Source of the DNA: Escherichia phage phAPEC8
Strand: one strand, 5' to 3'
DNA length: 64,000 nt
Sequence record: NC_020079.1
Shown: piece by piece, positions 1-64,000 of the stretch
Layout of the letters: every line of letters starts with the position of its first letter
Position numbering within the stretch: the first letter of the stretch is position 1
The notes under the pieces: generated by a model
Database searches by the model: none
What the model saw: the letters and a program-made list of their open reading frames with translations, nothing else
Told to the model about the DNA's origin: nothing
Translations under genes and position numbers: made by a program

Positions 1-2
1 AT

Positions 3-68
3 TCGAGCAATATTCCTGCACTTACTGTTTTGACAATGGCAAACATTAGTGTGGACGTTACCGAGTAA
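3..68 (+). CDS. 3' end of an upstream gene truncated by the window start
   Basis: Open frame from window edge to TAA at 66-68, followed by RBS AAGGGG and the ATG at 77. Confidence 0.3.
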   Translation, partial: SSNIPALTVLTMANISVDVTE

Positions 69-76
69 GGGGTAAA

Positions 77-2230
77 ATGAAACAAGCTATATTTACTGTC
101 ACGCGAGACAAGAGAGTAAATGCGAGTTCATTTAACTACACGACTGTTGATGGAACAGCAGTCGCTGGTAGAGATTATATTGCAAAATCGGGAACACTTG
201 TGTTCCCTGATGATGCTGATTCTGCTACCATTGTGGTTGAAGTATTTGAACGACCAAAGAACTCAATAGATCTTAACTTCTCCCTCCAAGTTTCAGGGAT
301 TAGTCAAAATAATATGATGGTTGAAACAACCATCAATTGTATTATAACTACTATCCAAGAAAATACTACTCCAATAACTTGGACTACAAAAGACGTTAAA
401 ATGTTCTCTCCTATGTATTGGACAATAGATTCTCAAGCAACGGAAAGTTGTTCTATTGTATCTCATGGAGACTCTTTTACTGCAAGATTTGTAAACAGAA
501 CAACAGCAGGTTTGGCAGGGGTTATCTGGAGCACAGTTGACAAATATGACCATAAAGGTGTTGGGTATTTACCCCACACAGATTTAAGTTCAGAGAAACT
601 TTGGTTTAAAATGGAAATTAGTCAAAACATGCCAGGTTTTAAAGAAGAACCTTTGGTGCCGACTTTGACTGTAACTCTCCTGGATAAAAGTGTTCATTAT
701 GTCAGTTTAGGATTCTACGCTTCAGATATTTCAGAAGATGGTAAAACAGCTACAATCAAGTTAGATTTTGGTAATATCTTTTCTGGCCCTAATAATGATA
801 TTCCTTTGGATATGAGTGCTGTAGATAATATTTTCTTCTCTTTGATTACAGCAAGGTATGAAGAAATAGAAGAGGTTGTACCTATTGACAGTCAAGAGGC
901 TTGGTTTACTTTCACTCTTCTTGAACCTACTTCTGGTTACAGTATGATGAAAGTCAGCAACCTTGTCCAGCCTGAACATGATATTCGCATGTGCACATCT
1001 TATGATGATATGTATAACCTGACTCCAGAGAGAGTTATTTATAATACATATGCACTAGGTTATCGTGGGATGATTAACCATTATAACGGAATGTCTCACT
1101 ATTATGAGTTCTCATGGAATGGAACATCTTGGGCTTTAAATAAATCTGTTTTCCTGAATCCGGCTACAGAAGCTTGGCTTAACAGCTTTCATTCTATAGC
1201 AAACGAGAAGGGCTACACAATAATGAACTCTTTAAGTTTTGAATTGATGAGCACAGTTTGTCCTGTAGAATGGGTCCAGCATGATTGGAACGATGCTCTT
1301 GCAGCAACAGGGTATAAACCTCCTAGTTATGTGTTGTCTCCAACTATTGACGAAGGTATGGAATATTTGCAAAATGTTATTAATAAAATAGCATCTATTT
1401 CTCAAGCTAACAATATTCCAGTCGTCATTCAAATTGGTGAACCTTGGTGGTGGTATAATACAGCAAGTAAAATGCCTTGCATATATGATTACACTACCAA
1501 ACTGGCATTCAACACAGAAACAGGTTTATTTGCACAAGATGCAGGAACAATAGATAATTATAAAACAGGAACGCCGTTTGACGAATACTATGCATTTTTG
1601 TCTCGTAAACTAGGATTAAGAGTTACAAAGTTTGCAACAGATCCCAGAGCAACTTACCCAGGAGCCAAGGTAACATTGCTTCCGTTCTTGCCATCAATTA
1701 TCGGCAACGGTTTGATGGAGAAAGTTAACTTTCCGTCTGATTACTACATTCCTGAAACTTTTGATTTTTACTGTTCAGAGTGTTACGACTGGCTTCTGGA
1801 AGGTAAAATGATGAAAGCATTCGATGCAATTACCATACCACATGAAAAATTAGGTTTTGAATATTCTGATATTCACTATCTTTCGGGTTTTGTTCCAGAT
1901 GCTACTCTTGCACCTTTGTATGGCTTCGATCCTGAATCAAACTACCGAACGTATCTTTGGAAAATGATTATAGGCAATATAGTATTGAACGCCAACAAGT
2001 TTGACGGACTTACACAATATATATGGGCCTATCCTCAAATAATGCACGATTCCATCACGGTAGTTAATTCTCAATCTCAAGTTTTCTATATGGGTAACGT
2101 GCCTTTGAACGTTTATTTACAGGATATCACTCTTAAACAGGTAAATGTTGAGATTGCCACCATAAGTGGAATTACATTAGCCACTAAATCTGGAGAAGAT
2201 TTGGTAACAACACAAAAATTTTATATATAG
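77..2230 (+). CDS. Large virion-associated protein with N-terminal Calx-beta-like domain (fibre/adhesin-like)
   Basis: 717 aa ORF; N-terminus FNYTTVDGTAVAGRDYIAKSGTLVFPDDADSATIVVEVF resembles Calx-beta motif; heads a run of fibre/spike genes. Confidence 0.45.
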   Translation: MKQAIFTVTRDKRVNASSFNYTTVDGTAVAGRDYIAKSGTLVFPDDADSATIVVEVFERPKNSIDLNFSLQVSGISQNNMMVETTINCIITTIQENTTPITWTTKDVKMFSPMYWTIDSQATESCSIVSHGDSFTARFVNRTTAGLAGVIWSTVDKYDHKGVGYLPHTDLSSEKLWFKMEISQNMPGFKEEPLVPTLTVTLLDKSVHYVSLGFYASDISEDGKTATIKLDFGNIFSGPNNDIPLDMSAVDNIFFSLITARYEEIEEVVPIDSQEAWFTFTLLEPTSGYSMMKVSNLVQPEHDIRMCTSYDDMYNLTPERVIYNTYALGYRGMINHYNGMSHYYEFSWNGTSWALNKSVFLNPATEAWLNSFHSIANEKGYTIMNSLSFELMSTVCPVEWVQHDWNDALAATGYKPPSYVLSPTIDEGMEYLQNVINKIASISQANNIPVVIQIGEPWWWYNTASKMPCIYDYTTKLAFNTETGLFAQDAGTIDNYKTGTPFDEYYAFLSRKLGLRVTKFATDPRATYPGAKVTLLPFLPSIIGNGLMEKVNFPSDYYIPETFDFYCSECYDWLLEGKMMKAFDAITIPHEKLGFEYSDIHYLSGFVPDATLAPLYGFDPESNYRTYLWKMIIGNIVLNANKFDGLTQYIWAYPQIMHDSITVVNSQSQVFYMGNVPLNVYLQDITLKQVNVEIATISGITLATKSGEDLVTTQKFYI

Positions 2231-2238
2231 GAGTAAAA

Positions 2239-5004
2239 ATGTCAACTACAATTACTAATTTACCCGAAACATCAAAAGTTAATGGTTCTGATTACCTGGT
2301 TTTAGATCAACCTGATAAGACTGTTAAAAGCACAGTTTCCAACTTTCTTACTGACACTGGGGTGGTTTTAGCCACCCAGCTAAAAGATACTTCTGGAGCT
2401 ACCAAGTATCCAGAACTTCAAATGTCACGTTGGAGAGATGAAGGTGATCCTAGAGGATGGGGAGCAGTAGGTGACGGAGCAACAGACGATACTAATGCCA
2501 TAACACAGCTTCTTGCTGCTATGCCTGATGGATGGATTGTTGATGGGCGTAATCTCACTTTCAAGGTTACAACACTACCAGATATAAGCAAGTTTAAAAA
2601 CGCTGCTTTTGTTTACGAGCGTATTGTTGGACAACCCCTTACTTACGTATCTGAGGGTTTCTTTGATGGAAATCTGACAAAAATTACGGATACACCATTT
2701 TACAATGCTTGGACGCAAGATAAGACGTTTGTTTATGACAATGTTATATATGCACCATTTATGGCTGGCGAACGTCATGGTGTACAAAACCTCCATGTAG
2801 CGTGGGTTAAATCAGGAGATGATGGACAAACTTGGTCTATGCCAGAATGGTTAACTCCAATTCATCCTGATTATAATGCCTCTTCAGCAAACAAAGTTAA
2901 CTATCATTGTATGAGTATGGGTGTATGTGGTAATCGCTTATATGCGGTGATCGAAACCCGTTACTTATCTAACATGCGATTGAAGAAAGCAGAACTTTGG
3001 TCACGTCCAATGCCTTATTATAGAAGGCCAACTGGAGGCATAACAATTAGTTCTGGGTCTACTACAGCGACAATTGTTTTAGAAAAGCATGGTCTTAAAG
3101 TTGGAGATGCTGTTAACTTTTCCAATTCAGGTGCAACTGGCGTATCTGGAAATATGACTGTTGCATCTGTAATTAACAAGGATACATTTACTGTTACATT
3201 AGCGAGTGCTGCCACATCTAATATAGATAATACAGGAACTACTTGGCATTTTGGAACACGTTTCTGGGATAGCCCTTGGGAAATTACAGAATTACCAGAT
3301 GTTGCCTATTCTACTAATGCAGATTTATGTGTTACAGAAACCCATAGTTTTACAGTTATAGATGATGATAATTACACTTTTGCTGTTGGTTATCACAATG
3401 GTGATGTTTCCCCAAGAAGATTAGGTATTTTGTATTTCAATAATGCTTACTCTGACCCAAGTTCTTTTACTCGTAGAACAATTAGTCAAGAATATGCTGA
3501 CAATGCAGCAGAACCCTGCATTAAATATTATGATGGAATTTTATATTTAACTACCAGGGGTACTTCAACTTCTGCTGCTGGTTCTACATTAGCAATGAGT
3601 ACCGACCTTGGAGAAAACTGGAACTACTTAAGATTCCCTAACAACGTTCATCATACAAACTTACCATTTGCAAAAGTTGGTAACTACCTTTATATCTTTG
3701 GTACAGAACGTTCATTCGGAGAATGGGAAGGAGAAGAACTAGATAATAGATATAAAGGCACGTATCCTCGAACGTTTATGTGCAAGATTAATGTATCTTC
3801 ATGGCCTACATCTTTATCCGATGTTCAATGGTTTAATATCACTGATCAGATGTATCAAGGGCATATTGTTAATTCTGCATGTGGTGTTGGTTCGGTATGT
3901 GTTAAAGATGGTTGGTTATATTATATCTTTGGAGGCGAAGATTTCTTATCTCCTTGGTCTATTGGGGATAATAGTAAAAAATTATGGTACAAGCATGATG
4001 GTCATCCAGCCGATTTATATAGTTATAGACTAAAGATTACCGAACATGATTTTGTATCACGTGATTTCAAATATGGAGCTACGCCAAACCGTACATTGCC
4101 TGTATCTATGGGTACAGATGGGGTAAGGCATGTCTCAGCCCCTGTAACTTTTGATAATGATGTACAAGTATACTCTTTAACAGTTACTGGCCTTGAGCAT
4201 GATGGGACACAACAATCTGCCGTTAGAATAAAATTAGATGGTGATTATGGGGTTGTTGCAAAAAATGTCCCAATAAAAAATCCTTCTAAACAGCGACTAA
4301 TCCTATGTGGAGGAGAAACTCCTTACGTTACTGATGGATCGCTATTACAACTATATGGTTCAAACCATACGTATCCAAACAGAGCAGTTTTATATGCCCC
4401 AGGAGGAGCATATACCCAAAATAATTTCATGCCGTATTTAGATGGACAAGTTGCATTAGGCGGTGCGTCTAACAGATGGTCAGAAGTGTACGCATCTACA
4501 GGAACCATTAATACTTCAGATGGAACATTAAAAACTAAACCTACAGAGATTGAAGATATTTTACTGAAAGCATGGGAAGATATTCATGTAATCTCTTACC
4601 AATGGCTTAGTGCTGTCGCGGAGAAAGGAGATTCTGCGCGTATTCATTTTGGTGTTATAGCTCAAGATGTAAGAGATATTCTGATTAATTATGGCTTAAT
4701 GGATGAAAATAGCACTGATTGTAAGTATGCTTTTCTGTGTTATGATGAATACCCTGCTATGTACGATAGTGTTGTTACGGGACAAAAAGAAATCCCTTTA
4801 TTTGATGATGAAGGGAATGTTGTAATTGATGAAGAAGGTAATCCAGTAACAATCGTAGAAGATGTTGTAGAAACTATCGAAATAATTCCAGCAGGATCGC
4901 GATGGGGTATCCGCGCTGACCAAATGTTTTTTATTGAGATGGCTTATCAACGTAAAAAGTTAAAAGCTCTTGAAGAAAGACTTGCAACCCTGGAAAGTAA
5001 ATAA
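2239..5004 (+). CDS. Tailspike/tail fibre with C-terminal intramolecular chaperone (peptidase S74-like) domain
   Basis: 921 aa; C-terminus TSDGTLKTK...ARIHFGVIAQDVRDIL...FFIEMAYQRKKLKALEERLATLESK matches the self-cleaving chaperone domain of endosialidase-type tailspikes and L-shaped fibres. Confidence 0.65.
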   Translation: MSTTITNLPETSKVNGSDYLVLDQPDKTVKSTVSNFLTDTGVVLATQLKDTSGATKYPELQMSRWRDEGDPRGWGAVGDGATDDTNAITQLLAAMPDGWIVDGRNLTFKVTTLPDISKFKNAAFVYERIVGQPLTYVSEGFFDGNLTKITDTPFYNAWTQDKTFVYDNVIYAPFMAGERHGVQNLHVAWVKSGDDGQTWSMPEWLTPIHPDYNASSANKVNYHCMSMGVCGNRLYAVIETRYLSNMRLKKAELWSRPMPYYRRPTGGITISSGSTTATIVLEKHGLKVGDAVNFSNSGATGVSGNMTVASVINKDTFTVTLASAATSNIDNTGTTWHFGTRFWDSPWEITELPDVAYSTNADLCVTETHSFTVIDDDNYTFAVGYHNGDVSPRRLGILYFNNAYSDPSSFTRRTISQEYADNAAEPCIKYYDGILYLTTRGTSTSAAGSTLAMSTDLGENWNYLRFPNNVHHTNLPFAKVGNYLYIFGTERSFGEWEGEELDNRYKGTYPRTFMCKINVSSWPTSLSDVQWFNITDQMYQGHIVNSACGVGSVCVKDGWLYYIFGGEDFLSPWSIGDNSKKLWYKHDGHPADLYSYRLKITEHDFVSRDFKYGATPNRTLPVSMGTDGVRHVSAPVTFDNDVQVYSLTVTGLEHDGTQQSAVRIKLDGDYGVVAKNVPIKNPSKQRLILCGGETPYVTDGSLLQLYGSNHTYPNRAVLYAPGGAYTQNNFMPYLDGQVALGGASNRWSEVYASTGTINTSDGTLKTKPTEIEDILLKAWEDIHVISYQWLSAVAEKGDSARIHFGVIAQDVRDILINYGLMDENSTDCKYAFLCYDEYPAMYDSVVTGQKEIPLFDDEGNVVIDEEGNPVTIVEDVVETIEIIPAGSRWGIRADQMFFIEMAYQRKKLKALEERLATLESK

Positions 5005-5052
5005 TACAGCTTAGGTGGTATTTCAATCTTTATATCCCACTTAGAGGTACTC

Positions 5053-5316
5053 ATGGCTAAAGAGAAAAATGGTTTTAAAAAATTTATTCGCGGAATGTTC
5101 TGCACTTACCCCGGCAACGGGGTAAGCTCTACGAAAGTCTGGAACGCTGTAGGCATGTCTGTTATGACAGGCATGTTTATCTTTTTAGGAATAGAAAAAG
5201 AAATTCCTGAATGGATGGGCTGGGCTTTTGTTTTCATGATAACCCCTTCTCGCCTCATGAAAAATCTTATTGATTTACGTTGGGGCAGATCACAATCTAC
5301 CAAAGAGGATGACTAA
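5053..5316 (+). CDS. Small membrane protein
   Basis: 87 aa with hydrophobic segments (MSVMTGMFIFLGI, WMGWAFVFMITP); RBS present; sits inside the structural operon. Confidence 0.35.
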   Translation: MAKEKNGFKKFIRGMFCTYPGNGVSSTKVWNAVGMSVMTGMFIFLGIEKEIPEWMGWAFVFMITPSRLMKNLIDLRWGRSQSTKEDD

Positions 5317-6803
5317 TGGACGAATATGGTTTGACAGATGCGGGATTTGTAATCCCGACTTTTGACGATGTTTTAAACAACTACATGACAGCAGTAAAAA
5401 ACACATTTGGTGCAGATGCAGCCACTTCGGAAGACACTGTGATCGGGCAACTGTTTAGAATAATTGCATACACAGATTACACATTGTGGGAAGGTATGCA
5501 AGGTGTTTATAATACTCAAACACTGGATGGTGCAGAAGGTATTTATCTTGACGAAATCTTTTCTAAACGCGGTTTCTATCGAGCAGGGGCAGCAGCAAGT
5601 ACAGGTTATGCATATGTTAAGAGCAATAACAAAGCAGCTTGGACTTATGAGCTAGGCACGGATATTTACTTCAACTCTGATAGTGATATGAACTACTATG
5701 TTAGCACACCAACTATGTTGAATGCTAAGATTGCAGCTTATCAAATCTCTTGTGCTAATGCAACTGCTACAGGTGTTCCAAATATTACTTTTTATGCACA
5801 AAGTGCGGTAGATGGAGGACTAAACAGTAAAACACTTGCACCTGGTTCTTCTACATTTATAACCGATCTTGAAACTTTTATCAAGGCAAATTTAACAGAA
5901 GCTGATCGTAGTCTTGTATTTTCTGATTCAGGTAACTTATCAATTGGTTTTACTTCTTTAACTAGTGATACTCCAGTGGGACTGGTAACTCCTATTAAAT
6001 TTTATGCTAGTGTTCCGGTTGGAACCAAGTGGAGTGAGATTCCGGTAGTTGCAGCAGAGAAAGGATACAACCCTGTTGGCGTGGAGTCTATTACAGGGAT
6101 ATCTTCTACCTTTACAGGTTATCTTGACAGTGGTAACTTTTATTCATTTTCTCCTGGTCGGGATGTTGAGACAGACGCAGAATTCCGCTCTCGTTTCAAT
6201 GACAACGTTGATGAAGCTAACGCAGGGACACGAGCAGCTATTGTGAAAGCTCTGCTACTTACAGATGGTGTTACTAAGGTGAAGATTTATGATAACCCTA
6301 CATTACATGATCAAGAACATGCTCCGGCTATGACTTTCCAGACTATAGTTTATGGAGGAAGTGCTGAAGAAGTTGCTGAAGTTATTTACAAAACTAAACC
6401 AATCAACAGTTTGACACATGGAACAACCAACATAACTGTTACAACGGAAGACGGAGGACAAGAAATTATTCGTTTTTCTCCTGGTGCTTCTGCTACGTAT
6501 TCCGTAAAACTTGTTTATCAAACTGTCAACGGAACAACTTTAAGTGGAACAGAAAAACAAAACATTGTAGAAGCTTTACAAAACCTGCAAGCTTACTTTG
6601 AATTAGGTTCTTCAGTAACGAACGATCAAATCAAAGGTGTTATTTATGCAGCACTTGCTTTTGGACGCTTGACTTCTCTTCGTGTTTATGTTAAACTTAA
6701 TACTGAGGATGACAGTAAATATACAGAGAATAATATAGTTCCTGCTTATAATGTTGTCCCTTCTTTTGACCTTGATAACATTTCTTACGAGTATGGAGTG
6801 TAA
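5316..6803 (+). CDS. Baseplate J-like (baseplate wedge) protein
   Basis: 495 aa; position and N-terminus consistent with the J/gp47-like family; followed by I-like, fibre and assembly-like genes in the canonical J-I-H-G order. Confidence 0.4.
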   Translation: MDEYGLTDAGFVIPTFDDVLNNYMTAVKNTFGADAATSEDTVIGQLFRIIAYTDYTLWEGMQGVYNTQTLDGAEGIYLDEIFSKRGFYRAGAAASTGYAYVKSNNKAAWTYELGTDIYFNSDSDMNYYVSTPTMLNAKIAAYQISCANATATGVPNITFYAQSAVDGGLNSKTLAPGSSTFITDLETFIKANLTEADRSLVFSDSGNLSIGFTSLTSDTPVGLVTPIKFYASVPVGTKWSEIPVVAAEKGYNPVGVESITGISSTFTGYLDSGNFYSFSPGRDVETDAEFRSRFNDNVDEANAGTRAAIVKALLLTDGVTKVKIYDNPTLHDQEHAPAMTFQTIVYGGSAEEVAEVIYKTKPINSLTHGTTNITVTTEDGGQEIIRFSPGASATYSVKLVYQTVNGTTLSGTEKQNIVEALQNLQAYFELGSSVTNDQIKGVIYAALAFGRLTSLRVYVKLNTEDDSKYTENNIVPAYNVVPSFDLDNISYEYGV

Positions 6804-6805
6804 AA

Positions 6806-7435
6806 ATGGCAGTGAGTGTTGACCATGTAACAACTTGGGCCAGTATCAATGAAGACGTTAAAAACCTTCTGATTGAAGATTTTAAATCTTCTCCTAACAT
6901 TGTCAAGCTCCTCTACATCGTATCCAGTGAAAAGCAAAAGATAGATCAGGCAATGATCTATCTTGCTAAACACCGCTTGATCTCCACAGCCACAGGCAAA
7001 TACCTAGATATCTTAGGAGAAGAAATGGGGATCGAACGTAATGGCTCTGATGATGAAGAGTATAGAACAATATTAAAAATCAGGGCTTACCGCGTAGCCT
7101 CATCGGGGACTCGTGGTGACATAATTGATATCTTCGCCCGTTTCACAGGAACAGAGCGTGAAACGCTTAATACTTACGTAGGTTTGAATAAAACCTTTGA
7201 TGTGTTTTTCTACAACCTGTGTCTTCAATCTGATCAAGCTTTAGAGCAGTTGCTAAGTGTTTTCCCTATTATTAGTAGCTACCGTCTTGGAGCAAAAGCA
7301 GGATCAGCTTTTGGTTTTAGTTCTTATTATGCTACCAAACCGCCTCATGGTATTGGTGGTTTAGGTTCCCTGTACATGGAATCTACTGGGGATGAAACAG
7401 GACGCATGTGTACGCTTCTCAAGCAAATAGATTAA
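6806..7435 (+). CDS. Baseplate/tail protein (P2 gpI / DUF2313-like)
   Basis: 209 aa; synteny after the J-like gene; tight coupling. Confidence 0.35.
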   Translation: MAVSVDHVTTWASINEDVKNLLIEDFKSSPNIVKLLYIVSSEKQKIDQAMIYLAKHRLISTATGKYLDILGEEMGIERNGSDDEEYRTILKIRAYRVASSGTRGDIIDIFARFTGTERETLNTYVGLNKTFDVFFYNLCLQSDQALEQLLSVFPIISSYRLGAKAGSAFGFSSYYATKPPHGIGGLGSLYMESTGDETGRMCTLLKQID

Positions 7436-7444
7436 GGAGTTTAA

Positions 7445-8506
7445 ATGGCGAAGCCAATATATTATCCTGACTGGGCTACACAAACTGTAACGCTCCCAGG
7501 AACTTTAAACACAAACAAAATTAGACCTAAAGAAACCATCCGCACAATTGGTATGGATTATGGTCAAATCATGACTTGCGAAGAGATGAACTGGATTCTT
7601 AATAATATCGGTTTATGGATTCGCTATTTGGTGGATGATTTTCTTCCAACTTTACCTAATACCTACTTGCCTTTAGTGGGAACTAAGATTACAATGGCAG
7701 GTGATGCTACTGGTGAGGCCACTTGGAACGGTAACAAAGAAGTTACTTTATCTATCCAAGTTCAAGATAACAGTCATAATCACTTGTCAGCAAACATTAC
7801 AGATGCTACTAGTTCAACAGTAACACCAAACGTGTTGGTAAAACGTGATGCGGGTGGTGCTATTTATGGTGGCGATGTTTATGTTAACGGTACTTCCACA
7901 ACAGATCCTGCAACACTGTTCTTCAAAAACTTTGCAGGACAAACAAATGGTGAGATTTCTGCCGAGTATCAAAGCGGAGGTCAGCTTTACATCTATCGTA
8001 GAAATCCTAGCACAGGTAGTGTATCGGCAGGTGTTCGTTTATATGATGCAGGTTATGTTCTAATAGATAATCCAAGATCGAACAGTGGACAAGATACTTC
8101 TAACGGAAATGCTTTAGTTCGTTTAGATTATCTGAACTCTCGTTTGACTTCCCTTCAGAACACATTGCAGACGAATATTAACACTGTTCAAAACAACTTG
8201 AATAATGTTAACAACAACCTCTCTTCTCGTATAAACAATGTAGAAAGTAATCATCAAAGTCAGATTACAAATAACTACAACTATGCTAACGGAACCTTTG
8301 TAAGAGATATTCGTTATACTAGCCAAGGTGTGTATTATCCACCAGGGAACGAGGTTTCTTGGACTTATATCTGTTCTTCTGGTTATGTTCTTTCTGGTAT
8401 TATCGTACAGGAAACAGGACGTAGCTCTGCGGATAACATCGGTGGGGTTTACTTCAAACGCCTCCAGCGCAACGTTAACGGAAACTGGTACGATATTGGA
8501 GGCTAA
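7445..8506 (+). CDS. Tail fibre protein (coiled-coil shaft)
   Basis: 353 aa; heptad-like N/Q/L-rich stretch LNSRLTSLQNTLQTNINTVQNNLNNVNNNLSSRINNVESN. Confidence 0.5.
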   Translation: MAKPIYYPDWATQTVTLPGTLNTNKIRPKETIRTIGMDYGQIMTCEEMNWILNNIGLWIRYLVDDFLPTLPNTYLPLVGTKITMAGDATGEATWNGNKEVTLSIQVQDNSHNHLSANITDATSSTVTPNVLVKRDAGGAIYGGDVYVNGTSTTDPATLFFKNFAGQTNGEISAEYQSGGQLYIYRRNPSTGSVSAGVRLYDAGYVLIDNPRSNSGQDTSNGNALVRLDYLNSRLTSLQNTLQTNINTVQNNLNNVNNNLSSRINNVESNHQSQITNNYNYANGTFVRDIRYTSQGVYYPPGNEVSWTYICSSGYVLSGIIVQETGRSSADNIGGVYFKRLQRNVNGNWYDIGG

Positions 8507-9052
8507 ATGATATTTACAAACTTTAAAAAATATATTCCTGAAGACCCTGAACTAAAAGAATTGGTAGAAGCAGAGAACATTCTTTTTCTTCGTTGCGATC
8601 AAGGTTACGACTGGTATGATTTACGTAGCACAGAATTCAATAACGATAAAATGAAAGTCGTTTTTGATGATCAAAATCGTATTGTGTTTTGGAATACTGA
8701 TCCTACACTACTTTGCCCTGAAGATCTTTCTATAGCACAAGTAGATTTTAATATAGATACTTTTGAGGATATTAGGAACAAGGTTCTGGATTTAGAAACC
8801 TTAACTCTTAAGGATAAAGAGTATTCCCGTGAAGAGTTGATGACACAAGCTAGTGCAAAAATTCGCTCTTTACAAGAAACAGCGGTAGCACTTATAACAC
8901 CTTTACAGTATGCTAAAGATTTAGAAATGGCTACTGAAGACGAATTAGCTTATCTTAAAAATCTTCAAGTTTATGTAGTTAAACTAAATCGTGTTCCGCT
9001 TCAAAAAGACTATCCTTACGCTATAGATTGGCCTACATTACCGACAGAATAA
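8507..9052 (+). CDS. Possible tail fibre assembly/chaperone protein
   Basis: 181 aa ORF start-overlapping the fibre gene stop (ATGA); size and position typical of Tfa-like chaperones. Confidence 0.3.
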   Translation: MIFTNFKKYIPEDPELKELVEAENILFLRCDQGYDWYDLRSTEFNNDKMKVVFDDQNRIVFWNTDPTLLCPEDLSIAQVDFNIDTFEDIRNKVLDLETLTLKDKEYSREELMTQASAKIRSLQETAVALITPLQYAKDLEMATEDELAYLKNLQVYVVKLNRVPLQKDYPYAIDWPTLPTE

Positions 9053-9061
9053 GGGATCACT

Positions 9062-9397
9062 ATGGAATTTCAAGAAGCATGGGGACTTGCAAAGGATGCA
9101 ATAATCCCTTTAATCGGAGTCATCTGGTTCTTTTTCAAACAAAAAATGGATAAATTCGGCTCTGATCTTGAGGAAATGGAGGAGAAAAGTCGAGAGCTAG
9201 AGAAGAAGTTGGTCTTTGTTGAATCAACTTACGCAACTAAAGCCGAACTTACCCAGATGCTAAATCAAATTAACTCTACATTAATGGCAAATAACAACAC
9301 CCTTGAGCAAAAAATTGAAAAGATTATGGACCTCAAGAATGCGACTATCCAAATGATGCTAGATGACATAGTTAAACGTACACAGAATAAGGGGTAA
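9062..9397 (+). CDS. Small membrane-anchored coiled-coil protein
   Basis: 111 aa; N-terminal hydrophobic helix (IIPLIGVIWFFF) then charged coiled-coil. Confidence 0.35.
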   Translation: MEFQEAWGLAKDAIIPLIGVIWFFFKQKMDKFGSDLEEMEEKSRELEKKLVFVESTYATKAELTQMLNQINSTLMANNNTLEQKIEKIMDLKNATIQMMLDDIVKRTQNKG

Positions 9398-9400
9398 TTA

Positions 9401-12400
9401 ATGGCAACATTCCCAACATATCCAGCAACGTCTCTCGAACAGGGCGTAGACCTGGTTATTTTCTCATCTAACCAACTCCATGATGTTATTAATGGAAGTG
9501 CTACAGAGAGTATTGAAACAGAATCAGGGTTGATACCAACCCTGAGAAAAGCCCTTGTTGACAACTTTTTCTTTAAAAGTCCATTAGATTGGGCGCAAGG
9601 CACAAACGAAACAGTTTTTAACCAACTTCGTTATTTCCAGAACGGGGTGTTGAGTGGTTATTACTATGCGCCTAACGCTACACTGGTAAACCCAATTCCT
9701 ATGCAAGGGACTCCAGTAGGAGATAACAACTGGGTATTGTGGGGACTGAAGACAGAACAACTAGCAACAGAAGTCACCCCTTGGGTATATTCTGGTGCAA
9801 CTGGTTATGAAACAGTAATCAGTCCTCCCTACATCTTTGATAGTGCTATTGTTACGATCAATGGTGTTATTCAGGTTCTGGGAGAAGCTTTCCGCATAGA
9901 AGATAGTAAAATCATCTTATCTGAACCTTTGGGACACGATCCTGCAACAGGACTGCCAAACAAACTTTTTGCCTATATTGGTAAAATCGTAGCTTCCGCA
10001 GATACAGATCCTAACTTAGAAAACCGTCTTGTCAGTTTAGAAACAAAAACTGAAGAACTGACAGAAAGCATGGATAAAGTACCTTTACAAACTATTGCTC
10101 GTAAATACGGTTTGTTGGATGATGAAGTAGCTTACGCAACAGCGGGTCAATCGTTAACAGGGATTAAAGCTCTGTATGATCCAGTAGCACAATCTTCCTA
10201 CACATTGCCTCCTAACATCACAGGGACTTTAACATCCTTGTCTGTTTCTGGAGTAATGACTTATTCTGGCGGATCTGTAGATCTTTCTGCATTGGCTGTT
10301 GAACGTGGACAGTTTGTTCATTTGCCTACAAGCTTTGGTAATAACGTAACTCTGACAGCTAAAAATCAGACGATTGGACGTGGTGCTGGTCGTTATCGTT
10401 GGGCTGGGAGTTTACCAAAAAGTATTTTGGCCTCAGATACATTGGAGACAAGCGGTGGATTAGGTCCAAATGCATGGGTTCTGACCAATACAGAAGGACT
10501 GTTAACCCCTCGTGGTGGAACATACAACGATTTATTCGATGTTGTCTACTTATCAGAATTTGCTAACAACACAACAACATATACCACACCAGAAGCAGCT
10601 TTCCAAGCGGCACTGTTAGCAGCAAAAGCTTCGAAAAGCAAGATTCTCGATGCTTACGGTTGCGATATGACTTTCACGACAAGCTCTTTTGATATTCAAG
10701 GTATCACTTTGCGTGGGGGTGTGTTCCGTGGTCAACGCGACTATCGTGTGCAAAATGCTACAGTAGAAGGCACAACTTTCCGTAACTCTCGTGTTATGTA
10801 TTGGGGTGGTGCTGTGCGCATGTTCGATTGTTTGTGGGACGGTGCTCCTCGCGCAGGTCAAGTTGGTAGCTTGGTATTCCAAGGCAACCCAATATCAGGT
10901 ACTTTTGAAATTGATAACTGTACTTTTAAAAACGGGTTGTATGGCATCCTTCAACAAGGAACAGGGGAACCAGTAACACGTGGTGTCTTCCGTAACCTTA
11001 CCTTCATGGACATGCAAGGTGATGCAATAGAACTGAACGTCATCAATAAACATTATGACGATGGTTGTGTGATTGAGAATATTTACCTGTCTAATATCGA
11101 TGGGACTAACGCTCCTATTCCTCTGTCCAACTGGGGTATCGGTATCGGTGTAGCTGGTAAAGGACCATATGGTTACGGAATCCCTGATGATCAATATTGC
11201 AAGAATATTACAATTCGTAACGTTTTTGCAAAACGTTGTCGTCAGATTGTCCACGTAGAAGTTGGTCGTAATATCTCTATCGAAAACATTCATGGCGATC
11301 CAGACCAGACCGTATCTGTTGGGACAGGTTTGGCAACTGGCGCAGTTGTAATGTATGGAAGTAAAGATTTTACGATTGACGGTGTTTACGGAGAGCCTAA
11401 AACAGACGGTAGCACACTTGCAAGTAATATCCGTATGATTTATTTGGAGTGGGGAACTAACGCAGTTCTGGACGAAGAGGGTAATCCGGTAGTTCCGGCA
11501 CAGGGTAGACCTTCAAACCCATGCTTTAACTATTCTGTTCGTAATATTCACACCAAAACTGGGCGTGTTTTTGCAGGAGTTTCCGCTGGGCCAGGTTATG
11601 AAAACAGAGTTAGCTTTGAAAATATTCGTTGCGCTGCATTGCAGTTATTCGGTATAGCTTCTTGGCTTTCAATGTCTAACATCACCTGTAATATCTTCGA
11701 TTGTGTTGGTCAACCTGAATCTGGTCCAGGGACATTTTATGATGGATTCTTCCGTAGAGAAAAATCTGTTCTTGAAATGGTTAACGTGAACTGTTACCCA
11801 GATGGCAAGACGATGGTTACTGGTCGTCCACAGTGGAGCCGTTGCCGTTACTCGGATATTCATCGTGTCAATTGTAATGTTGAAGCTAATATGTATACCA
11901 ATATCGCAGGTGGTATTGGAGCTATTGTAGGGACAACGGGCAAAGTTTATTACTTAGAGCCTAATCCTAGTCGAAACATTGATGGAATGCATTTCCCAAC
12001 AGGGAAAGAGTTTGACAAAGGTGATATGATAGTCAAGGCGGATAATACGTTCTTCCTTGTAACAACAAGTGGGGCATATATTCCAGATATCCCAGCTTTC
12101 GGTATTCGAGCTACACAGGCAGGAGATACCTTCCTGACACAGAACTTGACTCCTAACGGGACAGCAACAAATGCTTCTTGGTTGTATCATTACCCTCTGT
12201 CAGCAGGGACACGTATCCGTATTCCTGGCGCTGGTGTAGGTGGAGCAGATTTGGACACAGTTATTACTCGTGCACCTTATCAAGATAATGATACGTGGAC
12301 TAACCCAGTTAAAATAGACATTGCAGATCCAATTGTAACGCCTACAAGTGCTGGAGTTAGAATTAAAACCATACCTAATGATTCCAGTAATGTTTCTGTA

Positions 12401-12454
12401 GGTAATACTGCGGTTATTCGCCCAACGCCAGTAGTAGATGTGCCAACAACCTAA
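9401..12454 (+). CDS. Tailspike with probable right-handed beta-helix (depolymerase-like) domain
   Basis: 1017 aa; central region with repeated short beta-strand/turn units rich in N, G, I/V (NIYLSNIDGTN, NITIRNVFAKR, NISIENIHGD) typical of pectate-lyase-fold tailspikes. Confidence 0.5.
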   Translation: MATFPTYPATSLEQGVDLVIFSSNQLHDVINGSATESIETESGLIPTLRKALVDNFFFKSPLDWAQGTNETVFNQLRYFQNGVLSGYYYAPNATLVNPIPMQGTPVGDNNWVLWGLKTEQLATEVTPWVYSGATGYETVISPPYIFDSAIVTINGVIQVLGEAFRIEDSKIILSEPLGHDPATGLPNKLFAYIGKIVASADTDPNLENRLVSLETKTEELTESMDKVPLQTIARKYGLLDDEVAYATAGQSLTGIKALYDPVAQSSYTLPPNITGTLTSLSVSGVMTYSGGSVDLSALAVERGQFVHLPTSFGNNVTLTAKNQTIGRGAGRYRWAGSLPKSILASDTLETSGGLGPNAWVLTNTEGLLTPRGGTYNDLFDVVYLSEFANNTTTYTTPEAAFQAALLAAKASKSKILDAYGCDMTFTTSSFDIQGITLRGGVFRGQRDYRVQNATVEGTTFRNSRVMYWGGAVRMFDCLWDGAPRAGQVGSLVFQGNPISGTFEIDNCTFKNGLYGILQQGTGEPVTRGVFRNLTFMDMQGDAIELNVINKHYDDGCVIENIYLSNIDGTNAPIPLSNWGIGIGVAGKGPYGYGIPDDQYCKNITIRNVFAKRCRQIVHVEVGRNISIENIHGDPDQTVSVGTGLATGAVVMYGSKDFTIDGVYGEPKTDGSTLASNIRMIYLEWGTNAVLDEEGNPVVPAQGRPSNPCFNYSVRNIHTKTGRVFAGVSAGPGYENRVSFENIRCAALQLFGIASWLSMSNITCNIFDCVGQPESGPGTFYDGFFRREKSVLEMVNVNCYPDGKTMVTGRPQWSRCRYSDIHRVNCNVEANMYTNIAGGIGAIVGTTGKVYYLEPNPSRNIDGMHFPTGKEFDKGDMIVKADNTFFLVTTSGAYIPDIPAFGIRATQAGDTFLTQNLTPNGTATNASWLYHYPLSAGTRIRIPGAGVGGADLDTVITRAPYQDNDTWTNPVKIDIADPIVTPTSAGVRIKTIPNDSSNVSVGNTAVIRPTPVVDVPTT

Positions 12455-12460
12455 TGGAAT

Positions 12461-12480
12461 AGAGGGGGGATTCCCCCTCT
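12461..12480 (+). terminator. Hairpin after tailspike gene
   Basis: AGAGGGGG-GATT-CCCCCTCT perfect 8 bp stem; weak U-tract. Confidence 0.35.
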
Positions 12481-12516
12481 TCTTCCAATAGAATGGTCTA
12501 ATGATAGGAGAGATAA

Positions 12517-14541
12517 ATGAATTTAACAAGACCTAATAGTGCGATAGCCGATCTGGTAGAAGCTACTTATCGAAAACGTCGCAGCTTTGAGGCAGGTTTT
12601 ACATTACGTAATTCCCGTGAAGTTTTGCTGTTAGCAGCAGAAGGGAATTATTACCAATGGAAAGGAACTTTTCCTAAAGTTGTTCCAGCAAACTCTACGC
12701 CAGCCACCACAGGTGGTATTTCTTCCCTTGCATGGCAAAGTGTTGGGACCGCTGATGATATAGCAATTATCAATGCCAAGTTTACGGCAATGCAGCAACA
12801 GATTGATGATCTGTCGGAAACAATACCTGAAGCTGGTAAATCGGCTTATCAGATCGCACTTGATAATGGTTTTGTTGGAACAGAAGCACAATGGCTTGCT
12901 TCTTTGAAAGGGGATACTGGTGCTCAACTTAATATTAAAGGATCATTAGCAAGCACTAGTGAACTACCATCCACAGGTAACGTTGCAGGGGATGGTTATA
13001 TCGTAGGTGATGTAATCTACGCTTGGGATGGTTCTGTTTGGAAACTTATTTCTTCTCTTGGGCCAGAAGGTAAATCAGCTTACGAGGTATGGTTGGCAGA
13101 TGGTAATACAGGATCTGTTTATGATTTTCTTACCTCTATAAAAGGTGATAAAGGTGATGTTGGTCCTACAGGGCCACAGGGAGCACCTGGTGTTAACGCC
13201 AACGGTTTTGATTATCGTGGGGATTTGCCTTCTACAAGTAACTTACCACAACCTAACTCTGAAAACGTAAGCCAAGCTTATTCTATCAATGGTAATCTTT
13301 ATGTCTCTAATGGGACAGCTTGGGTCAACATGGGTAATATTGTTGGTCCTCAAGGTCCACAAGGTGAGGCAGGTAAAGACGGTCTTGATGGAACAGATGG
13401 AGATGAAGGGAAATCTGCATATCAAAGTTGGCTGGATGCTGGTAATGAAGGGACAGAAGTAGATTTTATTGCCTCACTTAAAGGTCCAAAAGGAGACAAG
13501 GGTGATCAAGGAGAGCGAGGTCCACAAGGTGAACTAGGTCCACAAGGACCAGTGGGTGCAACAGGATCAGGCTTAGAGATTATCGGGGTTCTGAACAGTG
13601 AAGCTGAACTTCCTCCTACTGGAGAAGTAGGTGATGCATATAAAATTAATAATGATTTGTATGTTTGGATTCAAGATGCTACGGAATGGATGAATGTTGG
13701 CAGTCTTGGAGGAACATCAATTACAGCTAAAGGTCATGTTCCGAACAGTGAAGCTCTCCCTGTTTATAATAACTATGGCGATGCCTACTTAACTGAAGAC
13801 ACCAGTAATCTTTACATCTATACCTACGATCAAGACACCAATTCCGCATCTTTTGTTGACATGGGAAGTATTAAAGGCGACAAAGGTGAAAAAGGGGATA
13901 AAGGGGATAAGGGTGATCCTGGAACAAATGGAACCAACGGTACTGATGGGACCAACGGTAAGGACGGCGCACAGTGGTTTGTAGCAACAACTAATCCAGT
14001 CGCAGGAGACGGTGTTATCAATGATTACGCCTTCAATACTACCACTGGAGCAGTGTTTAAGAAAACAGATTCTTCTACGTGGACACTTATAGGAACTCTT
14101 CCTAGTATACCAGAAGCCCCTCAAGACGGCTTGACGTATGGTCGTTCTGATGGAAACTGGATCGAAATATCAGGATCAGATCCTACAGAAGCTATAACAC
14201 CAACTAGAGTTACAGCAGGTTTCATGGAACTTGAAACAACTACTGCCAACTCTGGAGCATCTTGGACTCCTTCTGGAACTTCCAATATGTATGTTGTTAC
14301 AGTAACTGATGCTCTGACAGTTGGAGCATGGCCTGGTGTCACTGGCTCTACAAAACCTAAAGCGTTTTCAGCAATGATTTATTTGATTCAAGATACAACG
14401 GGACACACGGTTACACTAGATGCGTCTTATGGAGCACTAAATGATACAGAAATAGCAACTACTGCTAACGCAGTAACAATTTTGCAATTAACGTATCCTG
14501 GTGTGGGTGATATCGTGGACATGGTTGTTGTAACACGATAA
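12517..14541 (+). CDS. Collagen-like repeat tail fibre protein
   Basis: 674 aa with several Gly-X-Y runs (GDKGDVGPTGPQGAPG; GPQGPQGEAGKDGLDGTDGDEG; GPKGDKGDQGERGPQGELGPQGPVGATG; GDKGEKGDKGDKGDPGTNGTNGTDGTNGKDG). Confidence 0.65.
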   Translation: MNLTRPNSAIADLVEATYRKRRSFEAGFTLRNSREVLLLAAEGNYYQWKGTFPKVVPANSTPATTGGISSLAWQSVGTADDIAIINAKFTAMQQQIDDLSETIPEAGKSAYQIALDNGFVGTEAQWLASLKGDTGAQLNIKGSLASTSELPSTGNVAGDGYIVGDVIYAWDGSVWKLISSLGPEGKSAYEVWLADGNTGSVYDFLTSIKGDKGDVGPTGPQGAPGVNANGFDYRGDLPSTSNLPQPNSENVSQAYSINGNLYVSNGTAWVNMGNIVGPQGPQGEAGKDGLDGTDGDEGKSAYQSWLDAGNEGTEVDFIASLKGPKGDKGDQGERGPQGELGPQGPVGATGSGLEIIGVLNSEAELPPTGEVGDAYKINNDLYVWIQDATEWMNVGSLGGTSITAKGHVPNSEALPVYNNYGDAYLTEDTSNLYIYTYDQDTNSASFVDMGSIKGDKGEKGDKGDKGDPGTNGTNGTDGTNGKDGAQWFVATTNPVAGDGVINDYAFNTTTGAVFKKTDSSTWTLIGTLPSIPEAPQDGLTYGRSDGNWIEISGSDPTEAITPTRVTAGFMELETTTANSGASWTPSGTSNMYVVTVTDALTVGAWPGVTGSTKPKAFSAMIYLIQDTTGHTVTLDASYGALNDTEIATTANAVTILQLTYPGVGDIVDMVVVTR

Positions 14542-14544
14542 CAG

Positions 14545-14569
14545 AAGCCCCGAAAGGGGCTTTCTTTTT
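14545..14569 (+). terminator. Rho-independent terminator
   Basis: AAGCCCC-GAAA-GGGGCTT followed by TCTTTTT, directly after the fibre stop. Confidence 0.6.
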
Positions 14570-14582
14570 ATGGAGGGTTTAA

Positions 14583-17258
14583 ATGTTTCCAATTCCAATA
14601 TTTACTATTATGACCAGCACTGGTGTCGTTCCTCTGCCAGCAGGTATTGTTAAAAAAGTAATCACTTTAGATTACCCAGATAATGCTGGTAATTCTAACA
14701 GCAGTTTAGCAATTTTGCTTAATGATGGTAGATTGTTTACTCAAGGCGCAAACCTTTTTGGTGAGATTGCAGATGGAACTCGTAGTGCACGATTCAATAA
14801 TTTCCACTTAGCTTCTACTGTAGTAGCGGATGTGTTTACCGCAGATCGTTGTTTTGTTATTAAAACTAACAGTGGGGGATGGCAATATTCAGGATTGACA
14901 GCAGGATTGGTAGGATCTATAGCAGCAGGTGGTACGGACGCATGTGTAACTACTTGGACCAGCTTTCCATCTGTAATAACAGGGACTATCTCTTTAGCCA
15001 ATCTTAAAGAGGTTAAGGGAGGATATAACAACACTCTCTGGTTAATGAATAGTGGTGTTCTTTACGGATCTGGTCAAAACACAGTAGGCAGTTTAGGTGC
15101 AAGTACTACTAACGAAGTTTCTACTCCTCGTCAGATAACAAGTGCAGCAGTTGCTTTTGATGCAGGTTACAACCAATGCTCTTATGTCAACAATGTGGGA
15201 ACCTTGCGTGTTTGTGGAGCTAGTAAAGGTTTAGCAGGTAATAATAACACAACAACAGCTTTTGTCAATGCCAAGATATCCGCTACTGAAACAGTGTATG
15301 TCAAAGATTACATCAATACAGTTTCCCAGACAATAGTTGTAGGAGATACCTCCGGTGGCACGGGTGCAGTAAACTACTTATATGTTAGATCTAATACAGA
15401 AACAACCTACACTAAACTGGATACCTTTGCAGCAGGTTTCTCAACATGGAAATTTCCACCAAGCCGCCACTCTTTTTTCGTTGGGATCAATAATTCCTTG
15501 TGGGCTATTGGTAAGAACTACACTGCAAACTTAGGTTTGGGGTATGATTCTGCGAGCGGAGATCCACTTCAAGTGGGAAAACCAGTTAAACCTGAAGGAG
15601 TGGGTTCCTGGGATATAAACAAGCTCACAAGCGTTCATACGCTGAATATGGATGTTACTAACCAATTAGGTTATCAAGGAACCTTTTTCGTTTATAATGG
15701 AGATATGTATTATTCCGGTATTTGGAAAGATGGAAAAGCCTCGTATCTGTTCAATAGTGGTCTAAACTATAATAAATTCACACCAATAGCAAGCTCCGTG
15801 ATTACGGGTGATATTCTGGCAACTGGCTTAACTACGGATTCTTTAGGAATTTGTATTGTAGGTGGAACTAAACAGTTGACACATTCTGTTAGCCCAGAAG
15901 GAGGTAAACTTTTCAATATTAAATATACTTCTTCTGCCCCTGCAAACATGACAATATCGTCTACTGGTTTAATGACTTTCCATGCAGAAGGTGGTTTTGA
16001 TGCAGGTATGACAGCCTTAAACGCTGAAGGAACAACTTTATCAGATACCTCTGGAGGATATGCTTCAACATTGAGTGTTTACACCCCTAGCTTATCTGCG
16101 ATGGATGTAGGAACAACACAAACAATGGTAGCAGAAATAACGCCAACAGGAGCAGCAAGCTTACCTGGCATGGTTGTTGAGTATTTCTCTAATGACCCTA
16201 CGGTAGCAACAGTTGACCCCGTTACAGGCGTTATTACAGCGGTTGCTGATGGAGGTTGTCGTATCGGTTGTAGAGCAACTTATCAAGGTGTGGTAACTGC
16301 CGAAGATAGTTCTTATCTCACAGTGAATGCTGTGGTGATTGTGATGGATTATGATTTGACGCAAGAAACTATTCCGGCGGATGTAAAGGTCAACAGGAGT
16401 AACCGTTATGCCAGGGCTTCTGGAGATATCCTTGTACCTACAGAGAGTTCTGCTCCCGTAGCACCTTTAGAATATGTTGGTACAACTCCACAAGGTAGAC
16501 GTGTTGTAGCAGCCAACCGTACACATATCTTTATCAACAATAACTTGACAACAGCTTCCCCGTGGTTGAAGACGAACTTGACAGTCACAGCATCAACAAT
16601 CAACTCTCCGGTTGGAACTACGGCTAACACTTACAAGTTAACACCTTCTACAACTTCAGGACAACATATTTTATCAGCAGTGAATACAGCTTCTGATATT
16701 ACAGCAGGTAAGCACTGGGCGGCATCCGTATTCTTGAAGCCAGATGGGATCACTAAAGTGAAACTCAAATTGACTTCAGGAGATGAGATTAACGAAGGGA
16801 CTTATGATCTTGTAGCTGGAACATTTACAGGTGCAGATGCAAACATAATCGATATGGGGAATGGTTGGTATCGTGTAATTCTACACAAAGTGACAGTTGC
16901 CAAACAAGCATCTATAACCTATGAGATTATAGCTTTGAATGCAAGTGGATCAGACACTTTCGCAGGAGATGGTACGGCAGGTCTTATTGCTTGGGTTCCA
17001 CAGCTTGAGATGGGGGATATGACAAATCCAGTTTGGGCGGGGACACCATTTGTTTGTTCTTATGCACGAGACACTACCAGTGCTGTTACCTTCACTATTC
17101 CTAAGAATGGACATACTGGCGTGGACATTTACCACACTGATGGTACTGTGCAACGAGAGGTCTTCACTGGTACAGCTACAACTTGGATGTTGACGTTCAC
17201 CGCCGCAAGTGCGGATTGGGGATCGAAGTTCATTACAGGTTTGAAATATTACGACTAA
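14583..17258 (+). CDS. Large virion protein with bacterial Ig-like domain(s)
   Basis: 891 aa; T/S/G-rich; segment MVVEYFSNDPTVATVDPVTGVITAVADGGCRIGCRATYQGVVTAEDSSYLTVNAV resembles a Big_2-type Ig-like fold. Confidence 0.45.
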   Translation: MFPIPIFTIMTSTGVVPLPAGIVKKVITLDYPDNAGNSNSSLAILLNDGRLFTQGANLFGEIADGTRSARFNNFHLASTVVADVFTADRCFVIKTNSGGWQYSGLTAGLVGSIAAGGTDACVTTWTSFPSVITGTISLANLKEVKGGYNNTLWLMNSGVLYGSGQNTVGSLGASTTNEVSTPRQITSAAVAFDAGYNQCSYVNNVGTLRVCGASKGLAGNNNTTTAFVNAKISATETVYVKDYINTVSQTIVVGDTSGGTGAVNYLYVRSNTETTYTKLDTFAAGFSTWKFPPSRHSFFVGINNSLWAIGKNYTANLGLGYDSASGDPLQVGKPVKPEGVGSWDINKLTSVHTLNMDVTNQLGYQGTFFVYNGDMYYSGIWKDGKASYLFNSGLNYNKFTPIASSVITGDILATGLTTDSLGICIVGGTKQLTHSVSPEGGKLFNIKYTSSAPANMTISSTGLMTFHAEGGFDAGMTALNAEGTTLSDTSGGYASTLSVYTPSLSAMDVGTTQTMVAEITPTGAASLPGMVVEYFSNDPTVATVDPVTGVITAVADGGCRIGCRATYQGVVTAEDSSYLTVNAVVIVMDYDLTQETIPADVKVNRSNRYARASGDILVPTESSAPVAPLEYVGTTPQGRRVVAANRTHIFINNNLTTASPWLKTNLTVTASTINSPVGTTANTYKLTPSTTSGQHILSAVNTASDITAGKHWAASVFLKPDGITKVKLKLTSGDEINEGTYDLVAGTFTGADANIIDMGNGWYRVILHKVTVAKQASITYEIIALNASGSDTFAGDGTAGLIAWVPQLEMGDMTNPVWAGTPFVCSYARDTTSAVTFTIPKNGHTGVDIYHTDGTVQREVFTGTATTWMLTFTAASADWGSKFITGLKYYD

Positions 17259-17261
17259 TAA

Positions 17262-17295
17262 AAAAGGGAACCCGCAAAGGTTCCCTTTTCTTTTA
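17262..17295. terminator. Bidirectional intrinsic terminator between convergent modules
   Basis: AAAAGGGAACC-CGCAAA-GGTTCCCTTTT flanked by A-run and T-run; lies between the last + strand structural gene and the first - strand gene. Confidence 0.6.
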
Positions 17296-17321
17296 TAAAA
17301 ACTCTTTATAAATCAATAAGA

Positions 17322-18209
17322 TTAGAATGGGATATCATCGTCGAAGTCCATTGGAGGTTCTTCTTGATTGCTTGGAGTTGGTTCTGGTTGTGGTTCAGGT
17401 TTCTTCTCTTCTTTCTTCTCTTCTTTCTTAGGTTGTTCTGCGGAACCACGAATGGCAGCAGCAACTTTATCAGACAGAGCCAGAACTTTACGAGCAGAGT
17501 CAATCAGATCTTCTACAGATACAGTCTTAATGGTATGGTCTTTACAAGCATTGAGAATAGCGTGACCAACAGATGCCCCAAGATCATAATCATTAATATC
17601 AACGCCACGAGATTCAGCAATTTCAGATTTCAGCGTGACAGTTGCAGATTGAACAACCCCAGCGATATCGAAAGCATCGCCTTTAACACCATTACGAATC
17701 AGTTCCAGTGCACCATTTACTGCGTGACCAGTTTCCAGACCTACAGTATCACGTTTTTTATAGGACTGCTTAGGAGCAGCATCGTTGGAACCTTTATTGC
17801 CAGAAGATTTGTTAGACTTCTGAACACCATCGGTAGACAATACTGTAATACGAGATTTTTTAGTATTGTAGTAAGTCTTACCGCCTTTATTATCAACGCG
17901 ATCAATATCAATACTTACTTCTACACCTTTTTCAATAGTGATCCAATTATCACCTTCTTTGACTTGCAGGTTTTCATAACCTTCTTTCAGTTCAATGTCA
18001 CCAAGAGAAATCCAAACACCTTTCTCATCTGGTTTAGCACCTTTCTCTTTCAGAACAAGAGAAGCTCGGTGAGTTGAAACAATCGTTTTCCCTTCCCAAT
18101 GAAAAGTTTTAGGTTCAGCGAATTTATCCAGTTTAACGTAGTCTACGATACCAGTTGCATAAGTTACGGTTTTGCCTTTACGATCAGTTTCAGTATTAAT
18201 TACGGACAT
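17322..18209 (-). CDS. ssDNA-binding protein candidate with acidic C-terminal tail
   Basis: 295 aa; Lys/Glu/Pro-rich linker then C-terminus MDFDDDIPF identical in character to the bacterial SSB tail tip; adjacent to replication genes. Confidence 0.5.
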   Translation of the reverse strand: MSVINTETDRKGKTVTYATGIVDYVKLDKFAEPKTFHWEGKTIVSTHRASLVLKEKGAKPDEKGVWISLGDIELKEGYENLQVKEGDNWITIEKGVEVSIDIDRVDNKGGKTYYNTKKSRITVLSTDGVQKSNKSSGNKGSNDAAPKQSYKKRDTVGLETGHAVNGALELIRNGVKGDAFDIAGVVQSATVTLKSEIAESRGVDINDYDLGASVGHAILNACKDHTIKTVSVEDLIDSARKVLALSDKVAAAIRGSAEQPKKEEKKEEKKPEPQPEPTPSNQEEPPMDFDDDIPF

Positions 18210-18225
18210 TATTATCTCCTCTACA

Positions 18226-18618
18226 TTACATTAATTTTGCACAGAAAGAGCGGAGTCTTTCCATATCATCTTGCTCTAACAGGTATTTACCTTTACCTAT
18301 TCCAACTCCAATTTCACCATTAGGAAAATGAACTATTTGCACTGGGAAACCTCCGAGTTTAATTGTGGCAGCTTTGCCTTCTTCGTCTATAACGTTTCGG
18401 ATTGTATCTTGCAGTGAAATGAATTCTTTGTTTGTAACAGTGGTTTCAATTATTTCAGATGTTTCGACACGAGCAGTTAGCTTCTTGTTTCCACCTTGAA
18501 TAACCAAAATTTGAAAATAAAAAGAGTTGTCAAGACCTACAACATTTTTCTCAACTAGTGTCAAACTGGTATAGTTTCCATAAACAGTTTCAACAGCTAT
18601 CTTAGAACGTTCAGTCAT
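18226..18618 (-). CDS. Hypothetical protein
   Basis: 130 aa ORF, compact operon context. Confidence 0.35.
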   Translation of the reverse strand: MTERSKIAVETVYGNYTSLTLVEKNVVGLDNSFYFQILVIQGGNKKLTARVETSEIIETTVTNKEFISLQDTIRNVIDEEGKAATIKLGGFPVQIVHFPNGEIGVGIGKGKYLLEQDDMERLRSFCAKLM

Positions 18619-18663
18619 TGAATGCTATCCTATCATAAAATGTTTAATATTGTCAAGCTTTAA

Positions 18664-19257
18664 TTACCAAGGAATATCATCTTCTTCCAATCTGGTATCT
18701 ACTTGAGGTGGACGTGGAACCTTAACCTCTTTCACAAAACGAAGATATGGGAAACGTGTAGCAATTTTAATAACATGTTTGGCATCTTCTCTAACATCTT
18801 TGTGCAAGAAGCAGATCCCTGTTTCCAAGGTTGTTTCAAAATCTTTAGAATAATAACAGTCCTTCCCATCAAATGCAGCCTGGCAGATGGACAGATCGAA
18901 CTCATTTAGAAAGGTTGTCATTACGCTTGGTTCCATAATCATAAGGTTGCAAAGCTGACCATCACGTTCAAACTCAAAAACGTGTTTAAGACCAGTAACA
19001 CCTTCATAATTGTCAGAAGCCTCTTTGTTCCCTAGTTTACGAATATTGGTTCCCATTAAAGCAGATGCAATTAATCCTTGTATTTGTTCTTCAGTCCGAT
19101 GTGCAGGAAGGGATGTATAGAAATCCAGATCACGTCCAGCAATATCAAGAATACGCCAATCACGAACAGCACCGCCAGCCAAGACAGAATTAGGATCAGC
19201 GATCTTTAATATGGTAAGAATTTCTTTGGCAATATTGATTTGTTTTGATTTAGTCAT
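18664..19257 (-). CDS. Minimal class II nucleotidyltransferase (CCA-adding/poly(A) polymerase head-like)
   Basis: 197 aa; LAGGAVRDWRILDIAGRDLDFYT carries the GGAVRD signature and downstream D-x-D; C-terminus EEDDIPW. Confidence 0.5.
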   Translation of the reverse strand: MTKSKQINIAKEILTILKIADPNSVLAGGAVRDWRILDIAGRDLDFYTSLPAHRTEEQIQGLIASALMGTNIRKLGNKEASDNYEGVTGLKHVFEFERDGQLCNLMIMEPSVMTTFLNEFDLSICQAAFDGKDCYYSKDFETTLETGICFLHKDVREDAKHVIKIATRFPYLRFVKEVKVPRPPQVDTRLEEDDIPW

Positions 19258-19468
19258 TGATACGCTCCACAGTTACTTTTACAACATCGTCCATATTAAT
19301 CTCATCCCCCAAGACCTCAATAACACCTTCCTCATAAAGTCGAGCACATTCTTCCCACACTTCAGCTTCCGTCATTCCACCTGCAATCTTATTTGCAAGA
19401 CCTTTAATAACATCTTCATTTTGTTCATCAACAAGAATTGAAACATTAAAGCTCACTAATTTACGCAT
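19250..19468 (-). CDS. Hypothetical protein
   Basis: 72 aa; RBS AAGGAGA upstream; start-overlaps the upstream stop. Confidence 0.35.
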   Translation of the reverse strand: MRKLVSFNVSILVDEQNEDVIKGLANKIAGGMTEAEVWEECARLYEEGVIEVLGDEINMDDVVKVTVERIND

Positions 19469-19478
19469 TGTTTTCTCC

Positions 19479-19646
19479 TTATACTTCTAAACGGAAAGTT
19501 TCTTTAGATACAAAATCGTATCCACCTTTTTCAAGCCAATCGTTGTAAACCTCATCGGCTTGAGACTCTATCATAAAATACCGAGTGGTAACTTCGTCTC
19601 CGACAATACGCACAATTTTATAGCAAATCATGATACCATTTCCCAT
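19479..19646 (-). CDS. Small hypothetical protein (55 aa, below ORF-track cut-off)
   Basis: ATG preceded by GGAGGAAG; translation MGNGIMICYKIV...FRLEV; fills an otherwise non-coding gap. Confidence 0.3.
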   Translation of the reverse strand: MGNGIMICYKIVRIVGDEVTTRYFMIESQADEVYNDWLEKGGYDFVSKETFRLEV

Positions 19647-19837
19647 TAATCTTCCTCCAGATCAATTTCATTATAACAATGTATACAGAAACCATCATTG
19701 TGCATATGTTGTTCATAAGACATATCTTTACCACAAGACCAACAACGGATATCCCCATCGTCCCATTCACGTTCTTCTTCACCTTCAAATTCATCTGGTA
19801 GGTAAGGCATACCAAAATAATCTAAATCGTAACTCAT
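19646..19837 (-). CDS. Small zinc-ribbon protein
   Basis: Start chosen at internal ATG (MSYDL) preceded by AGGAGA; CWSCG...CIHC pairs; the longer track ORF would overlap the polymerase. Confidence 0.4.
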   Translation of the reverse strand: MSYDLDYFGMPYLPDEFEGEEEREWDDGDIRCWSCGKDMSYEQHMHNDGFCIHCYNEIDLEED

Positions 19838-19850
19838 ATCTTCTCCTATA

Positions 19851-19868
19851 AAGGGGCAGAAGCCCCTT
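19851..19868 (-). other. Intergenic hairpin after the DNA polymerase gene
   Basis: AAGGGGC-AGAA-GCCCCTT between polymerase stop and next RBS; no strong U-tract. Confidence 0.35.
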
Positions 19869-19886
19869 ATAAAACAATACGTTAGA

Positions 19887-22484
19887 TCAATGACAGGATG
19901 CCCAGGAATTACCCACATCATATCCGGCAGTAAGCTGAACATTAAGATTGTAAAATTCTCCAGCCTTAGTAACAGCTAAGGCAGCAAGTTCACCTGCCCG
20001 ACTATAGGCTGTAAACCATCCACCTTTGGGAGATTCATGAATGTTAGCCCAAATTTGTCCCGTCTCTTTTTCCTTATTATGCTTCCATTCTTCAACTTTA
20101 GCAAGGCATTCTTTATCAATTTTCTTTTGTTCTTCAGGATCGTCTACTTTCTTCCAACCTAACGATTCAGGTGAAAACCATTTGAATTCTACAAGGTTAC
20201 GAGAAACTTCAAGCTGGGCTTCATCGTGATATGCGATCATTTGTTGCACGAAGTCTTTATTCTTCCAGTCATCTTTAAAGAAGTCAACACTTAGTCCTTC
20301 TTCTTCGATCATGTCGTCATAAATAACCATTGCACGTTTAGCACAGATAACCCCACCACTTTGGAACAGAGAGTTAAGAATCGCGTGAGCAGAACGAGTA
20401 GGAACCTTACGACCGTCAATACCCAAAACATATTGTTTACCAGTCTTAACCCAGAAATCGTTTAAACGTTCTTTAAGACGCGCCAATGGGAATGCAGCTT
20501 CCCAGAAAGCATCGAACACCAATTGACCTGTAAACTTATCGCTACCAATTGTTTTAGCAACCTTGTCGGCTTGTGCACCATAGGTAATACCATACTTAAC
20601 AGATTTAGCAGGACTACGTTCAAATTTACGTCCAATAGTTTCAGTGATACGTTTTGCCATCATTGTGTGAACATCATTAGGTTTCTCTAACAGCAGAGCG
20701 TTACAATATTCGTGTGGCTCCGGCTCGTACCGCCAACAGTAGTGTGATTCAATTTTTGCTTCCAAAGAGTCGAAGTCGTAGCCGATCTGGAAGTATTTAG
20801 GAACCTCTACACCAAACAAGTTACGCATCTCCCATCCAAACAAAGATGTGACACGAGGAATATTAGCTACAGATCTATGCTTCATACGAGAGGTTGCAGC
20901 ATCACATGTAGCGGCTGGTGTAGGAATACGCCCATCCGCCCTTACTGCGGCTAAGAAACCTTTATCGTATTCTTGATCTTCTTCGTCTTCTTCCCAATCA
21001 GCACCGCCACCTAAAATAGAGTTCCTACGATGCTTATACGTTAAGTATTCTACAATCTGTGTAGCATAAGGGAATTTCTCACCCAAAGCTTGCAGGTTAG
21101 GACAGATTTCTTTTTCCTGACCTTTGGTAAAACATGGGTTAGTCAATACTTTAAGACCGCGACCTTTACCTTTTGCTATACGCTCTTGAATCTTCCTTTC
21201 CAAGGTTTCCGGTGTGCACTCCAGATGATCACAACGGTCCTGACAAAAATTAGAAGATAGAGTTTGCTCAACGTAAGCTCGAATACCTTTCTGAAGTTCT
21301 TCCTCGCTCTTTTTAATCTTGGTGCCAGATTTAAGAGTCAAGTCTTTATCTTTATATTCAGACGGTACCCAACCTAATCCTACAAGCCAGTTTTTAATAT
21401 GGGTTGTATCGTTCAATGTTGCAGGGATGTTAGGATCACACAGAGGCTCATCTGCTGCAACTGGCAGTTTCCACTCTTTCCCCAACATAACTAACCACCA
21501 ATCGCCATCCCTCTCTTCCAAATGACCATCATGTTTCTTAGCAAAATTGATCATATGGTTAGTTGGCTCTAAGTTCTTTTTAATTTGCAACTTAGGTGGA
21601 ATAAAAGCTTTAAGATAACCTTTTGTTGCTGGTTTAGGTGGCAAAATAGGCTCAACGAGTAAACGAAGACGCTCCATTTCTGCATCCAAAAAAGCAAGGT
21701 TCTCTTCTGCTTGTTTCATGTTAAAAGCAAACCCACGGTGTTCCTGGCGTGTAATAATGTCTGCTACACGTTGTTCAAGTTCAAATGGACCTTCCCATTT
21801 ATCATAATCACCCCATTCTTCCATAAGGTAATTATATACGCTCGTATTGGCTTTGTTGTCATAGATACAGTAATAAAGCATATCCGCAGCAAAAGTCTTA
21901 AATCGATCTTCTTCTGGAATCTCTTTACGGAAATCTATTTTTACATCACCACCTGCTTTTCGAGAAAGTGCTGCCAAGCTATGTCCTGATTTGCCCTCAA
22001 TCTTTCGATCTGGGTTTAACACTTTACTCAAAATCAAGGAGTCAATAAGTTTTACCTTATTTTTGCCCCACGTATTATATTTAACACTGTAATCTAATCC
22101 ATAAAACAGTTTTGTAGCCAACCAGTCGTAGTTGATACCGTTGTGAGCCACAGCCATTTCAACCAGATATTCAGGCTTGTCTTTAAAATAACCTTCATGA
22201 TTAATAAAATCTGGGAAATCTTTTAGTTGAAAATGTGTGTAATCTTGTGCCACATACTCTTTAAGAACATATGTGTATTTACCATCTGACTCTTCATAAG
22301 GACGCCCATCAAAGATGTATTTAGGGCCATCGTGGAAAGCTACTATTTCTCCTGTTTCATGGTTCTCTAAGACAATACAGTGCATTTGAAATGTGTCTTT
22401 GAGACGATAAGGACTAGCTAAATAATCAATAGTGTCATTATTCAACAATCCGTTTGCTTCAATATCCCATGTAAACTTACTCAC
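19887..22484 (-). CDS. Family A DNA polymerase, T7 gene 5-like
   Basis: 865 aa; N-terminal WDIEANGL (Exo I D-x-E); RSPAKSVKYGITYGAQ (motif B); IAYHDEAQLEV (motif C); C-terminus ...NSWASCH parallels T7 gp5 ...NWAICH. Confidence 0.85.
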   Translation of the reverse strand: MSKFTWDIEANGLLNNDTIDYLASPYRLKDTFQMHCIVLENHETGEIVAFHDGPKYIFDGRPYEESDGKYTYVLKEYVAQDYTHFQLKDFPDFINHEGYFKDKPEYLVEMAVAHNGINYDWLATKLFYGLDYSVKYNTWGKNKVKLIDSLILSKVLNPDRKIEGKSGHSLAALSRKAGGDVKIDFRKEIPEEDRFKTFAADMLYYCIYDNKANTSVYNYLMEEWGDYDKWEGPFELEQRVADIITRQEHRGFAFNMKQAEENLAFLDAEMERLRLLVEPILPPKPATKGYLKAFIPPKLQIKKNLEPTNHMINFAKKHDGHLEERDGDWWLVMLGKEWKLPVAADEPLCDPNIPATLNDTTHIKNWLVGLGWVPSEYKDKDLTLKSGTKIKKSEEELQKGIRAYVEQTLSSNFCQDRCDHLECTPETLERKIQERIAKGKGRGLKVLTNPCFTKGQEKEICPNLQALGEKFPYATQIVEYLTYKHRRNSILGGGADWEEDEEDQEYDKGFLAAVRADGRIPTPAATCDAATSRMKHRSVANIPRVTSLFGWEMRNLFGVEVPKYFQIGYDFDSLEAKIESHYCWRYEPEPHEYCNALLLEKPNDVHTMMAKRITETIGRKFERSPAKSVKYGITYGAQADKVAKTIGSDKFTGQLVFDAFWEAAFPLARLKERLNDFWVKTGKQYVLGIDGRKVPTRSAHAILNSLFQSGGVICAKRAMVIYDDMIEEEGLSVDFFKDDWKNKDFVQQMIAYHDEAQLEVSRNLVEFKWFSPESLGWKKVDDPEEQKKIDKECLAKVEEWKHNKEKETGQIWANIHESPKGGWFTAYSRAGELAALAVTKAGEFYNLNVQLTAGYDVGNSWASCH

Positions 22485-23278
22485 TATCCCTCCTTTCTAA
22501 TGTTCTCCAGAACCCACTGAAGTTCTTTTAAACTTAAACTTCTTACTCCCGCAGTTTTACTAGCTTCAGCTTTAAGTAACGGGTAAGCCTCAATGATACG
22601 CGTTTTAAGATCAGAAGTCAAGGCTTTTAAAAAATAGGTAGATGCTTCAGATAAAGAATCCTCTTCTGATAACACTTTACCTGCACTTGCTCCCGCTCTC
22701 CTAACGGCTATGTCGTAGTCTTTACTGTTGCCTAATACGAATAGTCGATTTTCTCCTAAAACAACGGGAGAACGCTTCTCGTTGCGTTTAATCCATATCT
22801 GGAATACACAAGGAACATCCCAAGGTTCTCCATGAAGAATAAAAGATCCTTTTGGACATTCTTCTTCGTAAAGAAGATGCATGTGGGGATTTAGTTTGTG
22901 TGCAAAAAAGATTTTTTGAAATGTGCGAGGCAAGATAAAACAAATACCACCTTCGTTATCCAGCATTTCAGCACAATGGTTAAAGAATTTAATGGCAAGA
23001 CTAGCATTTTTTCCAAACGGAGGATTACCGACAAAAGCAGTTACACTGCCAACAGACTCAACAGATTGAGCTAAAAAATCTGCCTCAATACAATCTTCAA
23101 ACTTAGGGTCAATATCAAAAGAAGTTATGTTTTTAAAACAAGAAGAGAAAGCTCCTTCTCCCGCAGATGGTTCTACGTAGTTAGCTTCCTCTCCAAAAAT
23201 TTCTTTGATCTTATCACATAAGAACCCCGCATAAGCGGGGTTAGTGTAATATTGATCAAGTGTGTTCAACTTGCTCAA
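22484..23278 (-). CDS. N6-adenine methyltransferase (probably DNA)
   Basis: 264 aa; EPSAGEGAF (AdoMet-binding motif I) and GNPPFG (NPPF catalytic motif IV). Confidence 0.6.
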   Translation of the reverse strand: MSKLNTLDQYYTNPAYAGFLCDKIKEIFGEEANYVEPSAGEGAFSSCFKNITSFDIDPKFEDCIEADFLAQSVESVGSVTAFVGNPPFGKNASLAIKFFNHCAEMLDNEGGICFILPRTFQKIFFAHKLNPHMHLLYEEECPKGSFILHGEPWDVPCVFQIWIKRNEKRSPVVLGENRLFVLGNSKDYDIAVRRAGASAGKVLSEEDSLSEASTYFLKALTSDLKTRIIEAYPLLKAEASKTAGVRSLSLKELQWVLENIRKEG

Positions 23279-23287
23279 TAGTCCTCC

Positions 23288-23719
23288 TTAGTTGTTAGCG
23301 AACTCAATAGTGAGGTCAACTTTACCATCGTCAGAAATAACCATGTTTTTGGTATTTTTAAAGATGATATCTACTTTACCTTCACTTACACGACAGAATG
23401 CAACACCATCTGCAACTTTATCGATATAATATTTGTAAGAAAGAATACCCACTTTACTACGACCAGCACCTTTTGTGAAAGAAGGGCTTACATCGAAACG
23501 GAAACCTTTAGAAGAAACAACACGGTAAGAACGTCCAGTTGGAAGATGTTCAATAACAGAGACATTATTCTCAACAACTTTTACAGCAAACTCTTCAGGA
23601 TGATCCTCAACAATCATATGTGGGATGGCAAATGCCAACGCTTGTTTGTGTTTAATAACACCAGCACCCAGAGCACCAGCAGCTTTAACTTTTGCATTCA
23701 GATCGATTGTCATACGCAT
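23288..23719 (-). CDS. Hypothetical protein
   Basis: 143 aa ORF between primase-helicase and methyltransferase. Confidence 0.35.
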   Translation of the reverse strand: MRMTIDLNAKVKAAGALGAGVIKHKQALAFAIPHMIVEDHPEEFAVKVVENNVSVIEHLPTGRSYRVVSSKGFRFDVSPSFTKGAGRSKVGILSYKYYIDKVADGVAFCRVSEGKVDIIFKNTKNMVISDDGKVDLTIEFANN

Positions 23720-23797
23720 TTTTACTTCTCCTCTTGTTTGGTTGATGAGACAAGTATAAGTCTCTTCCGTAAAGTTGTCAACAGGTATTTTTAATAA

Positions 23798-23813
23798 AAG
23801 GGCCGAAGCCCTT
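23798..23813 (-). other. Hairpin at the primase-helicase stop
   Basis: AAGGGC-CGAA-GCCCTT overlapping the stop codon. Confidence 0.35.
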
Positions 23814-25590
23814 AATAGTTGCTATCCGTAGGCAAATTAGCAGGATTGTTGAAATACTGCTCTTTGTCATGCAGAGTTGCAGTTCTAATGTCATAGTAAA
23901 ACTGCCCTGCCGGACCAGTTTCTGAGAACTCACGGTTTTTTAGGATAAAGCAATGAGTCGTATTGCGTTCTACAGGGTCTTCAGCGGCTTTATCTCGTTC
24001 CAAAGCCAAGGTAATACCAGCACCTTTAGCCAAGAAACTACTACCCATTGCATCGTCCTCTGTTAAGTGTTCATTGCCACCATTAGCCGATTTCTTAACG
24101 TGTGAGATGACAATAATAGTTATAGCATACTCTTTCATGATGCGCTTCAACCATGTTGCTAACTCTTCCTGGGCTTGAACATCCATACCAGAAAGCAAAT
24201 CAGAATAAGGGTCGATAACAAGAATTGTTACTCCAAAATAGATGATCATCTCCAAAACTTTTTCTTTGATAGACTCCACATCTGCTCCACGATCATCACA
24301 CACATAAAAACGTGGTGATCCATCTTCTCTTTCGTAAAAATCTAGGATTTTTTCTTTATTCTCTTCCAAGATTTGAAATTTCTCTTCCGGTGTTTTCCTG
24401 TGTAGAGGAATATGCAGGAACGAGGACAACAGGTTACGAGAATATTTCTTATAAGTTGCTTCCAAGGACAGAATACCTAGGGTATGTTCTGGGTGCGCAA
24501 CAATAATATGTTTGGTGATCTCGTTCACCATCAAAGTTTTACCGATACTGGTCTTTGCCAGGATAACTGTAATCTCTTCCTCTACTAAACCACCACCCAG
24601 CATATTTGCAGCAACACGCATAAAAGGAGGCAAGGTAATCATCTTGGATTCCAAGCATTCTAATGCAGCTTCATACAAGACATTAGAAGCATAAACACCT
24701 GCTGGGGTGTATAGACGAGCACTCCAAAAAGCTTTTACGAAATCTTTTGCACGACCTTCTTCCAGATACTGATTGGCATCCTTAAGATCCATCTGCATAC
24801 GGTAGACTTTGTTACGAGGCAACACCTTAACAATATTTTCAAATGCCTCATTACCTGCTTTGTCATTATCCATGCAAACAATAATCTTCTTAAATTTTTC
24901 AAAGAAAGGATATTGTGCCTGAACTTGTTTATACATACTGGTTTCACCAGTTGTGCCACTAACTACTGCTGGAAGTTCATATTTGTTGTCCAAGTTTTCA
25001 GACAGCATTTGATAAGCTGCCAGAGCATCGTGTTCACCACCTGTAATTACCACAGTATGAGAACGGTCTGCAAAACGAATTTGTCCAAAAAGATCTACAT
25101 CTTTACCTACTTGACCAATAGGTTTACTGAAATCTTTAGGATGAATACGACGCTTAAAACCAACCAATTCTTTACCGATAGTAGTTGGATATAAACAACT
25201 TTCTACTACCATCTGATCCCCTTCCTGGCGGTATTCATAACGAACACCATAGAAAGATGAAACTTTTTCTTTAATGCCTCGATAACCACGTGGGTTGGTT
25301 GATGTTTCTTGAACAATTTTACGATGAATCTGTTTATTAAATTCCGAACCCACAATCTCCTCCTCTTCTTCTAAAACTTCACCATTTTCTCGTAACCATT
25401 CTACGCTAGGAATAGTGTATTCACACGCAAAGCACTTAGCACCTTTATGCTCTCCATTAGAATCTAATCCATAAACCATCAGGTTATTACGAGAGCGATC
25501 CTTGCCATTTTTCATGCAGCGCGGACAACCTGTATGTCCTTCCTTGCTAAGATCAACATCAAATCCATATTTAGTTATAATGTGCGACAC
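23812..25590 (-). CDS. Bifunctional primase-helicase, T7 gp4-like
   Basis: 592 aa; N-terminal Cys4 zinc ribbon (CPRC...CFAC); central primase region; C-terminal DnaB-like helicase with Walker A-like AKTSIGKT. Confidence 0.75.
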   Translation of the reverse strand: MSHIITKYGFDVDLSKEGHTGCPRCMKNGKDRSRNNLMVYGLDSNGEHKGAKCFACEYTIPSVEWLRENGEVLEEEEEIVGSEFNKQIHRKIVQETSTNPRGYRGIKEKVSSFYGVRYEYRQEGDQMVVESCLYPTTIGKELVGFKRRIHPKDFSKPIGQVGKDVDLFGQIRFADRSHTVVITGGEHDALAAYQMLSENLDNKYELPAVVSGTTGETSMYKQVQAQYPFFEKFKKIIVCMDNDKAGNEAFENIVKVLPRNKVYRMQMDLKDANQYLEEGRAKDFVKAFWSARLYTPAGVYASNVLYEAALECLESKMITLPPFMRVAANMLGGGLVEEEITVILAKTSIGKTLMVNEITKHIIVAHPEHTLGILSLEATYKKYSRNLLSSFLHIPLHRKTPEEKFQILEENKEKILDFYEREDGSPRFYVCDDRGADVESIKEKVLEMIIYFGVTILVIDPYSDLLSGMDVQAQEELATWLKRIMKEYAITIIVISHVKKSANGGNEHLTEDDAMGSSFLAKGAGITLALERDKAAEDPVERNTTHCFILKNREFSETGPAGQFYYDIRTATLHDKEQYFNNPANLPTDSNY

Positions 25591-25602
25591 TTTGTTCTCC
25601 TG

Positions 25603-25881
25603 TTAAAATGGTTCGTTAGTCTCCATCATATATTCTGCTTCTAGTTCTTCCATATGCTTTCTAAATTGGAAAGCAATTTCTGCTACAGTTACATTTAAAT
25701 CTTTTTCAAAAACTTCTGTAGAGCCTTCATAAAAACGAATACCGTCAATTAAAAGCCCTCCGTGGTAATCCCAATCACTTTCACGAGAAAGCGGGTTAGG
25801 CTCTTCATAATAGTAATCCACCTCCACGACTAAAGCTTTCCCGTTACGAGCGGTGTATTCAAAATCAAAAGTGTTAATCAT
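25603..25881 (-). CDS. Hypothetical protein
   Basis: 92 aa, start-overlapping the upstream gene. Confidence 0.35.
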   Translation of the reverse strand: MINTFDFEYTARNGKALVVEVDYYYEEPNPLSRESDWDYHGGLLIDGIRFYEGSTEVFEKDLNVTVAEIAFQFRKHMEELEAEYMMETNEPF

Positions 25882-26825
25882 TATAGCTCCTCAAATAAAA
25901 GTCTACGACGCTCATTCAACACATCAATGTGATAATGAGTCCTGACATACTTAGCTAATGCTAATCCTTTCTCCATGCAAACATCGGGAGCACTTAATAA
26001 GTATTCCGTAATATCTTTCCACTCGGAAGGTGTTTCAGCAAAGAATAACAAATCTTTAAACTCTTGTGTATGATAATTCTCACGAGGAGAACAGATCAAA
26101 GGTAAACCCTTAGCACCTGCCTCAAGAATTTTAAGATTGCTTTTTGCATTATTAAACACGTTATCAATCAATGGCGCAAGACTGATTTGATGACCATCGT
26201 AAGATTCCATGTAGTTGGCATATGGTCTTACACCTTCATAAACACAAGTTGGTGCTACATTTTCTCTGATTACAGACCATTCACGACTACTTAAAACTTC
26301 AGAATCCCTACGAAAACCACATATTGTAAGATCTTTACCAAAATCGGGCAAGATAGCCAAGTCTTGTTTATGTGTTTCACTTCCAGCCCAGACTAATGGA
26401 GTTTTGGAGTAGCGATCACGGGTCAACACAAATTGACCTTCATCGTAAGGAAGTCCATTAGGGATTATGTGCACATTATCATTGTATTGTGAAAGTTCAA
26501 CTTGCAAAGCAGGTGTCGTAGTTGTAACGAGATCGCTGTGCTCTAAAAACCATTTTAAATGTTCACGAATACCTGATTCAAAAATACCTTCTAACATGTG
26601 TCCTTTTGGAATAACTAAAGAGTCATCCAAATCCATAACCATTTTAAAGCCTAGGTTTTTAAGGGCTAAAAAGCCCTCTTTACCTTTTGTTGGCACCCCG
26701 TTAAAAACGAAAACGTTGTGTTTAGGTTGTGAAGAGAACTGCCTTGAGTAAGGCAGCACTACTCTATGGAAATCGCAGACACTATAATTGATTCCGTTAC
26801 GATTGTCAAGAATTATTTGTCCCAT
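25881..26825 (-). CDS. GT-B fold glycosyltransferase (group 1-like), paralog 1
   Basis: 314 aa; C-terminal KILEAGAKGLPLICS resembles the group-1 donor-binding motif; paralogous to the next gene. Confidence 0.5.
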   Translation of the reverse strand: MGQIILDNRNGINYSVCDFHRVVLPYSRQFSSQPKHNVFVFNGVPTKGKEGFLALKNLGFKMVMDLDDSLVIPKGHMLEGIFESGIREHLKWFLEHSDLVTTTTPALQVELSQYNDNVHIIPNGLPYDEGQFVLTRDRYSKTPLVWAGSETHKQDLAILPDFGKDLTICGFRRDSEVLSSREWSVIRENVAPTCVYEGVRPYANYMESYDGHQISLAPLIDNVFNNAKSNLKILEAGAKGLPLICSPRENYHTQEFKDLLFFAETPSEWKDITEYLLSAPDVCMEKGLALAKYVRTHYHIDVLNERRRLLFEEL

Positions 26826-26832
26826 ACTTCAC

Positions 26833-27783
26833 CTACAAACTTTCAATAACCTGGCGTCGCAACTCGTTTGCATCTGCCAGATTATAATGTGTTCGAACAT
26901 GTTCAGCCAAGAACAAGCCACGATCTTCCCGATAGTTTGGATTGCGAAGAAGCTTAACAATTTCGTAATGCCATTCTGCTTTATTCTCTGCGTAAGCAAC
27001 AGCGCGAGCATCTACAGGGTTAAAATAAGGTAATACCTTAGAACAAACAATTGGAATACCTTTTGCTCCAGCTTCCAGGATTTTGAGATTACTTTTACAA
27101 TTATTAAAATCGTTATCTACCAAAGGAGCTATAGCAATAGCATGACTTTCGTAAACACTCATGTAATTATCTAAATCTTTTACAGCGGCTTTATATTTGG
27201 CATTTGGTAAATTTCTGCGAATCTTAATCCACTCTTGTCCTGTGATGCTTTGTGATGCTTCATATCCCGCAATAGTAAGAAGTTCATCATCGAAAGTATT
27301 AGAGACTAGTCGTAAATCGGGTTCGTGACTAGCACCGCCAGCCCATACAACAGGGGTACCGGATGAACGATCATTTGACAAAGTGAATTGTCCGCTATCA
27401 AAAGGAAGTGCATTTCGGATCACAACAACATTCCTATTTAAGTGGCGGATCTTATATGCCAAATATTCCGTAGTCACAATAACCACATCAGCAAGCTTAA
27501 CCATAGCTACAATAGCATGAGTGTTTGACTCGTATAGACTTGCTAAATAATGTTCTGGATTGAGTTGGTAGAAATCATCTAAATCTACAACAATCTTAAC
27601 ACCTTGACGTTTCAAAGATAAAACGTATTCTGCACCTTTAGAGTGGATACGGTTAAACACAACAACATCTTTCTTAGGTTGAATATTATTGTTGTTAAAG
27701 GGCATAACAATACGATGATAGTCACAACCGCTATGAGGTTTTGCATCAATTTTTAGTTTAGACCATTTTTTTTTATTTGACAT
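26833..27783 (-). CDS. GT-B fold glycosyltransferase (group 1-like), paralog 2
   Basis: 316 aa; KILEAGAKGIPIVCS; shared CD(F/Y)HR(V/I)V, VWAG, NxxxNxKSNLKILEAGAKG blocks with paralog 1. Confidence 0.5.
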   Translation of the reverse strand: MSNKKKWSKLKIDAKPHSGCDYHRIVMPFNNNNIQPKKDVVVFNRIHSKGAEYVLSLKRQGVKIVVDLDDFYQLNPEHYLASLYESNTHAIVAMVKLADVVIVTTEYLAYKIRHLNRNVVVIRNALPFDSGQFTLSNDRSSGTPVVWAGGASHEPDLRLVSNTFDDELLTIAGYEASQSITGQEWIKIRRNLPNAKYKAAVKDLDNYMSVYESHAIAIAPLVDNDFNNCKSNLKILEAGAKGIPIVCSKVLPYFNPVDARAVAYAENKAEWHYEIVKLLRNPNYREDRGLFLAEHVRTHYNLADANELRRQVIESL

Positions 27784-28456
27784 GTGCTAGTGCCTCCTCA
27801 TAGGAAATTCGGATTTTCCCATTTTTAATATCCTCTAAAGATGCTTTATATTCTTCCCAGTTAATCCCAATAGCAGCTTCTTTCTCTTCTTTTGTCAGAT
27901 TAGCAAAAGGCATAGGATTGTTTCCAAAAACATCGTCTGGGTGGATATAAGCCATGATACGAAGTGGACAAGGTGTTGCCTGAATACCATGATTCAAACC
28001 AGCAGCTTGCAAACGGTGTCCCCATTCAGCATCTTCAAAACCATAACCGTGAGTGTAAGGACGGAAATAACCCATCTTCTCAACAACGGCACGAGAATAC
28101 ATTGCAAATTGACACATTGCAAGTTCCCAGAGAATAACTTCTCCTTTGCTTCCAACAACTTTATCTTTGAAATACTCCGGCATACCAAAGAAATCCCATC
28201 CTCCAGAGACAGCTTGATCTACAAAGTATGTTTCCCATCCCTCCATGACTGGGTAGCAATCGTCGTCAAAAATAAACCAATAATCATAACCTTCTTCATA
28301 AAACTGGTGCATAAGTTCATTCCTGGCATAAGCTACACCTTTACGATCTGGATCGTTGAATACTCGAAAATCTGCACGTGGATCTGTTACAAGGTAGTCT
28401 TTAAGTGGACGGACACCTACAGTGATAACACCCACTCCGATTTTAATATTTTCCAT
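27773..28456 (-). CDS. GT-A fold (family 2-like) glycosyltransferase
   Basis: 227 aa; FIFDDDCYP (DxD) and GYGFEDAEWGHR (GT2-type ED motif). Confidence 0.5.
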   Translation of the reverse strand: MENIKIGVGVITVGVRPLKDYLVTDPRADFRVFNDPDRKGVAYARNELMHQFYEEGYDYWFIFDDDCYPVMEGWETYFVDQAVSGGWDFFGMPEYFKDKVVGSKGEVILWELAMCQFAMYSRAVVEKMGYFRPYTHGYGFEDAEWGHRLQAAGLNHGIQATPCPLRIMAYIHPDDVFGNNPMPFANLTKEEKEAAIGINWEEYKASLEDIKNGKIRISYEEALAHVK

Positions 28457-28464
28457 TTTCTCTC

Positions 28465-29028
28465 CTAAATAGTTTTACTGTGATCATGACAGTGTAATAA
28501 ATGATGTATAGACCGTTGAGGATTTGTTTGACCTAATCTGTAAATGTGAAACAGATACATTCCCCGCATCAATCCTAACCTCTTTCCTTTTTCATGTAAA
28601 GTGCGAGAGAAAATTAAGTCGAATTGGATAGATTTTTCTTCGAAAGGAATTTCATTCCACAATGATTTTCTAAAAAGCAAAAAGAAACCTGCCAGAGGTG
28701 TTCCGAAAGGAACTTCTTCAACATTTACTTTATGATATTCTCTTGCAATCTTAGCATATTCTATATGGTTTAGAATATCGGGATCATCGTTAATTTGGTT
28801 AGAGAAAAGCTGATAACCACTACCTAACCTGTTACAAGTTGCACCTATTACATCAAAAGGCGGGTTTGACATAACAAGCTCTTCAAGCATAGATGGTTGA
28901 TCAGGTAGGAGGAACATTGTATCGGTATCTCTTAAACACACCCAACTATCATCTGGAAGAACGGCAATGGCTTCATTGATAGCCTTGCCGATATTTCCTG
29001 TCAGATAGGGAGTAATATAATAAATCAT
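28465..29028 (-). CDS. Possible small GT-A-like transferase
   Basis: 187 aa; N-terminal beta-strand then DDSWVCLRDTDTMF (D-x-D like); co-operonic with three glycosyltransferases. Confidence 0.3.
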   Translation of the reverse strand: MIYYITPYLTGNIGKAINEAIAVLPDDSWVCLRDTDTMFLLPDQPSMLEELVMSNPPFDVIGATCNRLGSGYQLFSNQINDDPDILNHIEYAKIAREYHKVNVEEVPFGTPLAGFFLLFRKSLWNEIPFEEKSIQFDLIFSRTLHEKGKRLGLMRGMYLFHIYRLGQTNPQRSIHHLLHCHDHSKTI

Positions 29029-29044
29029 TCTCCCCTCCGTTATA

Positions 29045-29236
29045 TTAACTGTCGGCTACAATCCCGCGTTTAATCATTTCCTGTTGGATTTGGATGACAC
29101 GATCTCGTGCTTCCATGTATTCTTTAAAAGATTCTTGAAGATGGTCACGAGCTACGTCTCGTAGCTTAATCAGTTTGTCGTTTGTCACTTCTTGAAGAGA
29201 GATTTCGCCAGTTTCATTGGTCCCAAGCGTTTTCAT
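29045..29236 (-). CDS. Hypothetical protein
   Basis: 63 aa ORF in operon context. Confidence 0.3.
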   Translation of the reverse strand: MKTLGTNETGEISLQEVTNDKLIKLRDVARDHLQESFKEYMEARDRVIQIQQEMIKRGIVADS

Positions 29237-29444
29237 TTACAACCTCCTTAATAGCTACTGCACAGTTCTTACAAATACATTGACCTTTGTTCTTAGAAAT
29301 TTCAATGTAAGGTTCATTTTCGTTTTCTCCGCGTCGTGAGTCGTATATTACTGTATTGAAGCAGACAACGCAAATGTTTTTAATAACGACATATTTTTGC
29401 ACTTTCTGTTTAGTGCGAAAATTGACTTCAATGACTTCTCCCAT
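29214..29444 (-). CDS. Small zinc-ribbon protein
   Basis: Start placed at internal ATG (MGEVIEVNF) with RBS GGGGAG and ATGA coupling; CVVC...CKNC. Confidence 0.35.
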   Translation of the reverse strand: MGEVIEVNFRTKQKVQKYVVIKNICVVCFNTVIYDSRRGENENEPYIEISKNKGQCICKNCAVAIKEVVNENAWDQ

Positions 29445-29728
29445 CAATGAATCTCCCCTAAAATGTTGTTTTGAGACATTACTGCGGAGCATTCTACAGC
29501 ATCATGAGTCCTTGCAAAACGCTCCCACAACACAGCATCTACTTTAAGAACCATACAAGGATAAATACTGTCGTTGATCATGTCAATGCTATATTTATCT
29601 ACATCCTTTTCATCTTCCATAAACAAAGTAGCGTATGCTTCTAAATGCTTACGGGTGTAGTATACATCCTCTTCAGTAAGACCGACAACCAGGTAACTTG
29701 CTACAACAACAGTATTATCTTCTTGCAT
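29444..29728 (-). CDS. Hypothetical protein
   Basis: Start placed at internal ATG (MQEDNTVVV) with RBS AGGGGAG. Confidence 0.3.
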   Translation of the reverse strand: MQEDNTVVVASYLVVGLTEEDVYYTRKHLEAYATLFMEDEKDVDKYSIDMINDSIYPCMVLKVDAVLWERFARTHDAVECSAVMSQNNILGEIH

Positions 29729-29729
29729 T

Positions 29730-30251
29730 TTAACTCCCCTTTGGTAGATAGAAACCATGCACTTTATCTCGATAAACAAGACGCATATCACGTTCCCAGT
29801 GTGTCCTTATATTCCGTTTCTTGAAGTATAGAGCACCTTTAGTAACATCTAAAACAGACCGCAATTCAGGAAAATGTTTCTCTAAATAAAGTAAACGCTC
29901 CGCTATTGCTTTTGCTTCCTGCCACTTATCTTTCTCTGTTACGTTAAAAGTTTTCGCATATGAGAATTGCCCTTTCTGGAACAAGACTCCTCTGACTGTG
30001 TTAGGGAAGTAGGTATCATTTCTTCTGTTGATTACCACATTCCCAACGGCATTCATTCCTTTTTTACCCAGACCGCGACCTTCTGCGTAAATTGCACAAG
30101 CTAATAGAATTTTATCATTATATTGCTTTGTACATTTGTGAACTACTTTAGCGGTTTTTACGTTTGCAGCTTCGGCTTTCGCCACAACAGGTGTAAATGT
30201 AAAAGCAGTTAAGGATAGTAACGCAACTGTTACAAAGTTTTTTATCAGCAA
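29730..30251 (-). CDS. SleB/CwlJ-like cell-wall hydrolase with signal peptide
   Basis: 173 aa; signal peptide LLSLTAFTFTPVVAKA; CAIYAEGRG motif; TTG start behind RBS AAGGAGG. Confidence 0.55.
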   Translation of the reverse strand: MLIKNFVTVALLSLTAFTFTPVVAKAEAANVKTAKVVHKCTKQYNDKILLACAIYAEGRGLGKKGMNAVGNVVINRRNDTYFPNTVRGVLFQKGQFSYAKTFNVTEKDKWQEAKAIAERLLYLEKHFPELRSVLDVTKGALYFKKRNIRTHWERDMRLVYRDKVHGFYLPKGS

Positions 30252-30283
30252 ATTTTGCCTCCTTTTTAAGTTAACGAACTTCT

Positions 30284-30332
30284 AGTATAACACGATAGAG
30301 GCTTTATTGCAAGAGGGGGATTTCTCCCCCTC
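30284..30332 (-). promoter_or_regulatory. Hairpin plus sigma70-like promoter (TTGCAA-N17-TATACT) upstream of the hydrolase gene
   Basis: GAGGGGGA-TTTC-TCCCCCTC perfect stem right after terD stop, followed by -35/-10 hexamers. Confidence 0.4.
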
Positions 30333-30350
30333 AAAATCATTTGTTAATTA

Positions 30351-30953
30351 TTATGGACATTCATACCATTCTTTTTTACCACCAAAGGCCATCACCACAT
30401 CGCAAATATCCAGACCAGCTTTACCTACACCATATGCTTTCAGCTTCCATTCCCCATCTTCACGAACCAGCGAAGCCACGTGGCAGATTGTGTTGCCAGC
30501 TACTTCAGGAGCCAGGAAGTCAAAATCCAGAATTTCCACATTGCGCTCGGAGTCGAAGATTTTAAGCATACCTTCAGAAGCATGACCAAAACGTTTCAGA
30601 CCTGTATCATCATCAATGGTCAGAACAAAGGCAATCTCTTGTGCATCAGGAGAGATTTTAGCCAGAGTAATATCAATCTGCTCCATGCTGCCAGTTCCAT
30701 CACGAACATCGTCACCAGCGAAGGTAGAACGTTCAGGATCAAACTTGTTAGCATAGCAAACCAGATGACGTGCAGACAGCATTTCAGGATTGCCAGCGGC
30801 ATTATGACGACAAACCAGTGCACTTACATCCAGATCCAGTTTAGAATCAGATTTCCAAGAGAATTCCAGGCGCAGTTCTTTCAGAGCCGGAGCAACTTTC
30901 TTCAGGGAAATTTTTTCGCTAGAACCTTTTTTCAGGGAAATTTTATCAGTCAT
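30351..30953 (-). CDS. terD: TerD-family stress protein
   Basis: 200 aa; block-wise match to E. coli TerD: ISLKKG..ISLKK, DLDVSALVC, GDDVRDGTGS, FVLTIDD, GEWKLKAYGVG. Confidence 0.8.
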   Translation of the reverse strand: MTDKISLKKGSSEKISLKKVAPALKELRLEFSWKSDSKLDLDVSALVCRHNAAGNPEMLSARHLVCYANKFDPERSTFAGDDVRDGTGSMEQIDITLAKISPDAQEIAFVLTIDDDTGLKRFGHASEGMLKIFDSERNVEILDFDFLAPEVAGNTICHVASLVREDGEWKLKAYGVGKAGLDICDVVMAFGGKKEWYECP

Positions 30954-30968
30954 CTTTTGTCTCCTCTA

Positions 30969-31238
30969 TTATTTAAGTGTAATACCAGTTACAGTCAATT
31001 CTACTTCCAAAAGCTTAGATGTGTTTTGGATTGATACTAATTGTGCATGATGGTTTAGTTCTACAGCAGAATAATCATTTTCCCCATCATCTACTTTTAA
31101 ATAAACAATGATTTCACTAAGGTCTAAACCATTTTCGTCAAATGCATTTTCATAGACGAAAGTATCTCCTACATCCAAATCTTTAATGGTAAGGCATCGT
31201 TTATTTACTTTTTGCTCATCAATTTCGAAGTTTAACAC
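30969..31238 (-). CDS. Small protein, paralog B of a duplicated pair
   Basis: 89 aa; shares DLDVG(D/A)TF(V/M)Y...Y(E/D)...GLD and C-terminal T(G/N)ITLK with ORF 32260-32604. Confidence 0.4.
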   Translation of the reverse strand: MLNFEIDEQKVNKRCLTIKDLDVGDTFVYENAFDENGLDLSEIIVYLKVDDGENDYSAVELNHHAQLVSIQNTSKLLEVELTVTGITLK

Positions 31239-31467
31239 TTCTTCCTCCTAATGTTATCTCCGGTTTGTATATACGAAGAATTATAGCATTTTCATTTTCT
31301 TTGTCAACCCATTCTTCATAATCGGGCCATACATGAATCTCTACTCTACTTACAATATCTTCCATCCGCACAATCCCAATGAAATACTCTTTGAGACTGC
31401 GCATAATGAAAGCTTCTCTCTCGCGCCAATAATTTTCTACGACTTGAGAGGCAAGCTCGTCGATCAT
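31219..31467 (-). CDS. Hypothetical protein
   Basis: 82 aa ORF, coupled. Confidence 0.3.
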   Translation of the reverse strand: MIDELASQVVENYWREREAFIMRSLKEYFIGIVRMEDIVSRVEIHVWPDYEEWVDKENENAIILRIYKPEITLGGRSVKLRN

Positions 31468-32258
31468 TTTTTAGCACCTACTTTAACAACCCACTCTCCG
31501 AACTCTTCAGATAAGAGTTTGTCATAAAGCTCTGAATCTGTCAAGTCTAAATCTTTAATGCCAATGAAACCAACATTATCATAAGCATTTGCCAGTTCTT
31601 TCAGGAAGCCAAACTTCTCATTACCAACGCCAACCATGAACCAATAAATAGGTTTATTCTTATTCTCTTCGATAAGACGACGAACAGCACTAGGATCACC
31701 ATTCTCACCATCCGTTTGGAAGAATACAACACCAGGGGTAACGTCAGCACCTGGTTCAGATACAGCTACAACCTTTTCACGCTCTACAGATACTGTTTCA
31801 GTTTTACCAAGCAGACGATTAAAGAAGCCTTTCTTTGGAGCCTCCTCTTGTACCACTTGTTTAGTGGTAATATATTTGGTAACAGTGCCAAAATACTCGT
31901 CGTAGATATCTGCCATTACAGGGGCGTAGTTTGTTCCACCTCCGATACGAACATTACGCATACATTTACCAACATAATCATCGTAAACGTCTGCTGTTGC
32001 TGGGGTAAGCTCTTGAGAACTCGTATTAAAGGCCCACATATCAATTTGTTCATTATCGTCGAACAGCATACCAAAAGGAAGCAGTTTACCTACAAAATCA
32101 CTCACTACCCCACTAGCATATAGACCATGCATACTACCAGAAATATCTAGAGCACATGCTACACGAAGAACAATCTTACCTTCATTCAGGTTCTTATTCT
32201 TTTTCAGAGAGAAAGCAAGGTTTTCTTGACGTTTTTTCAGGCTGATTTTCTCGGACAT
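31464..32258 (-). CDS. von Willebrand factor A domain protein (TerY-like)
   Basis: 264 aa; MIDAS elements DISGSM (DxSxS), GGGT, FFQTDGENGD; N-terminus MSEKISLKK..SLKK echoes the TerD N-terminus. Confidence 0.7.
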   Translation of the reverse strand: MSEKISLKKRQENLAFSLKKNKNLNEGKIVLRVACALDISGSMHGLYASGVVSDFVGKLLPFGMLFDDNEQIDMWAFNTSSQELTPATADVYDDYVGKCMRNVRIGGGTNYAPVMADIYDEYFGTVTKYITTKQVVQEEAPKKGFFNRLLGKTETVSVEREKVVAVSEPGADVTPGVVFFQTDGENGDPSAVRRLIEENKNKPIYWFMVGVGNEKFGFLKELANAYDNVGFIGIKDLDLTDSELYDKLLSEEFGEWVVKVGAKK

Positions 32259-32259
32259 A

Positions 32260-32604
32260 TTATTTCTCCTTCTTAAGTGTAATGTTGGTAACTTCTAAAT
32301 CTACTTCCACCATCTTTGTATCTGGTGGGATGCAATGAGTATAGCCTCGTTGTGCTAGTGATCCATTAATACAGATCGCACTGTTTGTGGAATTTTTAAT
32401 GAACACCAAGTTACGGTAGGTATCCAACCCTGCGTCTTCATAGGCATCATAATACATGAATGTGGCCCCTACGTCAAGATCTTCGAAAGCAATAGGTAAA
32501 TCCTGACTTTTTTCTTCTTGAATATTGAATCTAAACACGCATACCTCCTCTACCAATTTTGAAGCCCAAATCGTAAGCTTCCTTAGTGATCTTTTGTAAC
32601 TCAC
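32260..32604 (-). CDS. Small protein, paralog A of a duplicated pair (true start probably internal)
   Basis: 114 aa as tracked, overlapping the upstream gene by about 70 nt; paralogous core begins near FRFNIQEE. Confidence 0.4.
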   Translation of the reverse strand: MSYKRSLRKLTIWASKLVEEVCVFRFNIQEEKSQDLPIAFEDLDVGATFMYYDAYEDAGLDTYRNLVFIKNSTNSAICINGSLAQRGYTHCIPPDTKMVEVDLEVTNITLKKEK

Positions 32605-33094
32605 TTATAGGAAGTGTTACAAGAGGATCATCTTCTTCAATTTCCATCTTGTCATCTTCTGTTTCAATGAGAGTATTATGCACTTTGTGATAAGGGTTGT
32701 CAACACGTTTAAACTTATTCTTTTCTGTGCTGAAAAAACAATCTGGATCTTCTTCACCATCACCCCAACCTTGGTTAGGATCTCCGTCAGATTGTTCTGT
32801 AGGGATTTCACCTGTAAAGTACTCTTCCAGCACCATAGCGATACCGTCCCTTGGATTTGAGGAATGCATCAAATCACAAACCTTACTCCAATCCATAGCC
32901 CATTCAAATCGTTCACGAACACCATTTTCATCCTCCTTTCCAGAGAAAACACAACCATAACTATCATAGTTGCCATACATCTCTTCAATAACAACACCGT
33001 CCTTCAAAAGAAAGAGATAACAAGGTGATCCGTCGAAAGAAGTAGAAAGGGCAGCTTTGCCCGATTCTTTGCACAAAAAGCTAAAACAACCCAT
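32531..33094 (-). CDS. Hypothetical acidic protein
   Basis: 187 aa ORF. Confidence 0.35.
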   Translation of the reverse strand: MGCFSFLCKESGKAALSTSFDGSPCYLFLLKDGVVIEEMYGNYDSYGCVFSGKEDENGVRERFEWAMDWSKVCDLMHSSNPRDGIAMVLEEYFTGEIPTEQSDGDPNQGWGDGEEDPDCFFSTEKNKFKRVDNPYHKVHNTLIETEDDKMEIEEDDPLVTLPISELQKITKEAYDLGFKIGRGGMRV

Positions 33095-33492
33095 TACAAA
33101 CCCTCCTTCAGATTATCAAGAGCTACAGTGGTTTCACAAAATTCTCCATAAGCTTTATGATGTTCCAGAAAAGCTTCGGGTCCACCCCAGTCATTATCTT
33201 GTGTATTCCAGCCATCAATAAAAGCATCTTCAATGATTGTGATCAGTTCCTGTCGAGTCAACGTAATGGTATCAGGTTTCTGCGTAGTTTCCACACGGAA
33301 CCCTGGTTCTTCATAAAAACCTTTAGTTACAATGGATTCTAACTCTTCTGCATCACAGAGGAAGTAGCCACAAAGATAACACCCACCGTCATCATCTTTC
33401 ATTACTTCATAAACTTCACCACTTGCTAACTTGATGAAAAGAGTAGGGTCTGTTACTGTAAGTTTTAAAAGAATACCTGTTGGATTATACAT
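33094..33492 (-). CDS. Hypothetical protein
   Basis: 132 aa ORF; start-overlaps the upstream stop. Confidence 0.35.
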   Translation of the reverse strand: MYNPTGILLKLTVTDPTLFIKLASGEVYEVMKDDDGGCYLCGYFLCDAEELESIVTKGFYEEPGFRVETTQKPDTITLTRQELITIIEDAFIDGWNTQDNDWGGPEAFLEHHKAYGEFCETTVALDNLKEGL

Positions 33493-33658
33493 CTTCTTCC
33501 TCCTCTAAGATATGGAACCCGTAATTACAATAATCCTGAAAGGTTTCGTGTGCAAGATCTTCTATATCTTCTTGAGACATATCATCTTCAATTTCGATAT
33601 CTACAACCTCATTGCATCCACACCAAGCCGTTTCAATATTCACTCGTAATATTTTCAT
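33485..33658 (-). CDS. Small acidic protein (57 aa, not in ORF track)
   Basis: ATG overlaps upstream TAA (TAATG) and its stop overlaps the next ATG; MKILRVNIETAWCGCNEVVDIEIEDD... Confidence 0.3.
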   Translation of the reverse strand: MKILRVNIETAWCGCNEVVDIEIEDDMSQEDIEDLAHETFQDYCNYGFHILEEEEDV

Positions 33659-33858
33659 TACTCCTCCTCCTCCTCATTGAAGTCAATATCTGCAAGGAGT
33701 TCGAATTTACGGAAGTTACGACAACCTTCATAAATATAACAATCACGACAAACTGCTAGAACACTTGGGGGATATATGCCTCCCATCGGTGCGAATCGTT
33801 TTTCGTCATCATAACGGACACCAATGTCTTCATCAATTATATAGATACGGATTCTCAT
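33658..33858 (-). CDS. Small Cys-containing protein
   Basis: 66 aa; CRDCYIYEGC; acidic C-terminus; coupled to telA stop. Confidence 0.35.
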   Translation of the reverse strand: MRIRIYIIDEDIGVRYDDEKRFAPMGGIYPPSVLAVCRDCYIYEGCRNFRKFELLADIDFNEEEEE

Positions 33859-34967
33859 TTACCAAGCCCTCGTTTCACAGCAGCTACCATCCCGTCTTCC
33901 AGAGATTGAACTTCATTAATATAATCAACACGAGCAGCACGGGCTTCCGTATTGATGCGGTTAGTTTCTTCCAACATCTTAACCAAGTTTTCCTGATCGT
34001 GACGCAGAGTTTCAATATCCAACACTTGACGGTTAGCCAGTGCTGCTGCTTCGATCTGATTCTGTGTGGCAAGATCGCTACCCAGTTTAATTGCCAGGTT
34101 AAATTCATCAAGAACGTTATTCTGCGTCTCTGCTGCTTTCATTTGACGTAAGCTCTCGATATACATTGAGAAGTTAGCAGAGTAAGCAGGAATAACATTA
34201 TTTACTATGTTACGCGCAGATCGCATTAAGCTTGCAGAAACTTTTTGCATACCTTGTACACGCGGTCCCATTTGGACACACAGTAGGCGCAATGCTTTTA
34301 AATCTGCAATACGAATCTCCAGAAGATCCAAAGTATCTCGGATCACTTGTCGCTGTTCTACTGCATCTTCTGGAAGAGCAGCCAAAGCTTGTTCTTCTTT
34401 TTCATAGGTTGCTGTTAGAAGCTGCATATCTCGGTTCAAACTTGCAGCATATTGTCCAATAGCTTGATGTAGCTTTTCAAGATATACCAAGGAATCTTCT
34501 TCTTTGCGAATATCCATTTGAAGGTTCTTTACCAACTCTTCAATACGGTTATTAACATTATCAAACTCCCCAAACAGATCTTCTTTCATACCCATAACTT
34601 TTTTAATGAGTTTAGTAATACCCTTGCTTTGTTTAATAGAGTTTGGATCAAGTTGTTTTGCCTGTTTAATCAAAGCTGTGAGTCGTTCACTCATCTGATC
34701 GCCTTGATTACTACGTTGATGTTTTAATACCTCGGCATTCAAGGAACGCAAGGTTGTTCCTGCCTCTGCCCCAATCTCTTCAATCTCTTGTCGGGTCATA
34801 GAAGGCAAAACTGGAACTTCTTGCGGTGCCGCTGGTGCATAAACAGGACTGGCATCTAACACGCTTGGAGCGAATACAGATTTACTTGCATCGGTTGTTG
34901 CAGCAAATACGCTCATTTCAGGCTTCTTCTGACCACCAGTAGCTGCTTTTAAAAATGGACTTGTCAT
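33855..34967 (-). CDS. telA: TelA/KlaA-like toxic-anion-resistance family protein
   Basis: 370 aa, largely helical/coiled-coil, size and composition of the TelA family; sits in a Ter gene neighbourhood. Confidence 0.6.
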   Translation of the reverse strand: MTSPFLKAATGGQKKPEMSVFAATTDASKSVFAPSVLDASPVYAPAAPQEVPVLPSMTRQEIEEIGAEAGTTLRSLNAEVLKHQRSNQGDQMSERLTALIKQAKQLDPNSIKQSKGITKLIKKVMGMKEDLFGEFDNVNNRIEELVKNLQMDIRKEEDSLVYLEKLHQAIGQYAASLNRDMQLLTATYEKEEQALAALPEDAVEQRQVIRDTLDLLEIRIADLKALRLLCVQMGPRVQGMQKVSASLMRSARNIVNNVIPAYSANFSMYIESLRQMKAAETQNNVLDEFNLAIKLGSDLATQNQIEAAALANRQVLDIETLRHDQENLVKMLEETNRINTEARAARVDYINEVQSLEDGMVAAVKRGLGK

Positions 34968-35554
34968 TCTTCATTCTCCTCTTCTGCATCTCTTATATAT
35001 GGTGAAACACCGTACTCTTTAGCTACTTTAACCCAATCGTCCCATTTATACAACCATAATTTTCCTTCGGTCCCTTCTTTATCTGATTTCAACCACATAT
35101 TAGGTTGCTTACCTGGGTACATGCGATTAGGTTTACGATTATAACCTCTAACACATCTTGTCGCAAACCCATCTACCAGAACAAGAACATATTTATATTC
35201 GTGGTTCAACGGCTCTTTGGAAGTGGCTTTAGGATTAGCCCCTAATTCTGCTGCCAGTTTTTGCCAATGAGCACCGTGCCTACTAAACTTACCCATACAA
35301 CCATCAATAGCATGAGCAATTTCGTGCTTCATTGTGTCCACGATCATATCTCTTGTGGAGTTCTTATGCAAGTGCCAATTTACAACAACAATTTTATCTC
35401 GGTAGTTGCACCAACCGAAAGAGTTATTCACTTTGTTTCTAACACAAGCTTTATATCCTGCTTCACGTAACATGTTGTAGTAAACAGGAAAATCTTCTTT
35501 TATTTCCTGCATCACTTCCCACCACAAGAGTTGCAAGTCTCTCTCGGTATGCAT
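34964..35554 (-). CDS. SprT-like zinc metallopeptidase
   Basis: 196 aa; HEIAHAI (HExxH) followed by GKFSRHGAHW. Confidence 0.5.
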   Translation of the reverse strand: MHTERDLQLLWWEVMQEIKEDFPVYYNMLREAGYKACVRNKVNNSFGWCNYRDKIVVVNWHLHKNSTRDMIVDTMKHEIAHAIDGCMGKFSRHGAHWQKLAAELGANPKATSKEPLNHEYKYVLVLVDGFATRCVRGYNRKPNRMYPGKQPNMWLKSDKEGTEGKLWLYKWDDWVKVAKEYGVSPYIRDAEEENEE

Positions 35555-35557
35555 AAC

Positions 35558-36151
35558 TTACACCTTAAAAGCGAAATGCGTGGTCGTGGCTTCAAAATCA
35601 GGGCCAGATAAACTTGCACTGAAATCTGAAATATTTGTAATTAAAAAGCTTTTATGCATACCTAACACAGCCACGCTTTCAATATCTTCTACTAACATTT
35701 CAATCATGTTAGAAACATGGCTGAACGTATAGTTTTGTTTTTTGATGGTGTAGAAAGAAAGACTCCCACCTGCTGTATAAGATACCTCTTCAAAATCTTT
35801 AATCGTATATTGTGTACCATCAGTAAAGAAAATGGTAGCTTTATTAGTAGCACGTTTCTTGTTTTTTGGTCCTTTTTTACGTTTACTGCGAGTAGGCAAA
35901 CCGTTTGGGAACACCGTAGCTACAAATTCTTCAGGGGAAACCTCCTTACCGAAATCATAATCGTAAGAAACAGCGTCTATACACTCGTCGTCTTCATTTT
36001 TAAAATAATGAAAATAGGGCCAATTTGAGAGATTATCGAGCATCTTATGCGCATCCACAACAGAGAACGTATCCCTCAAAGCACGTGTGATTTGCAAAGC
36101 ATTAGGCAAACTTTTAACACCTGTAATGGAAGTACGAATAGAAATTGTCAT
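35558..36151 (-). CDS. Hypothetical protein
   Basis: 197 aa ORF. Confidence 0.35.
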   Translation of the reverse strand: MTISIRTSITGVKSLPNALQITRALRDTFSVVDAHKMLDNLSNWPYFHYFKNEDDECIDAVSYDYDFGKEVSPEEFVATVFPNGLPTRSKRKKGPKNKKRATNKATIFFTDGTQYTIKDFEEVSYTAGGSLSFYTIKKQNYTFSHVSNMIEMLVEDIESVAVLGMHKSFLITNISDFSASLSGPDFEATTTHFAFKV

Positions 36152-36165
36152 TGTTTTTCTCCTTA

Positions 36166-36603
36166 TTAACGTCGCTTGCTACGAGATGAACTCTTTTTAC
36201 TTAAAGGGCTATTGTAAGATTTACGAGTTGTATAGCTACTATTTGTTTTAAAAGTTTGTCTCGGCTTTTCATAAGTTTTTATCTCTTGTTTAGGCTTACC
36301 ATAAAAATTAGTTTTCGGTTTAGGTGTATTATAATGCTTATTAATAATCGTTCTGTTATCGTTATAATCCCCACTGCTACGATTACTACCACCACTCATC
36401 ATATGCCCTAACAACATACCTGTAGCAAACTCACCAACACCGCTACTACTAGAACCGCCACCATTGTTGATAATAGTTGTATCTCCGTCAGATCCTTGTT
36501 GAGCGTATTGTTGAGGAGGTTGTTGGTATTGTGCAGGATTTGTTTCATCCTCGCAAGCTGTTAAAAAGATACAACCAATTAAAATCAGGGCTAGTTTTTT
36601 CAT
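36166..36603 (-). CDS. Lipoprotein with Gly/Ser-rich region
   Basis: Start at ATG behind GAGGAAAG; signal MKKLALILIGCIFLTAC (lipobox LTAC); Q/G/S-rich linker. Confidence 0.5.
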   Translation of the reverse strand: MKKLALILIGCIFLTACEDETNPAQYQQPPQQYAQQGSDGDTTIINNGGGSSSSGVGEFATGMLLGHMMSGGSNRSSGDYNDNRTIINKHYNTPKPKTNFYGKPKQEIKTYEKPRQTFKTNSSYTTRKSYNSPLSKKSSSRSKRR

Positions 36604-36790
36604 ATTTGCTTTCCTCATTTTGACTATTAATACATCTGTGTTTGAAATCTCCAGAGAAGCAATAAAGTTGCTCTCCATCTCGGTATAAACTCACTTTACT
36701 GCCGTTGATTACGCTTGTCAATACAAAAATTACAACAAACAACCCTATTGCAAAACAAATATTTTCAAACACAACCAACAAGTATTTCAT
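36545..36790 (-). CDS. Small membrane protein
   Basis: 81 aa; hydrophobic N-terminus LLVVFENICFAIGLFVVIFVL. Confidence 0.3.
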   Translation of the reverse strand: MKYLLVVFENICFAIGLFVVIFVLTSVINGSKVSLYRDGEQLYCFSGDFKHRCINSQNEESKYEKTSPDFNWLYLFNSLRG

Positions 36791-37137
36791 TTTAAAAATA
36801 CCTCATCATCAGTCTCATTATCCCAGAAGAACAAATCCCAACCATTCGGATCATTCCATTTGGCTGCTGGAGAAGTCCATATTTGTTCGATATCAATATT
36901 CAAAACTTCACCGTTTCGTTTTGAAACAGCTTTAGTTAATTCCCAACGAGATACAGGCTCTACTTCCCCTGAACCACTCCCACAACAAGCTACCACGTTA
37001 GGAGGCAAATTAATTGGATCTTTGGTCACGATCATAACGCTTACCCCAGGGTAAACTTTTGAAAGATAATCTAAAACGTAATCCACATCACCAGATAAAT
37101 CCCAAACAAGTTCTTGAATTTCATCAAAATTATTCAT
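36787..37137 (-). CDS. Hypothetical protein
   Basis: 116 aa ORF. Confidence 0.35.
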   Translation of the reverse strand: MNNFDEIQELVWDLSGDVDYVLDYLSKVYPGVSVMIVTKDPINLPPNVVACCGSGSGEVEPVSRWELTKAVSKRNGEVLNIDIEQIWTSPAAKWNDPNGWDLFFWDNETDDEVFLK

Positions 37138-37179
37138 AAGTCTCTCCTATAAAATAGCCTCCCGAAGGAGGCTCATCTA

Positions 37180-38154
37180 TTAAACAGCAGCTTCTTCTTT
37201 TTCAGGGAAGATAAAGCTTGCAATAACACCAAGAGCTAATGTGCCTAGAACAATCATCAGACTTACGTTAGGGGAAATATCATGCGGGAGGAATGACCAC
37301 TTGGCATGAAGTGTTTCACCGAACGGGTGATACATAAGTTTAGCACCGACAAATACCAGAACCACAGCAACAGCTTTCTCTAAGTGAACCAGATATTTCA
37401 CAGCCACACTTAACACAAAGAAAAGTGCACGTAAACCAAGAACAGCCATCAGCATTGCAGAATAAACTAGCAGAGGTTCTTGTGTCACACCGATCACAGC
37501 CGGAACTGAATCAAAAGAGAAGACAATATCTGTAAGCTCAATAACAAACACACAAAGAAGAGCAGGAGTTGCATATTTAATACCATTCTTAATGGTGATG
37601 AACTTTTCACCATCTAGTGCATTGTGCACAGGCAGAACTTTACCTACTAAACGAACAGCCCAATGCTTAGAGTAATCAATATCCTCTTCTTCGTCACCAC
37701 CTTTGATGATAGCCACGGCAGACCAAGCTACAATCAAACCGAACAACACTTGGACCGACCAATGAAGGTTAAACAAAGCGGTCCCTGCTGCAACAAAAAT
37801 ACCTCGGAAGACAATGGCTCCTGCAATCCCCCAAAGTAAAATCTTATGTTGGAGATGTGTGCTCTTAATTCCAAAGCTTGCAAAAATTGCCATGAACACC
37901 ATCAAGTTATCTACAGAAAGACTCTTTTCCAACACATAGCCACTTAGGAAAAGCGCGGCAAACTCTTTACCATGTTCTACCCAAATGAATGCGTAATATC
38001 CTAAAGCTAAAGCAATCCAAAAAACAGACCAAAGCAAAGCAGATTTAATTCCAATTTCTTTATTCTCTTTATGACCAAAGAAATCGATACCAATAGACAA
38101 TGCTAAAATACCAACCAAAACAACTACATCAATAATGGGGAAACCAAGTTGCAT
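37180..38154 (-). CDS. terC: TerC-family integral membrane protein
   Basis: 324 aa; multiple TM helices; EKSLSVDN motif characteristic of TerC. Confidence 0.75.
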   Translation of the reverse strand: MQLGFPIIDVVVLVGILALSIGIDFFGHKENKEIGIKSALLWSVFWIALALGYYAFIWVEHGKEFAALFLSGYVLEKSLSVDNLMVFMAIFASFGIKSTHLQHKILLWGIAGAIVFRGIFVAAGTALFNLHWSVQVLFGLIVAWSAVAIIKGGDEEEDIDYSKHWAVRLVGKVLPVHNALDGEKFITIKNGIKYATPALLCVFVIELTDIVFSFDSVPAVIGVTQEPLLVYSAMLMAVLGLRALFFVLSVAVKYLVHLEKAVAVVLVFVGAKLMYHPFGETLHAKWSFLPHDISPNVSLMIVLGTLALGVIASFIFPEKEEAAV

Positions 38155-38173
38155 TATTTTCTCCTTTCTCTTT

Positions 38174-38232
38174 GCGGGGAACCACTCCCCGCCTCATGTG
38201 ATACATCTTACTCTATTCTAAAACTTTGTCAA
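38174..38232 (-). promoter_or_regulatory. Early-type promoter plus 5' hairpin cassette driving terC
   Basis: - strand reads TTGACA-N16-TAAGAT-gtatcacat-GGCGGGGA-gtggt-TCCCCGC-aaagagaaaGGAGaaaataATG; same architecture as the 60-64 kb cassettes. Confidence 0.55.
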
Positions 38233-38235
38233 CAC

Positions 38236-38457
38236 TTATTTTGAAGAACTTGAGGAAAAGATCCCACGTAGTACAGCCATGATAAATGCCACACACACCA
38301 CAGTCCAGAAGGTGACAGGAACAGTGATATCTGTGTGACCCATCATTTCAACAACGTAGTTATAAGCCAGCAGCAGAAGCCATGCTGGAATCATACTAAT
38401 CAGAAAAGCAATAACAAACACAATAATCACTGCAAGAATACCTGCTAAAACGCCCAT
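38236..38457 (-). CDS. Small two-helix membrane protein
   Basis: 73 aa, strongly hydrophobic. Confidence 0.4.
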   Translation of the reverse strand: MGVLAGILAVIIVFVIAFLISMIPAWLLLLAYNYVVEMMGHTDITVPVTFWTVVCVAFIMAVLRGIFSSSSSK

Positions 38458-38470
38458 AATATTTCTCCTC

Positions 38471-38944
38471 TTAAAGTTTATAAATAGTCACATCGTGACC
38501 TGTTTTTACTAAAGTTTCTTCAATCATCACTTGGATGATAGCCCAATTACCTCCAGCATGTCCAGCGCCAATCATAGGTAAGCCGATCTTACATTTTTGG
38601 TCACGGAGAAGCAAATCGTTAGCCATAGCTATTAGTGCATCGTAAAGTGCATCATAGTCCAACTGACGACCTTTAGCATTGTATCCGTAACGGTATTGCC
38701 CGTATAGATTATATACCAAAGGGTCTGATTGTTCGTCTGGCACTCCTAAACTAAAACAACCTAGTTTACTTTGATCACCAGCCATTGTGTCTAAGTCTGC
38801 TGCATATGCGTAAGGAAATGCTCGTTTGATTTGTGGGGCAATACCTGCCCCCATATTACACATACAGTTGCAACAATGAGCAATAACAGTTACTTCACCT
38901 GCTTTAGCGGCATCAATAAGATTACCTGTTTTCATTTTAAGCAT
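38471..38944 (-). CDS. Macro domain protein (ADP-ribose binding/processing)
   Basis: Start at ATG behind AAGGAG; VIAHCCNCMCNMGAGIAPQIKRAFP and IGLPMIGAGHAGGNW parallel the two macro-domain glycine-rich loops. Confidence 0.55.
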   Translation of the reverse strand: MLKMKTGNLIDAAKAGEVTVIAHCCNCMCNMGAGIAPQIKRAFPYAYAADLDTMAGDQSKLGCFSLGVPDEQSDPLVYNLYGQYRYGYNAKGRQLDYDALYDALIAMANDLLLRDQKCKIGLPMIGAGHAGGNWAIIQVMIEETLVKTGHDVTIYKL

Positions 38945-38957
38945 TTTTAGCTCCTTA

Positions 38958-39785
38958 TTACAGAATGTGTTGTTTTGTGTAACGATCCAAGAATTCAAAG
39001 TTTTCAGCATACTTTGAAATTCGGTTGTAACCTTCTCCCAAGCATCCAAAGAAAAGTTGCTCTACATAGTAATGTGGCAATTGGCTAAGAATGATTTTGA
39101 AGTCTTCATGATTTTGGCCCATAAGATACTTAATAGGACGAACAAGACACTGTGCATCACGTTCTTCATTAATCATTTTAACAAACGCTTCCGGTGTATT
39201 AATGTAGTTAAAATTCAGTTTAGCTTCGGTATCTGCTTGATTACCTTCATATTTTGCAAAATACAGGAAGTAAACATCATTTTTAACTTGATTTTCATTA
39301 AGGATCTCAATCAGTTTGTCTTCATGCGTTCCAGTGATATTTACATCATCAATGAATACAAGCTTCTTATCACCCCAGAATTCTTTGTTACAGTAGAATG
39401 TATCCCCATCAATAAGTTTCTTACGACTAGCTTTATCCAAGAAACCATAATCGTTGATATAGCTAACTTTACGATGAATAATGTCCAGTTCTGCTGAACG
39501 ACCTTGATCATATTGTGATTGCAACATATTAAAGTAATTAATAAAATGATCTGTCATCATTGTTGCAGCATTATGCACATGGTTGTAAGGAGAAGGAATG
39601 ATAACAAATTGTTCCCCAATATGTTTCATTGCCACTTGAGCAAAAAACTGAAGTGCCAATTCTTTACCCATACGACGCGCGGCTTGGTTACTACCAAATT
39701 TCAATTTTGAATAATCTTGGATATCAAAAGTAGCAGTTTCCAGGTCATCAAATTTATTTGCAAAAATTTGAGTTTGATTACGCAT
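38958..39785 (-). CDS. Phosphoribosyltransferase (type I PRTase fold) domain protein
   Basis: 275 aa; KLVFIDDVNITGTHEDK matches the PRPP-binding motif (hydrophobic-DD-x-x-TG-T). Confidence 0.55.
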   Translation of the reverse strand: MRNQTQIFANKFDDLETATFDIQDYSKLKFGSNQAARRMGKELALQFFAQVAMKHIGEQFVIIPSPYNHVHNAATMMTDHFINYFNMLQSQYDQGRSAELDIIHRKVSYINDYGFLDKASRKKLIDGDTFYCNKEFWGDKKLVFIDDVNITGTHEDKLIEILNENQVKNDVYFLYFAKYEGNQADTEAKLNFNYINTPEAFVKMINEERDAQCLVRPIKYLMGQNHEDFKIILSQLPHYYVEQLFFGCLGEGYNRISKYAENFEFLDRYTKQHIL

Positions 39786-40434
39786 TTACAATTTCTCCTC
39801 TTTTAAGTTTCTCTAGTAAGTCGTTAGGGTTCTTAATATGACAGAAGTTAAATCCTAAGTCAACACATTTTCCATCATATTCTTCACTATCGCCTACGTG
39901 CAATACTTCGTGCCCTAACAGAGGGATCGGAGAATACGTGAGCGTGCGAGCAAAGAATCGCGGATCTGGTTTACAAAGTAAAGCTTCATCCGAGAAATGG
40001 GTGAACTCAAAACAATTCCAACTATCAAACTTACAAGCACGACGCAGGATATCCCCTGATATAAAGTTGGTATTGCTCTTAATACTCAAATCATAACGTC
40101 CCGAAAGATACAGCAAGTACATCGGCAGATCCACGGCTACGTGTGGTGGAAACTTAAGGAACCACTGTTCACACTCGAAACGAAGCTTTGCAGACTTCCA
40201 AGGTGTTATCCCAAGTTCAGAACCAAGTCTTTCCCAGGCGTATGCTGCACACTCGGCTTTGCCTTGAAGTGCTGCATTATCCAGTTCCTTTTTGATCTTC
40301 TTATAAGCTGCTCTTGCTTCCACTTCCGTAATATCTCCATATTTTGCGATAGTCCAGGCTCGCATGTCTGCGTAATTGGAGTTTGCTGTGATCAGTGTGT
40401 TCCATACATCAAAAGAGATATGTTTAATAGTCAT
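39778..40434 (-). CDS. HAD-superfamily hydrolase/phosphatase-like protein
   Basis: 218 aa; N-terminal ISFDVWNTLI (nucleophile Asp motif I variant) and HVGDSEEYD (motif IV-like). Confidence 0.45.
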   Translation of the reverse strand: MTIKHISFDVWNTLITANSNYADMRAWTIAKYGDITEVEARAAYKKIKKELDNAALQGKAECAAYAWERLGSELGITPWKSAKLRFECEQWFLKFPPHVAVDLPMYLLYLSGRYDLSIKSNTNFISGDILRRACKFDSWNCFEFTHFSDEALLCKPDPRFFARTLTYSPIPLLGHEVLHVGDSEEYDGKCVDLGFNFCHIKNPNDLLEKLKRGEIVNA

Positions 40435-40435
40435 A

Positions 40436-41041
40436 TTAAGCCCACCATGCGTCTAAGTTAAGATTACTGTCCACTACCACTTGTTCTATGTGGTAGCCTT
40501 TTATCTGTATCCCACTGTTCAAGAGCATATCATACGCTTCATTGAAACGCAACTTATCTTCTGCGGAATATAAGCGAGCATTATAAAATCGGTAATCAAT
40601 TTCTTCAGCATTAGAAGAAATACGGAAGAAGTTTGTTTCTACTTCGGGATCACTTGCTGAAGTCTTAATGTGAACTTCTCCGTAATTTTCTTTACTTAGA
40701 TCCATGAAAAGAACACAGGCAACATGTTTAAACATTCGTTCCAGTTTGTAACGAACAACATTGAAACCTGCATTCTCAAGTTTTTCTACACACTGCAACA
40801 TTAAAGTAGTGTCGAGATCGCTTTGATACTTTGTTAACATACGATCACGTTGAGACTTTGTATCCCGATGTAAATCAATTGTTGTGCATTTGGCACCAAT
40901 AATCTTAGCTGCTTTCATCAACTCTTCAGAACTAACGTTAGATAAAGTAAGATGAAAGTGGGCTTTCCACACTTTTTTAGCAGGGACACCAAAAGATTTA
41001 TCCCCACTATTCGGCATGTTGACTACTACACTATGTTGCAT
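40436..41041 (-). CDS. Hypothetical protein co-operonic with HAD/PRTase/macro genes
   Basis: 201 aa; no confident motif. Confidence 0.35.
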   Translation of the reverse strand: MQHSVVVNMPNSGDKSFGVPAKKVWKAHFHLTLSNVSSEELMKAAKIIGAKCTTIDLHRDTKSQRDRMLTKYQSDLDTTLMLQCVEKLENAGFNVVRYKLERMFKHVACVLFMDLSKENYGEVHIKTSASDPEVETNFFRISSNAEEIDYRFYNARLYSAEDKLRFNEAYDMLLNSGIQIKGYHIEQVVVDSNLNLDAWWA

Positions 41042-41056
41042 TACTTATCTCCTCAC

Positions 41057-41248
41057 TTAAAATGGAAGTCTTTGAAGTTCATCTCCTCCGATATCAAGTA
41101 ATTTAGCAACATCTCGATCAGAAAGCAACTCTTTTCTTTGTAAAATATCCACAAGGGTTGCAAGAATGTCCTTAACGTCCCGATCACTGTTCTTCAAAAG
41201 TTCTCCTGCCGTCCCTACTCTATCTCCTACAGCAAAATATGTAACCAT
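41057..41248 (-). CDS. Hypothetical protein
   Basis: 63 aa ORF. Confidence 0.3.
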   Translation of the reverse strand: MVTYFAVGDRVGTAGELLKNSDRDVKDILATLVDILQRKELLSDRDVAKLLDIGGDELQRLPF

Positions 41249-41260
41249 GAAACCTCCTAG

Positions 41261-41731
41261 TTAATCTGATTGCCAACCACTTGCCGTTTTGGTCCATAAT
41301 CTTTGATTATCTGACCCTCTGAAAGGTTTTGTAGTTGGATTGTTTATTTCATACTTTCCGTCTACAATAATGTCAACAAGATTTTTAATATACAAAGGCA
41401 CTTCCTCAAAAGTATACCCTGTATACACCATTATATCTTTGCTTGACCCATAAACGTCTCTAACCTTTTCTATAAGGTTTTTAACATTGTAAATATTCTG
41501 TGGATCTAATGGCTCTCCTCCTAAAATTGTTAAACCTTTTACAAACGGTCTTGACAAATCTTTTAAAACTTGCTCTACATTTTCGTGAGTAAACGGTTTC
41601 CCATAAGAATAAGACCAGGCTTTTTGGTTAAAACAGCCACGACAACCGTGGCTACAACCACTAACCCAGAGGGAGCACCTAACTCCCTCACCATTAATAA
41701 GATCTACAGGTTCGTATCCTGCAAAATTCAA
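41261..41731 (-). CDS. nrdG: Anaerobic ribonucleotide reductase activating protein
   Basis: 156 aa; radical-SAM Cys cluster CSLWVSGCSHGCRGCFN; start-overlaps nrdD stop. Confidence 0.75.
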   Translation of the reverse strand: MNFAGYEPVDLINGEGVRCSLWVSGCSHGCRGCFNQKAWSYSYGKPFTHENVEQVLKDLSRPFVKGLTILGGEPLDPQNIYNVKNLIEKVRDVYGSSKDIMVYTGYTFEEVPLYIKNLVDIIVDGKYEINNPTTKPFRGSDNQRLWTKTASGWQSD

Positions 41732-43542
41732 AAATGTTTCTCCCTTTGCAAAACTTCCTGCATTTTACCTTTGTTGTAAGGCCGTGAATTAGGGGCAGAA
41801 AGATACCCTGATACACGTCTAACTACAGAAATAGTTTCTTCTTCATGGTTGCCACAATCAGGACACTCAAACCCTTTAGCCGTTGCCTTAAATTCTCCAT
41901 GAAAACCACACTTAAAGCATTGATCCACGGGCTGATTAATACCAAAATAGTGAATATGTTCATAAGCGTAGTCTACTAAAGTCTCCAAAGCTTCTAAGTT
42001 ATTCTTTAAGTTTGGTGTTTCGACATAACTTATGTTACCACCATTACTAATCTGTGCAAAACCTGCTTCATAATCCCATTTTTCAAAAGGATTTGTTACC
42101 AACCACACAGGTTGATGAAAAGAGTTAGTAAGATAATCTCTTTCTACCAAACCTGGGTATTTTTCATTTAAAGCTGTTGCAAACTTATAGCACAAGGATT
42201 CTGCTGGAGTTCCATAGAGACTAAACGCCAAATTAGATCGTTCTTTAAACACAGCACACACATCTTTCATATGTTGCAGAATGTTTTTACCAAGTTCCTT
42301 TTTATCTTTTTCTTCTGGATAAAGGATTTCCAAAGCTTCGGCAAGACCTACATAACCAATACTAATAGAAGCATAACCACCTTCAAACAAAACACCAATT
42401 TCATCGTTGGCATTTAAACGCGCTAAAGCCCCTTCCATGAAAAGAATAGGGTTTTCAGATGCTTTGGTATGTCTGATACGGTTTACACGTAGCATGTGAG
42501 CATCGTAGGCTATCTCCATATGTTTATTAAGAAGATCGGTGAAAGATTCTCCTTTACTTCTCGCTTCCGCAGCGATCAGAGGTAAGTTGATAGAAACTAC
42601 TCCAAGGTTGAATCGTCCATCGTATTTTTCTCCTTGTTCTGTGGCATAGTACGACAAAAAGGAACGACAACCCATACTCGTAACAGTGCCATCTGCTGAT
42701 CCCGTAACTTCTTTGTTCAAAGGAACAGAAATAAAATCTGGATAAATACGATCAGCACAACATGCCAAAGCTTGTTGCTTAAGGTCATAGTTAGGATCAC
42801 TAGGTTTCATGTTAACACCTTCTTGTAAAAAGAAAATAACTTTAGGGAATACAGGCGTTACATGATCTTTGCCTAGACCATTACTATGCACTTTAAGATA
42901 GTTAGCTGTGATCATTCTGCCAAAAACAGAGGTATCCAGACCCATACTGATTGTAATAAAAGGAGATTGTCCATTAACACTCATTAAAGTATTAACCTGA
43001 TACAAGAGAGTTTGCATAGCATCATATACATCTTGTTCGGTCATTTCTAGGGCTTCTTTCCTTGCATAACAACCGTAGCGACGTTTGGTTATCTCCATGT
43101 TTTTAAGGAAACTAGCTTCAACATAAGGACTAAGACCTTTATCAATGTGCGCACACGTCTGACCTCCATACTGACTGGAGGCAACAGCTTGGATGATTTG
43201 AGTTAGCACTGTGGTAGCTACTCCAATAGATTTTGGTTTTTCTATCTGTGCGGCACCGATTTTAAAACCATTTTCTAACATATCTTGATAATTAACAAGA
43301 CAACAGTTTGTAAGAGGAGAGAGCAGATAATCCAAGTCGTGAATATGTCCAAAACCTTCTGTATGCCACTCTGACAAGTTTTTTGGCAGTATCTGTGTCA
43401 TTGCCATATGTTTGCTTAAAATCCCCGCCAAGAGATCCCTATGCGTGTTAACGAGGTGGGAAGGTTTGTTTGCATTCTCTCTAGTGTATGTTTCTGAAGT
43501 ACGATCTAAAAAAGAAAAAACATCTTGGTACAAATCTTTCAT
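41728..43542 (-). CDS. nrdD: Anaerobic ribonucleoside-triphosphate reductase (class III)
   Basis: 604 aa; C-terminal zinc ribbon CFKCGFHGEF...CPDCG and glycyl-radical-type motif RRVSGYL. Confidence 0.85.
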   Translation of the reverse strand: MKDLYQDVFSFLDRTSETYTRENANKPSHLVNTHRDLLAGILSKHMAMTQILPKNLSEWHTEGFGHIHDLDYLLSPLTNCCLVNYQDMLENGFKIGAAQIEKPKSIGVATTVLTQIIQAVASSQYGGQTCAHIDKGLSPYVEASFLKNMEITKRRYGCYARKEALEMTEQDVYDAMQTLLYQVNTLMSVNGQSPFITISMGLDTSVFGRMITANYLKVHSNGLGKDHVTPVFPKVIFFLQEGVNMKPSDPNYDLKQQALACCADRIYPDFISVPLNKEVTGSADGTVTSMGCRSFLSYYATEQGEKYDGRFNLGVVSINLPLIAAEARSKGESFTDLLNKHMEIAYDAHMLRVNRIRHTKASENPILFMEGALARLNANDEIGVLFEGGYASISIGYVGLAEALEILYPEEKDKKELGKNILQHMKDVCAVFKERSNLAFSLYGTPAESLCYKFATALNEKYPGLVERDYLTNSFHQPVWLVTNPFEKWDYEAGFAQISNGGNISYVETPNLKNNLEALETLVDYAYEHIHYFGINQPVDQCFKCGFHGEFKATAKGFECPDCGNHEEETISVVRRVSGYLSAPNSRPYNKGKMQEVLQREKHF

Positions 43543-43613
43543 TATTAATCCTTATTTTGTGAGTAGAACTATTATTCTACCTCTTCCAACCGAAAAAAGC
43601 TTTGAGGAAAATC

Positions 43614-43635
43614 AAAAAAGGCGCAAAGTGCGCCT
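43614..43635 (-). terminator. Rho-independent terminator (- strand)
   Basis: + strand AGGCGCA-AAG-TGCGCCT preceded by an A-run, giving a U-tract on the - strand transcript. Confidence 0.5.
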
Positions 43636-43642
43636 TTAAGTT

Positions 43643-45031
43643 TTATCGTTTGGAGAGGAATTGTCTTCCCATGATCTTACCGTTCTTTACAGCGGTCCCA
43701 TCGTGTCCATTATAATCCCAAGTTCCATCAATGTTACGCAAGAAGCTATCACGAACAGTGTAGGCTTTACCGTTCTCTACTTTACTTTCTTCAACAATGA
43801 TTGCCATAACAAGCTTATTTTCAATTTCGGTAGTAACCGATTCTTTAATACCCTCTGTAACTTCACGATCATATTGGATATAAACTCGCTCCTCGGTTAC
43901 TTGCACATCAACCACATTTTTAAATGTGTATGTCTGTTGTGTAGTGTAGAGGACACGAACGACACTCTTCTTACCTACCGGAGGCTTCTTACGAGGCTTA
44001 CGGTAACGTGGTTTAGGGTTGTTAGTTGGAAGCCAACCAACAATATCCCGATCATATCCAACATGACCCCAAGTGAAATGCGTAGCCGATCCACTATCCG
44101 TAGTTCCGTCACGAAAGAGAACTTCTACGTGACCACCACAAGGGCGGTGTCCACCATTATTATAGTTGTATTTTGCCGTGCGCGGGAGAATGAAGTATTC
44201 TTTAATCGCCCACTCTTCCAGATTGTCGATATTCCAAGTGAATACTGTTCCCTTAGCAACATCTGTTTGACCATTGTTGAAGCGAACCTGCACGAAATCT
44301 TCTGAAGGCATAACACCTGTGTTCGGAAGATATTCAAATGCAGTATCTTCCGCTACAAACTGTTCTTCCTCTTGCTCCTCAATACTTGGCACAGGCGCAG
44401 CTTCATCGTATTTCGCAGCAAACATATTTTTAAATTCTTGAGCCGTGACTTCTACAAGGCCGCGATCACCAGTAGCAGCAGAGTGTGGGCGTGGTAAATC
44501 CCCAACTTCAATATGCATTGCATCTAAGCCTGCTTGACGATCAAAGAAGATAACCTTGCGGAATTGTTTATCTTTATATTGTGGCAGTTCATACATACTT
44601 GGGTCGATTGTCTTCAAACGTTCAGCATCTTCTGGCTTCCAGAAGCTTTTACCTGTTGCAAATCTAAAGTCTACCAGTAGTTTAACAACATCTCCTAATG
44701 ATAACCTATCTGCATCTACGAAAACGTCTTCGATTCCCAATAACCCTGATTTCTTAAGAATCAGATCTAACATGTAACCTCCTGTGGTTTGTTCTGCGTC
44801 TGGATAACGATCAACACTGGTGCTGGTTACACCGTTTATTTCACCAGTGGAGGCATTGTAGGAAATATATGGGAAGGTCATATCGTTCATTGCAAAATCA
44901 CCTGAACAGGTTGGATCATCTTCTCCCTCCCAGCCATACACCTTCACAATACCTTCACACAATTTGTCATACACACCAGCGCGACGTGCTGCTTCAGCAA
45001 CTTCCTGTTTACGGGCAAATTTATTAATCAT
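43643..45031 (-). CDS. Large hypothetical protein
   Basis: Start set at ATG (MINKFARK) behind AGGAGG; about 462 aa. Confidence 0.4.
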   Translation of the reverse strand: MINKFARKQEVAEAARRAGVYDKLCEGIVKVYGWEGEDDPTCSGDFAMNDMTFPYISYNASTGEINGVTSTSVDRYPDAEQTTGGYMLDLILKKSGLLGIEDVFVDADRLSLGDVVKLLVDFRFATGKSFWKPEDAERLKTIDPSMYELPQYKDKQFRKVIFFDRQAGLDAMHIEVGDLPRPHSAATGDRGLVEVTAQEFKNMFAAKYDEAAPVPSIEEQEEEQFVAEDTAFEYLPNTGVMPSEDFVQVRFNNGQTDVAKGTVFTWNIDNLEEWAIKEYFILPRTAKYNYNNGGHRPCGGHVEVLFRDGTTDSGSATHFTWGHVGYDRDIVGWLPTNNPKPRYRKPRKKPPVGKKSVVRVLYTTQQTYTFKNVVDVQVTEERVYIQYDREVTEGIKESVTTEIENKLVMAIIVEESKVENGKAYTVRDSFLRNIDGTWDYNGHDGTAVKNGKIMGRQFLSKR

Positions 45032-45581
45032 GATTCCTCCTATTAATTGCCATAGATGCACGAGGTTCGGCTATGGCTGTTGCATAAATATATGGATGAC
45101 CTTGTGGGGACAATCTTGTTCCGAATGACCCTAATTCTAAACCATTCATGTCTTCCACGTCAAGCCCTATTTCTGTTTCTACAATTCTTGTTTGGACTTT
45201 GTAGTAGGTCCAGAAGAAGTATCGCATTTCTTCGGCATACTCTTTCACTTCACCAAAGCTGGGATAGAACTCAATCAACTCCAGCTTCAAGAAGATGTTG
45301 AAGTGAGAATCATCCAACACTTCCTCTGTGCGGTAACATGGTGTCAGGGCCATGTAGGGATGACCAGCGATAAACTCGTAGCCATCCTTTTCCATTTGCA
45401 AGAATGATTGCTCGGCACTGGCAACATAAAACTTCCCATTAGGATGCCCCAAAGGAGCATCTTCTTTGCCAGGTGGCAGTGTGAATGCCAAAATATCTGC
45501 ATCCACTAAATAAGGAACATCTAACATTTCAGCAAAGCGTCCATAACTCTGGATGGCTTCGGCAATCACACCTGTGTTCAT
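45024..45581 (-). CDS. Hypothetical protein
   Basis: 185 aa ORF. Confidence 0.35.
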   Translation of the reverse strand: MNTGVIAEAIQSYGRFAEMLDVPYLVDADILAFTLPPGKEDAPLGHPNGKFYVASAEQSFLQMEKDGYEFIAGHPYMALTPCYRTEEVLDDSHFNIFLKLELIEFYPSFGEVKEYAEEMRYFFWTYYKVQTRIVETEIGLDVEDMNGLELGSFGTRLSPQGHPYIYATAIAEPRASMAINRRNHD

Positions 45582-45829
45582 GACCTTCCTCCTGTGCGAA
45601 ACGCACGTTTAGTAATGTTTGACATAATGATCAAATCTTGTAAAGTCGTACCTGGGAACTGTTGTTCTAACACTCCCTCGACAGCACCTATAATATCAGA
45701 TAGTTCAACAAGTTGCATTATTTTGCAATCCTGTTCAACAGCATCGAAAAGTTCTTCCACTTCCTCTTTAATCTTTTCTATGCTTCCGTAAGATTGTTTC
45801 TTAATGTCTGTTATGTGATACCCTGCCAT
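45578..45829 (-). CDS. Possible MazG-like nucleotide pyrophosphohydrolase domain protein
   Basis: 83 aa; EEVEELFDAVEQ...ELSDIIGAVEGV resembles the MazG/HisE helical EExxE..D motif pair. Confidence 0.3.
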   Translation of the reverse strand: MAGYHITDIKKQSYGSIEKIKEEVEELFDAVEQDCKIMQLVELSDIIGAVEGVLEQQFPGTTLQDLIIMSNITKRAFRTGGRS

Positions 45830-47422
45830 TTAACGATCCTCTCTGATTTGATTAATCTTACGAGCAAGGGCCGCTATAAGTTTATCTTCTTCAGATACAG
45901 GAGCCGTGCTCTTACCTAAACGATGCATGTCTAAAATCTCTTGAACAGTTCGGTTCCATTGCAGGCATTTAATACAACGTGTATGTGCAACATACAGAAG
46001 ATTTCGTTCTGATTCTTCAAGACCTACCCACTCACCCTTCTTATCATAATTGGAAGGAAAGTCATTTGCAACAATAACCTGATCCCATTCCAAACCTTTT
46101 GATTTGTGGGCTGTAGTTAAAGTAACTTTAGCCGTTGGAGAGTTACGGTGCATACGTAAAGTATATGCAATATTATTAGCTTTACCAGAAACAACAATGT
46201 TTAAAAGTCGTTTTGCATCAGGATCTGATTCTGCACACTCTACAAATTCTTCCCAAGAAGTGTAAGGGAGAACTGTCTCATGCTTAACTTTGTCCAAATC
46301 ACCTCTACGTAAAGCATTAACACTATCAACCATAGAAATGAAATCTTTGGTATCTACGTTAATAATAATCTCTTCTCCGTTAGCGATTCGGTCCATAGCT
46401 TCGAGCAACAGAGTCAAATTCTTACGGAAAATAATGGTGTAAGGTTTACTATAATCTACCACATCAGAATGAAAACTTCCAGTGACAGTATCATAACCTT
46501 TGCCTACCAGCGGATGCTTCAGAGGTGAACGATCAGAAAGGATCGCATTAGCAATTTCCGCAACTTTAGGACCAAAGCGAAAACAAGCTGTCAGAGGCAA
46601 CTCAACCCCATATGTAGCCGTTTGCTTCATCATGTTCTGGCTTCCACGGAACTGATAAATACTCTGAAATTCATCACCCACAACAACAATACGTTTAGCC
46701 GATTTAGCATTGCGAAGGATAGACAGGAATGCAGGGTTAACATCCTGGAATTCATCTCCGAAAATAATATCATATCCTAAGTCTTCTTTGCTCAATTCAA
46801 ATAGTTTCACATAGGTGTCATGAGTCATAATTGTTTCTGATTTAGGATCAATACGCTCACGCCAAAGTTGCTTCGCATATTTAACAACTTCGTTAATAAG
46901 TTTTTGTTCGTTGATGTTTTTACGTTTTAGGTCTGACATATGCACTTTAGGAAAATGTTTATGTCCAATATGTTCATCGTCAGAAAACTCATATTTAGCT
47001 AAAGTTTGTTTGACCATTAACCCGATCATTGCACGAGTCAGTAGCACTTTACCATTCTTATCGATCAAGTTCTGAATCTTGAATTTCTTGGCAATCTCAC
47101 TACCAGTTCCAGCTACGTTAACATATTGACCTTCTGGACGAGATAATTTGTGTCGAAGGTTTTGTGGAAGACGCTGGTAACAGATAGAATGTAGCGTTCG
47201 GCACATAACATTAGGCGGCATTTTACGTCGAGCTTCCTCTGCCATACTTTTGTTAAATGCCAAGTATAGAATACTATCATTTGTGCCATTAGCCAACATA
47301 TACAGTGTTGACGTTTTACCTGATCCAGATTTAGCTTGAATTGTAACGAAACGATTTTCTTTATACCCGCTTTCAATAGCGTATTGTTCCTCGGTAGGTG
47401 TAAAACTCAATTGTGTAGACAC
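45830..47422 (-). CDS. SF1 DNA helicase, UvrD/PcrA-like
   Basis: 530 aa; FTPTEEQYAI...IQAKSGSGKTSTL (motif Q/I, Walker A) and VVVGDEFQSIY (motif II). Confidence 0.6.
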   Translation of the reverse strand: MSTQLSFTPTEEQYAIESGYKENRFVTIQAKSGSGKTSTLYMLANGTNDSILYLAFNKSMAEEARRKMPPNVMCRTLHSICYQRLPQNLRHKLSRPEGQYVNVAGTGSEIAKKFKIQNLIDKNGKVLLTRAMIGLMVKQTLAKYEFSDDEHIGHKHFPKVHMSDLKRKNINEQKLINEVVKYAKQLWRERIDPKSETIMTHDTYVKLFELSKEDLGYDIIFGDEFQDVNPAFLSILRNAKSAKRIVVVGDEFQSIYQFRGSQNMMKQTATYGVELPLTACFRFGPKVAEIANAILSDRSPLKHPLVGKGYDTVTGSFHSDVVDYSKPYTIIFRKNLTLLLEAMDRIANGEEIIINVDTKDFISMVDSVNALRRGDLDKVKHETVLPYTSWEEFVECAESDPDAKRLLNIVVSGKANNIAYTLRMHRNSPTAKVTLTTAHKSKGLEWDQVIVANDFPSNYDKKGEWVGLEESERNLLYVAHTRCIKCLQWNRTVQEILDMHRLGKSTAPVSEEDKLIAALARKINQIREDR

Positions 47423-47436
47423 GTATTTCTCCTCTC

Positions 47437-47952
47437 TTAATAAAAACTCTTGACAATCCTCATCATTTCCTTAGCTCTGCTGGCATAAGGTTCTTTTAGA
47501 TTAGGTGGCAAATGTGCATTAATGTACCCCATTTGTTTTTCCCATGTCCACTTATCTTTAAATCTTGGCATGGTGTCTCCTGCTAAACTGTTTTCTTTTC
47601 GTGTTTGAATAATCCAATTGCATGGAAAATGCACACCACCTTTACGGAAGGGAATATAATGTCCCAATGTGAATGCCTTATTGTTCTTTAAACGTCCAGC
47701 TAAATTAAGATTAACAATAAGACTACGAAACACGTAGTATTGATAAAGATTGTCAACAGTATATACAGAGTAGTATGCTCTAAGTGCATTATCTCTACTA
47801 AGATTACCAACATCCAAACTGCACCAGTTTAAATTACTTGGATCGTAGTTGTGATTATCAATCCATTCTTCTCTTTCCTCAAATTCTGCATTAACAGCAG
47901 ACTGCCCTGCTGTAGATACAAAAAGAGAATTTGCATCAAAGAACATACTCAC
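47437..47952 (-). CDS. Hypothetical protein
   Basis: 171 aa ORF. Confidence 0.35.
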   Translation of the reverse strand: MSMFFDANSLFVSTAGQSAVNAEFEEREEWIDNHNYDPSNLNWCSLDVGNLSRDNALRAYYSVYTVDNLYQYYVFRSLIVNLNLAGRLKNNKAFTLGHYIPFRKGGVHFPCNWIIQTRKENSLAGDTMPRFKDKWTWEKQMGYINAHLPPNLKEPYASRAKEMMRIVKSFY

Positions 47953-47960
47953 TCCCCCTT

Positions 47961-48371
47961 TTAGTTTACATCGTTTAGAGCATTACCAATCTTTAAGATA
48001 ATAACATCATTAAGAGCTTCTTCTCCATTAAGGCCAGAGAAAGCAGGAGTAACGAAAGTTACCATATAATAATGGTCTTCTTGTAGGATTGCGATAACGC
48101 CGTCTAGTTTAACATCTCCTGTGAAACGAAAAACTTTCAACTTTTGTTCTAAAGGAAGATCTCCTTCAACATTTAAAACCATATCTCCGACACCAAACCT
48201 TTCTGCCCCGATGTAGATGTAAGCTTTGTCCTCTTTTTTATGATAATACAATGTTGCTTGTTTGTCTTGTAGTGTTGTGATACCAAACACATCTACATCA
48301 ATAATATTTTTCAAAAATTCTCCTCCCAAATCCAATAATTGTCTACATAAGTAGGATGCCTTTTGTCCCAC
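47961..48371 (-). CDS. Hypothetical protein (start uncertain; overlaps upstream gene by 60 nt as tracked)
   Basis: 136 aa ORF. Confidence 0.3.
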   Translation of the reverse strand: MGQKASYLCRQLLDLGGEFLKNIIDVDVFGITTLQDKQATLYYHKKEDKAYIYIGAERFGVGDMVLNVEGDLPLEQKLKVFRFTGDVKLDGVIAILQEDHYYMVTFVTPAFSGLNGEEALNDVIILKIGNALNDVN

Positions 48372-48679
48372 TCTTTTCTAGCCCAAGCTACGGCTGCTAC
48401 CAATACATCTCCATGACAAGGTTGAGGTGAGCAGTAGCAAACTAAATCTTTCCCTTCTAACTCTAATAAATCTTCAAGAGTGATCTTACCACAACGAATT
48501 TGCTCCCACAACCACTCTTTATACCTTTGTATGGTTGATCCTCGTGGTTCATCATCTTTTAACTTAAAAGGATTTGCAAACTTAGAGGCTTTTAGTCCCA
48601 TATGTGGCATTGCTCTACCAATATAAACAGCACCCTCTGGGATTGTTTTGCCTAAATGGTAAAAGTTTAATACCTTCAT
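48311..48679 (-). CDS. Conserved phage protein with CxC...CHG motif (DUF4326-like)
   Basis: 122 aa; LVCYCSPQPCHGDVL. Confidence 0.35.
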   Translation of the reverse strand: MKVLNFYHLGKTIPEGAVYIGRAMPHMGLKASKFANPFKLKDDEPRGSTIQRYKEWLWEQIRCGKITLEDLLELEGKDLVCYCSPQPCHGDVLVAAVAWARKEWDKRHPTYVDNYWIWEENF

Positions 48680-48680
48680 A

Positions 48681-49043
48681 TTAACCTAAACACATACGTG
48701 CGATCAGACCTTGGATGAGTTTATCTGCTTCTTCACGATCATAGTCGGTATCTTCTATACCACCATCTTCGTCACGATAAACTTTACCTTCCAGGTACCC
48801 AGCATCGATCAAACCAATAATCAAATCGAACTGCCAGCAAGAGTTACCGAAAGGGCGTTTTCCACTGAAACTATCTTCTTCTTCCCAAAGCGTAGAGAGC
48901 AGTCGTCTGAAATATTCACGCACAGTAACAGTGCCAAGATCATCGTCTTCAAAAACAACATCTAAAGCATCTGGTTCAGCTTTCTCTACAACAGGCACAT
49001 AACGTTGACCATTAATAACAACATCTACAATCGTTTCTCTCAT
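48681..49043 (-). CDS. Hypothetical acidic protein
   Basis: 120 aa ORF. Confidence 0.35.
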   Translation of the reverse strand: MRETIVDVVINGQRYVPVVEKAEPDALDVVFEDDDLGTVTVREYFRRLLSTLWEEEDSFSGKRPFGNSCWQFDLIIGLIDAGYLEGKVYRDEDGGIEDTDYDREEADKLIQGLIARMCLG

Positions 49044-49402
49044 TTTTCCTCCTTCTTGTATTCTAAGAACATGTCAACTTCATAAGCTGTCCGTTCATCA
49101 AATTTACTAGGATCTACTAAAATAAAAAGTTGTTTGTTTATATCTTGAAACTCTTTTACTACAATGTAAAGGTGTTTCTTACACGAGAAGCCTGTTGCTT
49201 GATAAGCATCACCCCAATCATCCACACCTTTTAATGTTTCTACATACTTACATTTTATTTTATCTTTACCGTCTTGGTAAAGTGCTTCACCTCCGAACCA
49301 TGTGAAGAATTTAGTGCGATCTGCCCCAACCTTAAAGCCGTCACGAGCAAAAACACCAGTAGAGGCTAATAACAGCAAGGCAAACAGCACTTTTCTCATC
49401 AC
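49040..49402 (-). CDS. Secreted/periplasmic protein
   Basis: 120 aa; signal peptide MMRKVLFALLLLASTGVFA. Confidence 0.4.
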   Translation of the reverse strand: MMRKVLFALLLLASTGVFARDGFKVGADRTKFFTWFGGEALYQDGKDKIKCKYVETLKGVDDWGDAYQATGFSCKKHLYIVVKEFQDINKQLFILVDPSKFDERTAYEVDMFLEYKKEEK

Positions 49403-49707
49403 ATCTCCTCGTCGGACTTCAAGGCTTTAGAGAATACCACATTAAACATTTCACCGCAACCATTATTAACGTAATACATGATATAATTATCATCTTCGTC
49501 TACAGGCGCACGGTACTCAAGTTCATAACTGTATAGGTTAGAATTACTTGTGCAACCTTGTGGATACCAAAAATAAAGTTCATCACCGGATTCTACCCAT
49601 TTAAGACCCGTCCGATCTTCAAACACCAATGTAGAAGGATTTTCTGAATCTTTCACAGCTTCTTCGTAATACTGATGAACCGTAACTGCTAATGATAATG
49701 TACTCAT
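49399..49707 (-). CDS. Hypothetical protein
   Basis: 102 aa ORF. Confidence 0.35.
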   Translation of the reverse strand: MSTLSLAVTVHQYYEEAVKDSENPSTLVFEDRTGLKWVESGDELYFWYPQGCTSNSNLYSYELEYRAPVDEDDNYIMYYVNNGCGEMFNVVFSKALKSDEEM

Positions 49708-49877
49708 ATAACCTCCTCATAGCCTTTGCAGACAACTAAACGCCAAGTCTTTTTATAGTGCTCTCGGATCTCAAGAGCAGCGTGATAAGATGGAATGTGT
49801 TGTGCTAAAAGCATCCATTCACAGTCCACACCCATACGTCCGTAAAGTGCATACTTGATTACTTTGTTTTTAGTCAC
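49704..49877 (-). CDS. Small hypothetical protein (57 aa, GTG start; not in ORF track)
   Basis: RBS AAGGAG 7 nt before GTG; stop overlaps the next ATG. Confidence 0.25.
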   Translation of the reverse strand: MTKNKVIKYALYGRMGVDCEWMLLAQHIPSYHAALEIREHYKKTWRLVVCKGYEEVI

Positions 49878-49896
49878 AACACTTCTCCTTAGTTAA

Positions 49897-50094
49897 TTAA
49901 ACTTTTTCCCAAGTACCAAAAGCACAGGAAGGATAGATCCCAACTTGAGGGTTTCCGTTATCATCTTTGAAAGTAAAACTGTTGTTGTCTTTATCAAGAA
50001 CTGTAGAATAAATCTTACCAACAGTAACGCAGTTGGAAGCTTGACCCAGTTCAGTGAGAGTAAGACATTTCATTTTCTGTTTCTTTGTAGCCAT
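49897..50094 (-). CDS. Hypothetical protein
   Basis: 65 aa; preceded by TTGACA-N18-TAGAAT promoter (+ coordinates 50125-50154). Confidence 0.35.
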   Translation of the reverse strand: MATKKQKMKCLTLTELGQASNCVTVGKIYSTVLDKDNNSFTFKDDNGNPQVGIYPSCAFGTWEKV

Positions 50095-50176
50095 TTATAA
50101 AATCTCCTTAGTAAGTGAATCTTTATTCTACACAAAGAGCTTTGCACATGTCAAGTAACTCTTTGTCAGATTAGTC

Positions 50177-50446
50177 TTAATGATTAGTGATGTTGATGAC
50201 AATTTTAGTTTCAACCTTAGCCCAACAGTAATCTGCTTCATTAAAACGACTAGTCACAATGTATTCTCCTGCACGAGAACCTGTTAAGCACACTGCACCT
50301 GTATCTGTAGCTAAGTAGTAGTCCCGTTCTTGTTCACTTACTTCTGAATCGTAGTAGTAGAAAACAGACATAGGTTCAATTTCATCTAAACGATATAATT
50401 TTGGAACAGGGGATTTCTCGATAAACTCGATAGAAGTCTTACTCAT
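50177..50446 (-). CDS. Hypothetical protein
   Basis: 89 aa ORF. Confidence 0.35.
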   Translation of the reverse strand: MSKTSIEFIEKSPVPKLYRLDEIEPMSVFYYYDSEVSEQERDYYLATDTGAVCLTGSRAGEYIVTSRFNEADYCWAKVETKIVINITNH

Positions 50447-50679
50447 TTGTTTTCTCCTAGATCTAAACTAATTAAGAAGTCACGAAGGATGATCATTTGT
50501 TCTGTAGACAATGATAATACACCTTCTCCATAAATATCACCAGACCATTCAGCAGTTAGATCTAGTGTACCAGTACCAGGAAACCAATCAACAGTGATCT
50601 GATTACCATTAGAGTCAGGTAGTATTTCACTGACTAACATAACACACTCTCCTATTATTGTTCTTGATCTTACGATCAT
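50443..50679 (-). CDS. Hypothetical protein
   Basis: 78 aa ORF. Confidence 0.35.
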   Translation of the reverse strand: MIVRSRTIIGECVMLVSEILPDSNGNQITVDWFPGTGTLDLTAEWSGDIYGEGVLSLSTEQMIILRDFLISLDLGENK

Positions 50680-50816
50680 CTACCGATAAGAACAAGTACT
50701 TAAATCTCTGTTCTTCGAACATCTAACGATAGAGATTAATTTATTACATAATCTATACTCGCTATCGCTCGACCCTTCGGGGTTAGGGTAGCATATTTTT
50801 TGAAAAAAGTCAACAC

Positions 50817-51134
50817 TTATTTTTTGGTAAGTAGATAAACCAATTGTTCACCTGCTTCTGGTGCATATAGTGCTTTAGTATCGAAGTCAAAGAAGTGAGT
50901 GACTCCTGTTACTTTGGATGCATGAATAGATAATCGTGCAAGCTTAAGCAGATTATCCATTTCCGCAATCTTTGCACGAAATACTGCACGTGTAGCGTCA
51001 AAAGCTGCATGTGGCATATATTTACGATTTAGACTACTACGTTTAAATTTACGATAATCTGCAATGATCTTGTTACGTTCTTTGTTCAAGTGCTTTACCA
51101 GTGCAGTATATACATGTGGTTCTTTGTTAGCCAT
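50817..51134 (-). CDS. Hypothetical basic protein
   Basis: Start set at ATG (MANKEPHVY) behind GAGGAG. Confidence 0.35.
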   Translation of the reverse strand: MANKEPHVYTALVKHLNKERNKIIADYRKFKRSSLNRKYMPHAAFDATRAVFRAKIAEMDNLLKLARLSIHASKVTGVTHFFDFDTKALYAPEAGEQLVYLLTKK

Positions 51135-51339
51135 TGTTAATCTCCTCTTCATATGTTGGTAGTGCATGGTATGCGATCACAGGTGCCAAGTCAAAATAAA
51201 AATGACCATTGATAACAGCTATCGTGCCATTGCGTGTTTTGTTAACTTCACAGAATCCCTTCTTGCCGTTTGCCATGATTACAAGCCACTCTCCGATAGG
51301 AACATCCTCAGTACCAGATACTTTAATCCATCCACTCAC
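51127..51339 (-). CDS. Hypothetical protein
   Basis: 70 aa ORF. Confidence 0.3.
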   Translation of the reverse strand: MSGWIKVSGTEDVPIGEWLVIMANGKKGFCEVNKTRNGTIAVINGHFYFDLAPVIAYHALPTYEEEINNG

Positions 51340-51593
51340 TTTACTTCCCCTTTGTAATCGGACACTATACCAGGTCTTACTTTTGCCTTAAGATGTTTCA
51401 ACTCTGCCATAGGAGTTGCCACTTGTATAGGGTTAACTTCAACCTCGTAGATAGTATACTCATAACCCGCATACTTCCCGATGGAATGCAGGTATTTGAT
51501 AGCATGTTCAGGTGAATCTGCTTCAACATACCCCAAATCTTTTGTAGTGCGGCCTTCACAGTCGCCTTCTGTAGTTACGTGATAAAGTGTCAT
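51336..51593 (-). CDS. Hypothetical protein
   Basis: 85 aa ORF. Confidence 0.35.
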   Translation of the reverse strand: MTLYHVTTEGDCEGRTTKDLGYVEADSPEHAIKYLHSIGKYAGYEYTIYEVEVNPIQVATPMAELKHLKAKVRPGIVSDYKGEVK

Positions 51594-51739
51594 AAAACCT
51601 CCTCATAGTAAGGTAAAGCCTTGATCAGTTGTTCTGAAGTGCCATTTTGCACCCACGTAACACCCTTGTCAAGAGAAACATACCCTTTCTTATTGATAAA
51701 TTTACGGAGACAACCAGTGAACTTGTTTTTGTAGATCAT
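51590..51739 (-). CDS. Small hypothetical protein (49 aa, not in ORF track)
   Basis: ATGA overlaps at both ends (translational coupling); MIYKNKFTGCLRKF... Confidence 0.3.
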   Translation of the reverse strand: MIYKNKFTGCLRKFINKKGYVSLDKGVTWVQNGTSEQLIKALPYYEEVL

Positions 51740-52179
51740 TTCTTCTTTCCTTTCTTTAATTTGTTGTGACCTTTACCCTTATAAAGCTTGTGATTACGAG
51801 TAGACGGGTTATTTTGGTTCTCCAGTCGGCTAACAGGTGTATTCCAAAGGTTTCCTGCTACAAAAGATGCTGCCACAAGTTCTTCCAGGTATACAAAATC
51901 CAAAGCAGGTATCTTTGTTTCCCTCATCTCGCGTTCTACATTAGACAACACGCCTTCTTCCTTACTGTCTTCTTTTTCAATTACAGACCAACCCTCTTCC
52001 TGCCAAGCTTCTCCTCTGAACCAAGTTTCCATGTTATAACCTTGTTCGTCGAGAATAACACCATCTCGCATCTCAAACCATTCGCCACCACAAAAATGGC
52101 GGTGCTCAACACGTCTACCTTCCTTCATTGCTTCTTTAGCTTCGGGCCAAGTCAGTTTGATGTTTTGGATGTTTTGCAT
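51736..52179 (-). CDS. Hypothetical protein with Lys-rich tail
   Basis: 147 aa; first gene of the - strand block. Confidence 0.4.
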   Translation of the reverse strand: MQNIQNIKLTWPEAKEAMKEGRRVEHRHFCGGEWFEMRDGVILDEQGYNMETWFRGEAWQEEGWSVIEKEDSKEEGVLSNVEREMRETKIPALDFVYLEELVAASFVAGNLWNTPVSRLENQNNPSTRNHKLYKGKGHNKLKKGKKK

Positions 52180-52209
52180 TTGTTTTCTCCTTTTGTTTGG
52201 TAGGAGTTG

Positions 52210-52268
52210 ATCTTAACAAGATTAAAAAGTATGTCAATACTTGATCTGAAATTATTTTCAGGTATCAT
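52210..52268. promoter_or_regulatory. Divergent sigma70-like promoter pair at the strand switch
   Basis: - strand TTGACA-N17-TAAGAT (+ coordinates 52210-52238) and + strand TTGATC-N16-TATCAT (52241-52268). Confidence 0.45.
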
Positions 52269-52293
52269 GTATGAACATTAACAAGAGAGGTAG

Positions 52294-52587
52294 ATGATGA
52301 ACATTACTTTAGCAACTAAGAATATTTCTGAAACAATTAACGGTTTTGGTGTGATTGTAGCCTTGCACGGTAACAATGAGAAATGGTTGGCTTCTTTTGA
52401 AGAAGATCGTCAACACAACATTATTTTAGATGCCCCTATAAAAGTTATGCATATCGTTGGTGAAAACAAAGTGCTCACTTCCTCCCGTTCAAAGGAACAA
52501 ATTACAAACGAATTAGTAAAACTGCTTGACAATGTTCTTAACATGTTTGATAATGCGCCCATCGACACAAAACGTGTCTTAATGTGA
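52294..52587 (+). CDS. Hypothetical protein
   Basis: 97 aa ORF. Confidence 0.35.
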   Translation: MMNITLATKNISETINGFGVIVALHGNNEKWLASFEEDRQHNIILDAPIKVMHIVGENKVLTSSRSKEQITNELVKLLDNVLNMFDNAPIDTKRVLM

Positions 52588-52599
52588 AAGGAGAATATA

Positions 52600-53091
52600 A
52601 TGGCTTACCCTGATTACATTGACGAACGTGCTATGGGTTTCTTCCGTAACTTCTTGGTTGGTCGTTCTCACGGAGACAACGGTTCCAGTTATAAAACAAG
52701 CTGGGATAGTCAATGTGGCGCTAAGGCTACCAAAACTTTGAAAATGCCAGGTCGTCCGTTGTGCGCGTATTGTGGTAATGAAGCCTTAGCTCTTCAACCT
52801 TGTATTGAACATGGTGATTATACTATTAAAGGTTACACTTGTGTCTGCAAAGGTGCAATGGACGAGGCGGATTGGGTAAAAGAAAAAGCAGAGATGGAGG
52901 AACGCCATAAACGAGAAGTTTATGAAATGGAAAAACGTATGCCTGTTCCAGATTTGCAAGTTAAGAAAAATATTGTTGCGAAAATGATGGAAAAAGTCCA
53001 GAAAGCAGAGACGGAAGAAGACCTAAACCGTGCACTGGAAAACTTGCGTAATTTTAAAGAAGAAAAAGAGTTGCGCGAGATTATGTGGTAA
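52600..53091 (+). CDS. Cys-rich (zinc-binding) protein with charged helical tail
   Basis: 163 aa; CAYCGN...CIEHGDYTIKGYTCVC. Confidence 0.35.
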   Translation: MAYPDYIDERAMGFFRNFLVGRSHGDNGSSYKTSWDSQCGAKATKTLKMPGRPLCAYCGNEALALQPCIEHGDYTIKGYTCVCKGAMDEADWVKEKAEMEERHKREVYEMEKRMPVPDLQVKKNIVAKMMEKVQKAETEEDLNRALENLRNFKEEKELREIMW

Positions 53092-53128
53092 GGTATACTA
53101 TTTCCATCAATTAAGAGAGGAGAACCAA

Positions 53129-53416
53129 ATGTATTATTCACAAGATGAAGTAGCAAACATTAAACTGGCAGTGGGCGATCTTATTGTGTCACCTAACTAC
53201 TATTGGGATAACACAGATTTGGTTGAAGTAGTAACCTATGTTGGAGTTGAAGGTATTGTGCTCTACACACTAGGTGGAGGTGTTGTTGGGGAAATGGAAC
53301 GTTATACGACAACGAAGAAACTGGTAAGCTCTTATCACATGTTTTTACACCAAGGTTCGGAAGAGTATACAGCTTTCTTGTTGAAATTAGATGCAGATCG
53401 GGAGAAGGCACGATGA
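53129..53416 (+). CDS. Hypothetical protein
   Basis: Start at ATG behind GAGAGGAG (track ORF starts further upstream). Confidence 0.35.
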   Translation: MYYSQDEVANIKLAVGDLIVSPNYYWDNTDLVEVVTYVGVEGIVLYTLGGGVVGEMERYTTTKKLVSSYHMFLHQGSEEYTAFLLKLDADREKAR

Positions 53417-53769
53417 AAATTGTACACGATGAAATTCAAATAGAAGAAAGTGACCTGATGGATTTGGATGCAGCTTTGGGGAAGGTAATCTATGCAGGAA
53501 TTAAAGCCTTCCGTGAGAAGGCAAACAATAGCACGTTTGTCATGATCCCCACTAAACTGATGCGTGTTTTGTATCCAAATAGAAGTGCGCCGTATACAGA
53601 TGAAGAAGAGGAGACAGGTAGAAGAGAGTGGTTAAATATTTTAGAAAAGATGGAGAATGCTTTTATTGATAGTGGTAATCCAGAAATCGTGTATGCTGAA
53701 GATCAAAGGAAGGCACGGTTAGAGGGCCGTCTTTTATTCGCTAGTTATTTTGATAATCTTTGGAGCTAA
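53413..53769 (+). CDS. Hypothetical protein
   Basis: 118 aa ORF. Confidence 0.35.
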   Translation: MKIVHDEIQIEESDLMDLDAALGKVIYAGIKAFREKANNSTFVMIPTKLMRVLYPNRSAPYTDEEEETGRREWLNILEKMENAFIDSGNPEIVYAEDQRKARLEGRLLFASYFDNLWS

Positions 53770-53771
53770 AT

Positions 53772-53948
53772 ATGTCTGAATTCTTCACAATGGCTTTCTT
53801 AGGGATCTATCTGATTATTAGTGCTGTTGGCTTAATCATGTCTCTAATAGAGGAAATGGGAATTAAGTGGAATTGTGTATTCGGTATAGCTCTTATGCTC
53901 ACTCCAGTTTGGATTTACATTTGCAAATCGGTTGAACTAATTGGTTAA
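53772..53948 (+). CDS. Small membrane protein
   Basis: Start at ATG behind GGAG; two hydrophobic helices. Confidence 0.35.
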   Translation: MSEFFTMAFLGIYLIISAVGLIMSLIEEMGIKWNCVFGIALMLTPVWIYICKSVELIG

Positions 53949-53958
53949 TGGAGGTAAT

Positions 53959-54297
53959 ATGTTTAGTAAAGAAATGAGAGAGGTGATCGCTACTCTGGTA
54001 GTTGATCATGGTGTTGAAGTTGAGCGTCACATTTGGAAAGATGAGCCTCCTTTCTTTGATTTGGCATCACGGGCTAAAAGTCACATGTATCTCCTTGAAG
54101 ATGATAAGGATTTTATTCTGCGTATGCGTTATGATCGAGAGTTTAGAATTCCTCTTGACACAGATCCTGATGATGTAATATTGTGGTTGGCAGAGCATTT
54201 CGCATTTAACGCTCTACATGGAAGAAGTTTTGGTAATGAACGTTGGGATACCATTTGTCGTAAACATAATATTGAACCAGAATACGGGAGTATGTAA
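53959..54297 (+). CDS. Hypothetical protein
   Basis: Start at ATG behind GGAGGT. Confidence 0.35.
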   Translation: MFSKEMREVIATLVVDHGVEVERHIWKDEPPFFDLASRAKSHMYLLEDDKDFILRMRYDREFRIPLDTDPDDVILWLAEHFAFNALHGRSFGNERWDTICRKHNIEPEYGSM

Positions 54298-54548
54298 TGT
54301 TAAGCGTTAAGCCTAAGATGATCAGTGAAGACCAGAAAGATTTCATTTACAAGTGTGGACGAATCTGGAGAGAGTATACCAAGGGTAACGAGGTCGTGGT
54401 GGTTACTGAACACGAGATTGAAATCTCTGATCTTTTCGGTGATTATTTGCAAGTGATCAAATTAGGCATTGACAGAGGTTTGGTGCAGGTGTTAACATTA
54501 TCCCAAGTTGAAGCAGAACACTTAGACAAAATCATTGTCGAGTTCTAA
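54297..54548 (+). CDS. Hypothetical protein
   Basis: 83 aa ORF. Confidence 0.35.
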   Translation: MLSVKPKMISEDQKDFIYKCGRIWREYTKGNEVVVVTEHEIEISDLFGDYLQVIKLGIDRGLVQVLTLSQVEAEHLDKIIVEF

Positions 54549-54561
54549 GAGGAGAAAGAAT

Positions 54562-54726
54562 ATGATCTCTTTAGAATCAATAGCTTTTAAGAAAGGGTAT
54601 ACCGCAGGGTTCAAGTTTGGTATGTTTAATAAAGTAAATCCATACTGTCCAATGACACACAAAAAGGAATTCGAAGAATGGGAAGATGGATTTTCTAAAG
54701 GCTACCAGGCAAAGGGTTGGTTGTAA
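54562..54726 (+). CDS. Small hypothetical protein
   Basis: Start at ATG behind GAGGAGA. Confidence 0.3.
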   Translation: MISLESIAFKKGYTAGFKFGMFNKVNPYCPMTHKKEFEEWEDGFSKGYQAKGWL

Positions 54727-54735
54727 GGAGAGAAT

Positions 54736-54900
54736 ATGATTTTAAACTTCATCATCAATTTGTGTTTGACATTGGGACTACTTTGCGCAATAGTATCCCC
54801 TCTGGTTGGTGAATATTGTTCAGAACTGGCGATGTTTATAGTTCTTGGTGTGGCTGTTGCTAACATGTTTGTCGCTGCGATTTGTATGTTGTGGGAATAG
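54736..54900 (+). CDS. Small hydrophobic membrane peptide (54 aa, not in ORF track)
   Basis: RBS AAGGAG; MILNFIINLCLTLGLLCAIVSPLVGEYCSELAMFIVLGVAVANMFVAAICMLWE. Confidence 0.35.
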   Translation: MILNFIINLCLTLGLLCAIVSPLVGEYCSELAMFIVLGVAVANMFVAAICMLWE

Positions 54901-54911
54901 GAGGGAAGTTT

Positions 54912-55268
54912 ATGAAAAAATTAATCTTAGTCACATTGCTGGCTACCGTAAGCTTCACCACTTACGCTCAAAAATTTGTAGCAGTTAAAACGGATATTGG
55001 TAAAGATGTTGTGATCACAGGCAACAAGTTTTACTATACACCTGGAAATGGTGTTCTAGAAGAGTGTAAAGATATTGAGGCATATACAGGAAAAGAAGAT
55101 AACACGGAACGTCCTTTTTATTCGATTATAGCTACTTGCAAAAATGAAATAGTAGCTATTAAACAATACAAAGATGCCCCTGGAGGAGAGTACTTATTAA
55201 TCAAGAATATTAAGAGTGAAAAAACTGCAAAGTTTACAGTAATTATTTTAAAAGGAGAAACGTTCTAA
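54912..55268 (+). CDS. Secreted protein
   Basis: Start at ATG behind GGAGGG; signal peptide MKKLILVTLLATVSFTTYA. Confidence 0.4.
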   Translation: MKKLILVTLLATVSFTTYAQKFVAVKTDIGKDVVITGNKFYYTPGNGVLEECKDIEAYTGKEDNTERPFYSIIATCKNEIVAIKQYKDAPGGEYLLIKNIKSEKTAKFTVIILKGETF

Positions 55269-56407
55269 TGAAATACACTATTTTTGGAGATGTGGCTGTT
55301 GTAAATAAGGAATATGGTGTTGAAGCTAATAAACTTCCTGCTGGAGTTTGGGTTGTCAACTGCGATCCGCACGGTAACTACTCTTTAGTGCGTGGCGAAA
55401 GTTTCTCTCTTCCGAACACTCTTTATGGGGAAACTAAAGACCGCGCCGCACATGTTATTAAAACATTTGCTCGTCGTAGTAAAGAAGGTAAAAATACTGG
55501 GGTGTTACTGACAGGGACAAAGGGCAGTGGTAAGACGATGTTAGCTAAACTGATTAGCATGTCCCTAATGTCCACAGAAGGTTTAGGTATTCCGACCATT
55601 TTGGTTACACAGCCTTACACAGATGCTGGCTTCTTAGAATTTATGAGTAAAATTACAGATCGTGCTGTTGTTTTATTTGACGAATTTGATAAAGTGTACG
55701 CTAAGAAAGAAGATCAGGAAGCACTGTTGACCTTGTTGGATGGAACAGGAAGTGGGAATAAACTTTACATCCTCACTAAAAATAGTGGTTATATCTCGGA
55801 ATATTTTGTAAACCGTCCTAGTCGTATCTACTACAGTTTCAATTACGATAAACTGTCTAGTGAAACTATGTTAGATTACTTGGATAAGAACTTGGTAAAT
55901 AAAAAACACGTAGATAACTTCCAACGTTTATGGGATGTTAGCACAGAGTTGTCTTTCGATGTTATTCAAGGCATTGTAGAAGAATTGAATTTCTATCCAA
56001 AAATGACTTTTAAAGAATGTCTTGAAATGATGGGTATTTCTTTAGGCAATGATGCTAAATGGAATGTGGCTTCTATTGTAGCTAATGGCAAAACCTTGAA
56101 GGTGAATTGGATCAATAACTGGCACGACTTTACCCCTACTAAGTTTTTGTCGGGTGCTTGTTCCTTGAACATCTATCTACAAAGCTTGAAAGATGATGAA
56201 GTGGAAGCAATGGAAACCAATAGTTATGTTATCCTAGACGAAGATGGCGATCCACATATTGATCTATGTGCAACTGCTGATGGTCTAACTTGTGATCTGA
56301 TTGAAGGTGGTAAGATCCTGGTGATGAGCACTACACCAGGAAACACTCTGCGAGTGGTGCTGGAGCCTGTAACACAACGTTCCACTACTTTGGGTAGCGT
56401 ATTCTAA
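55268..56407 (+). CDS. AAA+ family ATPase
   Basis: 379 aa; Walker A LTGTKGSGKT; Walker B VVLFDEFD. Confidence 0.55.
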   Translation: MKYTIFGDVAVVNKEYGVEANKLPAGVWVVNCDPHGNYSLVRGESFSLPNTLYGETKDRAAHVIKTFARRSKEGKNTGVLLTGTKGSGKTMLAKLISMSLMSTEGLGIPTILVTQPYTDAGFLEFMSKITDRAVVLFDEFDKVYAKKEDQEALLTLLDGTGSGNKLYILTKNSGYISEYFVNRPSRIYYSFNYDKLSSETMLDYLDKNLVNKKHVDNFQRLWDVSTELSFDVIQGIVEELNFYPKMTFKECLEMMGISLGNDAKWNVASIVANGKTLKVNWINNWHDFTPTKFLSGACSLNIYLQSLKDDEVEAMETNSYVILDEDGDPHIDLCATADGLTCDLIEGGKILVMSTTPGNTLRVVLEPVTQRSTTLGSVF

Positions 56408-56424
56408 TAAGTTGAGATTCATTA

Positions 56425-56449
56425 AACCCGCTTCGGCGGGTTTTCTCTT
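56425..56449 (+). terminator. Rho-independent terminator
   Basis: AACCCGC-TTCG-GCGGGTT then TTCTCTT. Confidence 0.6.
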
Positions 56450-56482
56450 GTATGGATATCAGATTAATAAGAGGAGCAACAG

Positions 56483-57667
56483 ATGGCAGCACCAAAATCA
56501 TGGGAACAATATAAAGAAGAGTGTCAACCAATAGCAGAGAGTAAGCAAATCCAAATCTTAGGATGGACGGGAGAATGGAAAGGGGTTAATACAAAACTTG
56601 ATTTGTTGTGTCATTGTGGTTATAAATGGGATACTACAAGTATTAACAGTTTTAAACGTGGTGGTGGTTGTCCTATGTGTGCAGGTCAAATTAAAGATTT
56701 AAAAACATACCTTACTGAATGTAAACCAATAGCGGAAGCTAAGGGGATTACCATCATAGGTATCGTAGAACCGTTTAAAGGTGCGCGTACGAAAATGATG
56801 CTACGTTGTAGGTATGGTCATGAATGGAATACATGCAGTTTTGATAGTTTTAAACATGGCAGTGGTTGTCTTATATGTAGGTATGAGAACACAAGGAGGT
56901 CACAAACAATACCAGACGATCAACATATTGCAGATTTCTTTTCTACAGGGAAGTTTAAGGAAGGTACTATTTTCACCAATACGGGGGAACGTAAAGGGTG
57001 TGATCCAATATGGATGGTTCAGTGTCCTGTTTGTTCTCATGATGAATATGTTAAAGCTGGACTATGTGATGGTAAGTTTTATATGACGCGTAGCAATCTT
57101 AAATATGGACACTTACCCTGCCGTTGCTCTGCATCTTATAGGTATACAGCGGAACAGATTACGTATAAAGTAAGAAAGAAAATAGAAAAGAAAGGGTATG
57201 TTTGGATAGGATGGATTACCAAACCATCTTCTATAGGTAAGTTTAAATATGTATGTAAGAGTCATGGGGAACAAAAAGGAACTGCAAACAACCTTTTAAA
57301 CATAGGACAAGGTTGTCCGCAGTGTGCTAACAAAAATCAACAACAAGCCTACATTAATTATATTTACGATGAGCAAGATATTCTCTGTGCACTGAAGTTT
57401 GGTATTGCTAATAATAGTAATCGCCGTATCAAAGAACAAAATAGTCGTAATGTGTTTACTATGAAACAGGGTCAAGTGTGGCACTTCCCTACTGTGAAGC
57501 AATGCAAAGATGCAGAAAAGCGTTGTAAGCGTGTCCTTCACACGGAAGCAGTGAGCAAATATTCTATGCCAGATGGCTACACAGAGACAGTAGAGTTATC
57601 TTGCATGGCCTCAATACAAAACATTTATAAACTTTATGGTGGAATATTACAGGAGGAAACATGTTAG
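56483..57667 (+). CDS. Tandem zinc-ribbon repeat protein, possible nuclease-like C-terminus
   Basis: 394 aa; four ~55 aa repeats each ending in a CxxC knuckle (GCPMCAGQ, GCLICRYE, CPVCSHDE, GCPQCANK); C-terminal YINYIYDEQD...KFGIANNSNRR weakly GIY-YIG-like. Confidence 0.4.
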   Translation: MAAPKSWEQYKEECQPIAESKQIQILGWTGEWKGVNTKLDLLCHCGYKWDTTSINSFKRGGGCPMCAGQIKDLKTYLTECKPIAEAKGITIIGIVEPFKGARTKMMLRCRYGHEWNTCSFDSFKHGSGCLICRYENTRRSQTIPDDQHIADFFSTGKFKEGTIFTNTGERKGCDPIWMVQCPVCSHDEYVKAGLCDGKFYMTRSNLKYGHLPCRCSASYRYTAEQITYKVRKKIEKKGYVWIGWITKPSSIGKFKYVCKSHGEQKGTANNLLNIGQGCPQCANKNQQQAYINYIYDEQDILCALKFGIANNSNRRIKEQNSRNVFTMKQGQVWHFPTVKQCKDAEKRCKRVLHTEAVSKYSMPDGYTETVELSCMASIQNIYKLYGGILQEETC

Positions 57668-58026
57668 TTGACGTTCAAATTATGCGCAACGAAAGGATGG
57701 ATTTCTTTGAAGCAGTAGAGAAACATCTGATCCGATGGGACTATGAATTTGTTCCTGCTGGATGTGGACCAGTAGAGCATTTAGCGGAAGACGATGATGT
57801 ATACATGATCATTCGTCAAGTGTACCAGACAGACCAGTGTGAAGAAACTCCTGAACTAATTTTGTTTGAGTGCAAAGATCTTGCAAAATATTTTGACTAT
57901 GGCGGAAAAGAGGGTCATAATCTCTCCAGATACAATAAACGTCTACTTATCTTAGACTACATGCGGAACAATAAACACAAACTCATCGACGCAGACGCAG
58001 TTTATGGCTACTGGTGGATGGACTAA
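57661..58026 (+). CDS. Hypothetical protein
   Basis: 121 aa ORF. Confidence 0.35.
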   Translation: MLVDVQIMRNERMDFFEAVEKHLIRWDYEFVPAGCGPVEHLAEDDDVYMIIRQVYQTDQCEETPELILFECKDLAKYFDYGGKEGHNLSRYNKRLLILDYMRNNKHKLIDADAVYGYWWMD

Positions 58027-58039
58027 CAAAGGAGAAACT

Positions 58040-58228
58040 ATGGCACGTTTAGCAGATCATGAAATCTTTAAACCTATTCTGAACCACTATGATGAACTTA
58101 AAGCAGTGTTGGATTGTTATAGAGAGGATGAAGAACGTTTGGAAGTCAATCTTAAGATAGTTCTGATGAAAGCTTTTCAAGACGGGCAAGCTAAAGTTTT
58201 AGAAGGCATGAAAAATGAGAATAACTGA
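58040..58228 (+). CDS. Small hypothetical protein
   Basis: Start at ATG behind AGGAGA. Confidence 0.3.
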   Translation: MARLADHEIFKPILNHYDELKAVLDCYREDEERLEVNLKIVLMKAFQDGQAKVLEGMKNENN

Positions 58229-58757
58229 TGAATATGTATTCTTCTTTTCACATAAAGATGTGTTTAGTAATTGGTATATTGCACCCTTTACAGAAACTGA
58301 ACCAGGTTACAATCAGACATTTAATTGTGTCGAACAATACATGATGTGGCGTAAAGCTTTGCTTTTTAATGATCACAACACTGCACAGGCTATTCTGACT
58401 CATAGTTTGATACGGAAAGATGAGAAGATCCAAGCTTATTACAAACGTATGGGTAGGGCAGTGTCAGATTTTGATAACAACGTATGGGAAGAGAACCGTG
58501 AGCGTATTGTTATGCGAGGTTTATGCTTGAAATATGTACAGAATCCAGATTTGTATGCAGACTTACACCTTTACCAATACAAAACGTTTGTTGAAGCAAG
58601 TCCTTACGATAAGGTTTACGGTATTGGAATGGGAATGTATGAACCAGGGGTGCTAAATCCGGTCAACTGGAAAGGGCAAAATCTTTTAGGTAAATATCAT
58701 AACAAACTGATCGAAATACTTTTCCCAGACAAAATACCGCAAAGACGATATTTGTGA
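58215..58757 (+). CDS. NADAR (YbiA-like, DUF1768) domain protein
   Basis: 180 aa; YVFFFSHKDVFSNWYIAPF, FNCVEQYMMWRKALLFND, GQNLLGKYHNKLIEIL match conserved NADAR blocks. Confidence 0.55.
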   Translation: MRITDEYVFFFSHKDVFSNWYIAPFTETEPGYNQTFNCVEQYMMWRKALLFNDHNTAQAILTHSLIRKDEKIQAYYKRMGRAVSDFDNNVWEENRERIVMRGLCLKYVQNPDLYADLHLYQYKTFVEASPYDKVYGIGMGMYEPGVLNPVNWKGQNLLGKYHNKLIEILFPDKIPQRRYL

Positions 58758-58812
58758 TATTTTAACTTTTTTCATTTTTAGAACAAAGGTGTCACTTTGT
58801 AGCACAGAAATA

Positions 58813-58848
58813 AGGCTCCTACAGCACCGTAGAGAGCCTGTTATTTTG
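58813..58848 (+). terminator. Rho-independent terminator ending the + strand block
   Basis: AGGCTCCTAC...GTAGAGAGCCT stem followed by GTTATTTTGT. Confidence 0.5.
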
Positions 58849-59000
58849 TCCTATACAAACCCTTATCTTTTTCAGTTTGCATCACTAGGATTCGATCTAA
58901 GTGGGTTCCTGAAGGTTTACCAATAAGATTAAAGGTTATCTCAAATTCCCACTACCTATTATCTCAAAAATCCCTCAAATTATTTAAACTTTTTAAGAAT

Positions 59001-59047
59001 TTACAAAAGTGAAAGTTGAAAACCAAAATTTAAAGTTTAGGAAAATT
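59001..59047. repeat. AT-rich direct repeat, copy 1
   Basis: ttacaaaagtgaaagttgaaaaccaaaatttaaagtttaggaaaatt; about 75% identical to the copy at 59139-59186. Confidence 0.5.
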
Positions 59048-59138
59048 ATCTTAAAATGTTAGATACAAAACAAAACTCAAAAGTCAAGGAAAATTTTAAA
59101 AATTTTGCGCGCCCACAGTATTTAAAGTTTTTTTGCTT

Positions 59139-59186
59139 TTACAAAAATGAAAGTACAAAAGCAAAATTTAAAGTTTACAAAAATTT
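59139..59186. repeat. AT-rich direct repeat, copy 2
   Basis: tttacaaaaatgaaagtacaaaagcaaaatttaaagtttacaaaaatt. Confidence 0.5.
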
Positions 59187-59223
59187 ATGCAGGTGGGAAT
59201 GAGAAGAGTTCTCATGTGGAAAT

Positions 59224-59242
59224 GCAAATGATAATGATTCGC
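59224..59242. promoter_or_regulatory. Fur-box-like palindrome 1
   Basis: gcAAATGATAATGATTcgc; 14/19 to consensus GATAATGATAATCATTATC. Confidence 0.35.
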
Positions 59243-59281
59243 ATTTAAGTTTATAAATGAGATTGATTCTTATTCAATAAG

Positions 59282-59300
59282 GTAAATGATAATCATTCTC
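59282..59300. promoter_or_regulatory. Fur-box-like palindrome 2
   Basis: gtAAATGATAATCATTctc; core AATGATAATCATT perfect, 17/19 to consensus. Confidence 0.45.
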
Positions 59301-59531
59301 ATTTAGAGAATGACGCGCAGGGGTGGTGTTTGTCTCGCGCTCCCGTGTCCCCTCGCCATGTAATAAGAATAACAGATCCAACCAGGAAAGCAAGCGATTA
59401 TTTTATCTTTACATTTCTTTACAAATATATAGCGCCCAGCCTACCGGCGATCAACCTTCCAACCAGTGCCCCTGGTATGTTAGCCCCGCCTTTACGCCGT
59501 GGGGTGGCGCTTCCTCTTCTGTATGTAAAAC

Positions 59532-59560
59532 AGTATAAGCCCGATCCCTGGGCTTGTCAA
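59532..59560 (-). promoter_or_regulatory. Strong sigma70-like promoter on - strand facing the GC-rich non-coding segment
   Basis: - strand TTGACA-N17-TATACT; the same DNA on + strand forms hairpin AAGCCC..GGGCTT followed by a T-rich run. Confidence 0.4.
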
Positions 59561-59562
59561 TA

Positions 59563-59829
59563 TTATTTTTTGTTTTCTTGCCAGGATAGGACACCTAACC
59601 AAAAATGCATGTCGCCCCGCGCCCCTGGTGGGATCTTGCTTTCCCCGCCGCCACTGCAAGCCCATAAATAACCATCAGCGAACGGATCAAAATTTTCTAT
59701 TTCTTCCACCTTATGATCGCCCAGGTTGAGAACTGTTTCAACCTTTAAGCCCGTTGCGCTTGCTACCTGGTGCACCGTGCCGCCTTGCCAGCCCAATGAG
59801 TGCATAAGGTGTAATGTAGTATTTGTCAT
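59563..59829 (-). CDS. Hypothetical protein with high-GC, host-like composition
   Basis: 88 aa ORF; GC-rich codons unlike neighbours; upstream TTGCTA-N17-TATTAT. Confidence 0.4.
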   Translation of the reverse strand: MTNTTLHLMHSLGWQGGTVHQVASATGLKVETVLNLGDHKVEEIENFDPFADGYLWACSGGGESKIPPGARGDMHFWLGVLSWQENKK

Positions 59830-59938
59830 GGTGTCGCCCTTTCTTTGTTGTGCGCCCTGGTTGGCGCGGTAGAAAGATAATAGCCCTTTCCTTTACATAT
59901 AGCAAGCAAAAAGAAAATAAAAAAGATTGAAAAAGTGG

Positions 59939-59997
59939 TTGACGTTCCTCACCTGGTAGCGTAGTATTCATCTTGTAGGGCGGCAATGGTGCCGCTC
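59939..59997 (+). promoter_or_regulatory. Promoter-hairpin cassette 1
   Basis: TTGACG-N17-TAGTAT then GGGCGGCAATGGTGCCGCTC hairpin, RBS, ATG 60017. Confidence 0.55.
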
Positions 59998-60016
59998 ACT
60001 ATTTGGAGTTAAGATC

Positions 60017-60214
60017 ATGGCAACATTGCACATTGTGGCGAAAGCTGGACAAATCAACGTAATAGTAAACGGTTTTACTGAGTTCAGTCATCCCCAGGAT
60101 GATCATGAAACGGTTTTATCTTTCATTGATTCCCTGTTAGAAATGGGAGTAATTACAGAAGACCAGCACGCTACAAAATGCAAACGCGTTAATCAAATTG
60201 CAGGAATAGAATAA
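60017..60214 (+). CDS. Early small protein
   Basis: 65 aa; RBS GGAG. Confidence 0.45.
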   Translation: MATLHIVAKAGQINVIVNGFTEFSHPQDDHETVLSFIDSLLEMGVITEDQHATKCKRVNQIAGIE

Positions 60215-60220
60215 AAAGTA

Positions 60221-60282
60221 TTGACAACAAACAACAACCTGATAAGATGTACCACATAGGGCGGCGGAATGGTCCACCGCTC
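60221..60282 (+). promoter_or_regulatory. Promoter-hairpin cassette 2
   Basis: TTGACA-N16-TAAGAT then GGGCGGCGGAATGGTCCACCGCTC. Confidence 0.55.
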
Positions 60283-60304
60283 ACAACAGAAGAGAGAAAT
60301 CATC

Positions 60305-60577
60305 ATGGCATCATATAGCGCAACAATGATCGTAGTCGGCACCACTGGTAAACCTATGAGCGGTGGCGGATCTTTCGCAAATATCAACATTGACGGGCGT
60401 TTATCCCTGGACGCAGCGATCACCGTGGCGCGGGAAACATTTAAGAAAGAATGTAAATTCAATAAACAAGATTATCTCGGTTTCGCTATTGAAAAAACCG
60501 CGCGTTTTGTTGATTATAAAAGCCCAAAAATGGTTGATACTACACTAAAAGCGCAAGATGTAGCGTTTTTGCTTTAA
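60305..60577 (+). CDS. Early small protein
   Basis: Start at ATG (MASYSAT) behind AGAAGAGAGA; the longer track ORF begins inside the hairpin. Confidence 0.45.
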   Translation: MASYSATMIVVGTTGKPMSGGGSFANINIDGRLSLDAAITVARETFKKECKFNKQDYLGFAIEKTARFVDYKSPKMVDTTLKAQDVAFLL

Positions 60578-60580
60578 GGC

Positions 60581-60635
60581 TTGACATTAACGAATAATTT
60601 GTTAATATGTTACATAAAGCGGGAATAGTTCCCGC
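60581..60635 (+). promoter_or_regulatory. Promoter-hairpin cassette 3
   Basis: TTGACA-N16-TAATAT then GCGGGAATAGTTCCCGC. Confidence 0.55.
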
Positions 60636-60653
60636 TATTTGTAAGGTGGTAGA

Positions 60654-60911
60654 ATGTTTTACATCAAATTAAAAGGTCACGTGATCGCGTTCAAAGATAA
60701 CGCTTTTTACAGATTAGCAAAATATGCGTTAATACATCCCCACTATGTTTATATAAGGGGGCGTGATGAAATAAATATCTTTGATCAAACAACATGCGAA
60801 AACATCGAGATCCGCAAGGTTGGCGTACGTGATTATCGTACATCTTTCTACCCTTGCAAGGATTCAGCAAGTCTTTTTAAAGTATGCCAATTGTTGAAAA
60901 AAGGTGGTTAA
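60654..60911 (+). CDS. Early small protein
   Basis: 85 aa; RBS AAGGTGG. Confidence 0.45.
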   Translation: MFYIKLKGHVIAFKDNAFYRLAKYALIHPHYVYIRGRDEINIFDQTTCENIEIRKVGVRDYRTSFYPCKDSASLFKVCQLLKKGG

Positions 60912-60912
60912 T

Positions 60913-61470
60913 ATGGGCCGCGAATATGTGATCCAGTCTTGGGTAAAACATGAAGCAGATGATCCGCGCATCATTCCCGATCATCTTATCGATGAATCCA
61001 CGGGATATAGCGGTGAGCAAATAGGTAACAGATTAGCACGTAGTAACGGCAACGTAAAAGCGCGTTATGTGCGCCCTGGCTGGCTGGCAAATGGTAACGC
61101 TGATTTATCCAGTGCGGAAGATGCGAGCGACGGCGCGAAAGATAATCCTTTGTACAAAGTTGATCCGGCTTTTCGTGTCCTAGATGAATACCCCAGCAAG
61201 ATAGCGGCGCTTGATGAAGCATTGGAAAGTAAGCGCATCACCTGGACCGCTTACAACATGGCAAAAAACGTACTTGATGGTAAATTGATTCAAGCTGAAA
61301 GAAAATTAGCCAAAATTGCAGCCATAGCCCAGGAGGAAGACGAGGAGACAACGGAAGAGGAAGAGTACGAAGAGATCCCGCCGTTGTTGTGTGTTGATGC
61401 TTTTCCTGATTATCAGCCGACAGAGGAAGAAAAAAGGATCGCACTAGAAAACTTTGAAAATAGTCTTTGA
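60913..61470 (+). CDS. Early protein with acidic C-terminal region
   Basis: Start at ATG (MGREYV) behind AAGGTGG; EEDEETTEEEEYEE stretch. Confidence 0.4.
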   Translation: MGREYVIQSWVKHEADDPRIIPDHLIDESTGYSGEQIGNRLARSNGNVKARYVRPGWLANGNADLSSAEDASDGAKDNPLYKVDPAFRVLDEYPSKIAALDEALESKRITWTAYNMAKNVLDGKLIQAERKLAKIAAIAQEEDEETTEEEEYEEIPPLLCVDAFPDYQPTEEEKRIALENFENSL

Positions 61471-61525
61471 CATATCGCCGCCACTGGCATAATATTTACC
61501 ACGTAGGGCGGCAATGGTGCCGCTC
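61467..61525 (+). promoter_or_regulatory. Promoter-hairpin cassette 4
   Basis: TTGACA-N17-TAATAT then GGGCGGCAATGGTGCCGCTC. Confidence 0.55.
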
Positions 61526-61552
61526 ATAGTGAAATTATGCAAGAGGCTTACA

Positions 61553-61660
61553 ATGATTAATAAAGGAAATAGCTTGACAGTTGGAACGATTAACGCTATC
61601 ATCTTAGTCGTTCCATTCTGGATCACCGTGGCAGTTATCGCAACAATCATTTTCAAGTAA
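61553..61660 (+). CDS. Small hydrophobic peptide (35 aa, not in ORF track)
   Basis: MINKGNSLTVGTINAIILVVPFWITVAVIATIIFK; first ORF after cassette 4. Confidence 0.3.
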   Translation: MINKGNSLTVGTINAIILVVPFWITVAVIATIIFK

Positions 61661-61670
61661 GGGGCACACC

Positions 61671-61862
61671 ATGTTTAAAAATATCACTGGCAACGTAGCA
61701 ACATTGAAAGCAGGCGACAAAGTAGAATTGCACCGGATCACAATGACAGTAGCGCACGTCGAGAAAGTGCCACCGCATCACCGCAAGATCTCGCTAATGT
61801 GCGACAAAGGGCGCAACATTACCGCCACACTGCACGAAAAAGATAACGTAGTCATTTTGTAA
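61671..61862 (+). CDS. Early small protein
   Basis: 63 aa; RBS AAGGGG. Confidence 0.4.
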   Translation: MFKNITGNVATLKAGDKVELHRITMTVAHVEKVPPHHRKISLMCDKGRNITATLHEKDNVVIL

Positions 61863-61872
61863 GGTGGACACT

Positions 61873-62154
61873 ATGAGCAAGGTAATTAACTATAAAGAGT
61901 TAAGCCCTACCCTTTCAATGAGTGAATGTACCGATGGGTATTGGCTGTATGATGAAACGCGCGGCATGAATTTAGCAATGCAAGCGAAAACCGAACAAGC
62001 GGCATATGTGCAAGCCCTGGAATATTACCAGCGACGACTACAGGAAGTCGAAAGCAATTATAAAAGCCTGAAATCAAAGGTTGATCACTTTATCAACCAG
62101 GTAGCAGATGACGATGATGATCACTACTGCGAACGATGCGGATCATATAGTTAA
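61873..62154 (+). CDS. Early small protein
   Basis: Start at ATG (MSKVINYK) behind AAGGTGG. Confidence 0.4.
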   Translation: MSKVINYKELSPTLSMSECTDGYWLYDETRGMNLAMQAKTEQAAYVQALEYYQRRLQEVESNYKSLKSKVDHFINQVADDDDDHYCERCGSYS

Positions 62155-62162
62155 AAATATCT

Positions 62163-62224
62163 TTGACAACGTTTAAAATTAGTGTAAGATGTATCACATA
62201 GAGCGGCGGAATGGTTTCCCGCTC
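62163..62224 (+). promoter_or_regulatory. Promoter-hairpin cassette 5
   Basis: TTGACA-N16-TAAGAT then GAGCGGCGGAATGGTTTCCCGCTC. Confidence 0.55.
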
Positions 62225-62245
62225 ACAACAGAGAGATTAAAGATT

Positions 62246-62473
62246 ATGGCTATCAATATTGTTCGCGTATCCGGTACCGTTGGTAACTCCCAGGTTGTAG
62301 CAGTTATCACAGAGAAGAAAGGGGATGATCTTCACTCTTCCTTGAATAGCTGGGCGGTCGCTAACTTCGGGCAATGGTCGAGCGTTGAGTACATCGAATC
62401 CTACCAGGTGCCGACGATTAGCCTAACCGATCTCAACGTTGATCGCTTGTTGTGCCTGGATGAATTAATCTGA
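62246..62473 (+). CDS. Early small protein
   Basis: Start at ATG (MAINIV) after purine-rich RBS; the track ORF start at 62189 lies in the hairpin. Confidence 0.45.
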   Translation: MAINIVRVSGTVGNSQVVAVITEKKGDDLHSSLNSWAVANFGQWSSVEYIESYQVPTISLTDLNVDRLLCLDELI

Positions 62474-62483
62474 AAAAAGATTG

Positions 62484-62541
62484 TTGACACCGGAAAGAAA
62501 AAGAGTAGAATATATTACATAGGGCGGCAATGGTGCCGCTC
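62484..62541 (+). promoter_or_regulatory. Promoter-hairpin cassette 6
   Basis: TTGACA-N16-TAGAAT then GGGCGGCAATGGTGCCGCTC. Confidence 0.55.
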
Positions 62542-62564
62542 ACAACAGAAGAGAGATTATCACG

Positions 62565-62780
62565 ATGGCTAATATCCGCACTTTACTGAAAAATGCAAGT
62601 CAAGTTTTATTTTCAGATGACGAGTATTTCAATAAAGACATTACAGGCGTGAAAAATTTAAAAGACGTGAAGGATGTTATCGGTATCCGTGGATCTTTAC
62701 GTAAGGGCGATTACTACGGTAACAAGGTGCAATATAAACTGTCAAAGGATTACAATTTTACTTTGACAATTATTTCATAA
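62565..62780 (+). CDS. Early small protein
   Basis: 71 aa ORF. Confidence 0.45.
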   Translation: MANIRTLLKNASQVLFSDDEYFNKDITGVKNLKDVKDVIGIRGSLRKGDYYGNKVQYKLSKDYNFTLTIIS

Positions 62781-62786
62781 AACCGC

Positions 62787-62846
62787 TTGCAATACTGCAA
62801 AAATAAAGTAAACTATATTCATCAAGGCGGGGAATGGTCCGCCGCC
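62787..62846 (+). promoter_or_regulatory. Promoter-hairpin cassette 7
   Basis: TTGCAA-N16-TAAACT then GGCGGGGAATGGTCCGCCGCC. Confidence 0.45.
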
Positions 62847-62870
62847 TAACAAAGAGAAGAGGAAAATATC

Positions 62871-63038
62871 ATGATCACTTTCGCTACCCGTGAAGCCGCT
62901 CGCAACGTTGCACGTAAAGTTAACGCCGCCAACCTGGGCGCTACACTTAAAGCCCCGGTAAAAGATGAATCAGGAAAATGGATCTTCCCTGGTTTGCGTC
63001 ACGCTGACAAGTTAGGTACTTTAAGCCTTAAAAAATAA
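62871..63038 (+). CDS. Early small basic protein (55 aa, not in ORF track)
   Basis: MITFATREAARNVARKVNAANLGATLK...; first 15 nt identical to the gene at 63113. Confidence 0.35.
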   Translation: MITFATREAARNVARKVNAANLGATLKAPVKDESGKWIFPGLRHADKLGTLSLKK

Positions 63039-63041
63039 TCG

Positions 63042-63078
63042 TTGACTTTTCGTTATAGCGCCTTATAATGGGCGCTAT
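63042..63078 (+). promoter_or_regulatory. Promoter with palindrome overlapping the -10 (cassette 8, variant)
   Basis: TTGACT-N16-TATAAT embedded in ATAGCGCC-ttataatg-GGCGCTAT. Confidence 0.5.
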
Positions 63079-63112
63079 AGAGAAGAGAAACCACTACTAA
63101 CAAGGAAACATC

Positions 63113-63334
63113 ATGATCACTTTCGCTATTGTCGCCGTTGTCGCTGGTCAAGTTTACGTAAATGAGACATTTACTACAGAAGACAAGGCGGCAGGAGATA
63201 TAACCGCCGTTTACAACGAGTGCAAGGCAGTAGAAAGGATGTTAGCGCCTTGTATGCTAATGAGTGAACGCCAGGACGGGATAACAGTATTTACTAACAT
63301 TGAAACAGGGTACCAAATGGTAGTAACAAAATAA
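63113..63334 (+). CDS. Early small protein, N-terminally hydrophobic
   Basis: 73 aa; MITFAIVAVVAGQVYV. Confidence 0.4.
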   Translation: MITFAIVAVVAGQVYVNETFTTEDKAAGDITAVYNECKAVERMLAPCMLMSERQDGITVFTNIETGYQMVVTK

Positions 63335-63337
63335 AGC

Positions 63338-63394
63338 TTGACACGGATTTAATTTTCAGTAAACTGTTACACGTAGGGCGGGAATAGTTCCCGC
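63338..63394 (+). promoter_or_regulatory. Promoter-hairpin cassette 9
   Basis: TTGACA-N16-TAAACT then GGGCGGGAATAGTTCCCGC. Confidence 0.55.
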
Positions 63395-63412
63395 TAAAAA
63401 GAGAGAAAGACC

Positions 63413-63766
63413 ATGAAAGCACAAAATGCAATTAAAGAGTACATCCTTGCCGCTATCGATTTTAATGATCACGGTATTACAACCGAAAAAGAGAAGATCG
63501 CGGAATTGATGCGCCGTTTTAATTCCGAGTACTGGTACCCTGATAACCAATCACGTTTTAATTATAGTATTGTTAAAGCACTTGCATCATGGTTACAAGG
63601 TTTGCCATCAGATATCAATATCGCTTTCGAATATTGGGAAATTGATCGCTTGTTAACATCCTGGGGATACATTAAAGAGAATAGCAACGATGATAAAATC
63701 CAACGAGAAAGGGAAAATTATTGGCTTTATATTGCAGGCGTGATCCTTGCTTGCTCTTATGAATGA
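63413..63766 (+). CDS. Early protein
   Basis: 117 aa; RBS AGAGAGAAAGA. Confidence 0.45.
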   Translation: MKAQNAIKEYILAAIDFNDHGITTEKEKIAELMRRFNSEYWYPDNQSRFNYSIVKALASWLQGLPSDINIAFEYWEIDRLLTSWGYIKENSNDDKIQRERENYWLYIAGVILACSYE

Positions 63767-63772
63767 TAAACC

Positions 63773-63826
63773 TTGACAATTTTACAAAACAGTTTAAATT
63801 AACAATATAGCGGCAATGGTGCCGCT
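63773..63826 (+). promoter_or_regulatory. Promoter-hairpin cassette 10
   Basis: TTGACA-N16-TAAATT then AGCGGCAATGGTGCCGCT. Confidence 0.5.
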
Positions 63827-63845
63827 CATATGAAGAGGAAACAAA

Positions 63846-63992
63846 ATGAATACATCTGATCGCGCAGAAAAAATTCAATCTTCCAAGATCCGCAAGGCCT
63901 GGAACGAGGAAGTGATCCGCAAAGGCGACAAGCGCAATAAAACAAAGCGCGGGAAGAGTGACAAATATAATTGGATGGATTTAGAGGATTAA
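63846..63992 (+). CDS. Early small basic protein (48 aa, not in ORF track)
   Basis: MNTSDRAEKIQSSKIRKAWNEEVIRKGDKRNK...; RBS GAGGAAA. Confidence 0.35.
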   Translation: MNTSDRAEKIQSSKIRKAWNEEVIRKGDKRNKTKRGKSDKYNWMDLED

Positions 63993-64000
63993 CATAACAA

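Follow-up and report, generated by a model that had tools for sequence, protein, structure and literature searches.

The tail-fibre and baseplate locus of Escherichia phage phAPEC8, a counterpart of the phi92 host-recognition cluster

Gene content and boundaries of the locus

The window, a 64,000-nucleotide stretch of Escherichia phage phAPEC8 (record NC_020079.1), comes from a Phapecoctavirus genome (subfamily Stephanstirmvirinae) and is 98.3% identical in nucleotide sequence to phage vB_EcoM_ASO2A over positions 1-17300. Thirty-three database records cover at least 80% of the span. Eleven genes, all on the + strand, lie at 77-17258. An earlier note, made from the letters alone, had described a module of at least five large fibre and spike genes. 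The five large genes are there (717, 921, 1017, 674 and 891 aa), but the module also holds two baseplate wedge genes, a tail-fibre chaperone and two small membrane proteins. The six proteins named in that note are all encoded on the + strand, and their domain assignments are far beyond chance. The left edge of the window cuts the module, as the 958-aa tail-fibre gene of ASO2A ends at about window position 68. The features are as follows.

1-68, + strand: 3' end of the upstream 958-aa tail-fibre gene, counterpart of phi92 gp141 (the stop of ASO2A_171, at locus position 3068, corresponds to window position 68)
77-2230, + strand: 717-aa protein, counterpart of phi92 gp142 (77% amino acid identity)
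2127-2390, + strand: conserved 264-nt junction unit, from nucleotide comparison across phage records
2239-5004, + strand: 921-aa endosialidase tailspike, counterpart of phi92 gp143/endoN92 (96.9% amino acid identity, Pfam, PDB)
about 4516-5004, + strand: self-cleaving C-terminal chaperone domain of this spike, from residue 760 (Peptidase_S74, SDGTLK)
5053-5316, + strand: 87-aa small membrane protein, counterpart of phi92 gp144 (83%; phrog_1322 "membrane protein", E 3e-26)
5316-6803, + strand: 495-aa gpJ-like baseplate wedge protein, counterpart of phi92 gp145 (80%; Baseplate_J; phrog_6, E 2e-42)
6806-7435, + strand: 209-aa baseplate protein, counterpart of phi92 gp146 (87%; DUF2612; phrog_4056, E 7e-81)
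7445-8506, + strand: 353-aa short tail fibre, counterpart of phi92 gp147 (phrog_4465 tail fibre, E 4e-108)
8507-9052, + strand: 181-aa tail-fibre assembly chaperone (Caudo_TAP, E 3e-13; phrog_136)
9062-9397, + strand: 111-aa small protein, counterpart of the phi92 gp149 "lipoprotein" (76%; phrog_15210, E 4e-70)
9401-12454, + strand: 1017-aa beta-helix tailspike, counterpart of phi92 gp150 (PDB 6e0v, E 1e-79; phrog_6117, E 1e-282)
12517-14541, + strand: 674-aa collagen-repeat fibre, counterpart of phi92 gp151 (60%; Pfam Collagen, Tail_spike_N)
14544-14563, + strand: terminator-like GC hairpin, then a T run, downstream of the collagen fibre gene (ASO2A has an annotated terminator here too)
14583-17258, + strand: 891-aa protein (Pfam WD40_RLD, RCC1, Big_2; AlphaFold2 model)
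16335-17258, + strand: exchangeable C-terminal third of the 891-aa protein (residues 585-891), from sequence comparison
17262-17289, no strand assigned: strong hairpin with T runs and an 11-pair stem (ASO2A terminators are annotated on both strands)

The gene order corresponds one-to-one to phi92 gp142-gp152, both by the phi92 annotation and by tblastn of each window ORF. A gp141-like fibre is followed by the gp142-like protein, an exchangeable spike slot, a membrane protein and two wedge proteins, and then by the short fibre, its chaperone, a small protein, the beta-helix spike, the collagen fibre and an Ig-like protein. Judged from sequence, the locus is the tail-fibre/baseplate cluster of a phAPEC8/ESCO5-type E. 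coli phage, real but ordinary. A split of the neighbouring DNA polymerase relative to phi92 was considered and rejected; an extra segment of ~730 nt sits in phi92.

The hairpin at 17262-17289 lies where the locus meets the leftward replication genes and GC skew changes sign; it is likely a terminator working in both directions, at the end of the late operon. Terminator-like sites are modestly enriched (18 against 10.8 expected) and only two are convincing. A scan for promoter-like sequences gave no signal (48 found, 47.5 expected from shuffles), and no tRNA genes or Rfam families were found anywhere in the window.

Spikes, fibres and their exchangeable parts

The Calx-beta head that the earlier note had read in the first large protein is at residues 4-82 (E 8e-11). 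It is followed by a beta-sandwich, a glycoside-hydrolase-like TIM barrel and a C-terminal tail, modeled as a helix (686-697) and a disordered segment (698-717). Pfam identifies NCTSP_N and TIM-barrel_NCTSP (E 3e-78), both parts of the "non-contractile tail sheath" family of phage N4 Gp64/Gp65. Six acidic residues of the barrel (E389, D310, D311, E455, D563 and E568) are invariant or near-invariant across 47 diverse family members, suggesting that an active or binding site has been conserved. Some annotations call this protein a "tail sheath", a name inherited from N4 Gp65. The label was dropped because the protein consists of a Calx-beta head and a sugar-hydrolase-like barrel.

The 921-aa spike has the endosialidase architecture: an N-terminal extension, a six-bladed beta-propeller with an inserted beta-barrel, and a stalk, with two Asp-boxes. 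Four Pfam families are above their cut-offs (End_N_terminal; End_beta_propel, E 4e-213; End_beta_barrel; End_tail_spike), and residues 75-759 match the solved phi92 endosialidase, PDB 4hiz, with 1573 bits. Since it is 96.9% identical to phi92 endoN92, an enzyme whose activity has been described, the protein is predicted to cleave alpha-2,8 and alpha-2,9 polysialic acid. A self-cleaving C-terminal chaperone had been claimed for this spike, and it is borne out by a Peptidase_S74 domain at 760-819 with the Ser-Lys dyad in the motif S760-D-G-T-L-K765, located where the mature-peptide boundary is annotated in phi92. The endoN of ESCO5 and REC is 96% identical to that of phi92, and the gp143 slot differs between phages (PMC10269720).

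A 264-nt junction unit spans the boundary between the 717-aa gene and the spike gene: it takes in the 34 terminal codons of the former, the intergenic stretch with the ribosome-binding region, and the first 50 codons of the latter, which encode the N-terminal anchor of the spike. It occurs in 79 phage records of both genera, at full length in all but one (78/79) and at 95% nucleotide identity or more in every case. All phages that have a spike here also have the junction, though the flanking DNA of the two genera is only ~70-84% identical; in the three spike-less phages inspected (ev052, Schickermooser and muut) the junction is missing along with the spike gene. A fixed N-terminal anchor is common to the endosialidase and the alternative spikes, and the alternative spike of UP17 carries Tail_spike_N as an internal neck. 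By nucleotide comparison, the endosialidase is a swapped-in cassette. In the 87-aa membrane protein gene downstream, the first codons are not the same in phages with and without the cassette. A tentative reading, to which we give somewhat less than even weight, is that the junction encodes a portable "socket and plug", residues 684-717 of the 717-aa protein docking the first 50 residues of the spike, so that the spike travels with its docking site. If so, one recombination event would install or remove a whole receptor-binding arm, and the 717-aa protein would be an adaptor that carries the spike.

The coiled-coil fibre of the earlier note was correctly read in part. An Asn/Leu-rich coiled-coil shaft is present, but the protein is small (353 aa), a short tail fibre with an exchangeable C-terminal tip. 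Residues 286-353, the tip, match the short tail fibre of phiTE (9cuy_c, E 7e-23). Similarity to phi92 covers residues 1-267 only, and that to nepoznato (92% identity) residues 1-283 only. As in the P2/Mu-type gpU/Tfa arrangement, a Caudo_TAP chaperone is encoded directly after the fibre and co-varies with the tip; both nepoznato and phi92 have a different tip paired with a different chaperone. The 181-aa chaperone is 26% identical to the nepoznato allele and gave no phi92 match by tblastn at 1e-5. The BASEL study relates this short-fibre/chaperone locus to Mu GpS/GpU. The 111-aa protein that follows has a hydrophobic N-terminal helix, the remainder being coiled-coil-like.

The 1017-aa protein consists of an anchor (1-215), tandem "Tail_spike_N"-type necks (~226-372) and a colanidase-like beta-helix body (~426-1000). 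That it is a beta-helix tailspike, as the earlier note had it, agrees with the 6e0v match (phi92 gp150), which spans residues 426-1000. By tblastn, residues 1-215 are 75% identical to phi92 gp150 and residues 455-1007 are 33% identical; residues 216-454 are without a counterpart. Its N-terminal region matches the N-terminal domains of CBA120 TSP1/3/4 and G7C gp63.1 (E 1e-26 to 1e-30), and Pfam places Tail_spike_N (PF18668) at 302-361. Residues 502-662 resemble E. coli WcaM with E 1e-25, far below the curated cut-off. Because the body is 33% identical to gp150 and the WcaM match is so far below cut-off, the substrate of this spike is uncertain. The suspicion that the locus encodes more than one depolymerase is supported by the similarity of one spike to the phi92 endosialidase and by the homology of the other to the colanidase gp150 and, in part, to WcaM.

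The claimed collagen-repeat fibre is equally evident in the 674-aa protein: four Gly-X-Y runs and three GKSAY repeats, with Pfam Collagen at E 3e-12. Tail_spike_N (PF18668) lies at its extreme N-terminus (12-77, E 1e-19), and its C-terminal part (559-671) matches the long tail fibre of phiTE (9cuy_g).

The protein recognized earlier as Ig-like (Big_2, E 6e-10) is the 891-aa product. It has a seven-bladed RCC1-like propeller (~20-410), two Ig-like domains (~410-583) and the exchangeable C-terminal third. The propeller model resembles those of UVR8 and HERC2 in Foldseek (target TM ~0.69). A GTA-head-spike-fibre domain is found at 644-814 (NCBIfam NF048003, 73.7 bits against a curated cut-off of 36), with a match to PDB 6tb9 at E 6e-14; the AlphaFold2 model has only moderate confidence in this part. 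The C-terminus is replaced in ESCO5, in nepoznato and across the family. No fibre-like or spike-like trimeric fold appears in the AlphaFold2 model, and only residues 411-587, the Ig-like part, match phi92 gp152. For these reasons the 891-aa protein may not be a receptor binder.

A model of the adsorption apparatus

Positions 1-17289 very probably make up the distal portion of a Phapecoctavirus late tail operon, with genes for the outer baseplate and for a multivalent adsorption apparatus of the phi92 type. The model is built on which genes are present, on their homologies and predicted folds, and on where exchange has occurred; from these we infer the location of the proteins in the virion, their enzyme activities, the receptors and the order of events. 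The two wedge proteins (495 and 209 aa) would form the platform. The 353-aa short fibre, folded with the 181-aa chaperone, would be the final, trigger-type receptor binder; genetics on relatives (BASEL) point to the LPS outer core as a receptor, which the model assigns to this fibre. Several peripheral proteins would handle surface sugars. The endosialidase spike would cut the K1/K92 polysialic-acid capsule, its own C-terminal chaperone being released at Ser760 after trimerisation. The colanidase-related beta-helix spike and the collagen-repeat fibre would form other arms. A further arm would be the 717-aa protein with its N4 Gp64-related sugar-hydrolase-like barrel, the BASEL-proposed ligand being a wecB-dependent glycan (ECA). 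The last would be the 891-aa protein, in which a propeller and two Ig-like domains precede a swappable C-terminal third with a GTA-spike-fibre domain. Host range would be tuned at three places: by swaps of the spike body behind the fixed 50-residue anchor, of the short-fibre tip together with its chaperone, and of the 891-aa C-terminal third.

The machine could be less multivalent than the gene count implies, only some of the large proteins being true receptor binders. The 717-aa protein would then be mainly a structural adaptor with a catalytically dead TIM barrel that holds the exchangeable spike, and the 891-aa protein a dispensable decoration with weak binding to glycans or mucus, if it belongs to the virion at all. 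N4 Gp64/Gp65 do sit in a structural six-fold sheath around the tail, and the 717-, 1017- and 674-aa proteins are 94-100% identical within the genus, unlike typical host-range determinants. The spike cassette is always accompanied by the stretch that encodes the C-terminal tail of the 717-aa protein; in its model the 891-aa chain is monomeric, with propeller and Ig-like domains strung together; and its phi92 counterpart, gp152, is only a 202-aa Ig-like protein. However, the acidic residues conserved among the diverse barrels suggest an active or binding site, and BASEL genetics tie the conserved fibre, a homolog of N4 Gp64, to the wecB-dependent glycan. Furthermore, close relatives have exchanged the C-terminal third of the 891-aa protein, a pattern typical of receptor-binding modules, and this third includes a domain known from the RcGTA head spike fibre. 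The reduced apparatus is regarded as rather doubtful. One observation counts against the full model: in a virion proteome summary of rV5, the fibre proteins listed are gp30, 32, 33, 41 and 43, and gp34, the counterpart of the 717-aa protein, is absent from the list.

It is highly improbable that the main role of the depolymerase-like proteins is that of soluble enzymes, set free at lysis to strip capsule or biofilm in the surroundings of a plaque. Phage depolymerases can be soluble, and a literature search for Phapecoctavirus virion proteomics gave unrelated papers only. But the genes lie in a late baseplate operon between wedge genes, the fixed N-terminal anchor of the endosialidase and the alternative spikes is of the kind typical of particle attachment, and Tail_spike_N neck domains are present. 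Attachment to the virion as parts of a multivalent apparatus is the preferred reading.

The pairing of proteins and receptors in these phages has been described as unresolved (BASEL; Stephanstirmvirinae paper), and a structural study of the locus would therefore be useful, not surprising. The locus map is useful for host-range engineering of this broad-host-range therapeutic phage group, offering three natural exchange points. It also yields a candidate adaptor-and-spike docking unit.

Comparison with known systems

N4 is a podophage in which Gp64 and Gp65 (PDB 9lc0, 9yf4) are separate proteins that help to build a six-fold structural sheath on the short non-contractile tail. In the window both parts are fused in one chain with an added Calx-beta head, and the phage, by annotation, is a contractile-tailed myovirus with a baseplate; "sheath" is here a family label only. 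The endosialidases of the podophages K1F (endoNF), K1E and K1-5 share the GH58-type architecture and the chaperone domain with the 921-aa spike (PDB 3gvl/1v0e, E 1e-236; 3gw6, E 2e-70). Their N-terminal anchor is different, and their DNA matches the window only in short patches, at 73-79%.

With the branched tailspike complexes of Ackermannviridae (CBA120 TSP1-4) and of G7C (gp63.1/gp66) the locus shares Tail_spike_N or tandem-repeat necks, found in the 1017-aa spike (226-372) and the 674-aa fibre (12-77) and matching CBA120 TSP1, TSP3 and TSP4 and G7C gp63.1. In CBA120 such domains dock onto gp10-like XD domains, which define the branching. Pfam, PHROG and PDB sequence searches detected no T4 gp10-like XD docking domains in any window ORF, and a CBA120-style branch, with the 674-aa fibre docked on the 1017-aa spike, was rejected as unproven, the more so as the UP17 spike has the same domain as an internal neck. 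Ackermannviridae and G7C have a single tsp cluster, whereas the spikes of the window are interleaved with wedge genes.

The "Swiss-army-knife" host-recognition set of phi92 was reportedly first described by Schwarzer and colleagues in J Virol in 2012. The multi-receptor host-recognition machine postulated in the earlier note is supported, the locus being a gene-for-gene counterpart of phi92 gp142-gp152, whose apparatus is published. A branched arrangement of the receptor-binding proteins is supported by analogy, "a branched structure of RBPs" having been attributed to BME3 and phi92 (PMC12210895). BASEL reports on three co-expressed fibre sets, a dependence on wecB and the LPS core; four fibre sets and two spikes are given for Stephanstirmvirinae, and the ESCO5/REC endosialidase has already been discussed (PMC10269720).

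phi92 (Justusliebigvirus) is of the same subfamily as the window phage. Amino acid identity between the two is 96.9% for the endosialidase, 80-87% for the wedge proteins, 77% for the gp142 counterpart and 60% for the gp151 counterpart, and the phi92 short-fibre tip and chaperone are other alleles. phi92 gp150 lacks Tail_spike_N by Pfam, the window spike carrying ~240 extra residues (216-454), and gp152 has 202 aa against the 891 aa of the window protein with its propeller, Ig-like domains and GTA-spike-fibre domain. Closer still, nucleotide identity over the span is 97-98% to ASO2A, PNJ1809-36, ESCO5 and REC and 96.0% to nepoznato. Every gene of the locus is present and annotated in all five; ESCO5 and nepoznato differ from the window in the C-terminal third of the 891-aa protein, and nepoznato also in the short-fibre tip and chaperone. 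For phi92-like and phAPEC8-like phages the multi-fibre apparatus is already in the literature, and GenBank contains 98%-identical phages with the same genes annotated.

Gene content and setting of the cluster

The span 77-17258 is filled by eleven tightly packed open reading frames, all on the + strand.

Genes of the cluster, with amino acid identity to the phi92 counterpart
77-2230, +: 717 aa; Calx-beta (residues 4-82), NCTSP_N and TIM-barrel_NCTSP (E 3e-78); gp142, 77%
2239-5004, +: 921 aa; all endosialidase domains (propeller E 4e-213) plus Peptidase_S74; gp143 (endoN92), 96.9%
5053-5316, +: 87 aa; membrane protein, phrog_1322; gp144, 83%
5316-6803, +: 495 aa; Baseplate_J; gp145, 80%
6806-7435, +: 209 aa; DUF2612, baseplate protein; gp146, 87%
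7445-8506, +: 353 aa; tail fibre phrog_4465, Asn/Leu-rich coiled coil; gp147, 75% over residues 1-267 only
8507-9052, +: 181 aa; Caudo_TAP chaperone; gp148, no match at 1e-5
9062-9397, +: 111 aa; small protein, hydrophobic N-terminus; gp149, 76%
9401-12454, +: 1017 aa; Tail_spike_N plus beta-helix; gp150, 75% over 1-215, 33% over 455-1007, nothing for 216-454
12517-14541, +: 674 aa; Tail_spike_N plus collagen, four Gly-X-Y runs; gp151, 60%
14583-17258, +: 891 aa; RCC1-like propeller plus Big_2; gp152, 62% over residues 411-587 only (the Ig-like part)

The domain matches establish as real every feature named in the earlier note: a Calx-beta-headed protein, a tailspike with a C-terminal chaperone, a coiled-coil fibre, a beta-helix spike, a collagen-repeat fibre and an Ig-like protein. 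The coiled-coil fibre is the small (353 aa) short tail fibre, and wedge, chaperone and membrane-protein genes, beyond that list, also lie in the span. The module is truncated at the left edge of the window; in the near-identical ASO2A the equivalent of position ~68 marks the end of another fibre gene, of 958 aa. The two small predicted membrane proteins (87 aa, 5053-5316; 111 aa, 9062-9397) within this fibre/baseplate operon are kept in phi92 as gp144 and gp149. According to the phi92 annotation gp144 has counterparts in PVP-SE1-like phages too, and the opening few codons of the 87-aa gene depend on whether the spike cassette is there.

Window positions 1-17300 are 98.3% identical, over the full length of the query, to vB_EcoM_ASO2A, and 97-98% identical to PNJ1809-36, MirsaeidiM_Esher1, ESCO5, REC and others, all of them Phapecoctavirus (subfamily Stephanstirmvirinae); 33 records span at least 80% of the query. 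The same genes are already annotated in the ASO2A and ESCO5 records, under names including tail fiber, non-contractile tail sheath, endo-N-acetylneuraminidase, baseplate wedge subunit, tail fiber assembly protein and colanic acid degradation. GC skew is positive across the span and flips sign near 17.3 kb, where the rightward late genes converge with genes read leftward, among them a family-A DNA polymerase, a primase-helicase and an SSB gene (RefSeq annotation). The polymerase (865 aa; 19887-22484, - strand) gives two alignment blocks with phi92 gp159. Between the blocks ~730 nt of phi92 (L003:27187-27920) are unmatched and thus constitute an insertion in phi92, absent from phAPEC8, possibly a mobile element. 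ARAGORN found no tRNA genes across window 1-64000, and no Rfam family reached gathering score there; since 10-14 tRNA genes are reported for published phages of the phAPEC8 group, any tRNA cluster must be outside the window.

Exchange points and the endosialidase cassette

Within Phapecoctavirus the 717-, 1017- and 674-aa proteins are 94-100% identical, and variation falls in three other places: i) the spike body; ii) the short-fibre tip and its chaperone (nepoznato); and iii) the C-terminal third of the 891-aa protein. Only 12 records contain the endosialidase in full. UP17 carries a different 688-aa spike in this slot and ECO340P1 a 536-aa spike, both with the same first ~50 residues; in ev052 the slot is empty. 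Nucleotide identity to phi92 is 0.67-0.84 along the 717-aa gene, rises to 0.93-0.99 over 2177-5026 and then falls to ~0.8. The endosialidase is thus a cassette recently shared between two genera, Phapecoctavirus and the Justusliebigvirus of phi92. Directly downstream of its replacement spike, ECO340P1 still has part of the endosialidase chaperone domain as non-coding sequence (L007:7354-7634; residues 824-863 at 83% identity, 867-921 at 98%), a scar showing that the endosialidase was formerly present and then overwritten.

The protein upstream of the slot, with 121 records at 60% amino acid identity or more, exists in two forms. In spike-less phages (ev052 and Schickermooser in Phapecoctavirus, muut in Justusliebigvirus) it is short, 687-691 aa, ending '...YLQDTVYA' or '...YLQDTVYVSS'; in phages with any spike it is long, '...YLQDITLKQVNV...KFYI'. 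The 264-nt piece at 2127-2390, comprising this tail, the ribosome-binding region and the spike anchor, was found in 79 records, against the 121 that have the upstream protein; it is full length in 78 of the 79 and always at least 95% identical. The junction reads as a portable unit that may hold both halves of a putative docking interface. Alternatively, it may be no more than a conserved recombination handle.

Four records labelled "Campylobacter phage" in GenBank (MG065650, MG065654, MG065662, MG065682) give matches to rV5-like coliphages and to the E. coli phages treated here. B15 has 98% nucleotide identity at the junction; in the other three the match is to the homologue of the 717-aa protein from rV5-like phages. 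Probably the host labels are wrong or the preparations were mixed.

The 717-aa and 891-aa proteins

The 717-aa protein belongs to a very large family (5742 clusters at E <=1e-3, 246 at <=1e-30), and its core, residues ~100-685, often lies inside proteins of 1000-2000 aa or more. Residues E389, D310, D311, E455, D563 and E568 are invariant or nearly so, a pattern that would fit a putative active or binding site. In the BASEL study N4 Gp64 was aligned with the counterpart of this protein, the conserved fibre of Vequintavirinae and relatives, and that fibre was proposed as the common binder of a glycan dependent on wecB; the authors' annotation of the JeffSchatz homologue reads 'lateral tail fiber with glycosidase and deacetylase domains'.

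The 891-aa protein has only 38 database clusters, mostly on contigs of ~100-157 kb. In its model a seven-bladed propeller (target TM ~0.69 in Foldseek matches to UVR8 and HERC2) and the two Ig-like domains after it are confident; the linker has low confidence and the beta-sandwich moderate confidence. The C-terminal part matches the GTA head-spike-fibre domain (73.7 bits against a curated cut-off of 36) and 6tb9. Family members keep the N-terminal two-thirds and carry unrelated modules in place of the C-terminal third; ESCO5 and nepoznato diverge from the phAPEC8 protein beyond residue 584. It looks like a candidate modular adhesin.

Comparison with phi92 and other solved systems

Solved structures are consistent with the phi92-based assignments. 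The endosialidase matches 4hiz (1573 bits), endoNF (E 1e-236) and the chaperone-domain structure 3gw6, and the 1017-aa beta-helix matches phi92 gp150 (6e0v, E 1e-79). gp150 lacks the ~240 residues (216-454) that form Tail_spike_N-type neck domains in the phAPEC8 spike, and no Tail_spike_N Pfam domain was found in it; for residues 226-372 of the phAPEC8 spike the matches are to neck domains at the N-termini of CBA120 TSP1/3/4 and G7C gp63.1. Of the phiTE fibres (9cuy), the short one is matched by the tip of the 353-aa short fibre and the long one by the C-terminal end of the 674-aa collagen fibre; in phiTE the N-termini of the fibres are seen joined to wedge proteins. The collagen fibre (12517-14541) also carries three copies of a ~40-residue repeat starting 'GKSAY...' (residues 107, 185 and 298), common to many other phage fibres by PHROG matches; in copies two and three a Gly-X-Y run starts within ~30 residues of the motif.

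Gene order is the same as in phi92 gp141-gp152. Cryo-EM of phi92 visualised three co-expressed lateral fibre sets (BASEL paper), and Phapecoctavirus is described with four fibre sets and two spikes (PMC10844046). ESCO5 and REC have a depolymerase with 96% identity to endoN of phi92, whereas other members have nothing, or something else, at the gp143 position (PMC10269720). These accounts support in outline the presumably branched, multi-receptor adsorption apparatus that had been proposed, but they are also the standard description of the group. The feature is already known: real, correctly described and, in outline, correctly interpreted. New on a small scale are the limits of the cassette, the conserved unit at the junction, the neck domains inserted into the beta-helix spike and the domain composition found for the 891-aa protein.

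Follow-up and report, generated by a model that had tools for sequence, protein, structure and literature searches.

Collagen-like Gly-X-Y tracts in a probable trimeric tail fibre of Escherichia phage phAPEC8

Phage phAPEC8, an E. coli myophage that typifies the phAPEC8-like Phapecoctavirus, carries a tail fibre gene whose product is punctuated by Gly-X-Y runs, and the question this locus raises is whether these runs form collagen-type triple helices and whether their length is free to vary. A sequence-only reading of the stretch of NC_020079.1 analysed here (64,000 nucleotides; hereafter the window) had described four separate runs of up to about 30 residues in an otherwise globular fibre protein, and had proposed that they are flexible triple-helical spacers prone to length variation by recombination. 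Our analysis makes it likely that the product is a homotrimeric side tail fibre with Gly-X-Y triple-helix rods, foldon-like registration and a phiTE-type tip, and it points to a somewhat different view of how the rods behave and evolve.

A segmented fibre encoded next to the colanidase spike

The gene lies directly downstream of that for the colanidase spike, a synteny that is the same in phi92 and Mt1B1_P17, and its product matches PHROG 15437 ('tail fiber protein') over its full length (phrog_15437, E = 0 over aa 1-674). Full-length homology and position after the spike place it among the gp151-type tail fibres of the Stephanstirmvirinae. The earlier designation as a tail fibre is thus borne out by the PHROG match, the orthology with phi92 gp151, the place of the gene and the presence of a Tail_spike_N anchor. 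Literature searches on collagen in Phapecoctavirus fibres returned nothing, and papers on Phapecoctavirus and "Wecvirus" fibres leave collagen unmentioned. The features are, in order:

12517..14541, + strand: tail fibre gene, 674 aa plus stop, ATG start; orthologue of phi92 gp151 and 'TfpM2'
12550..12747, + strand: N-terminal anchor domain, aa 12-77, Pfam Tail_spike_N PF18668 (70.5 bits, cut-off 25)
12757..12822, + strand: predicted alpha-helix, aa 81-102 (AF2 helix)
12832..12909, + strand: A1 motif, aa 106-131, GKSAYQIALDNGFVGTEAQWLASLKG, helix-turn-helix (repeat comparison, AF2)
12913..13068, + strand: B1 module, aa 133-184, four-stranded beta unit (HMM 60.1 bits; AF2 strands at pLDDT ~80)
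13069..13143, + strand: A2 motif, aa 185-209 (repeat comparison, AF2)
13144..13191, + strand: collagen-like tract 1, five Gly-X-Y triplets, aa 210-225, GDKGDVGPTGPQGAPG (in-register Gly; length invariant among orthologues)
13192..13344, + strand: B2 module, aa 226-276 (HMM, AF2)
13345..13410, + strand: collagen-like tract 2, seven triplets, aa 277-298 (in-register Gly; 13-31 aa in orthologues)
13411..13482, + strand: A3 motif, aa 299-322, between tracts 2 and 3 (repeat comparison, AF2)
13483..13566, + strand: collagen-like tract 3, nine triplets, aa 323-350 (in-register Gly; 22-28 aa in orthologues)
13567..13710, + strand: B3 module, aa 351-398 (HMM, AF2)
13711..13875, + strand: B4 module, aa 399-453 (HMM, AF2)
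13876..13968, + strand: collagen-like tract 4, ten triplets, aa 454-484 (in-register Gly; the most variable, 7-37 aa in orthologues; close relatives carry 9-bp indels here)
13969..14100, + strand: B5 variant module, aa 485-528, W-F-V..GD..DY..K-T..W..G (repeat comparison, AF2)
14101..14172, + strand: foldon-like motif, aa 529-552, IPEAPQDGLTYGRSDGNWIEI (phmmer hits among PDB foldon chains at E ~0.007-0.03)
14173..14538, + strand: C-terminal beta-sandwich tip, aa 553-674, phiTE-241-type domain (AF2 pLDDT ~85)
14544..14573, + strand: terminator-like hairpin and T-run immediately 3' of the stop codon (a terminator is annotated there in ASO2A)

The four runs are real: they are uninterrupted, span 5, 7, 9 and 10 triplets, and the two longest cover 28 and 31 residues, in agreement with the earlier estimate of their size. 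None of 20,000 protein shuffles matched the observed longest Gly run and just 460 attained even five in-register glycines, and the Pfam model of the collagen repeat recognises the (Gly-X-Y)n series (PF01391, 46.4 bits, cut-off 27.2). No further Gly-X-Y run of four or more triplets turned up when all six frames of the 64-kb window were scanned.

To call the remainder of the protein globular is inaccurate, because it is a string of short repeated modules. An N-terminal anchor and a short helix are followed by three copies of the A motif (a 25-aa helix hairpin) and five of the B module (a beta unit of ~50 aa), interleaved with the four tracts, and then by the foldon-like hairpin and the tip. The AF2 monomer gives a fold for the N-domain, both module types, the foldon hairpin and the C-domain, and only the four tracts stay at pLDDT <50, without secondary structure. 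The A motif has no Pfam match and its best PDB match in a profile search reaches E 0.12; the B module falls in no Pfam family and its PDB profile search was marginal only (phiKZ gp184, E 7e-4).

The two ends of the protein are more readily placed. The anchor belongs to the Tail_spike_N family (PF18668) on both sequence and fold, with sequence matches to CBA120 TSP1/3/4, G7C gp63.1 and 9vvr (best PDB E 1.8e-13) and Foldseek matches to 4qnl, 6nw9, 4oj5 and 5w6h, which represent the same proteins; a Foldseek search of the full model against the PDB found nothing beyond this domain. The helix at aa 81-102 is probably a short trimeric coiled coil. Residues 559-671 of the tip match residues 679-790 of the phiTE fibre (9cuy_g, E 4e-8), and homology to Phage_phiTE_241_C (PF26209) extends over the C-terminal ~115 residues; the PF26209 match is precomputed on P0001, a protein 99% identical, and on EP57, and is absent from the local Pfam scan of the query.

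Assignment of the foldon-like motif is more tentative. In the query the AF2 hairpin (541-544/547-550) has a pLDDT of only ~52-56, and Pfam PF07921 (Fibritin_C) scores 12.5 bits on this sequence alone, below its cut-off of 21. A profile of the family motif reaches 1rfo with E 2.5e-9, a value that is partly circular because the members were picked by a query-shaped regular expression. Precomputed PF07921 matches are present in more distant relatives, and the cassette of tract, B5 and foldon recurs in 46 of 121 related proteins.

Triple-helical rods or flexible linkers

Comparison of 13 orthologue clusters provides the main argument that the tracts are collagenous in more than appearance. Every alignable tract glycine is invariant, length differences are always multiples of three residues, and the modules from the N terminus through A3 are of constant length. 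Conserved glycines combined with whole-triplet indels only are what selection on Gly periodicity in a collagen would produce. The X and Y positions also differ in composition, with P (30%), D (24%) and E (12%) prominent at X and Q (27%), K (22%) and T (12%) at Y among 7,413 family triplets, a pattern typical of hydroxyproline-free collagens. The query holds seven [KR]-G-[DE] motifs, and K-G-E/D sequences are reportedly stabilising for triple helices that lack hydroxyproline. The invariant glycines, the multiple-of-three length differences and the distinct X and Y compositions together favour a real triple helix, which we regard as well supported by the logic of the sequence.

A different reading of the same tracts is that they are flexible, non-triple-helical linkers, either disordered or single polyproline-II strands, that tether independently folded modules while other trimeric elements alone hold the fibre together. 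At 15-30 residues the tracts are indeed short, they contain little proline (10 of 97 residues), and the distal half of tract 4 consists of G-T-N/D repeats without the usual stabilising residues. The low pLDDT and lack of structure of the tracts in the AF2 monomer would also fit, but a triple helix cannot appear in a monomer model anyway. The trimer modelling that had been suggested as a check was run as a linker-joined single chain, in which three copies of aa 443-553 (the end of B4, tract 4, B5 and the foldon) were connected by 50-residue GS linkers and supplied with a matched alignment of 18 relatives. This pseudo-trimer did not assemble (mean pLDDT 44.7, tract 23-30), and so poor a model says little either way. 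A plain linker, however, needs no glycine at every third position, nor would it be expected to show the collagen-typical difference between X and Y or to change length only by whole triplets. Moreover, the collagen domain of a related class of E. coli prophage tail fibre is a triple helix with a Tm of 42 C, whose refolding is nucleated by the C-terminal domain of that fibre (PMC3368898). We therefore consider the linker reading unlikely and favour triple-helical rods.

In the fibre as we picture it, the Tail_spike_N domain would dock the protein on a baseplate-borne receptor-binding complex, as its homologues in the CBA120 and G7C spikes suggest; the first 300 residues of the colanidase spike (1017 aa) are a candidate partner. 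The shaft would then be segmented, beginning with the short helix and continuing with A and B modules as small nodes linked by the Gly-X-Y tracts. In the trimer each tract would form a collagen-type triple helix, and the resulting rods, thin and fairly stiff, may add ~28 nm in total to what would be a thin, beaded fibre of perhaps 50-60 nm. Flanking trimeric elements would keep the three chains in register, most conspicuously the foldon-like beta-hairpin situated shortly after tract 4, whose role may resemble that of the C-terminal nucleation domains of other collagens. The phiTE-type beta-sandwich would form the distal tip and is the presumed receptor binder. As rods between nodes, the tracts would determine the fibre's length and spacing. 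The proposal that they are flexible spacers is accordingly doubtful, since a triple helix behaves as a rod; bending, if it occurs, would probably take place at the junctions between tracts and A or B modules.

Tract length variation and its likely origin

Comparison of repeat number among relatives, also suggested as a check, shows that tract lengths are almost fixed within the genus and differ between lineages. All 14 full-length members read from the 90% cluster have 674 aa, and nearly all phage records among the matches listed span 2025 bp. Across the 13 orthologue clusters, tract 1 is fixed at 16 aa, and tracts 2, 3 and 4 range over 13-31, 22-28 and 7-37 aa, respectively. Among genes that are ~98.5-99% identical, two independent single-triplet (9-bp) indels lie in tract 4, one in ASO2A and the other between phi92 and PD06. 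Both phi92-type alleles recur, in 4 and 16 records among the matches listed, and the corresponding members of 656 and 653 aa are found on many contigs.

Errors of sequencing or assembly in repetitive DNA could mimic such differences, and two records do look suspicious: that of SKA64, with a 76-bp frameshifting duplication, and that of EP57, with a 486-bp deletion in a record of 130.7 kb where ~150 kb is usual. The idea that all length differences are such artefacts and that the tracts are actually invariant is nevertheless highly improbable. The 9-bp alleles are in frame and recur in several independent isolates and assemblies, and many substitutions accompany the length differences between lineages. 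We examined both irregular records as candidate tract rearrangements and rejected them. The longer gene of SKA64 is not a repeat expansion, since its duplication is out of frame and copies the A1 motif. The deletion in EP57 does not qualify as recombination between tracts, as one of its ends lies in motif A3, its junction shows no homology and the record is short.

How, then, do the tracts change length? Exact in-frame DNA repeats within them measure 6-12 nt, with 12 nt the longest, and the period-9 arrays in the tract DNA are imperfect. With no exact repeat longer than 12 nt, homologous recombination is a less likely cause than replication slippage. The suggestion of length variation by recombination thus holds for the variation, as the differences between lineages and the 9-bp indels attest, and fares less well for the mechanism and for the extent of polymorphism within a genus in which the gene is nearly invariant. 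Tract length probably evolves as 9-bp units are gained or lost in frame, most frequently in tract 4 and most likely through slippage.

A further possibility, compatible with the rod model, is that the tracts matter mainly in evolution, as in-frame joints for recombinational exchange of distal receptor-binding cassettes, thereby generating fibre polymorphism. The structure of several relatives would fit such exchange. The more distant relatives P0015-P0019 keep the N-terminal shaft through B4 and then have other modules and C-terminal domains after tract 4, a junction placed by inspection of the sequences because repeats blurred BLAST mapping of the ends of homology, and P0011 joins tract 4 straight to the foldon without B5. 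Collagen-like linkers also lie between exchangeable modules in the Tal proteins of S. thermophilus phages (PMC7533335). On the other hand, exact repeats of this size in imperfect arrays are a poor substrate for homologous recombination, the near-invariance of the gene within the genus speaks against frequent exchange, and the sole large deletion, that of EP57, ends outside the tracts on one side with no evident junction homology. We thus think it rather unlikely that cassette exchange is the main role of the tracts, and return to rods whose length changes by slippage as the preferred account.

Significance and comparison with known systems

Thin trimeric fibres with collagen-like stretches are an ordinary and already recognised phage design. 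Fibres with segments of this kind are established, so the core finding adds little in that respect. It does correct the picture of the gp151 fibre family, for which the phi92 record had a coiled-coil centre. The anatomy assigns every type of module (A, B, collagen, foldon, tip) to coordinates and so supplies precise boundaries for engineering, and tract 4 is a naturally length-variable site beside the presumed receptor-binding end that may be useful for chimeric fibres in therapeutic E. coli phages. The natural cassette of tract, B5 and foldon also mirrors engineered collagen-foldon fusions. The unannotated modules are abundant enough to merit family description and structure determination: the A motif ('GKSAY...WL.SLKG') has 635 copies spread over 113 of 121 relatives, and the B module ('LP..G..GD.Y...LY.W.G..W..G'), of which a single protein may hold as many as 15 copies, matches no fewer than 10,140 representatives at 50% identity. 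One tentative idea, which we hold to be possible and no stronger, is that this fibre exemplifies a very widespread, undescribed fibre grammar in which collagen rods stand between A and B modules, foldon homologues register the last rod and triplet slippage tunes reach. If true, the reach of the fibre, and through it host range, would be tuned by slippage of whole triplets in the tract nearest the tip.

The closest counterparts are phi92 gp151 (Justusliebigvirus) and 'TfpM2' of the phiWec phages, orthologues with the same place after the colanidase spike and the same module order. They share ~60% protein identity with the phAPEC8 fibre and likewise have four Gly-X-Y tracts, but tracts 2-4 of phi92 are shorter (5, 8 and 5 triplets, as against 7, 9 and 10), and the phi92 record labels the central domain a predicted coiled coil rather than collagen, a description at odds with the rod model.

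In working principle, the phAPEC8 fibre is like the side tail fibres EPclA-D of E. coli O157 prophages (Ghosh et al. 2012, PMC3368898), in which a Gly-X-Y trimeric rod lies between an N-terminal attachment domain and a C-terminal trimerising or nucleating domain, yet it stands outside that group. EPclA-D have one long collagen domain (~111 residues) together with PfN (PF08400), PCoil and PfC (PF06820), whereas the phAPEC8 fibre has four short tracts amid A and B modules and, beyond these, a foldon-like motif followed by a phiTE-type tip; a Pfam scan found none of PfN, PCoil, PfC and Pf2 and returned only Tail_spike_N and Collagen. At the N terminus, the homology of sequence and predicted fold (PF18668) is with CBA120 TSP1/3/4 and G7C gp63.1, which run on into beta-helix enzymes where the phAPEC8 protein runs on into a collagen-containing fibre.

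Gly-X-Y extensions or linkers between globular host-recognition modules are found, as here, in the Tal proteins of S. thermophilus phages and in FibU of staphylococcal phage 80alpha, which differ in their carriers and modules and have neither A nor B modules nor a foldon. Literature on 6X3M (HylP) yielded nothing on its collagen-like part. The streptococcal Scl1/Scl2 and Legionella Lcl adhesins have similar hydroxyproline-free, charged-rich Gly-X-Y repeats, and their NCBIfam models match the tracts with 61.1, 34.6 and 48.2 bits, where membership would take 400, 325 and 500, far higher scores. This resemblance is compositional only, as the phAPEC8 fibre has no LPXTG anchor and a different context.

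Finally, the arrangement downstream of tract 4 recalls the T4 fibritin foldon and engineered collagen-foldon fusions (1RFO, 1NAY, 9GFR), with a motif of ~22 residues (IPEAP.DG..Y.R.DG.W) C-terminal to Gly-X-Y repeats, the very arrangement that serves engineers for registering collagen peptides. The T4 foldon differs in capping a coiled coil rather than collagen, and the single-sequence Pfam score of the phAPEC8 motif is below threshold; compared with the fusions, the phAPEC8 fibre has B5 inserted between tract and foldon and a further domain downstream.

Modular anatomy and genomic setting of the fibre

The window covers part of a Phapecoctavirus genome (Stephanstirmvirinae), that of a phAPEC8-like myophage of E. 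coli. Its tail fibre gene closes the structural module, downstream of baseplate and fibre genes, and has terminator-like hairpins on both sides. It is found at near full length in 68 phage records, and that of vB_EcoM_UP17 is 99.7% identical.

Features of the fibre locus (nucleotides in the window; residues of the fibre protein)
9401-12454, +, immediate upstream neighbour: colanidase-type spike, 1017 aa, orthologue of the phi92 gp150 colanidase
12517-14541, +, tail fibre gene: ORF, 674 aa
14583-17258, +, downstream neighbour: 891 aa, RCC1-like beta-propeller and Big_2 domains
aa 12-77, Tail_spike_N anchor domain, 70.5 bits
aa 81-102, predicted helix
aa 210-225, tract 1: in-register glycine run, 5 triplets; constant at 16 residues in orthologues
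aa 277-298, tract 2: in-register glycine run, 7 triplets; 13-31 residues in orthologues
aa 323-350, tract 3: in-register glycine run, 9 triplets; 22-28 residues in orthologues
aa 454-484, tract 4: in-register glycine run, 10 triplets; 7-37 residues in orthologues
aa 529-552, foldon-like motif
aa 553-674, beta-sandwich C-terminal domain

The four Gly-X-Y runs picked out by the sequence-only reading are borne out: none of 20,000 shuffles of the protein reached the longest, the Pfam Collagen match is above threshold, and a six-frame scan over the full 64 kb found no further run of at least four triplets. The same reading took the fibre to be otherwise globular; it is instead a chain of short modules, in the order anchor, helix, A1-B1-A2-tract1-B2-tract2-A3-tract3-B3-B4-tract4-B5, foldon-like motif and C-terminal domain. 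Motif A (25 residues, GKSAY...WL.SLKG) is a predicted helix-turn-helix, and module B (about 50 residues, LP..G..GD.Y...LY.W.G..W..G) has four predicted strands at a pLDDT of about 80. Across 121 related proteins there are 691 copies of B and 635 of A, with Gly-X-Y triplets preceding 343 and following 284 of the latter. No Pfam family was found for either, nor a convincing solved relative (best matches: phiKZ gp184 at E 7e-4 for B, E 0.12 for A). The B profile matched at least 10,140 representatives in a library of 1.84 billion proteins, a single protein holding as many as 15 copies. The anchor resembles CBA120 TSP1/3/4 and G7C gp63.1 in sequence and fold, and the C-terminal domain (PF26209, Phage_phiTE_241_C, precomputed) aligns with the phiTE tail fibre at its unmodelled C terminus (E 4e-8).

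The spike also carries the Tail_spike_N motif, internally (aa 302-361), and the roughly 300 extra residues before it are a candidate docking platform for the fibre anchor. The 891-aa protein is the 'TfpM1' reported absent from justusliebigviruses (PMC12695924); its counterpart position in phi92 holds the short gp152. G+C is 0.41-0.43 over the spike and fibre genes (10001-18000) versus 0.37-0.40 in most of the window, and GC skew flips sign near 18,000 and 52,000, at switches of transcription direction. A1-coding DNA (12828-12927) is 78-87% identical over 60-100 nt to unrelated phages, including Acinetobacter TaPaz, Cellulophaga phiST, phiKZ-like PA1C/PhiPA3/201phi2-1 and Butyrivibrio Ceridwen; comparable short matches in other phages begin at the 5' end of tract 4 (about 13870).

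Probable triple-helical character of the tracts

We consider it likely that the tracts form collagen triple helices. Alignable tract glycines are invariant in all 13 orthologue clusters, and the tracts gain or lose residues only in multiples of three, whereas each module from the N terminus to A3 is constant in length. Residue usage over 7,413 triplets is sharply different at X (P 30%, D 24%, E 12%) and at Y (Q 27%, K 22%, T 12%), which supports a triple helix, as do seven [KR]-G-[DE] motifs in the fibre; such motifs are reported to stabilise hydroxyproline-free helices. Against this reading, each tract is short and contains little proline, and G-T-N/D makes up the distal part (half) of tract 4. 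A pseudo-trimer model, which did not assemble, was uninformative. AF2 pLDDT drops under 50 in precisely these four tracts, as expected for a single chain. The collagen domain of an E. coli prophage fibre is triple-helical by experiment, with a Tm of 42 C and nucleation by its own C-terminal domain (PMC3368898). If the phAPEC8 tracts likewise form triple helices, their 97 residues would add a rod of about 28 nm, at 0.286 nm per residue.

Length variation and its likely mechanism

Repeat number was expected to vary among relatives through recombination, and this holds in part: tracts 2-4 do vary between lineages, but tract 1 is fixed and the gene is otherwise nearly invariant within the genus (the 14 full-length proteins listed for the 90% cluster each have 674 aa, and the 2025-bp span recurs in nearly all records among the matches listed). 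Near-identical genes reveal two single-triplet events, independent of each other and each within tract 4: 9 bp (one GTN triplet) are missing from ASO2A, and a single AAAGGTGAG unit (one GEK triplet) distinguishes phi92 from PD06. The phi92-type alleles (656 versus 653 aa) each occur in several isolates (4 versus 16 among the records listed). Because exact in-frame DNA repeats within the tracts span only 6-12 nt and period-9 arrays there are imperfect, slippage on 9-nt units is a likelier source of length change than homologous recombination. In more distant relatives the shaft is retained up to and including B4 and other distal cassettes follow tract 4, which hints at module exchange near this point.

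Two larger variants were rejected as triplet variation, and either may be an artefact.

Larger variants of the fibre gene (equivalent window positions)
13470-13955, in-frame 486-bp deletion, vB_EcoM_EP57 (OR544956.1, locus L004)
12835-12910, 76-bp tandem duplication of the A1-coding stretch, SKA64 (OM362897.1, locus L002)

The EP57 deletion removes tract 3, B3, B4 and the greater part of tract 4 to leave a 512-aa protein; its junction shows no evident homology, and the EP57 record has a length of only 130.7 kb. The SKA64 duplication shifts the frame, with only a 545-aa 3' ORF annotated, and may reflect either a genuine mutation or misassembly.

The foldon-like motif and known collagen-like fibres

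The sequence of the foldon-like motif, IPEAPQDGLTYGRSDGNWIEI, gives E values of about 0.007-0.03 against T4 fibritin foldon chains, and Pfam Fibritin_C scores 12.5 bits, below its cut-off of 21. A profile of 55 copies from relatives matches foldon at E 2.5e-9, a partly circular result because the copies were collected by a query-based regular expression. AF2 predicts a hairpin here. The tract-B5-foldon cassette occurs in 46 of the 121 related proteins, and in one orthologue, P0011, the foldon is joined straight onto tract 4.

Collagen-like segments in phage fibres are already well known. BFVD fold matches are mostly phage tail fibres and viral "collagen-like proteins", and records in this gene family already bear the names "collagen triple helix repeat protein", "collagen-like protein" and "lateral tail fiber protein with type I collagen domain". 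The phi92 record calls the centre of the orthologue gp151 a predicted coiled coil, and papers on Phapecoctavirus-type and related phages do not discuss collagen in the fibre. We rejected membership of the EPcl family because a Pfam scan found neither PfN nor PfC domains, and of the Scl/Lcl adhesins because scores fell far under the cut-offs. The added interest is modest: A and B modules that are abundant yet unannotated, a triplet-slippage hotspot (slippage being the likelier mechanism) adjoining the fibre tip, and a natural collagen-foldon arrangement, the tract-B5-foldon cassette being the natural counterpart of engineered collagen-foldon fusions (1nay and 9gfr, among the PDB matches).

Follow-up and report, generated by a model that had tools for sequence, protein, structure and literature searches.

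Two proteins encoded in the replication module of this phage, a Phapecoctavirus (that is, a phAPEC8-like E. coli myovirus), carry an SSB-type tip at their C-terminus, and one of the two is an enzyme. Judging from the sequences, the tail of this enzyme is quite possibly a portable docking peptide of the SSB C-terminal tip (SSB-Ct) type, bringing it to the pockets which read SSB tips; we put this forward with some reserve. The first protein is SSB-like, 295 aa in length (17322–18209, minus strand, stop codon TAA at 17322–17324), and its C-terminus reads NQEEPPMDFDDDIPF (in short form …PSNQEEPPMDFDDDIPF). The second is a small nucleotidyltransferase (NTase) of 197 aa (18664–19257, minus strand, stop codon TAA at 18664–18666) which ends in PPQVDTRLEEDDIPW (…RLEEDDIPW). 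The initial annotation had described acidic-aromatic tails on both proteins; the ORF translations and a direct reading of the DNA agree, and the shared SSB-type tips are confirmed; the interpretation given there is borne out in part. Stop codons follow directly after IPF in the SSB-like protein and after IPW in the NTase, so that both tips lie at the extreme C-terminus and have a free alpha-carboxylate.

Tips of this kind are rare. In the window, by which we mean the whole stretch of 64,000 nucleotides analyzed, translation of all six frames gives 261 ORFs with a length of 50 aa or more, and these two alone have at least three Asp or Glu residues among the last eight together with an aromatic end. 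One further window ORF possesses an [ILVM]P[FWY] end (…LQRLPF), which is non-acidic. Likewise, in the whole genome (149 kb) of phage anhysbys, a close relative with an NTase 100% identical to the window protein, an acidic plus IP[FW] end is found in these two only among 923 ORFs of at least 40 aa. No further tip-bearing protein was found in the ORF scans of the window and the anhysbys genome.

The window “SSB” is not a canonical SSB. In relatives it carries an SSB annotation. No match to the Pfam SSB domain was found in it, and the SSB models of NCBIfam (PRK09010) and PHROGs have their only matches at its C-terminal end, within residues ~246–295. It matches phrog_4477 at 6e-98 and is 35% identical, across both domains, to the family of rV5-like SSB-like proteins. 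Its AF2 model (mean pLDDT 82) is composed of an OB-like beta domain (residues 1–125), a disordered segment (133–149), a four-helix domain (156–253), a disordered linker rich in Pro, Glu and Lys, and the acidic tip. Foldseek, queried with the whole two-domain model, returned weak matches only; those of the beta domain were to OB folds (Ta0387 OB, Stn1 and TEBP; prob 0.95–0.99, E 0.05–0.2, low TM).

The tip itself comprises residues 287–295 (MDFDDDIPF; 17325–17351, minus strand) and is residue for residue the C-terminal nonapeptide of E. coli SSB. Over its final 15 residues the host protein reads PSNEPPMDFDDDIPF (PMC7913777), to which the 15-residue end of the phage protein is near-identical. 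It is preceded by the linker (residues 254–286; 17352–17450, minus strand), which is modeled with pLDDT 43–67 and no secondary structure and varies in sequence and length among homologs. The tip is near-invariant across ~120 homolog clusters, and in 62 aligned homologs P294 and F295 are invariant and D290 and D292 at least 90% conserved. The claim that the SSB candidate ends in an acidic-aromatic tip thus stands, and the comparisons support its being a bona fide SSB-Ct tip.

The NTase tail was compared in a set consisting of the window protein and nine homologs at 58–97% identity. Its tip, DDIPW (residues 193–197; 18667–18681, minus strand), is identical in 9–10 of the 10 at each position, while the linker in front of it (residues 178–192; 18682–18726, minus strand) is identical in only 2–7 of the 10 and differs in length. 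The AF2 model shows the tail without secondary structure, the mean pLDDT of successive 10-residue blocks from residue 171 being 92, 81 and 64. With a constant tip and some 15 preceding residues drifting, the tail behaves like a short linear motif. Its conservation in homologs, upon which the earlier proposal had been made to depend, has therefore been checked: DDIPW is kept as the linker drifts. Some homologs come even closer to the DFDDDIPF of the SSB, ending in DF[EQ]DDIPW (DFEDDIPW, DFQDDIPW). Measured against the SSB-Ct consensus D-D-D-I-P-F, the SSB-like protein is exact (MDFDDDIPF) and the NTase reads E-D-D-I-P-W, with Trp in 10/10 of those compared. The last residue is always Trp in the NTase of this clade and Phe in the SSBs, which means that the two tails need not be interchangeable.

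The same type of end recurs among remote relatives. [ILV]P[FWY] ends occur, against 0.14 expected, in eight of 147 distant representatives of the NTase family, each less than 50% identical to the others and 22–37% identical pairwise. This is ~55 times expectation (Poisson 4e-12; Fisher 9e-7 against genome ORFs), figures which take cluster representatives as independent and which shared ancestry would weaken. The tip-bearing members occupy at least five places in a rough NJ tree, some of them (L014, L016) bear IP[FWY] tips in unrelated phage contexts, and a further search added two tips, …DKPIPF on P0287 (a close relative of P0273) and …NNIPF on P0340. It is most improbable, therefore, that we are looking at a chance resemblance of two unrelated acidic C-termini which both happen to end in IP-aromatic. 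The stretch in common is admittedly short (D-D-I-P plus an aromatic) and the coding DNA dissimilar, but chance would account neither for a conserved tip behind a drifting linker, nor for this recurrence, nor for the uniqueness of the two tips in the genome. The longest DNA word common to both tails is 8 nt (gatgatat), which speaks against any recent DNA duplication; the idea that the NTase gene had lately acquired a copy of the SSB 3′ end was rejected on this ground.

Exceptions exist. The syntenic NTase orthologs of phi92 (…EEFKI) and KP13-26 (…LDNAWDHL) are without the tip, and many members of a sister clade have another acidic-aromatic tail, …LDDAWDDDNF; the tip is thus dispensable or replaceable. 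Across the family as a whole the acidic-aromatic ends differ in sequence (…EDFEF, …DDAWDDDNF and …PWDEEF). Strict co-variation of the NTase tip with the state of the SSB tip was looked for and not found among the following relatives: PsgM04F and L023 have a capped SSB and an NTase with the tip, KP13-26 a free SSB tip and an NTase that lacks it, and phi92 a capped SSB and again no NTase tip.

If the NTase tail is a docking peptide, the terminal aromatic and free carboxylate of its tip would insert into the hydrophobic, basic-rimmed pocket that reads …DDDIPF. The catalytic domain would thereby be tethered to one of the clients of SSB, the likeliest candidates being the host's own SSB-interacting proteins and defence nucleases or helicases at ssDNA. 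There it might perform nucleotidyl transfer on the partner or on a nucleic-acid end in the partner's grip, or simply occupy the pocket. The host-identical tip of the SSB-like protein would, for its part, plug phage ssDNA into the same network of clients. In crystal structures of ExoI and RecO with SSB-Ct only (D)IPF is resolved, and when the terminal Phe is exchanged for a bulkier, substituted phenylalanine binding is retained or even improved (PMC10143822). Since the pocket tolerates bulkier last residues, Trp is plausible at the end of the NTase tip; that this NTase clade ends in W and never in F suggests, on the other hand, that the pocket may differ from the SSB-reading ones. A literature search returned no report of an SSB-Ct-type tail on a non-SSB phage enzyme, and “DDIPW” gave no relevant paper.

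The two genes are separated by one other. This conserved gene of 130 aa (18226–18618, minus strand) matches phrog_16560 at 1e-76, has no match in Pfam, NCBIfam or PADLOC, and is syntenic in phi92 (gp157), KP13-26 and locus L013. Just upstream of it is a promoter-like site, TTGACA-18-TAGGAT (TG-extended; 18627–18656, minus strand), with 10/12 consensus matches; since the region as a whole has no more sites of this kind than shuffled sequence, the evidence for it is weak. A hairpin terminator (17262–17289, no strand assigned) lies between the SSB-like gene and a convergent tail-protein gene. The order Pol-…-NTase-130aa-SSB within the replication module is kept down to 35% identity, and other NTase family members adjoin primase/helicase and PolB genes or sit near a DNA ligase gene. 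A search of viral contigs for related loci yielded six, too few for a co-occurrence study. In anhysbys a 361-aa ORF ending in …DDEELDF adjoins the gene for the large subunit of ribonucleotide reductase and is read, by position alone, as the RNR small subunit.

Bacteriophage T7 offers a precedent for shared tails: its gp2.5 and gp4 each have an acidic tail with a terminal Phe, and gp5/thioredoxin is bound by both. By analogy the two tails might dock on the same site of one of the phage's own replication proteins, be it family A polymerase, primase-helicase or UvrD-type helicase, the NTase being a replisome accessory that acts on the 3′ ends of phage DNA or primers. The position of the NTase gene between those for polymerase and SSB, the replication genes next to other family members and the uniqueness of the two tips in the genome would all suit this arrangement, which we nevertheless regard as rather unlikely. 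Tips occur in unrelated phage contexts, for which one host-wide pocket is a simpler explanation than many phage polymerases; phi92 and KP13-26 retain the module without the NTase tip; and one relative, with an SSB 99% identical to that of the window, has a further 15 residues capping the SSB tip, the NTase tip there being free. The capped protein suggests that replication may proceed without a free SSB tip.

The “minimal nucleotidyltransferase” of the initial annotation is an apt description. The 197-aa protein is predicted from its model (pLDDT 93.6) to consist of just the head and neck of the class II CCA-adding enzyme/poly(A) polymerase (PAP) fold, full enzymes being ~400 aa in length. Its best Foldseek matches in the PDB are class II CCA- and A-adding enzymes and PAP (E 3e-5, TMq 0.50–0.58), including 3wfp, 3aql, 3h3a and 5hc9 (E 3e-5 to 1e-3 over ~178–210 alignment columns). 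These targets are of ~350–460 aa (TMt 0.27–0.32), and their body and tail domains are missing from the phage protein. Catalytic motif A, GGAVRDW…DLD (G28–D45; 19123–19176, minus strand), aligns to motif A of the CCA-adding enzymes, 6ibp among them, and all 107 family members compared keep its residues G28, G29, D43 and D45. The third-carboxylate position, E95, is Glu in just 58 of the 107. Motifs B (RRD) and D (EDxxR) of the CCA-adding enzymes were placed by their expected positions rather than by superposition; in columns so placed no conserved RR or EDxxR is present among the 107 members, the putative motif B reading xxF[DPS]x[S][I][C] and residues 157–161 being variable (H/Y161). The protein matches phrog_10174 at 8e-63. 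It has no family above threshold in Pfam and NCBIfam and zero matches in PADLOC; Pfam PolyA_pol (PF01743) scores 13.9 bits, below the cut-off of 23, and is matched at E≤0.01 by only 16 of the 107 family members.

GenBank annotates proteins of this kind as tRNA 3′-end repair enzyme or poly(A) polymerase, and were the NTase an ordinary enzyme of that class its tail would have an unrelated or minor role. The structural matches and the common motif A speak for this, as does the possession by the phage of 10 tRNA genes and of RNA ligase genes. Yet we consider it improbable: besides the missing domains, the sub-threshold PolyA_pol score and the unconserved columns at the expected positions of motifs B and D, the gene resides in the replication module away from the tRNA genes, and the conserved tail would be left without explanation. 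In the relative, CCA is already encoded by each of the 10 tRNA genes, which on the circular map lie at a distance of ~40 kb from that of the NTase, and no tRNA genes were found in the window; CCA addition for the maturation of phage tRNAs was accordingly rejected.

Profile comparisons show the NTase to be a homolog of the catalytic domain found in Gad2, an anti-Gabija protein: hhalign pairs it with B. subtilis Gad2 (94.6%, E 6e-8) and with the experimentally verified Brevibacillus Gad2 (94.3%, E 1e-7). The alignment covers residues 16–142 of Gad2 only, that is, ~120 residues of the catalytic domain, and the C-terminal ~260 residues of Gad2 are missing from the NTase. Gad2 sequences from the supplement of the original paper were used for this comparison because the Pfam search gave no match to PF26128; precomputed PF26128 assignments do exist for P0009, which is 60% identical to the window NTase, and for most family members, and are graded “faint” where graded. 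Gad2, itself an NTase of phage origin, overcomes Gabija and proved toxic on expression (bioRxiv 10.1101/2023.05.01.538930; PMC12904381). No mechanistic work on its action against Gabija was found in the literature since 2023. By analogy with Gad2, the NTase would serve in counter-defence or in the take-over of host DNA metabolism rather than in tRNA maturation.

Acidic tails may also act upon the protein that bears them, as those of E. coli SSB, T4 gp32 and T7 gp2.5 fold onto their own DNA-binding surfaces. The NTase tail could in the same way lie as a pseudo-substrate on the enzyme's own basic groove, in which nucleic acid or NTP is bound, keeping a potentially toxic enzyme off until the tail is displaced. 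Related small phage NTases and Gad2 are indeed toxic on expression (PMC7291057; bioRxiv 10.1101/2023.05.01.538930), and the varied acidic-aromatic tails of the family fit a loosely specified electrostatic function. Strict I-P-W invariance and the coincidence with a known intermolecular motif, however, exceed what an electrostatic shield needs, and the AF2 tail has no secondary structure and intermediate confidence only, which leads us to think such self-regulation doubtful.

The docking reading may be carried one step further, to a proposal we regard as speculative and, on balance, unlikely. Gad2-like mini-NTases in general would be guided enzymes, in which a swappable C-terminal peptide (in this phage one that imitates the host SSB tip, and in sister clades acidic-aromatic tails of other kinds) brings the catalytic domain to a specific host protein. 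The target in the present case would be a protein at ssDNA that reads the SSB tip, whether nuclease, helicase or immune sensor. Either this protein or the DNA or RNA 3′ end in its grip would be nucleotidylated, and the protein thereby disarmed. If this were true, mimicry of the SSB tip would be a delivery device for anti-defence enzymes and would offer a handle on the mechanism of Gad2.

In bacterial DNA metabolism the SSB tip serves as the chief address label, and Nhi, retron Eco8 and Hachiman are listed as defence systems that detect phage SSBs. Phage SSB-like proteins with the host tip are already known; here the label sits on a non-SSB enzyme. Should the enzyme truly use it, phages would also deliver catalytic activities to SSB clients. 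The tail thus provides a concrete bait for the target of a widespread family of small phage NTases, the one to which Gad2 belongs.

Among the closest parallels is E. coli SSB-Ct (MDFDDDIPF), a hub for more than 17 SSB-interacting proteins. The phage SSB-like protein shares with it the identical nine residues, the near-identical 15-mer and a disordered linker, and the NTase a D-D-I-P-aromatic sequence at a free C-terminus after a disordered linker. Unlike the host protein, the phage carrier of the full tip is a non-canonical protein that combines an OB-like with a helical domain and lacks the Pfam SSB domain. The NTase does not belong to the ssDNA-binding proteins and ends in Trp. The T7 pair resembles the present one in that acidic tails with a terminal aromatic are found on an SSB and also on another protein of the replication module, suggesting a common docking site. 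The two pairs are not homologous: the tails in T7 are of a type other than IPF, their partner is gp5/thioredoxin, and the second protein is here an NTase. With the class II tRNA nucleotidyltransferases and PAP I (PF01743) the window NTase has the head-and-neck fold and motif A (GG…DxD) in common; it is half their size, is without body and tail domains, falls below the Pfam threshold and has motifs B and D unconserved.

Among phage proteins, Gp22 of Klebsiella phage fHe-Kpn01 is a toxic NTase-like protein of 182 aa (PMC7291057). Likened here by description, it is similarly small and has CCA-enzyme-like motifs at the same positions (~29, 44), but no tail has been reported for it; it indicates that mini-NTases can act on host targets (PMC7291057). 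Gad2 (PF26128; phage SPbetaL7, Brevibacillus prophage) is likewise phage-encoded and has the homologous catalytic NTase domain, with motifs AGGA…D.D.Y and F.FD.[ST][IV]C in common; it differs in its size of ~400 aa, in the large C-terminal region that the window NTase lacks, and in having no SSB-like tip. Finally, Bas52_0087 is an rV5-like SSB-like protein with an FDDDIPF tip which triggers the DRT10 defence system (bioRxiv 10.64898/2026.04.29.721553). It apparently belongs to the same protein family as the window SSB-like protein, a comparison made not with the Bas52_0087 sequence itself but via a 415-aa relative that is ~72% identical to rV5-like phage proteins and 35% identical to the window protein over the N-terminal and helical domains. 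The rV5-like proteins possess an extra OB domain, and a tip-bearing NTase does not figure in that report; Bas52_0087 and the SSB-like protein of this phage nevertheless carry the same tip, each being a phage-encoded mimic of that of the host SSB.

Two minus-strand ORFs of the window, encoding a 295-aa SSB-like protein (17322–18209) and a 197-aa small nucleotidyltransferase (NTase; 18664–19257), terminate in …PSNQEEPPMDFDDDIPF and …RLEEDDIPW, respectively. These ends bear out the initial annotation, which had proposed similar acidic-aromatic tails on an SSB candidate and a nucleotidyltransferase. The C-terminus of E. coli SSB is PSNEPPMDFDDDIPF, the last nine residues of which form the "acidic tip" to which over 17 partner proteins are recruited (PMC7913777). 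Since the last nine residues of the phage SSB-like protein match those of E. coli SSB, the host tip has been copied exactly. The DNA encoding the two phage tails has just eight bases in common, so neither tail is a recent copy of the other. Only these two of the window's 261 ORFs of 50 aa or more possess an acidic, aromatic-terminated end; phage anhysbys has an identical NTase, and its complete genome, with 923 ORFs of 40 aa or more, likewise shows an acidic end with IP[FW] in these two alone. A 63-aa ORF (41057–41248, minus strand) ends …GGDELQRLPF, a non-acidic tail whose LPF is taken as a chance match. The small subunit of ribonucleotide reductase typically binds the large subunit through an acidic C-terminal tail; a 361-aa anhysbys ORF (locus L018, 38705–39790) which ends …LSDDEELDF adjoins the gene for the large subunit, and its end is taken as that tail rather than an SSB-type tip.

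The region is 98–99% identical over 5.5 kb to genomes of Phapecoctavirus, the phAPEC8-like E. coli myoviruses of the Stephanstirmvirinae. Based upon the annotation of these relatives the minus-strand order is family A DNA polymerase, three small ORFs, "tRNA nucleotidyl transferase / poly(A) polymerase", hypothetical protein and "single-stranded DNA-binding protein", the block being convergent with the tail genes. In every case, from the window to relatives with 35% NTase identity, a gene for a 130-aa protein (18226–18618, minus strand; phrog_16560) lies between the NTase and SSB-like genes; its product has no match in Pfam, NCBIfam or PADLOC. The polymerase gene measures 2598 nt in the window (19887–22484) versus 3300–3333 nt in several relatives, both close and distant (loci L010 3388–6720, L017 3565–6897, L002 1522–4836 and L013 4285–7584), owing to a ~245-aa insertion in the latter, possibly an intein. 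The relative at locus L023 has an additional 198-aa ORF directly after this gene.

The AlphaFold2 model of the NTase (107 sequences, pLDDT 93.6) displays a compact domain and, from about residue 178, an unstructured tail. In structure it comes closest to class II CCA-adding, A-adding and poly(A) polymerase enzymes; because the matches span nearly the whole query and only about half of each target, the NTase is a head and neck without body and tail domains. Sequence likeness to these enzymes is confined to motif A, and Pfam PolyA_pol scored under threshold. An exhaustive search yielded a family of 265 cluster representatives, mostly of ~175–240 aa, in which G28, G29, D43 and D45 are invariant and AGGA[PV]RDW, F120, S123-I124-C125, K164 and F169-P170 nearly so; members elsewhere likewise have replication or early genes as neighbours. 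Many comparable small proteins from phages are present in BFVD, most of them unnamed. Many family members carry a precomputed match to Pfam PF26128 "Gad2", faint wherever graded, and two Gad2 sequences published with the discovery of that protein both aligned to the family profile along ~120 residues of the catalytic domain, at 94% probability (E 6e-8 and 1e-7). Gabija defence is cancelled by Gad2, a nucleotidyltransferase-like phage protein of which the SPbetaL7 copy is toxic on expression (bioRxiv 10.1101/2023.05.01.538930); a 2026 review (PMC12904381) still gives the mechanism of Gad2 as unknown.

The tip is also kept in NTase homologs, as alignment of the window protein with nine of them (58–97% identity) revealed: the last five positions are identical in 9–10 of 10, the preceding fifteen in 2–7 of 10 with a linker of variable length. 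Several homologs end DFEDDIPW or DFQDDIPW, reproducing nearly the whole of DFDDDIPF, and at locus L013 (35% identity) FPDDIPW is retained in the same gene order. Among 147 distant cluster representatives eight end in [ILV]P[FWY], 0.14 being expected from composition; they are 22–37% identical among themselves and are scattered over five or more positions of a rough tree. Further searching of the family added two such ends. The orthologs of phi92 and KP13-26 are without the tip, and many of their relatives carry a different acidic-aromatic end, …LDDAWDDDNF; the sister-clade consensus is [KR]KK[ST]LD[DE]AWD[DE](D)N[FI] (P0298–P0300, P0303, P0321, P0297 and KP13-26 [L003 4989–5705]). Other ends include …EDFEF, …DEVAF and …PWDEEF. 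Short acidic-aromatic ends on a flexible linker, frequent in the family and changing between lineages, are the pattern expected of a docking motif and not of chance. The family seems to exchange C-terminal peptides, the SSB-type tip being one recurrent option.

A protein bearing the SSB tip is recognized by those with an SSB-tip pocket, and is not thereby drawn to SSB or DNA. We favour, as the mechanism inferred for the NTase tail, a putative delivery in which it would carry the Gad2-like catalytic domain to a host-side SSB client. In the pocket structures of ExoI and RecO only the (D)IPF residues are resolved, and bulkier substituted phenylalanines in the terminal position bind equally well or better (PMC10143822), which makes a terminal Trp plausible there. 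The main rival is that the tail would dock on the phage replisome, by analogy with T7; a lesser one is that it would inhibit its own enzyme. A role in tRNA maturation, as the relatives' annotation implies, is not favoured, since all tRNAs in a relative's genome encode CCA, their genes are far from that of the NTase, and the enzyme lacks body and tail domains.

The SSB-like protein lacks a Pfam SSB domain, and SSB models align with only its last ~40–50 residues. Its AlphaFold2 model (62 homologs, pLDDT 82) comprises a beta-rich domain (1–125) with weak OB-fold matches, a disordered stretch, a four-helix domain (156–253) and a disordered C-terminal linker. Nearly all of ~120 homolog clusters end D-[FD]-D-D-D-I-P-F. 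In 16 of the 120 listed, 14–17 further residues follow …DDDIPF (e.g. APIGLQYGRNFLHCF), with the conserved sequence [AS]P[ILV]GLQY… (L023 4001–5399; L012 5064–6483; L002 6026–6973); the L023 homolog is 99% identical to the window's protein, and window 17259–17324 has no extension. In L023 and phage PsgM04F a 164-aa ORF begins 20 nt past the IPF codon, overlapping the extension; it is annotated "endonuclease" in PsgM04F and judged by us, on sequence motifs, to be an HNH homing endonuclease. In phage phiWec190 the copy is truncated and the SSB stop normal; phi92 has the extension and then a methyltransferase gene. The position of the endonuclease ORF suggests that a homing-endonuclease cassette was inserted at the gene's conserved 3' end, capping the tip, the terminal carboxylate of which the extension would bury. 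The NTase DDIPW of L023 remains free. Either the cap comes off or does no harm, or a free SSB tip is dispensable for these phages. The latter would speak mildly against an essential, T7-like role of the SSB tip. Delivery to a host-side client is open to direct testing.

The SSB-like protein shares 35% identity, in its N-terminal and helical domains, with a 415-aa relative which is itself ~72% identical to rV5-like phage proteins. Bas52_0087, an rV5-like protein of the same kind with the same FDDDIPF tip, is required for triggering DRT10 defence and has been connected with exonuclease I (2026 preprint, bioRxiv 10.64898/2026.04.29.721553); by this precedent phage SSB-like proteins bearing the host tip are already known. 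The helical domain opens with a nearly invariant D154-x-x-G-x-E-T-G-H (D154, 17748–17750), aligning with D254-PIGVETGH of the 415-aa relative, and the DRT10 escape substitution D252V reported in Bas52_0087 (bioRxiv 10.64898/2026.04.29.721553) may fall at the equivalent aspartate. The Gad2-like family is already in Pfam; the SSB-type tip upon it, and its recurrence, are apparently unreported in the literature searched. As with SPbetaL7 Gad2, toxicity has been reported, in E. coli, for a 182-aa protein with CCA-enzyme-like motifs from Klebsiella phage fHe-Kpn01 (PMC7291057). We rate the tip-bearing NTase as extending an already known principle.
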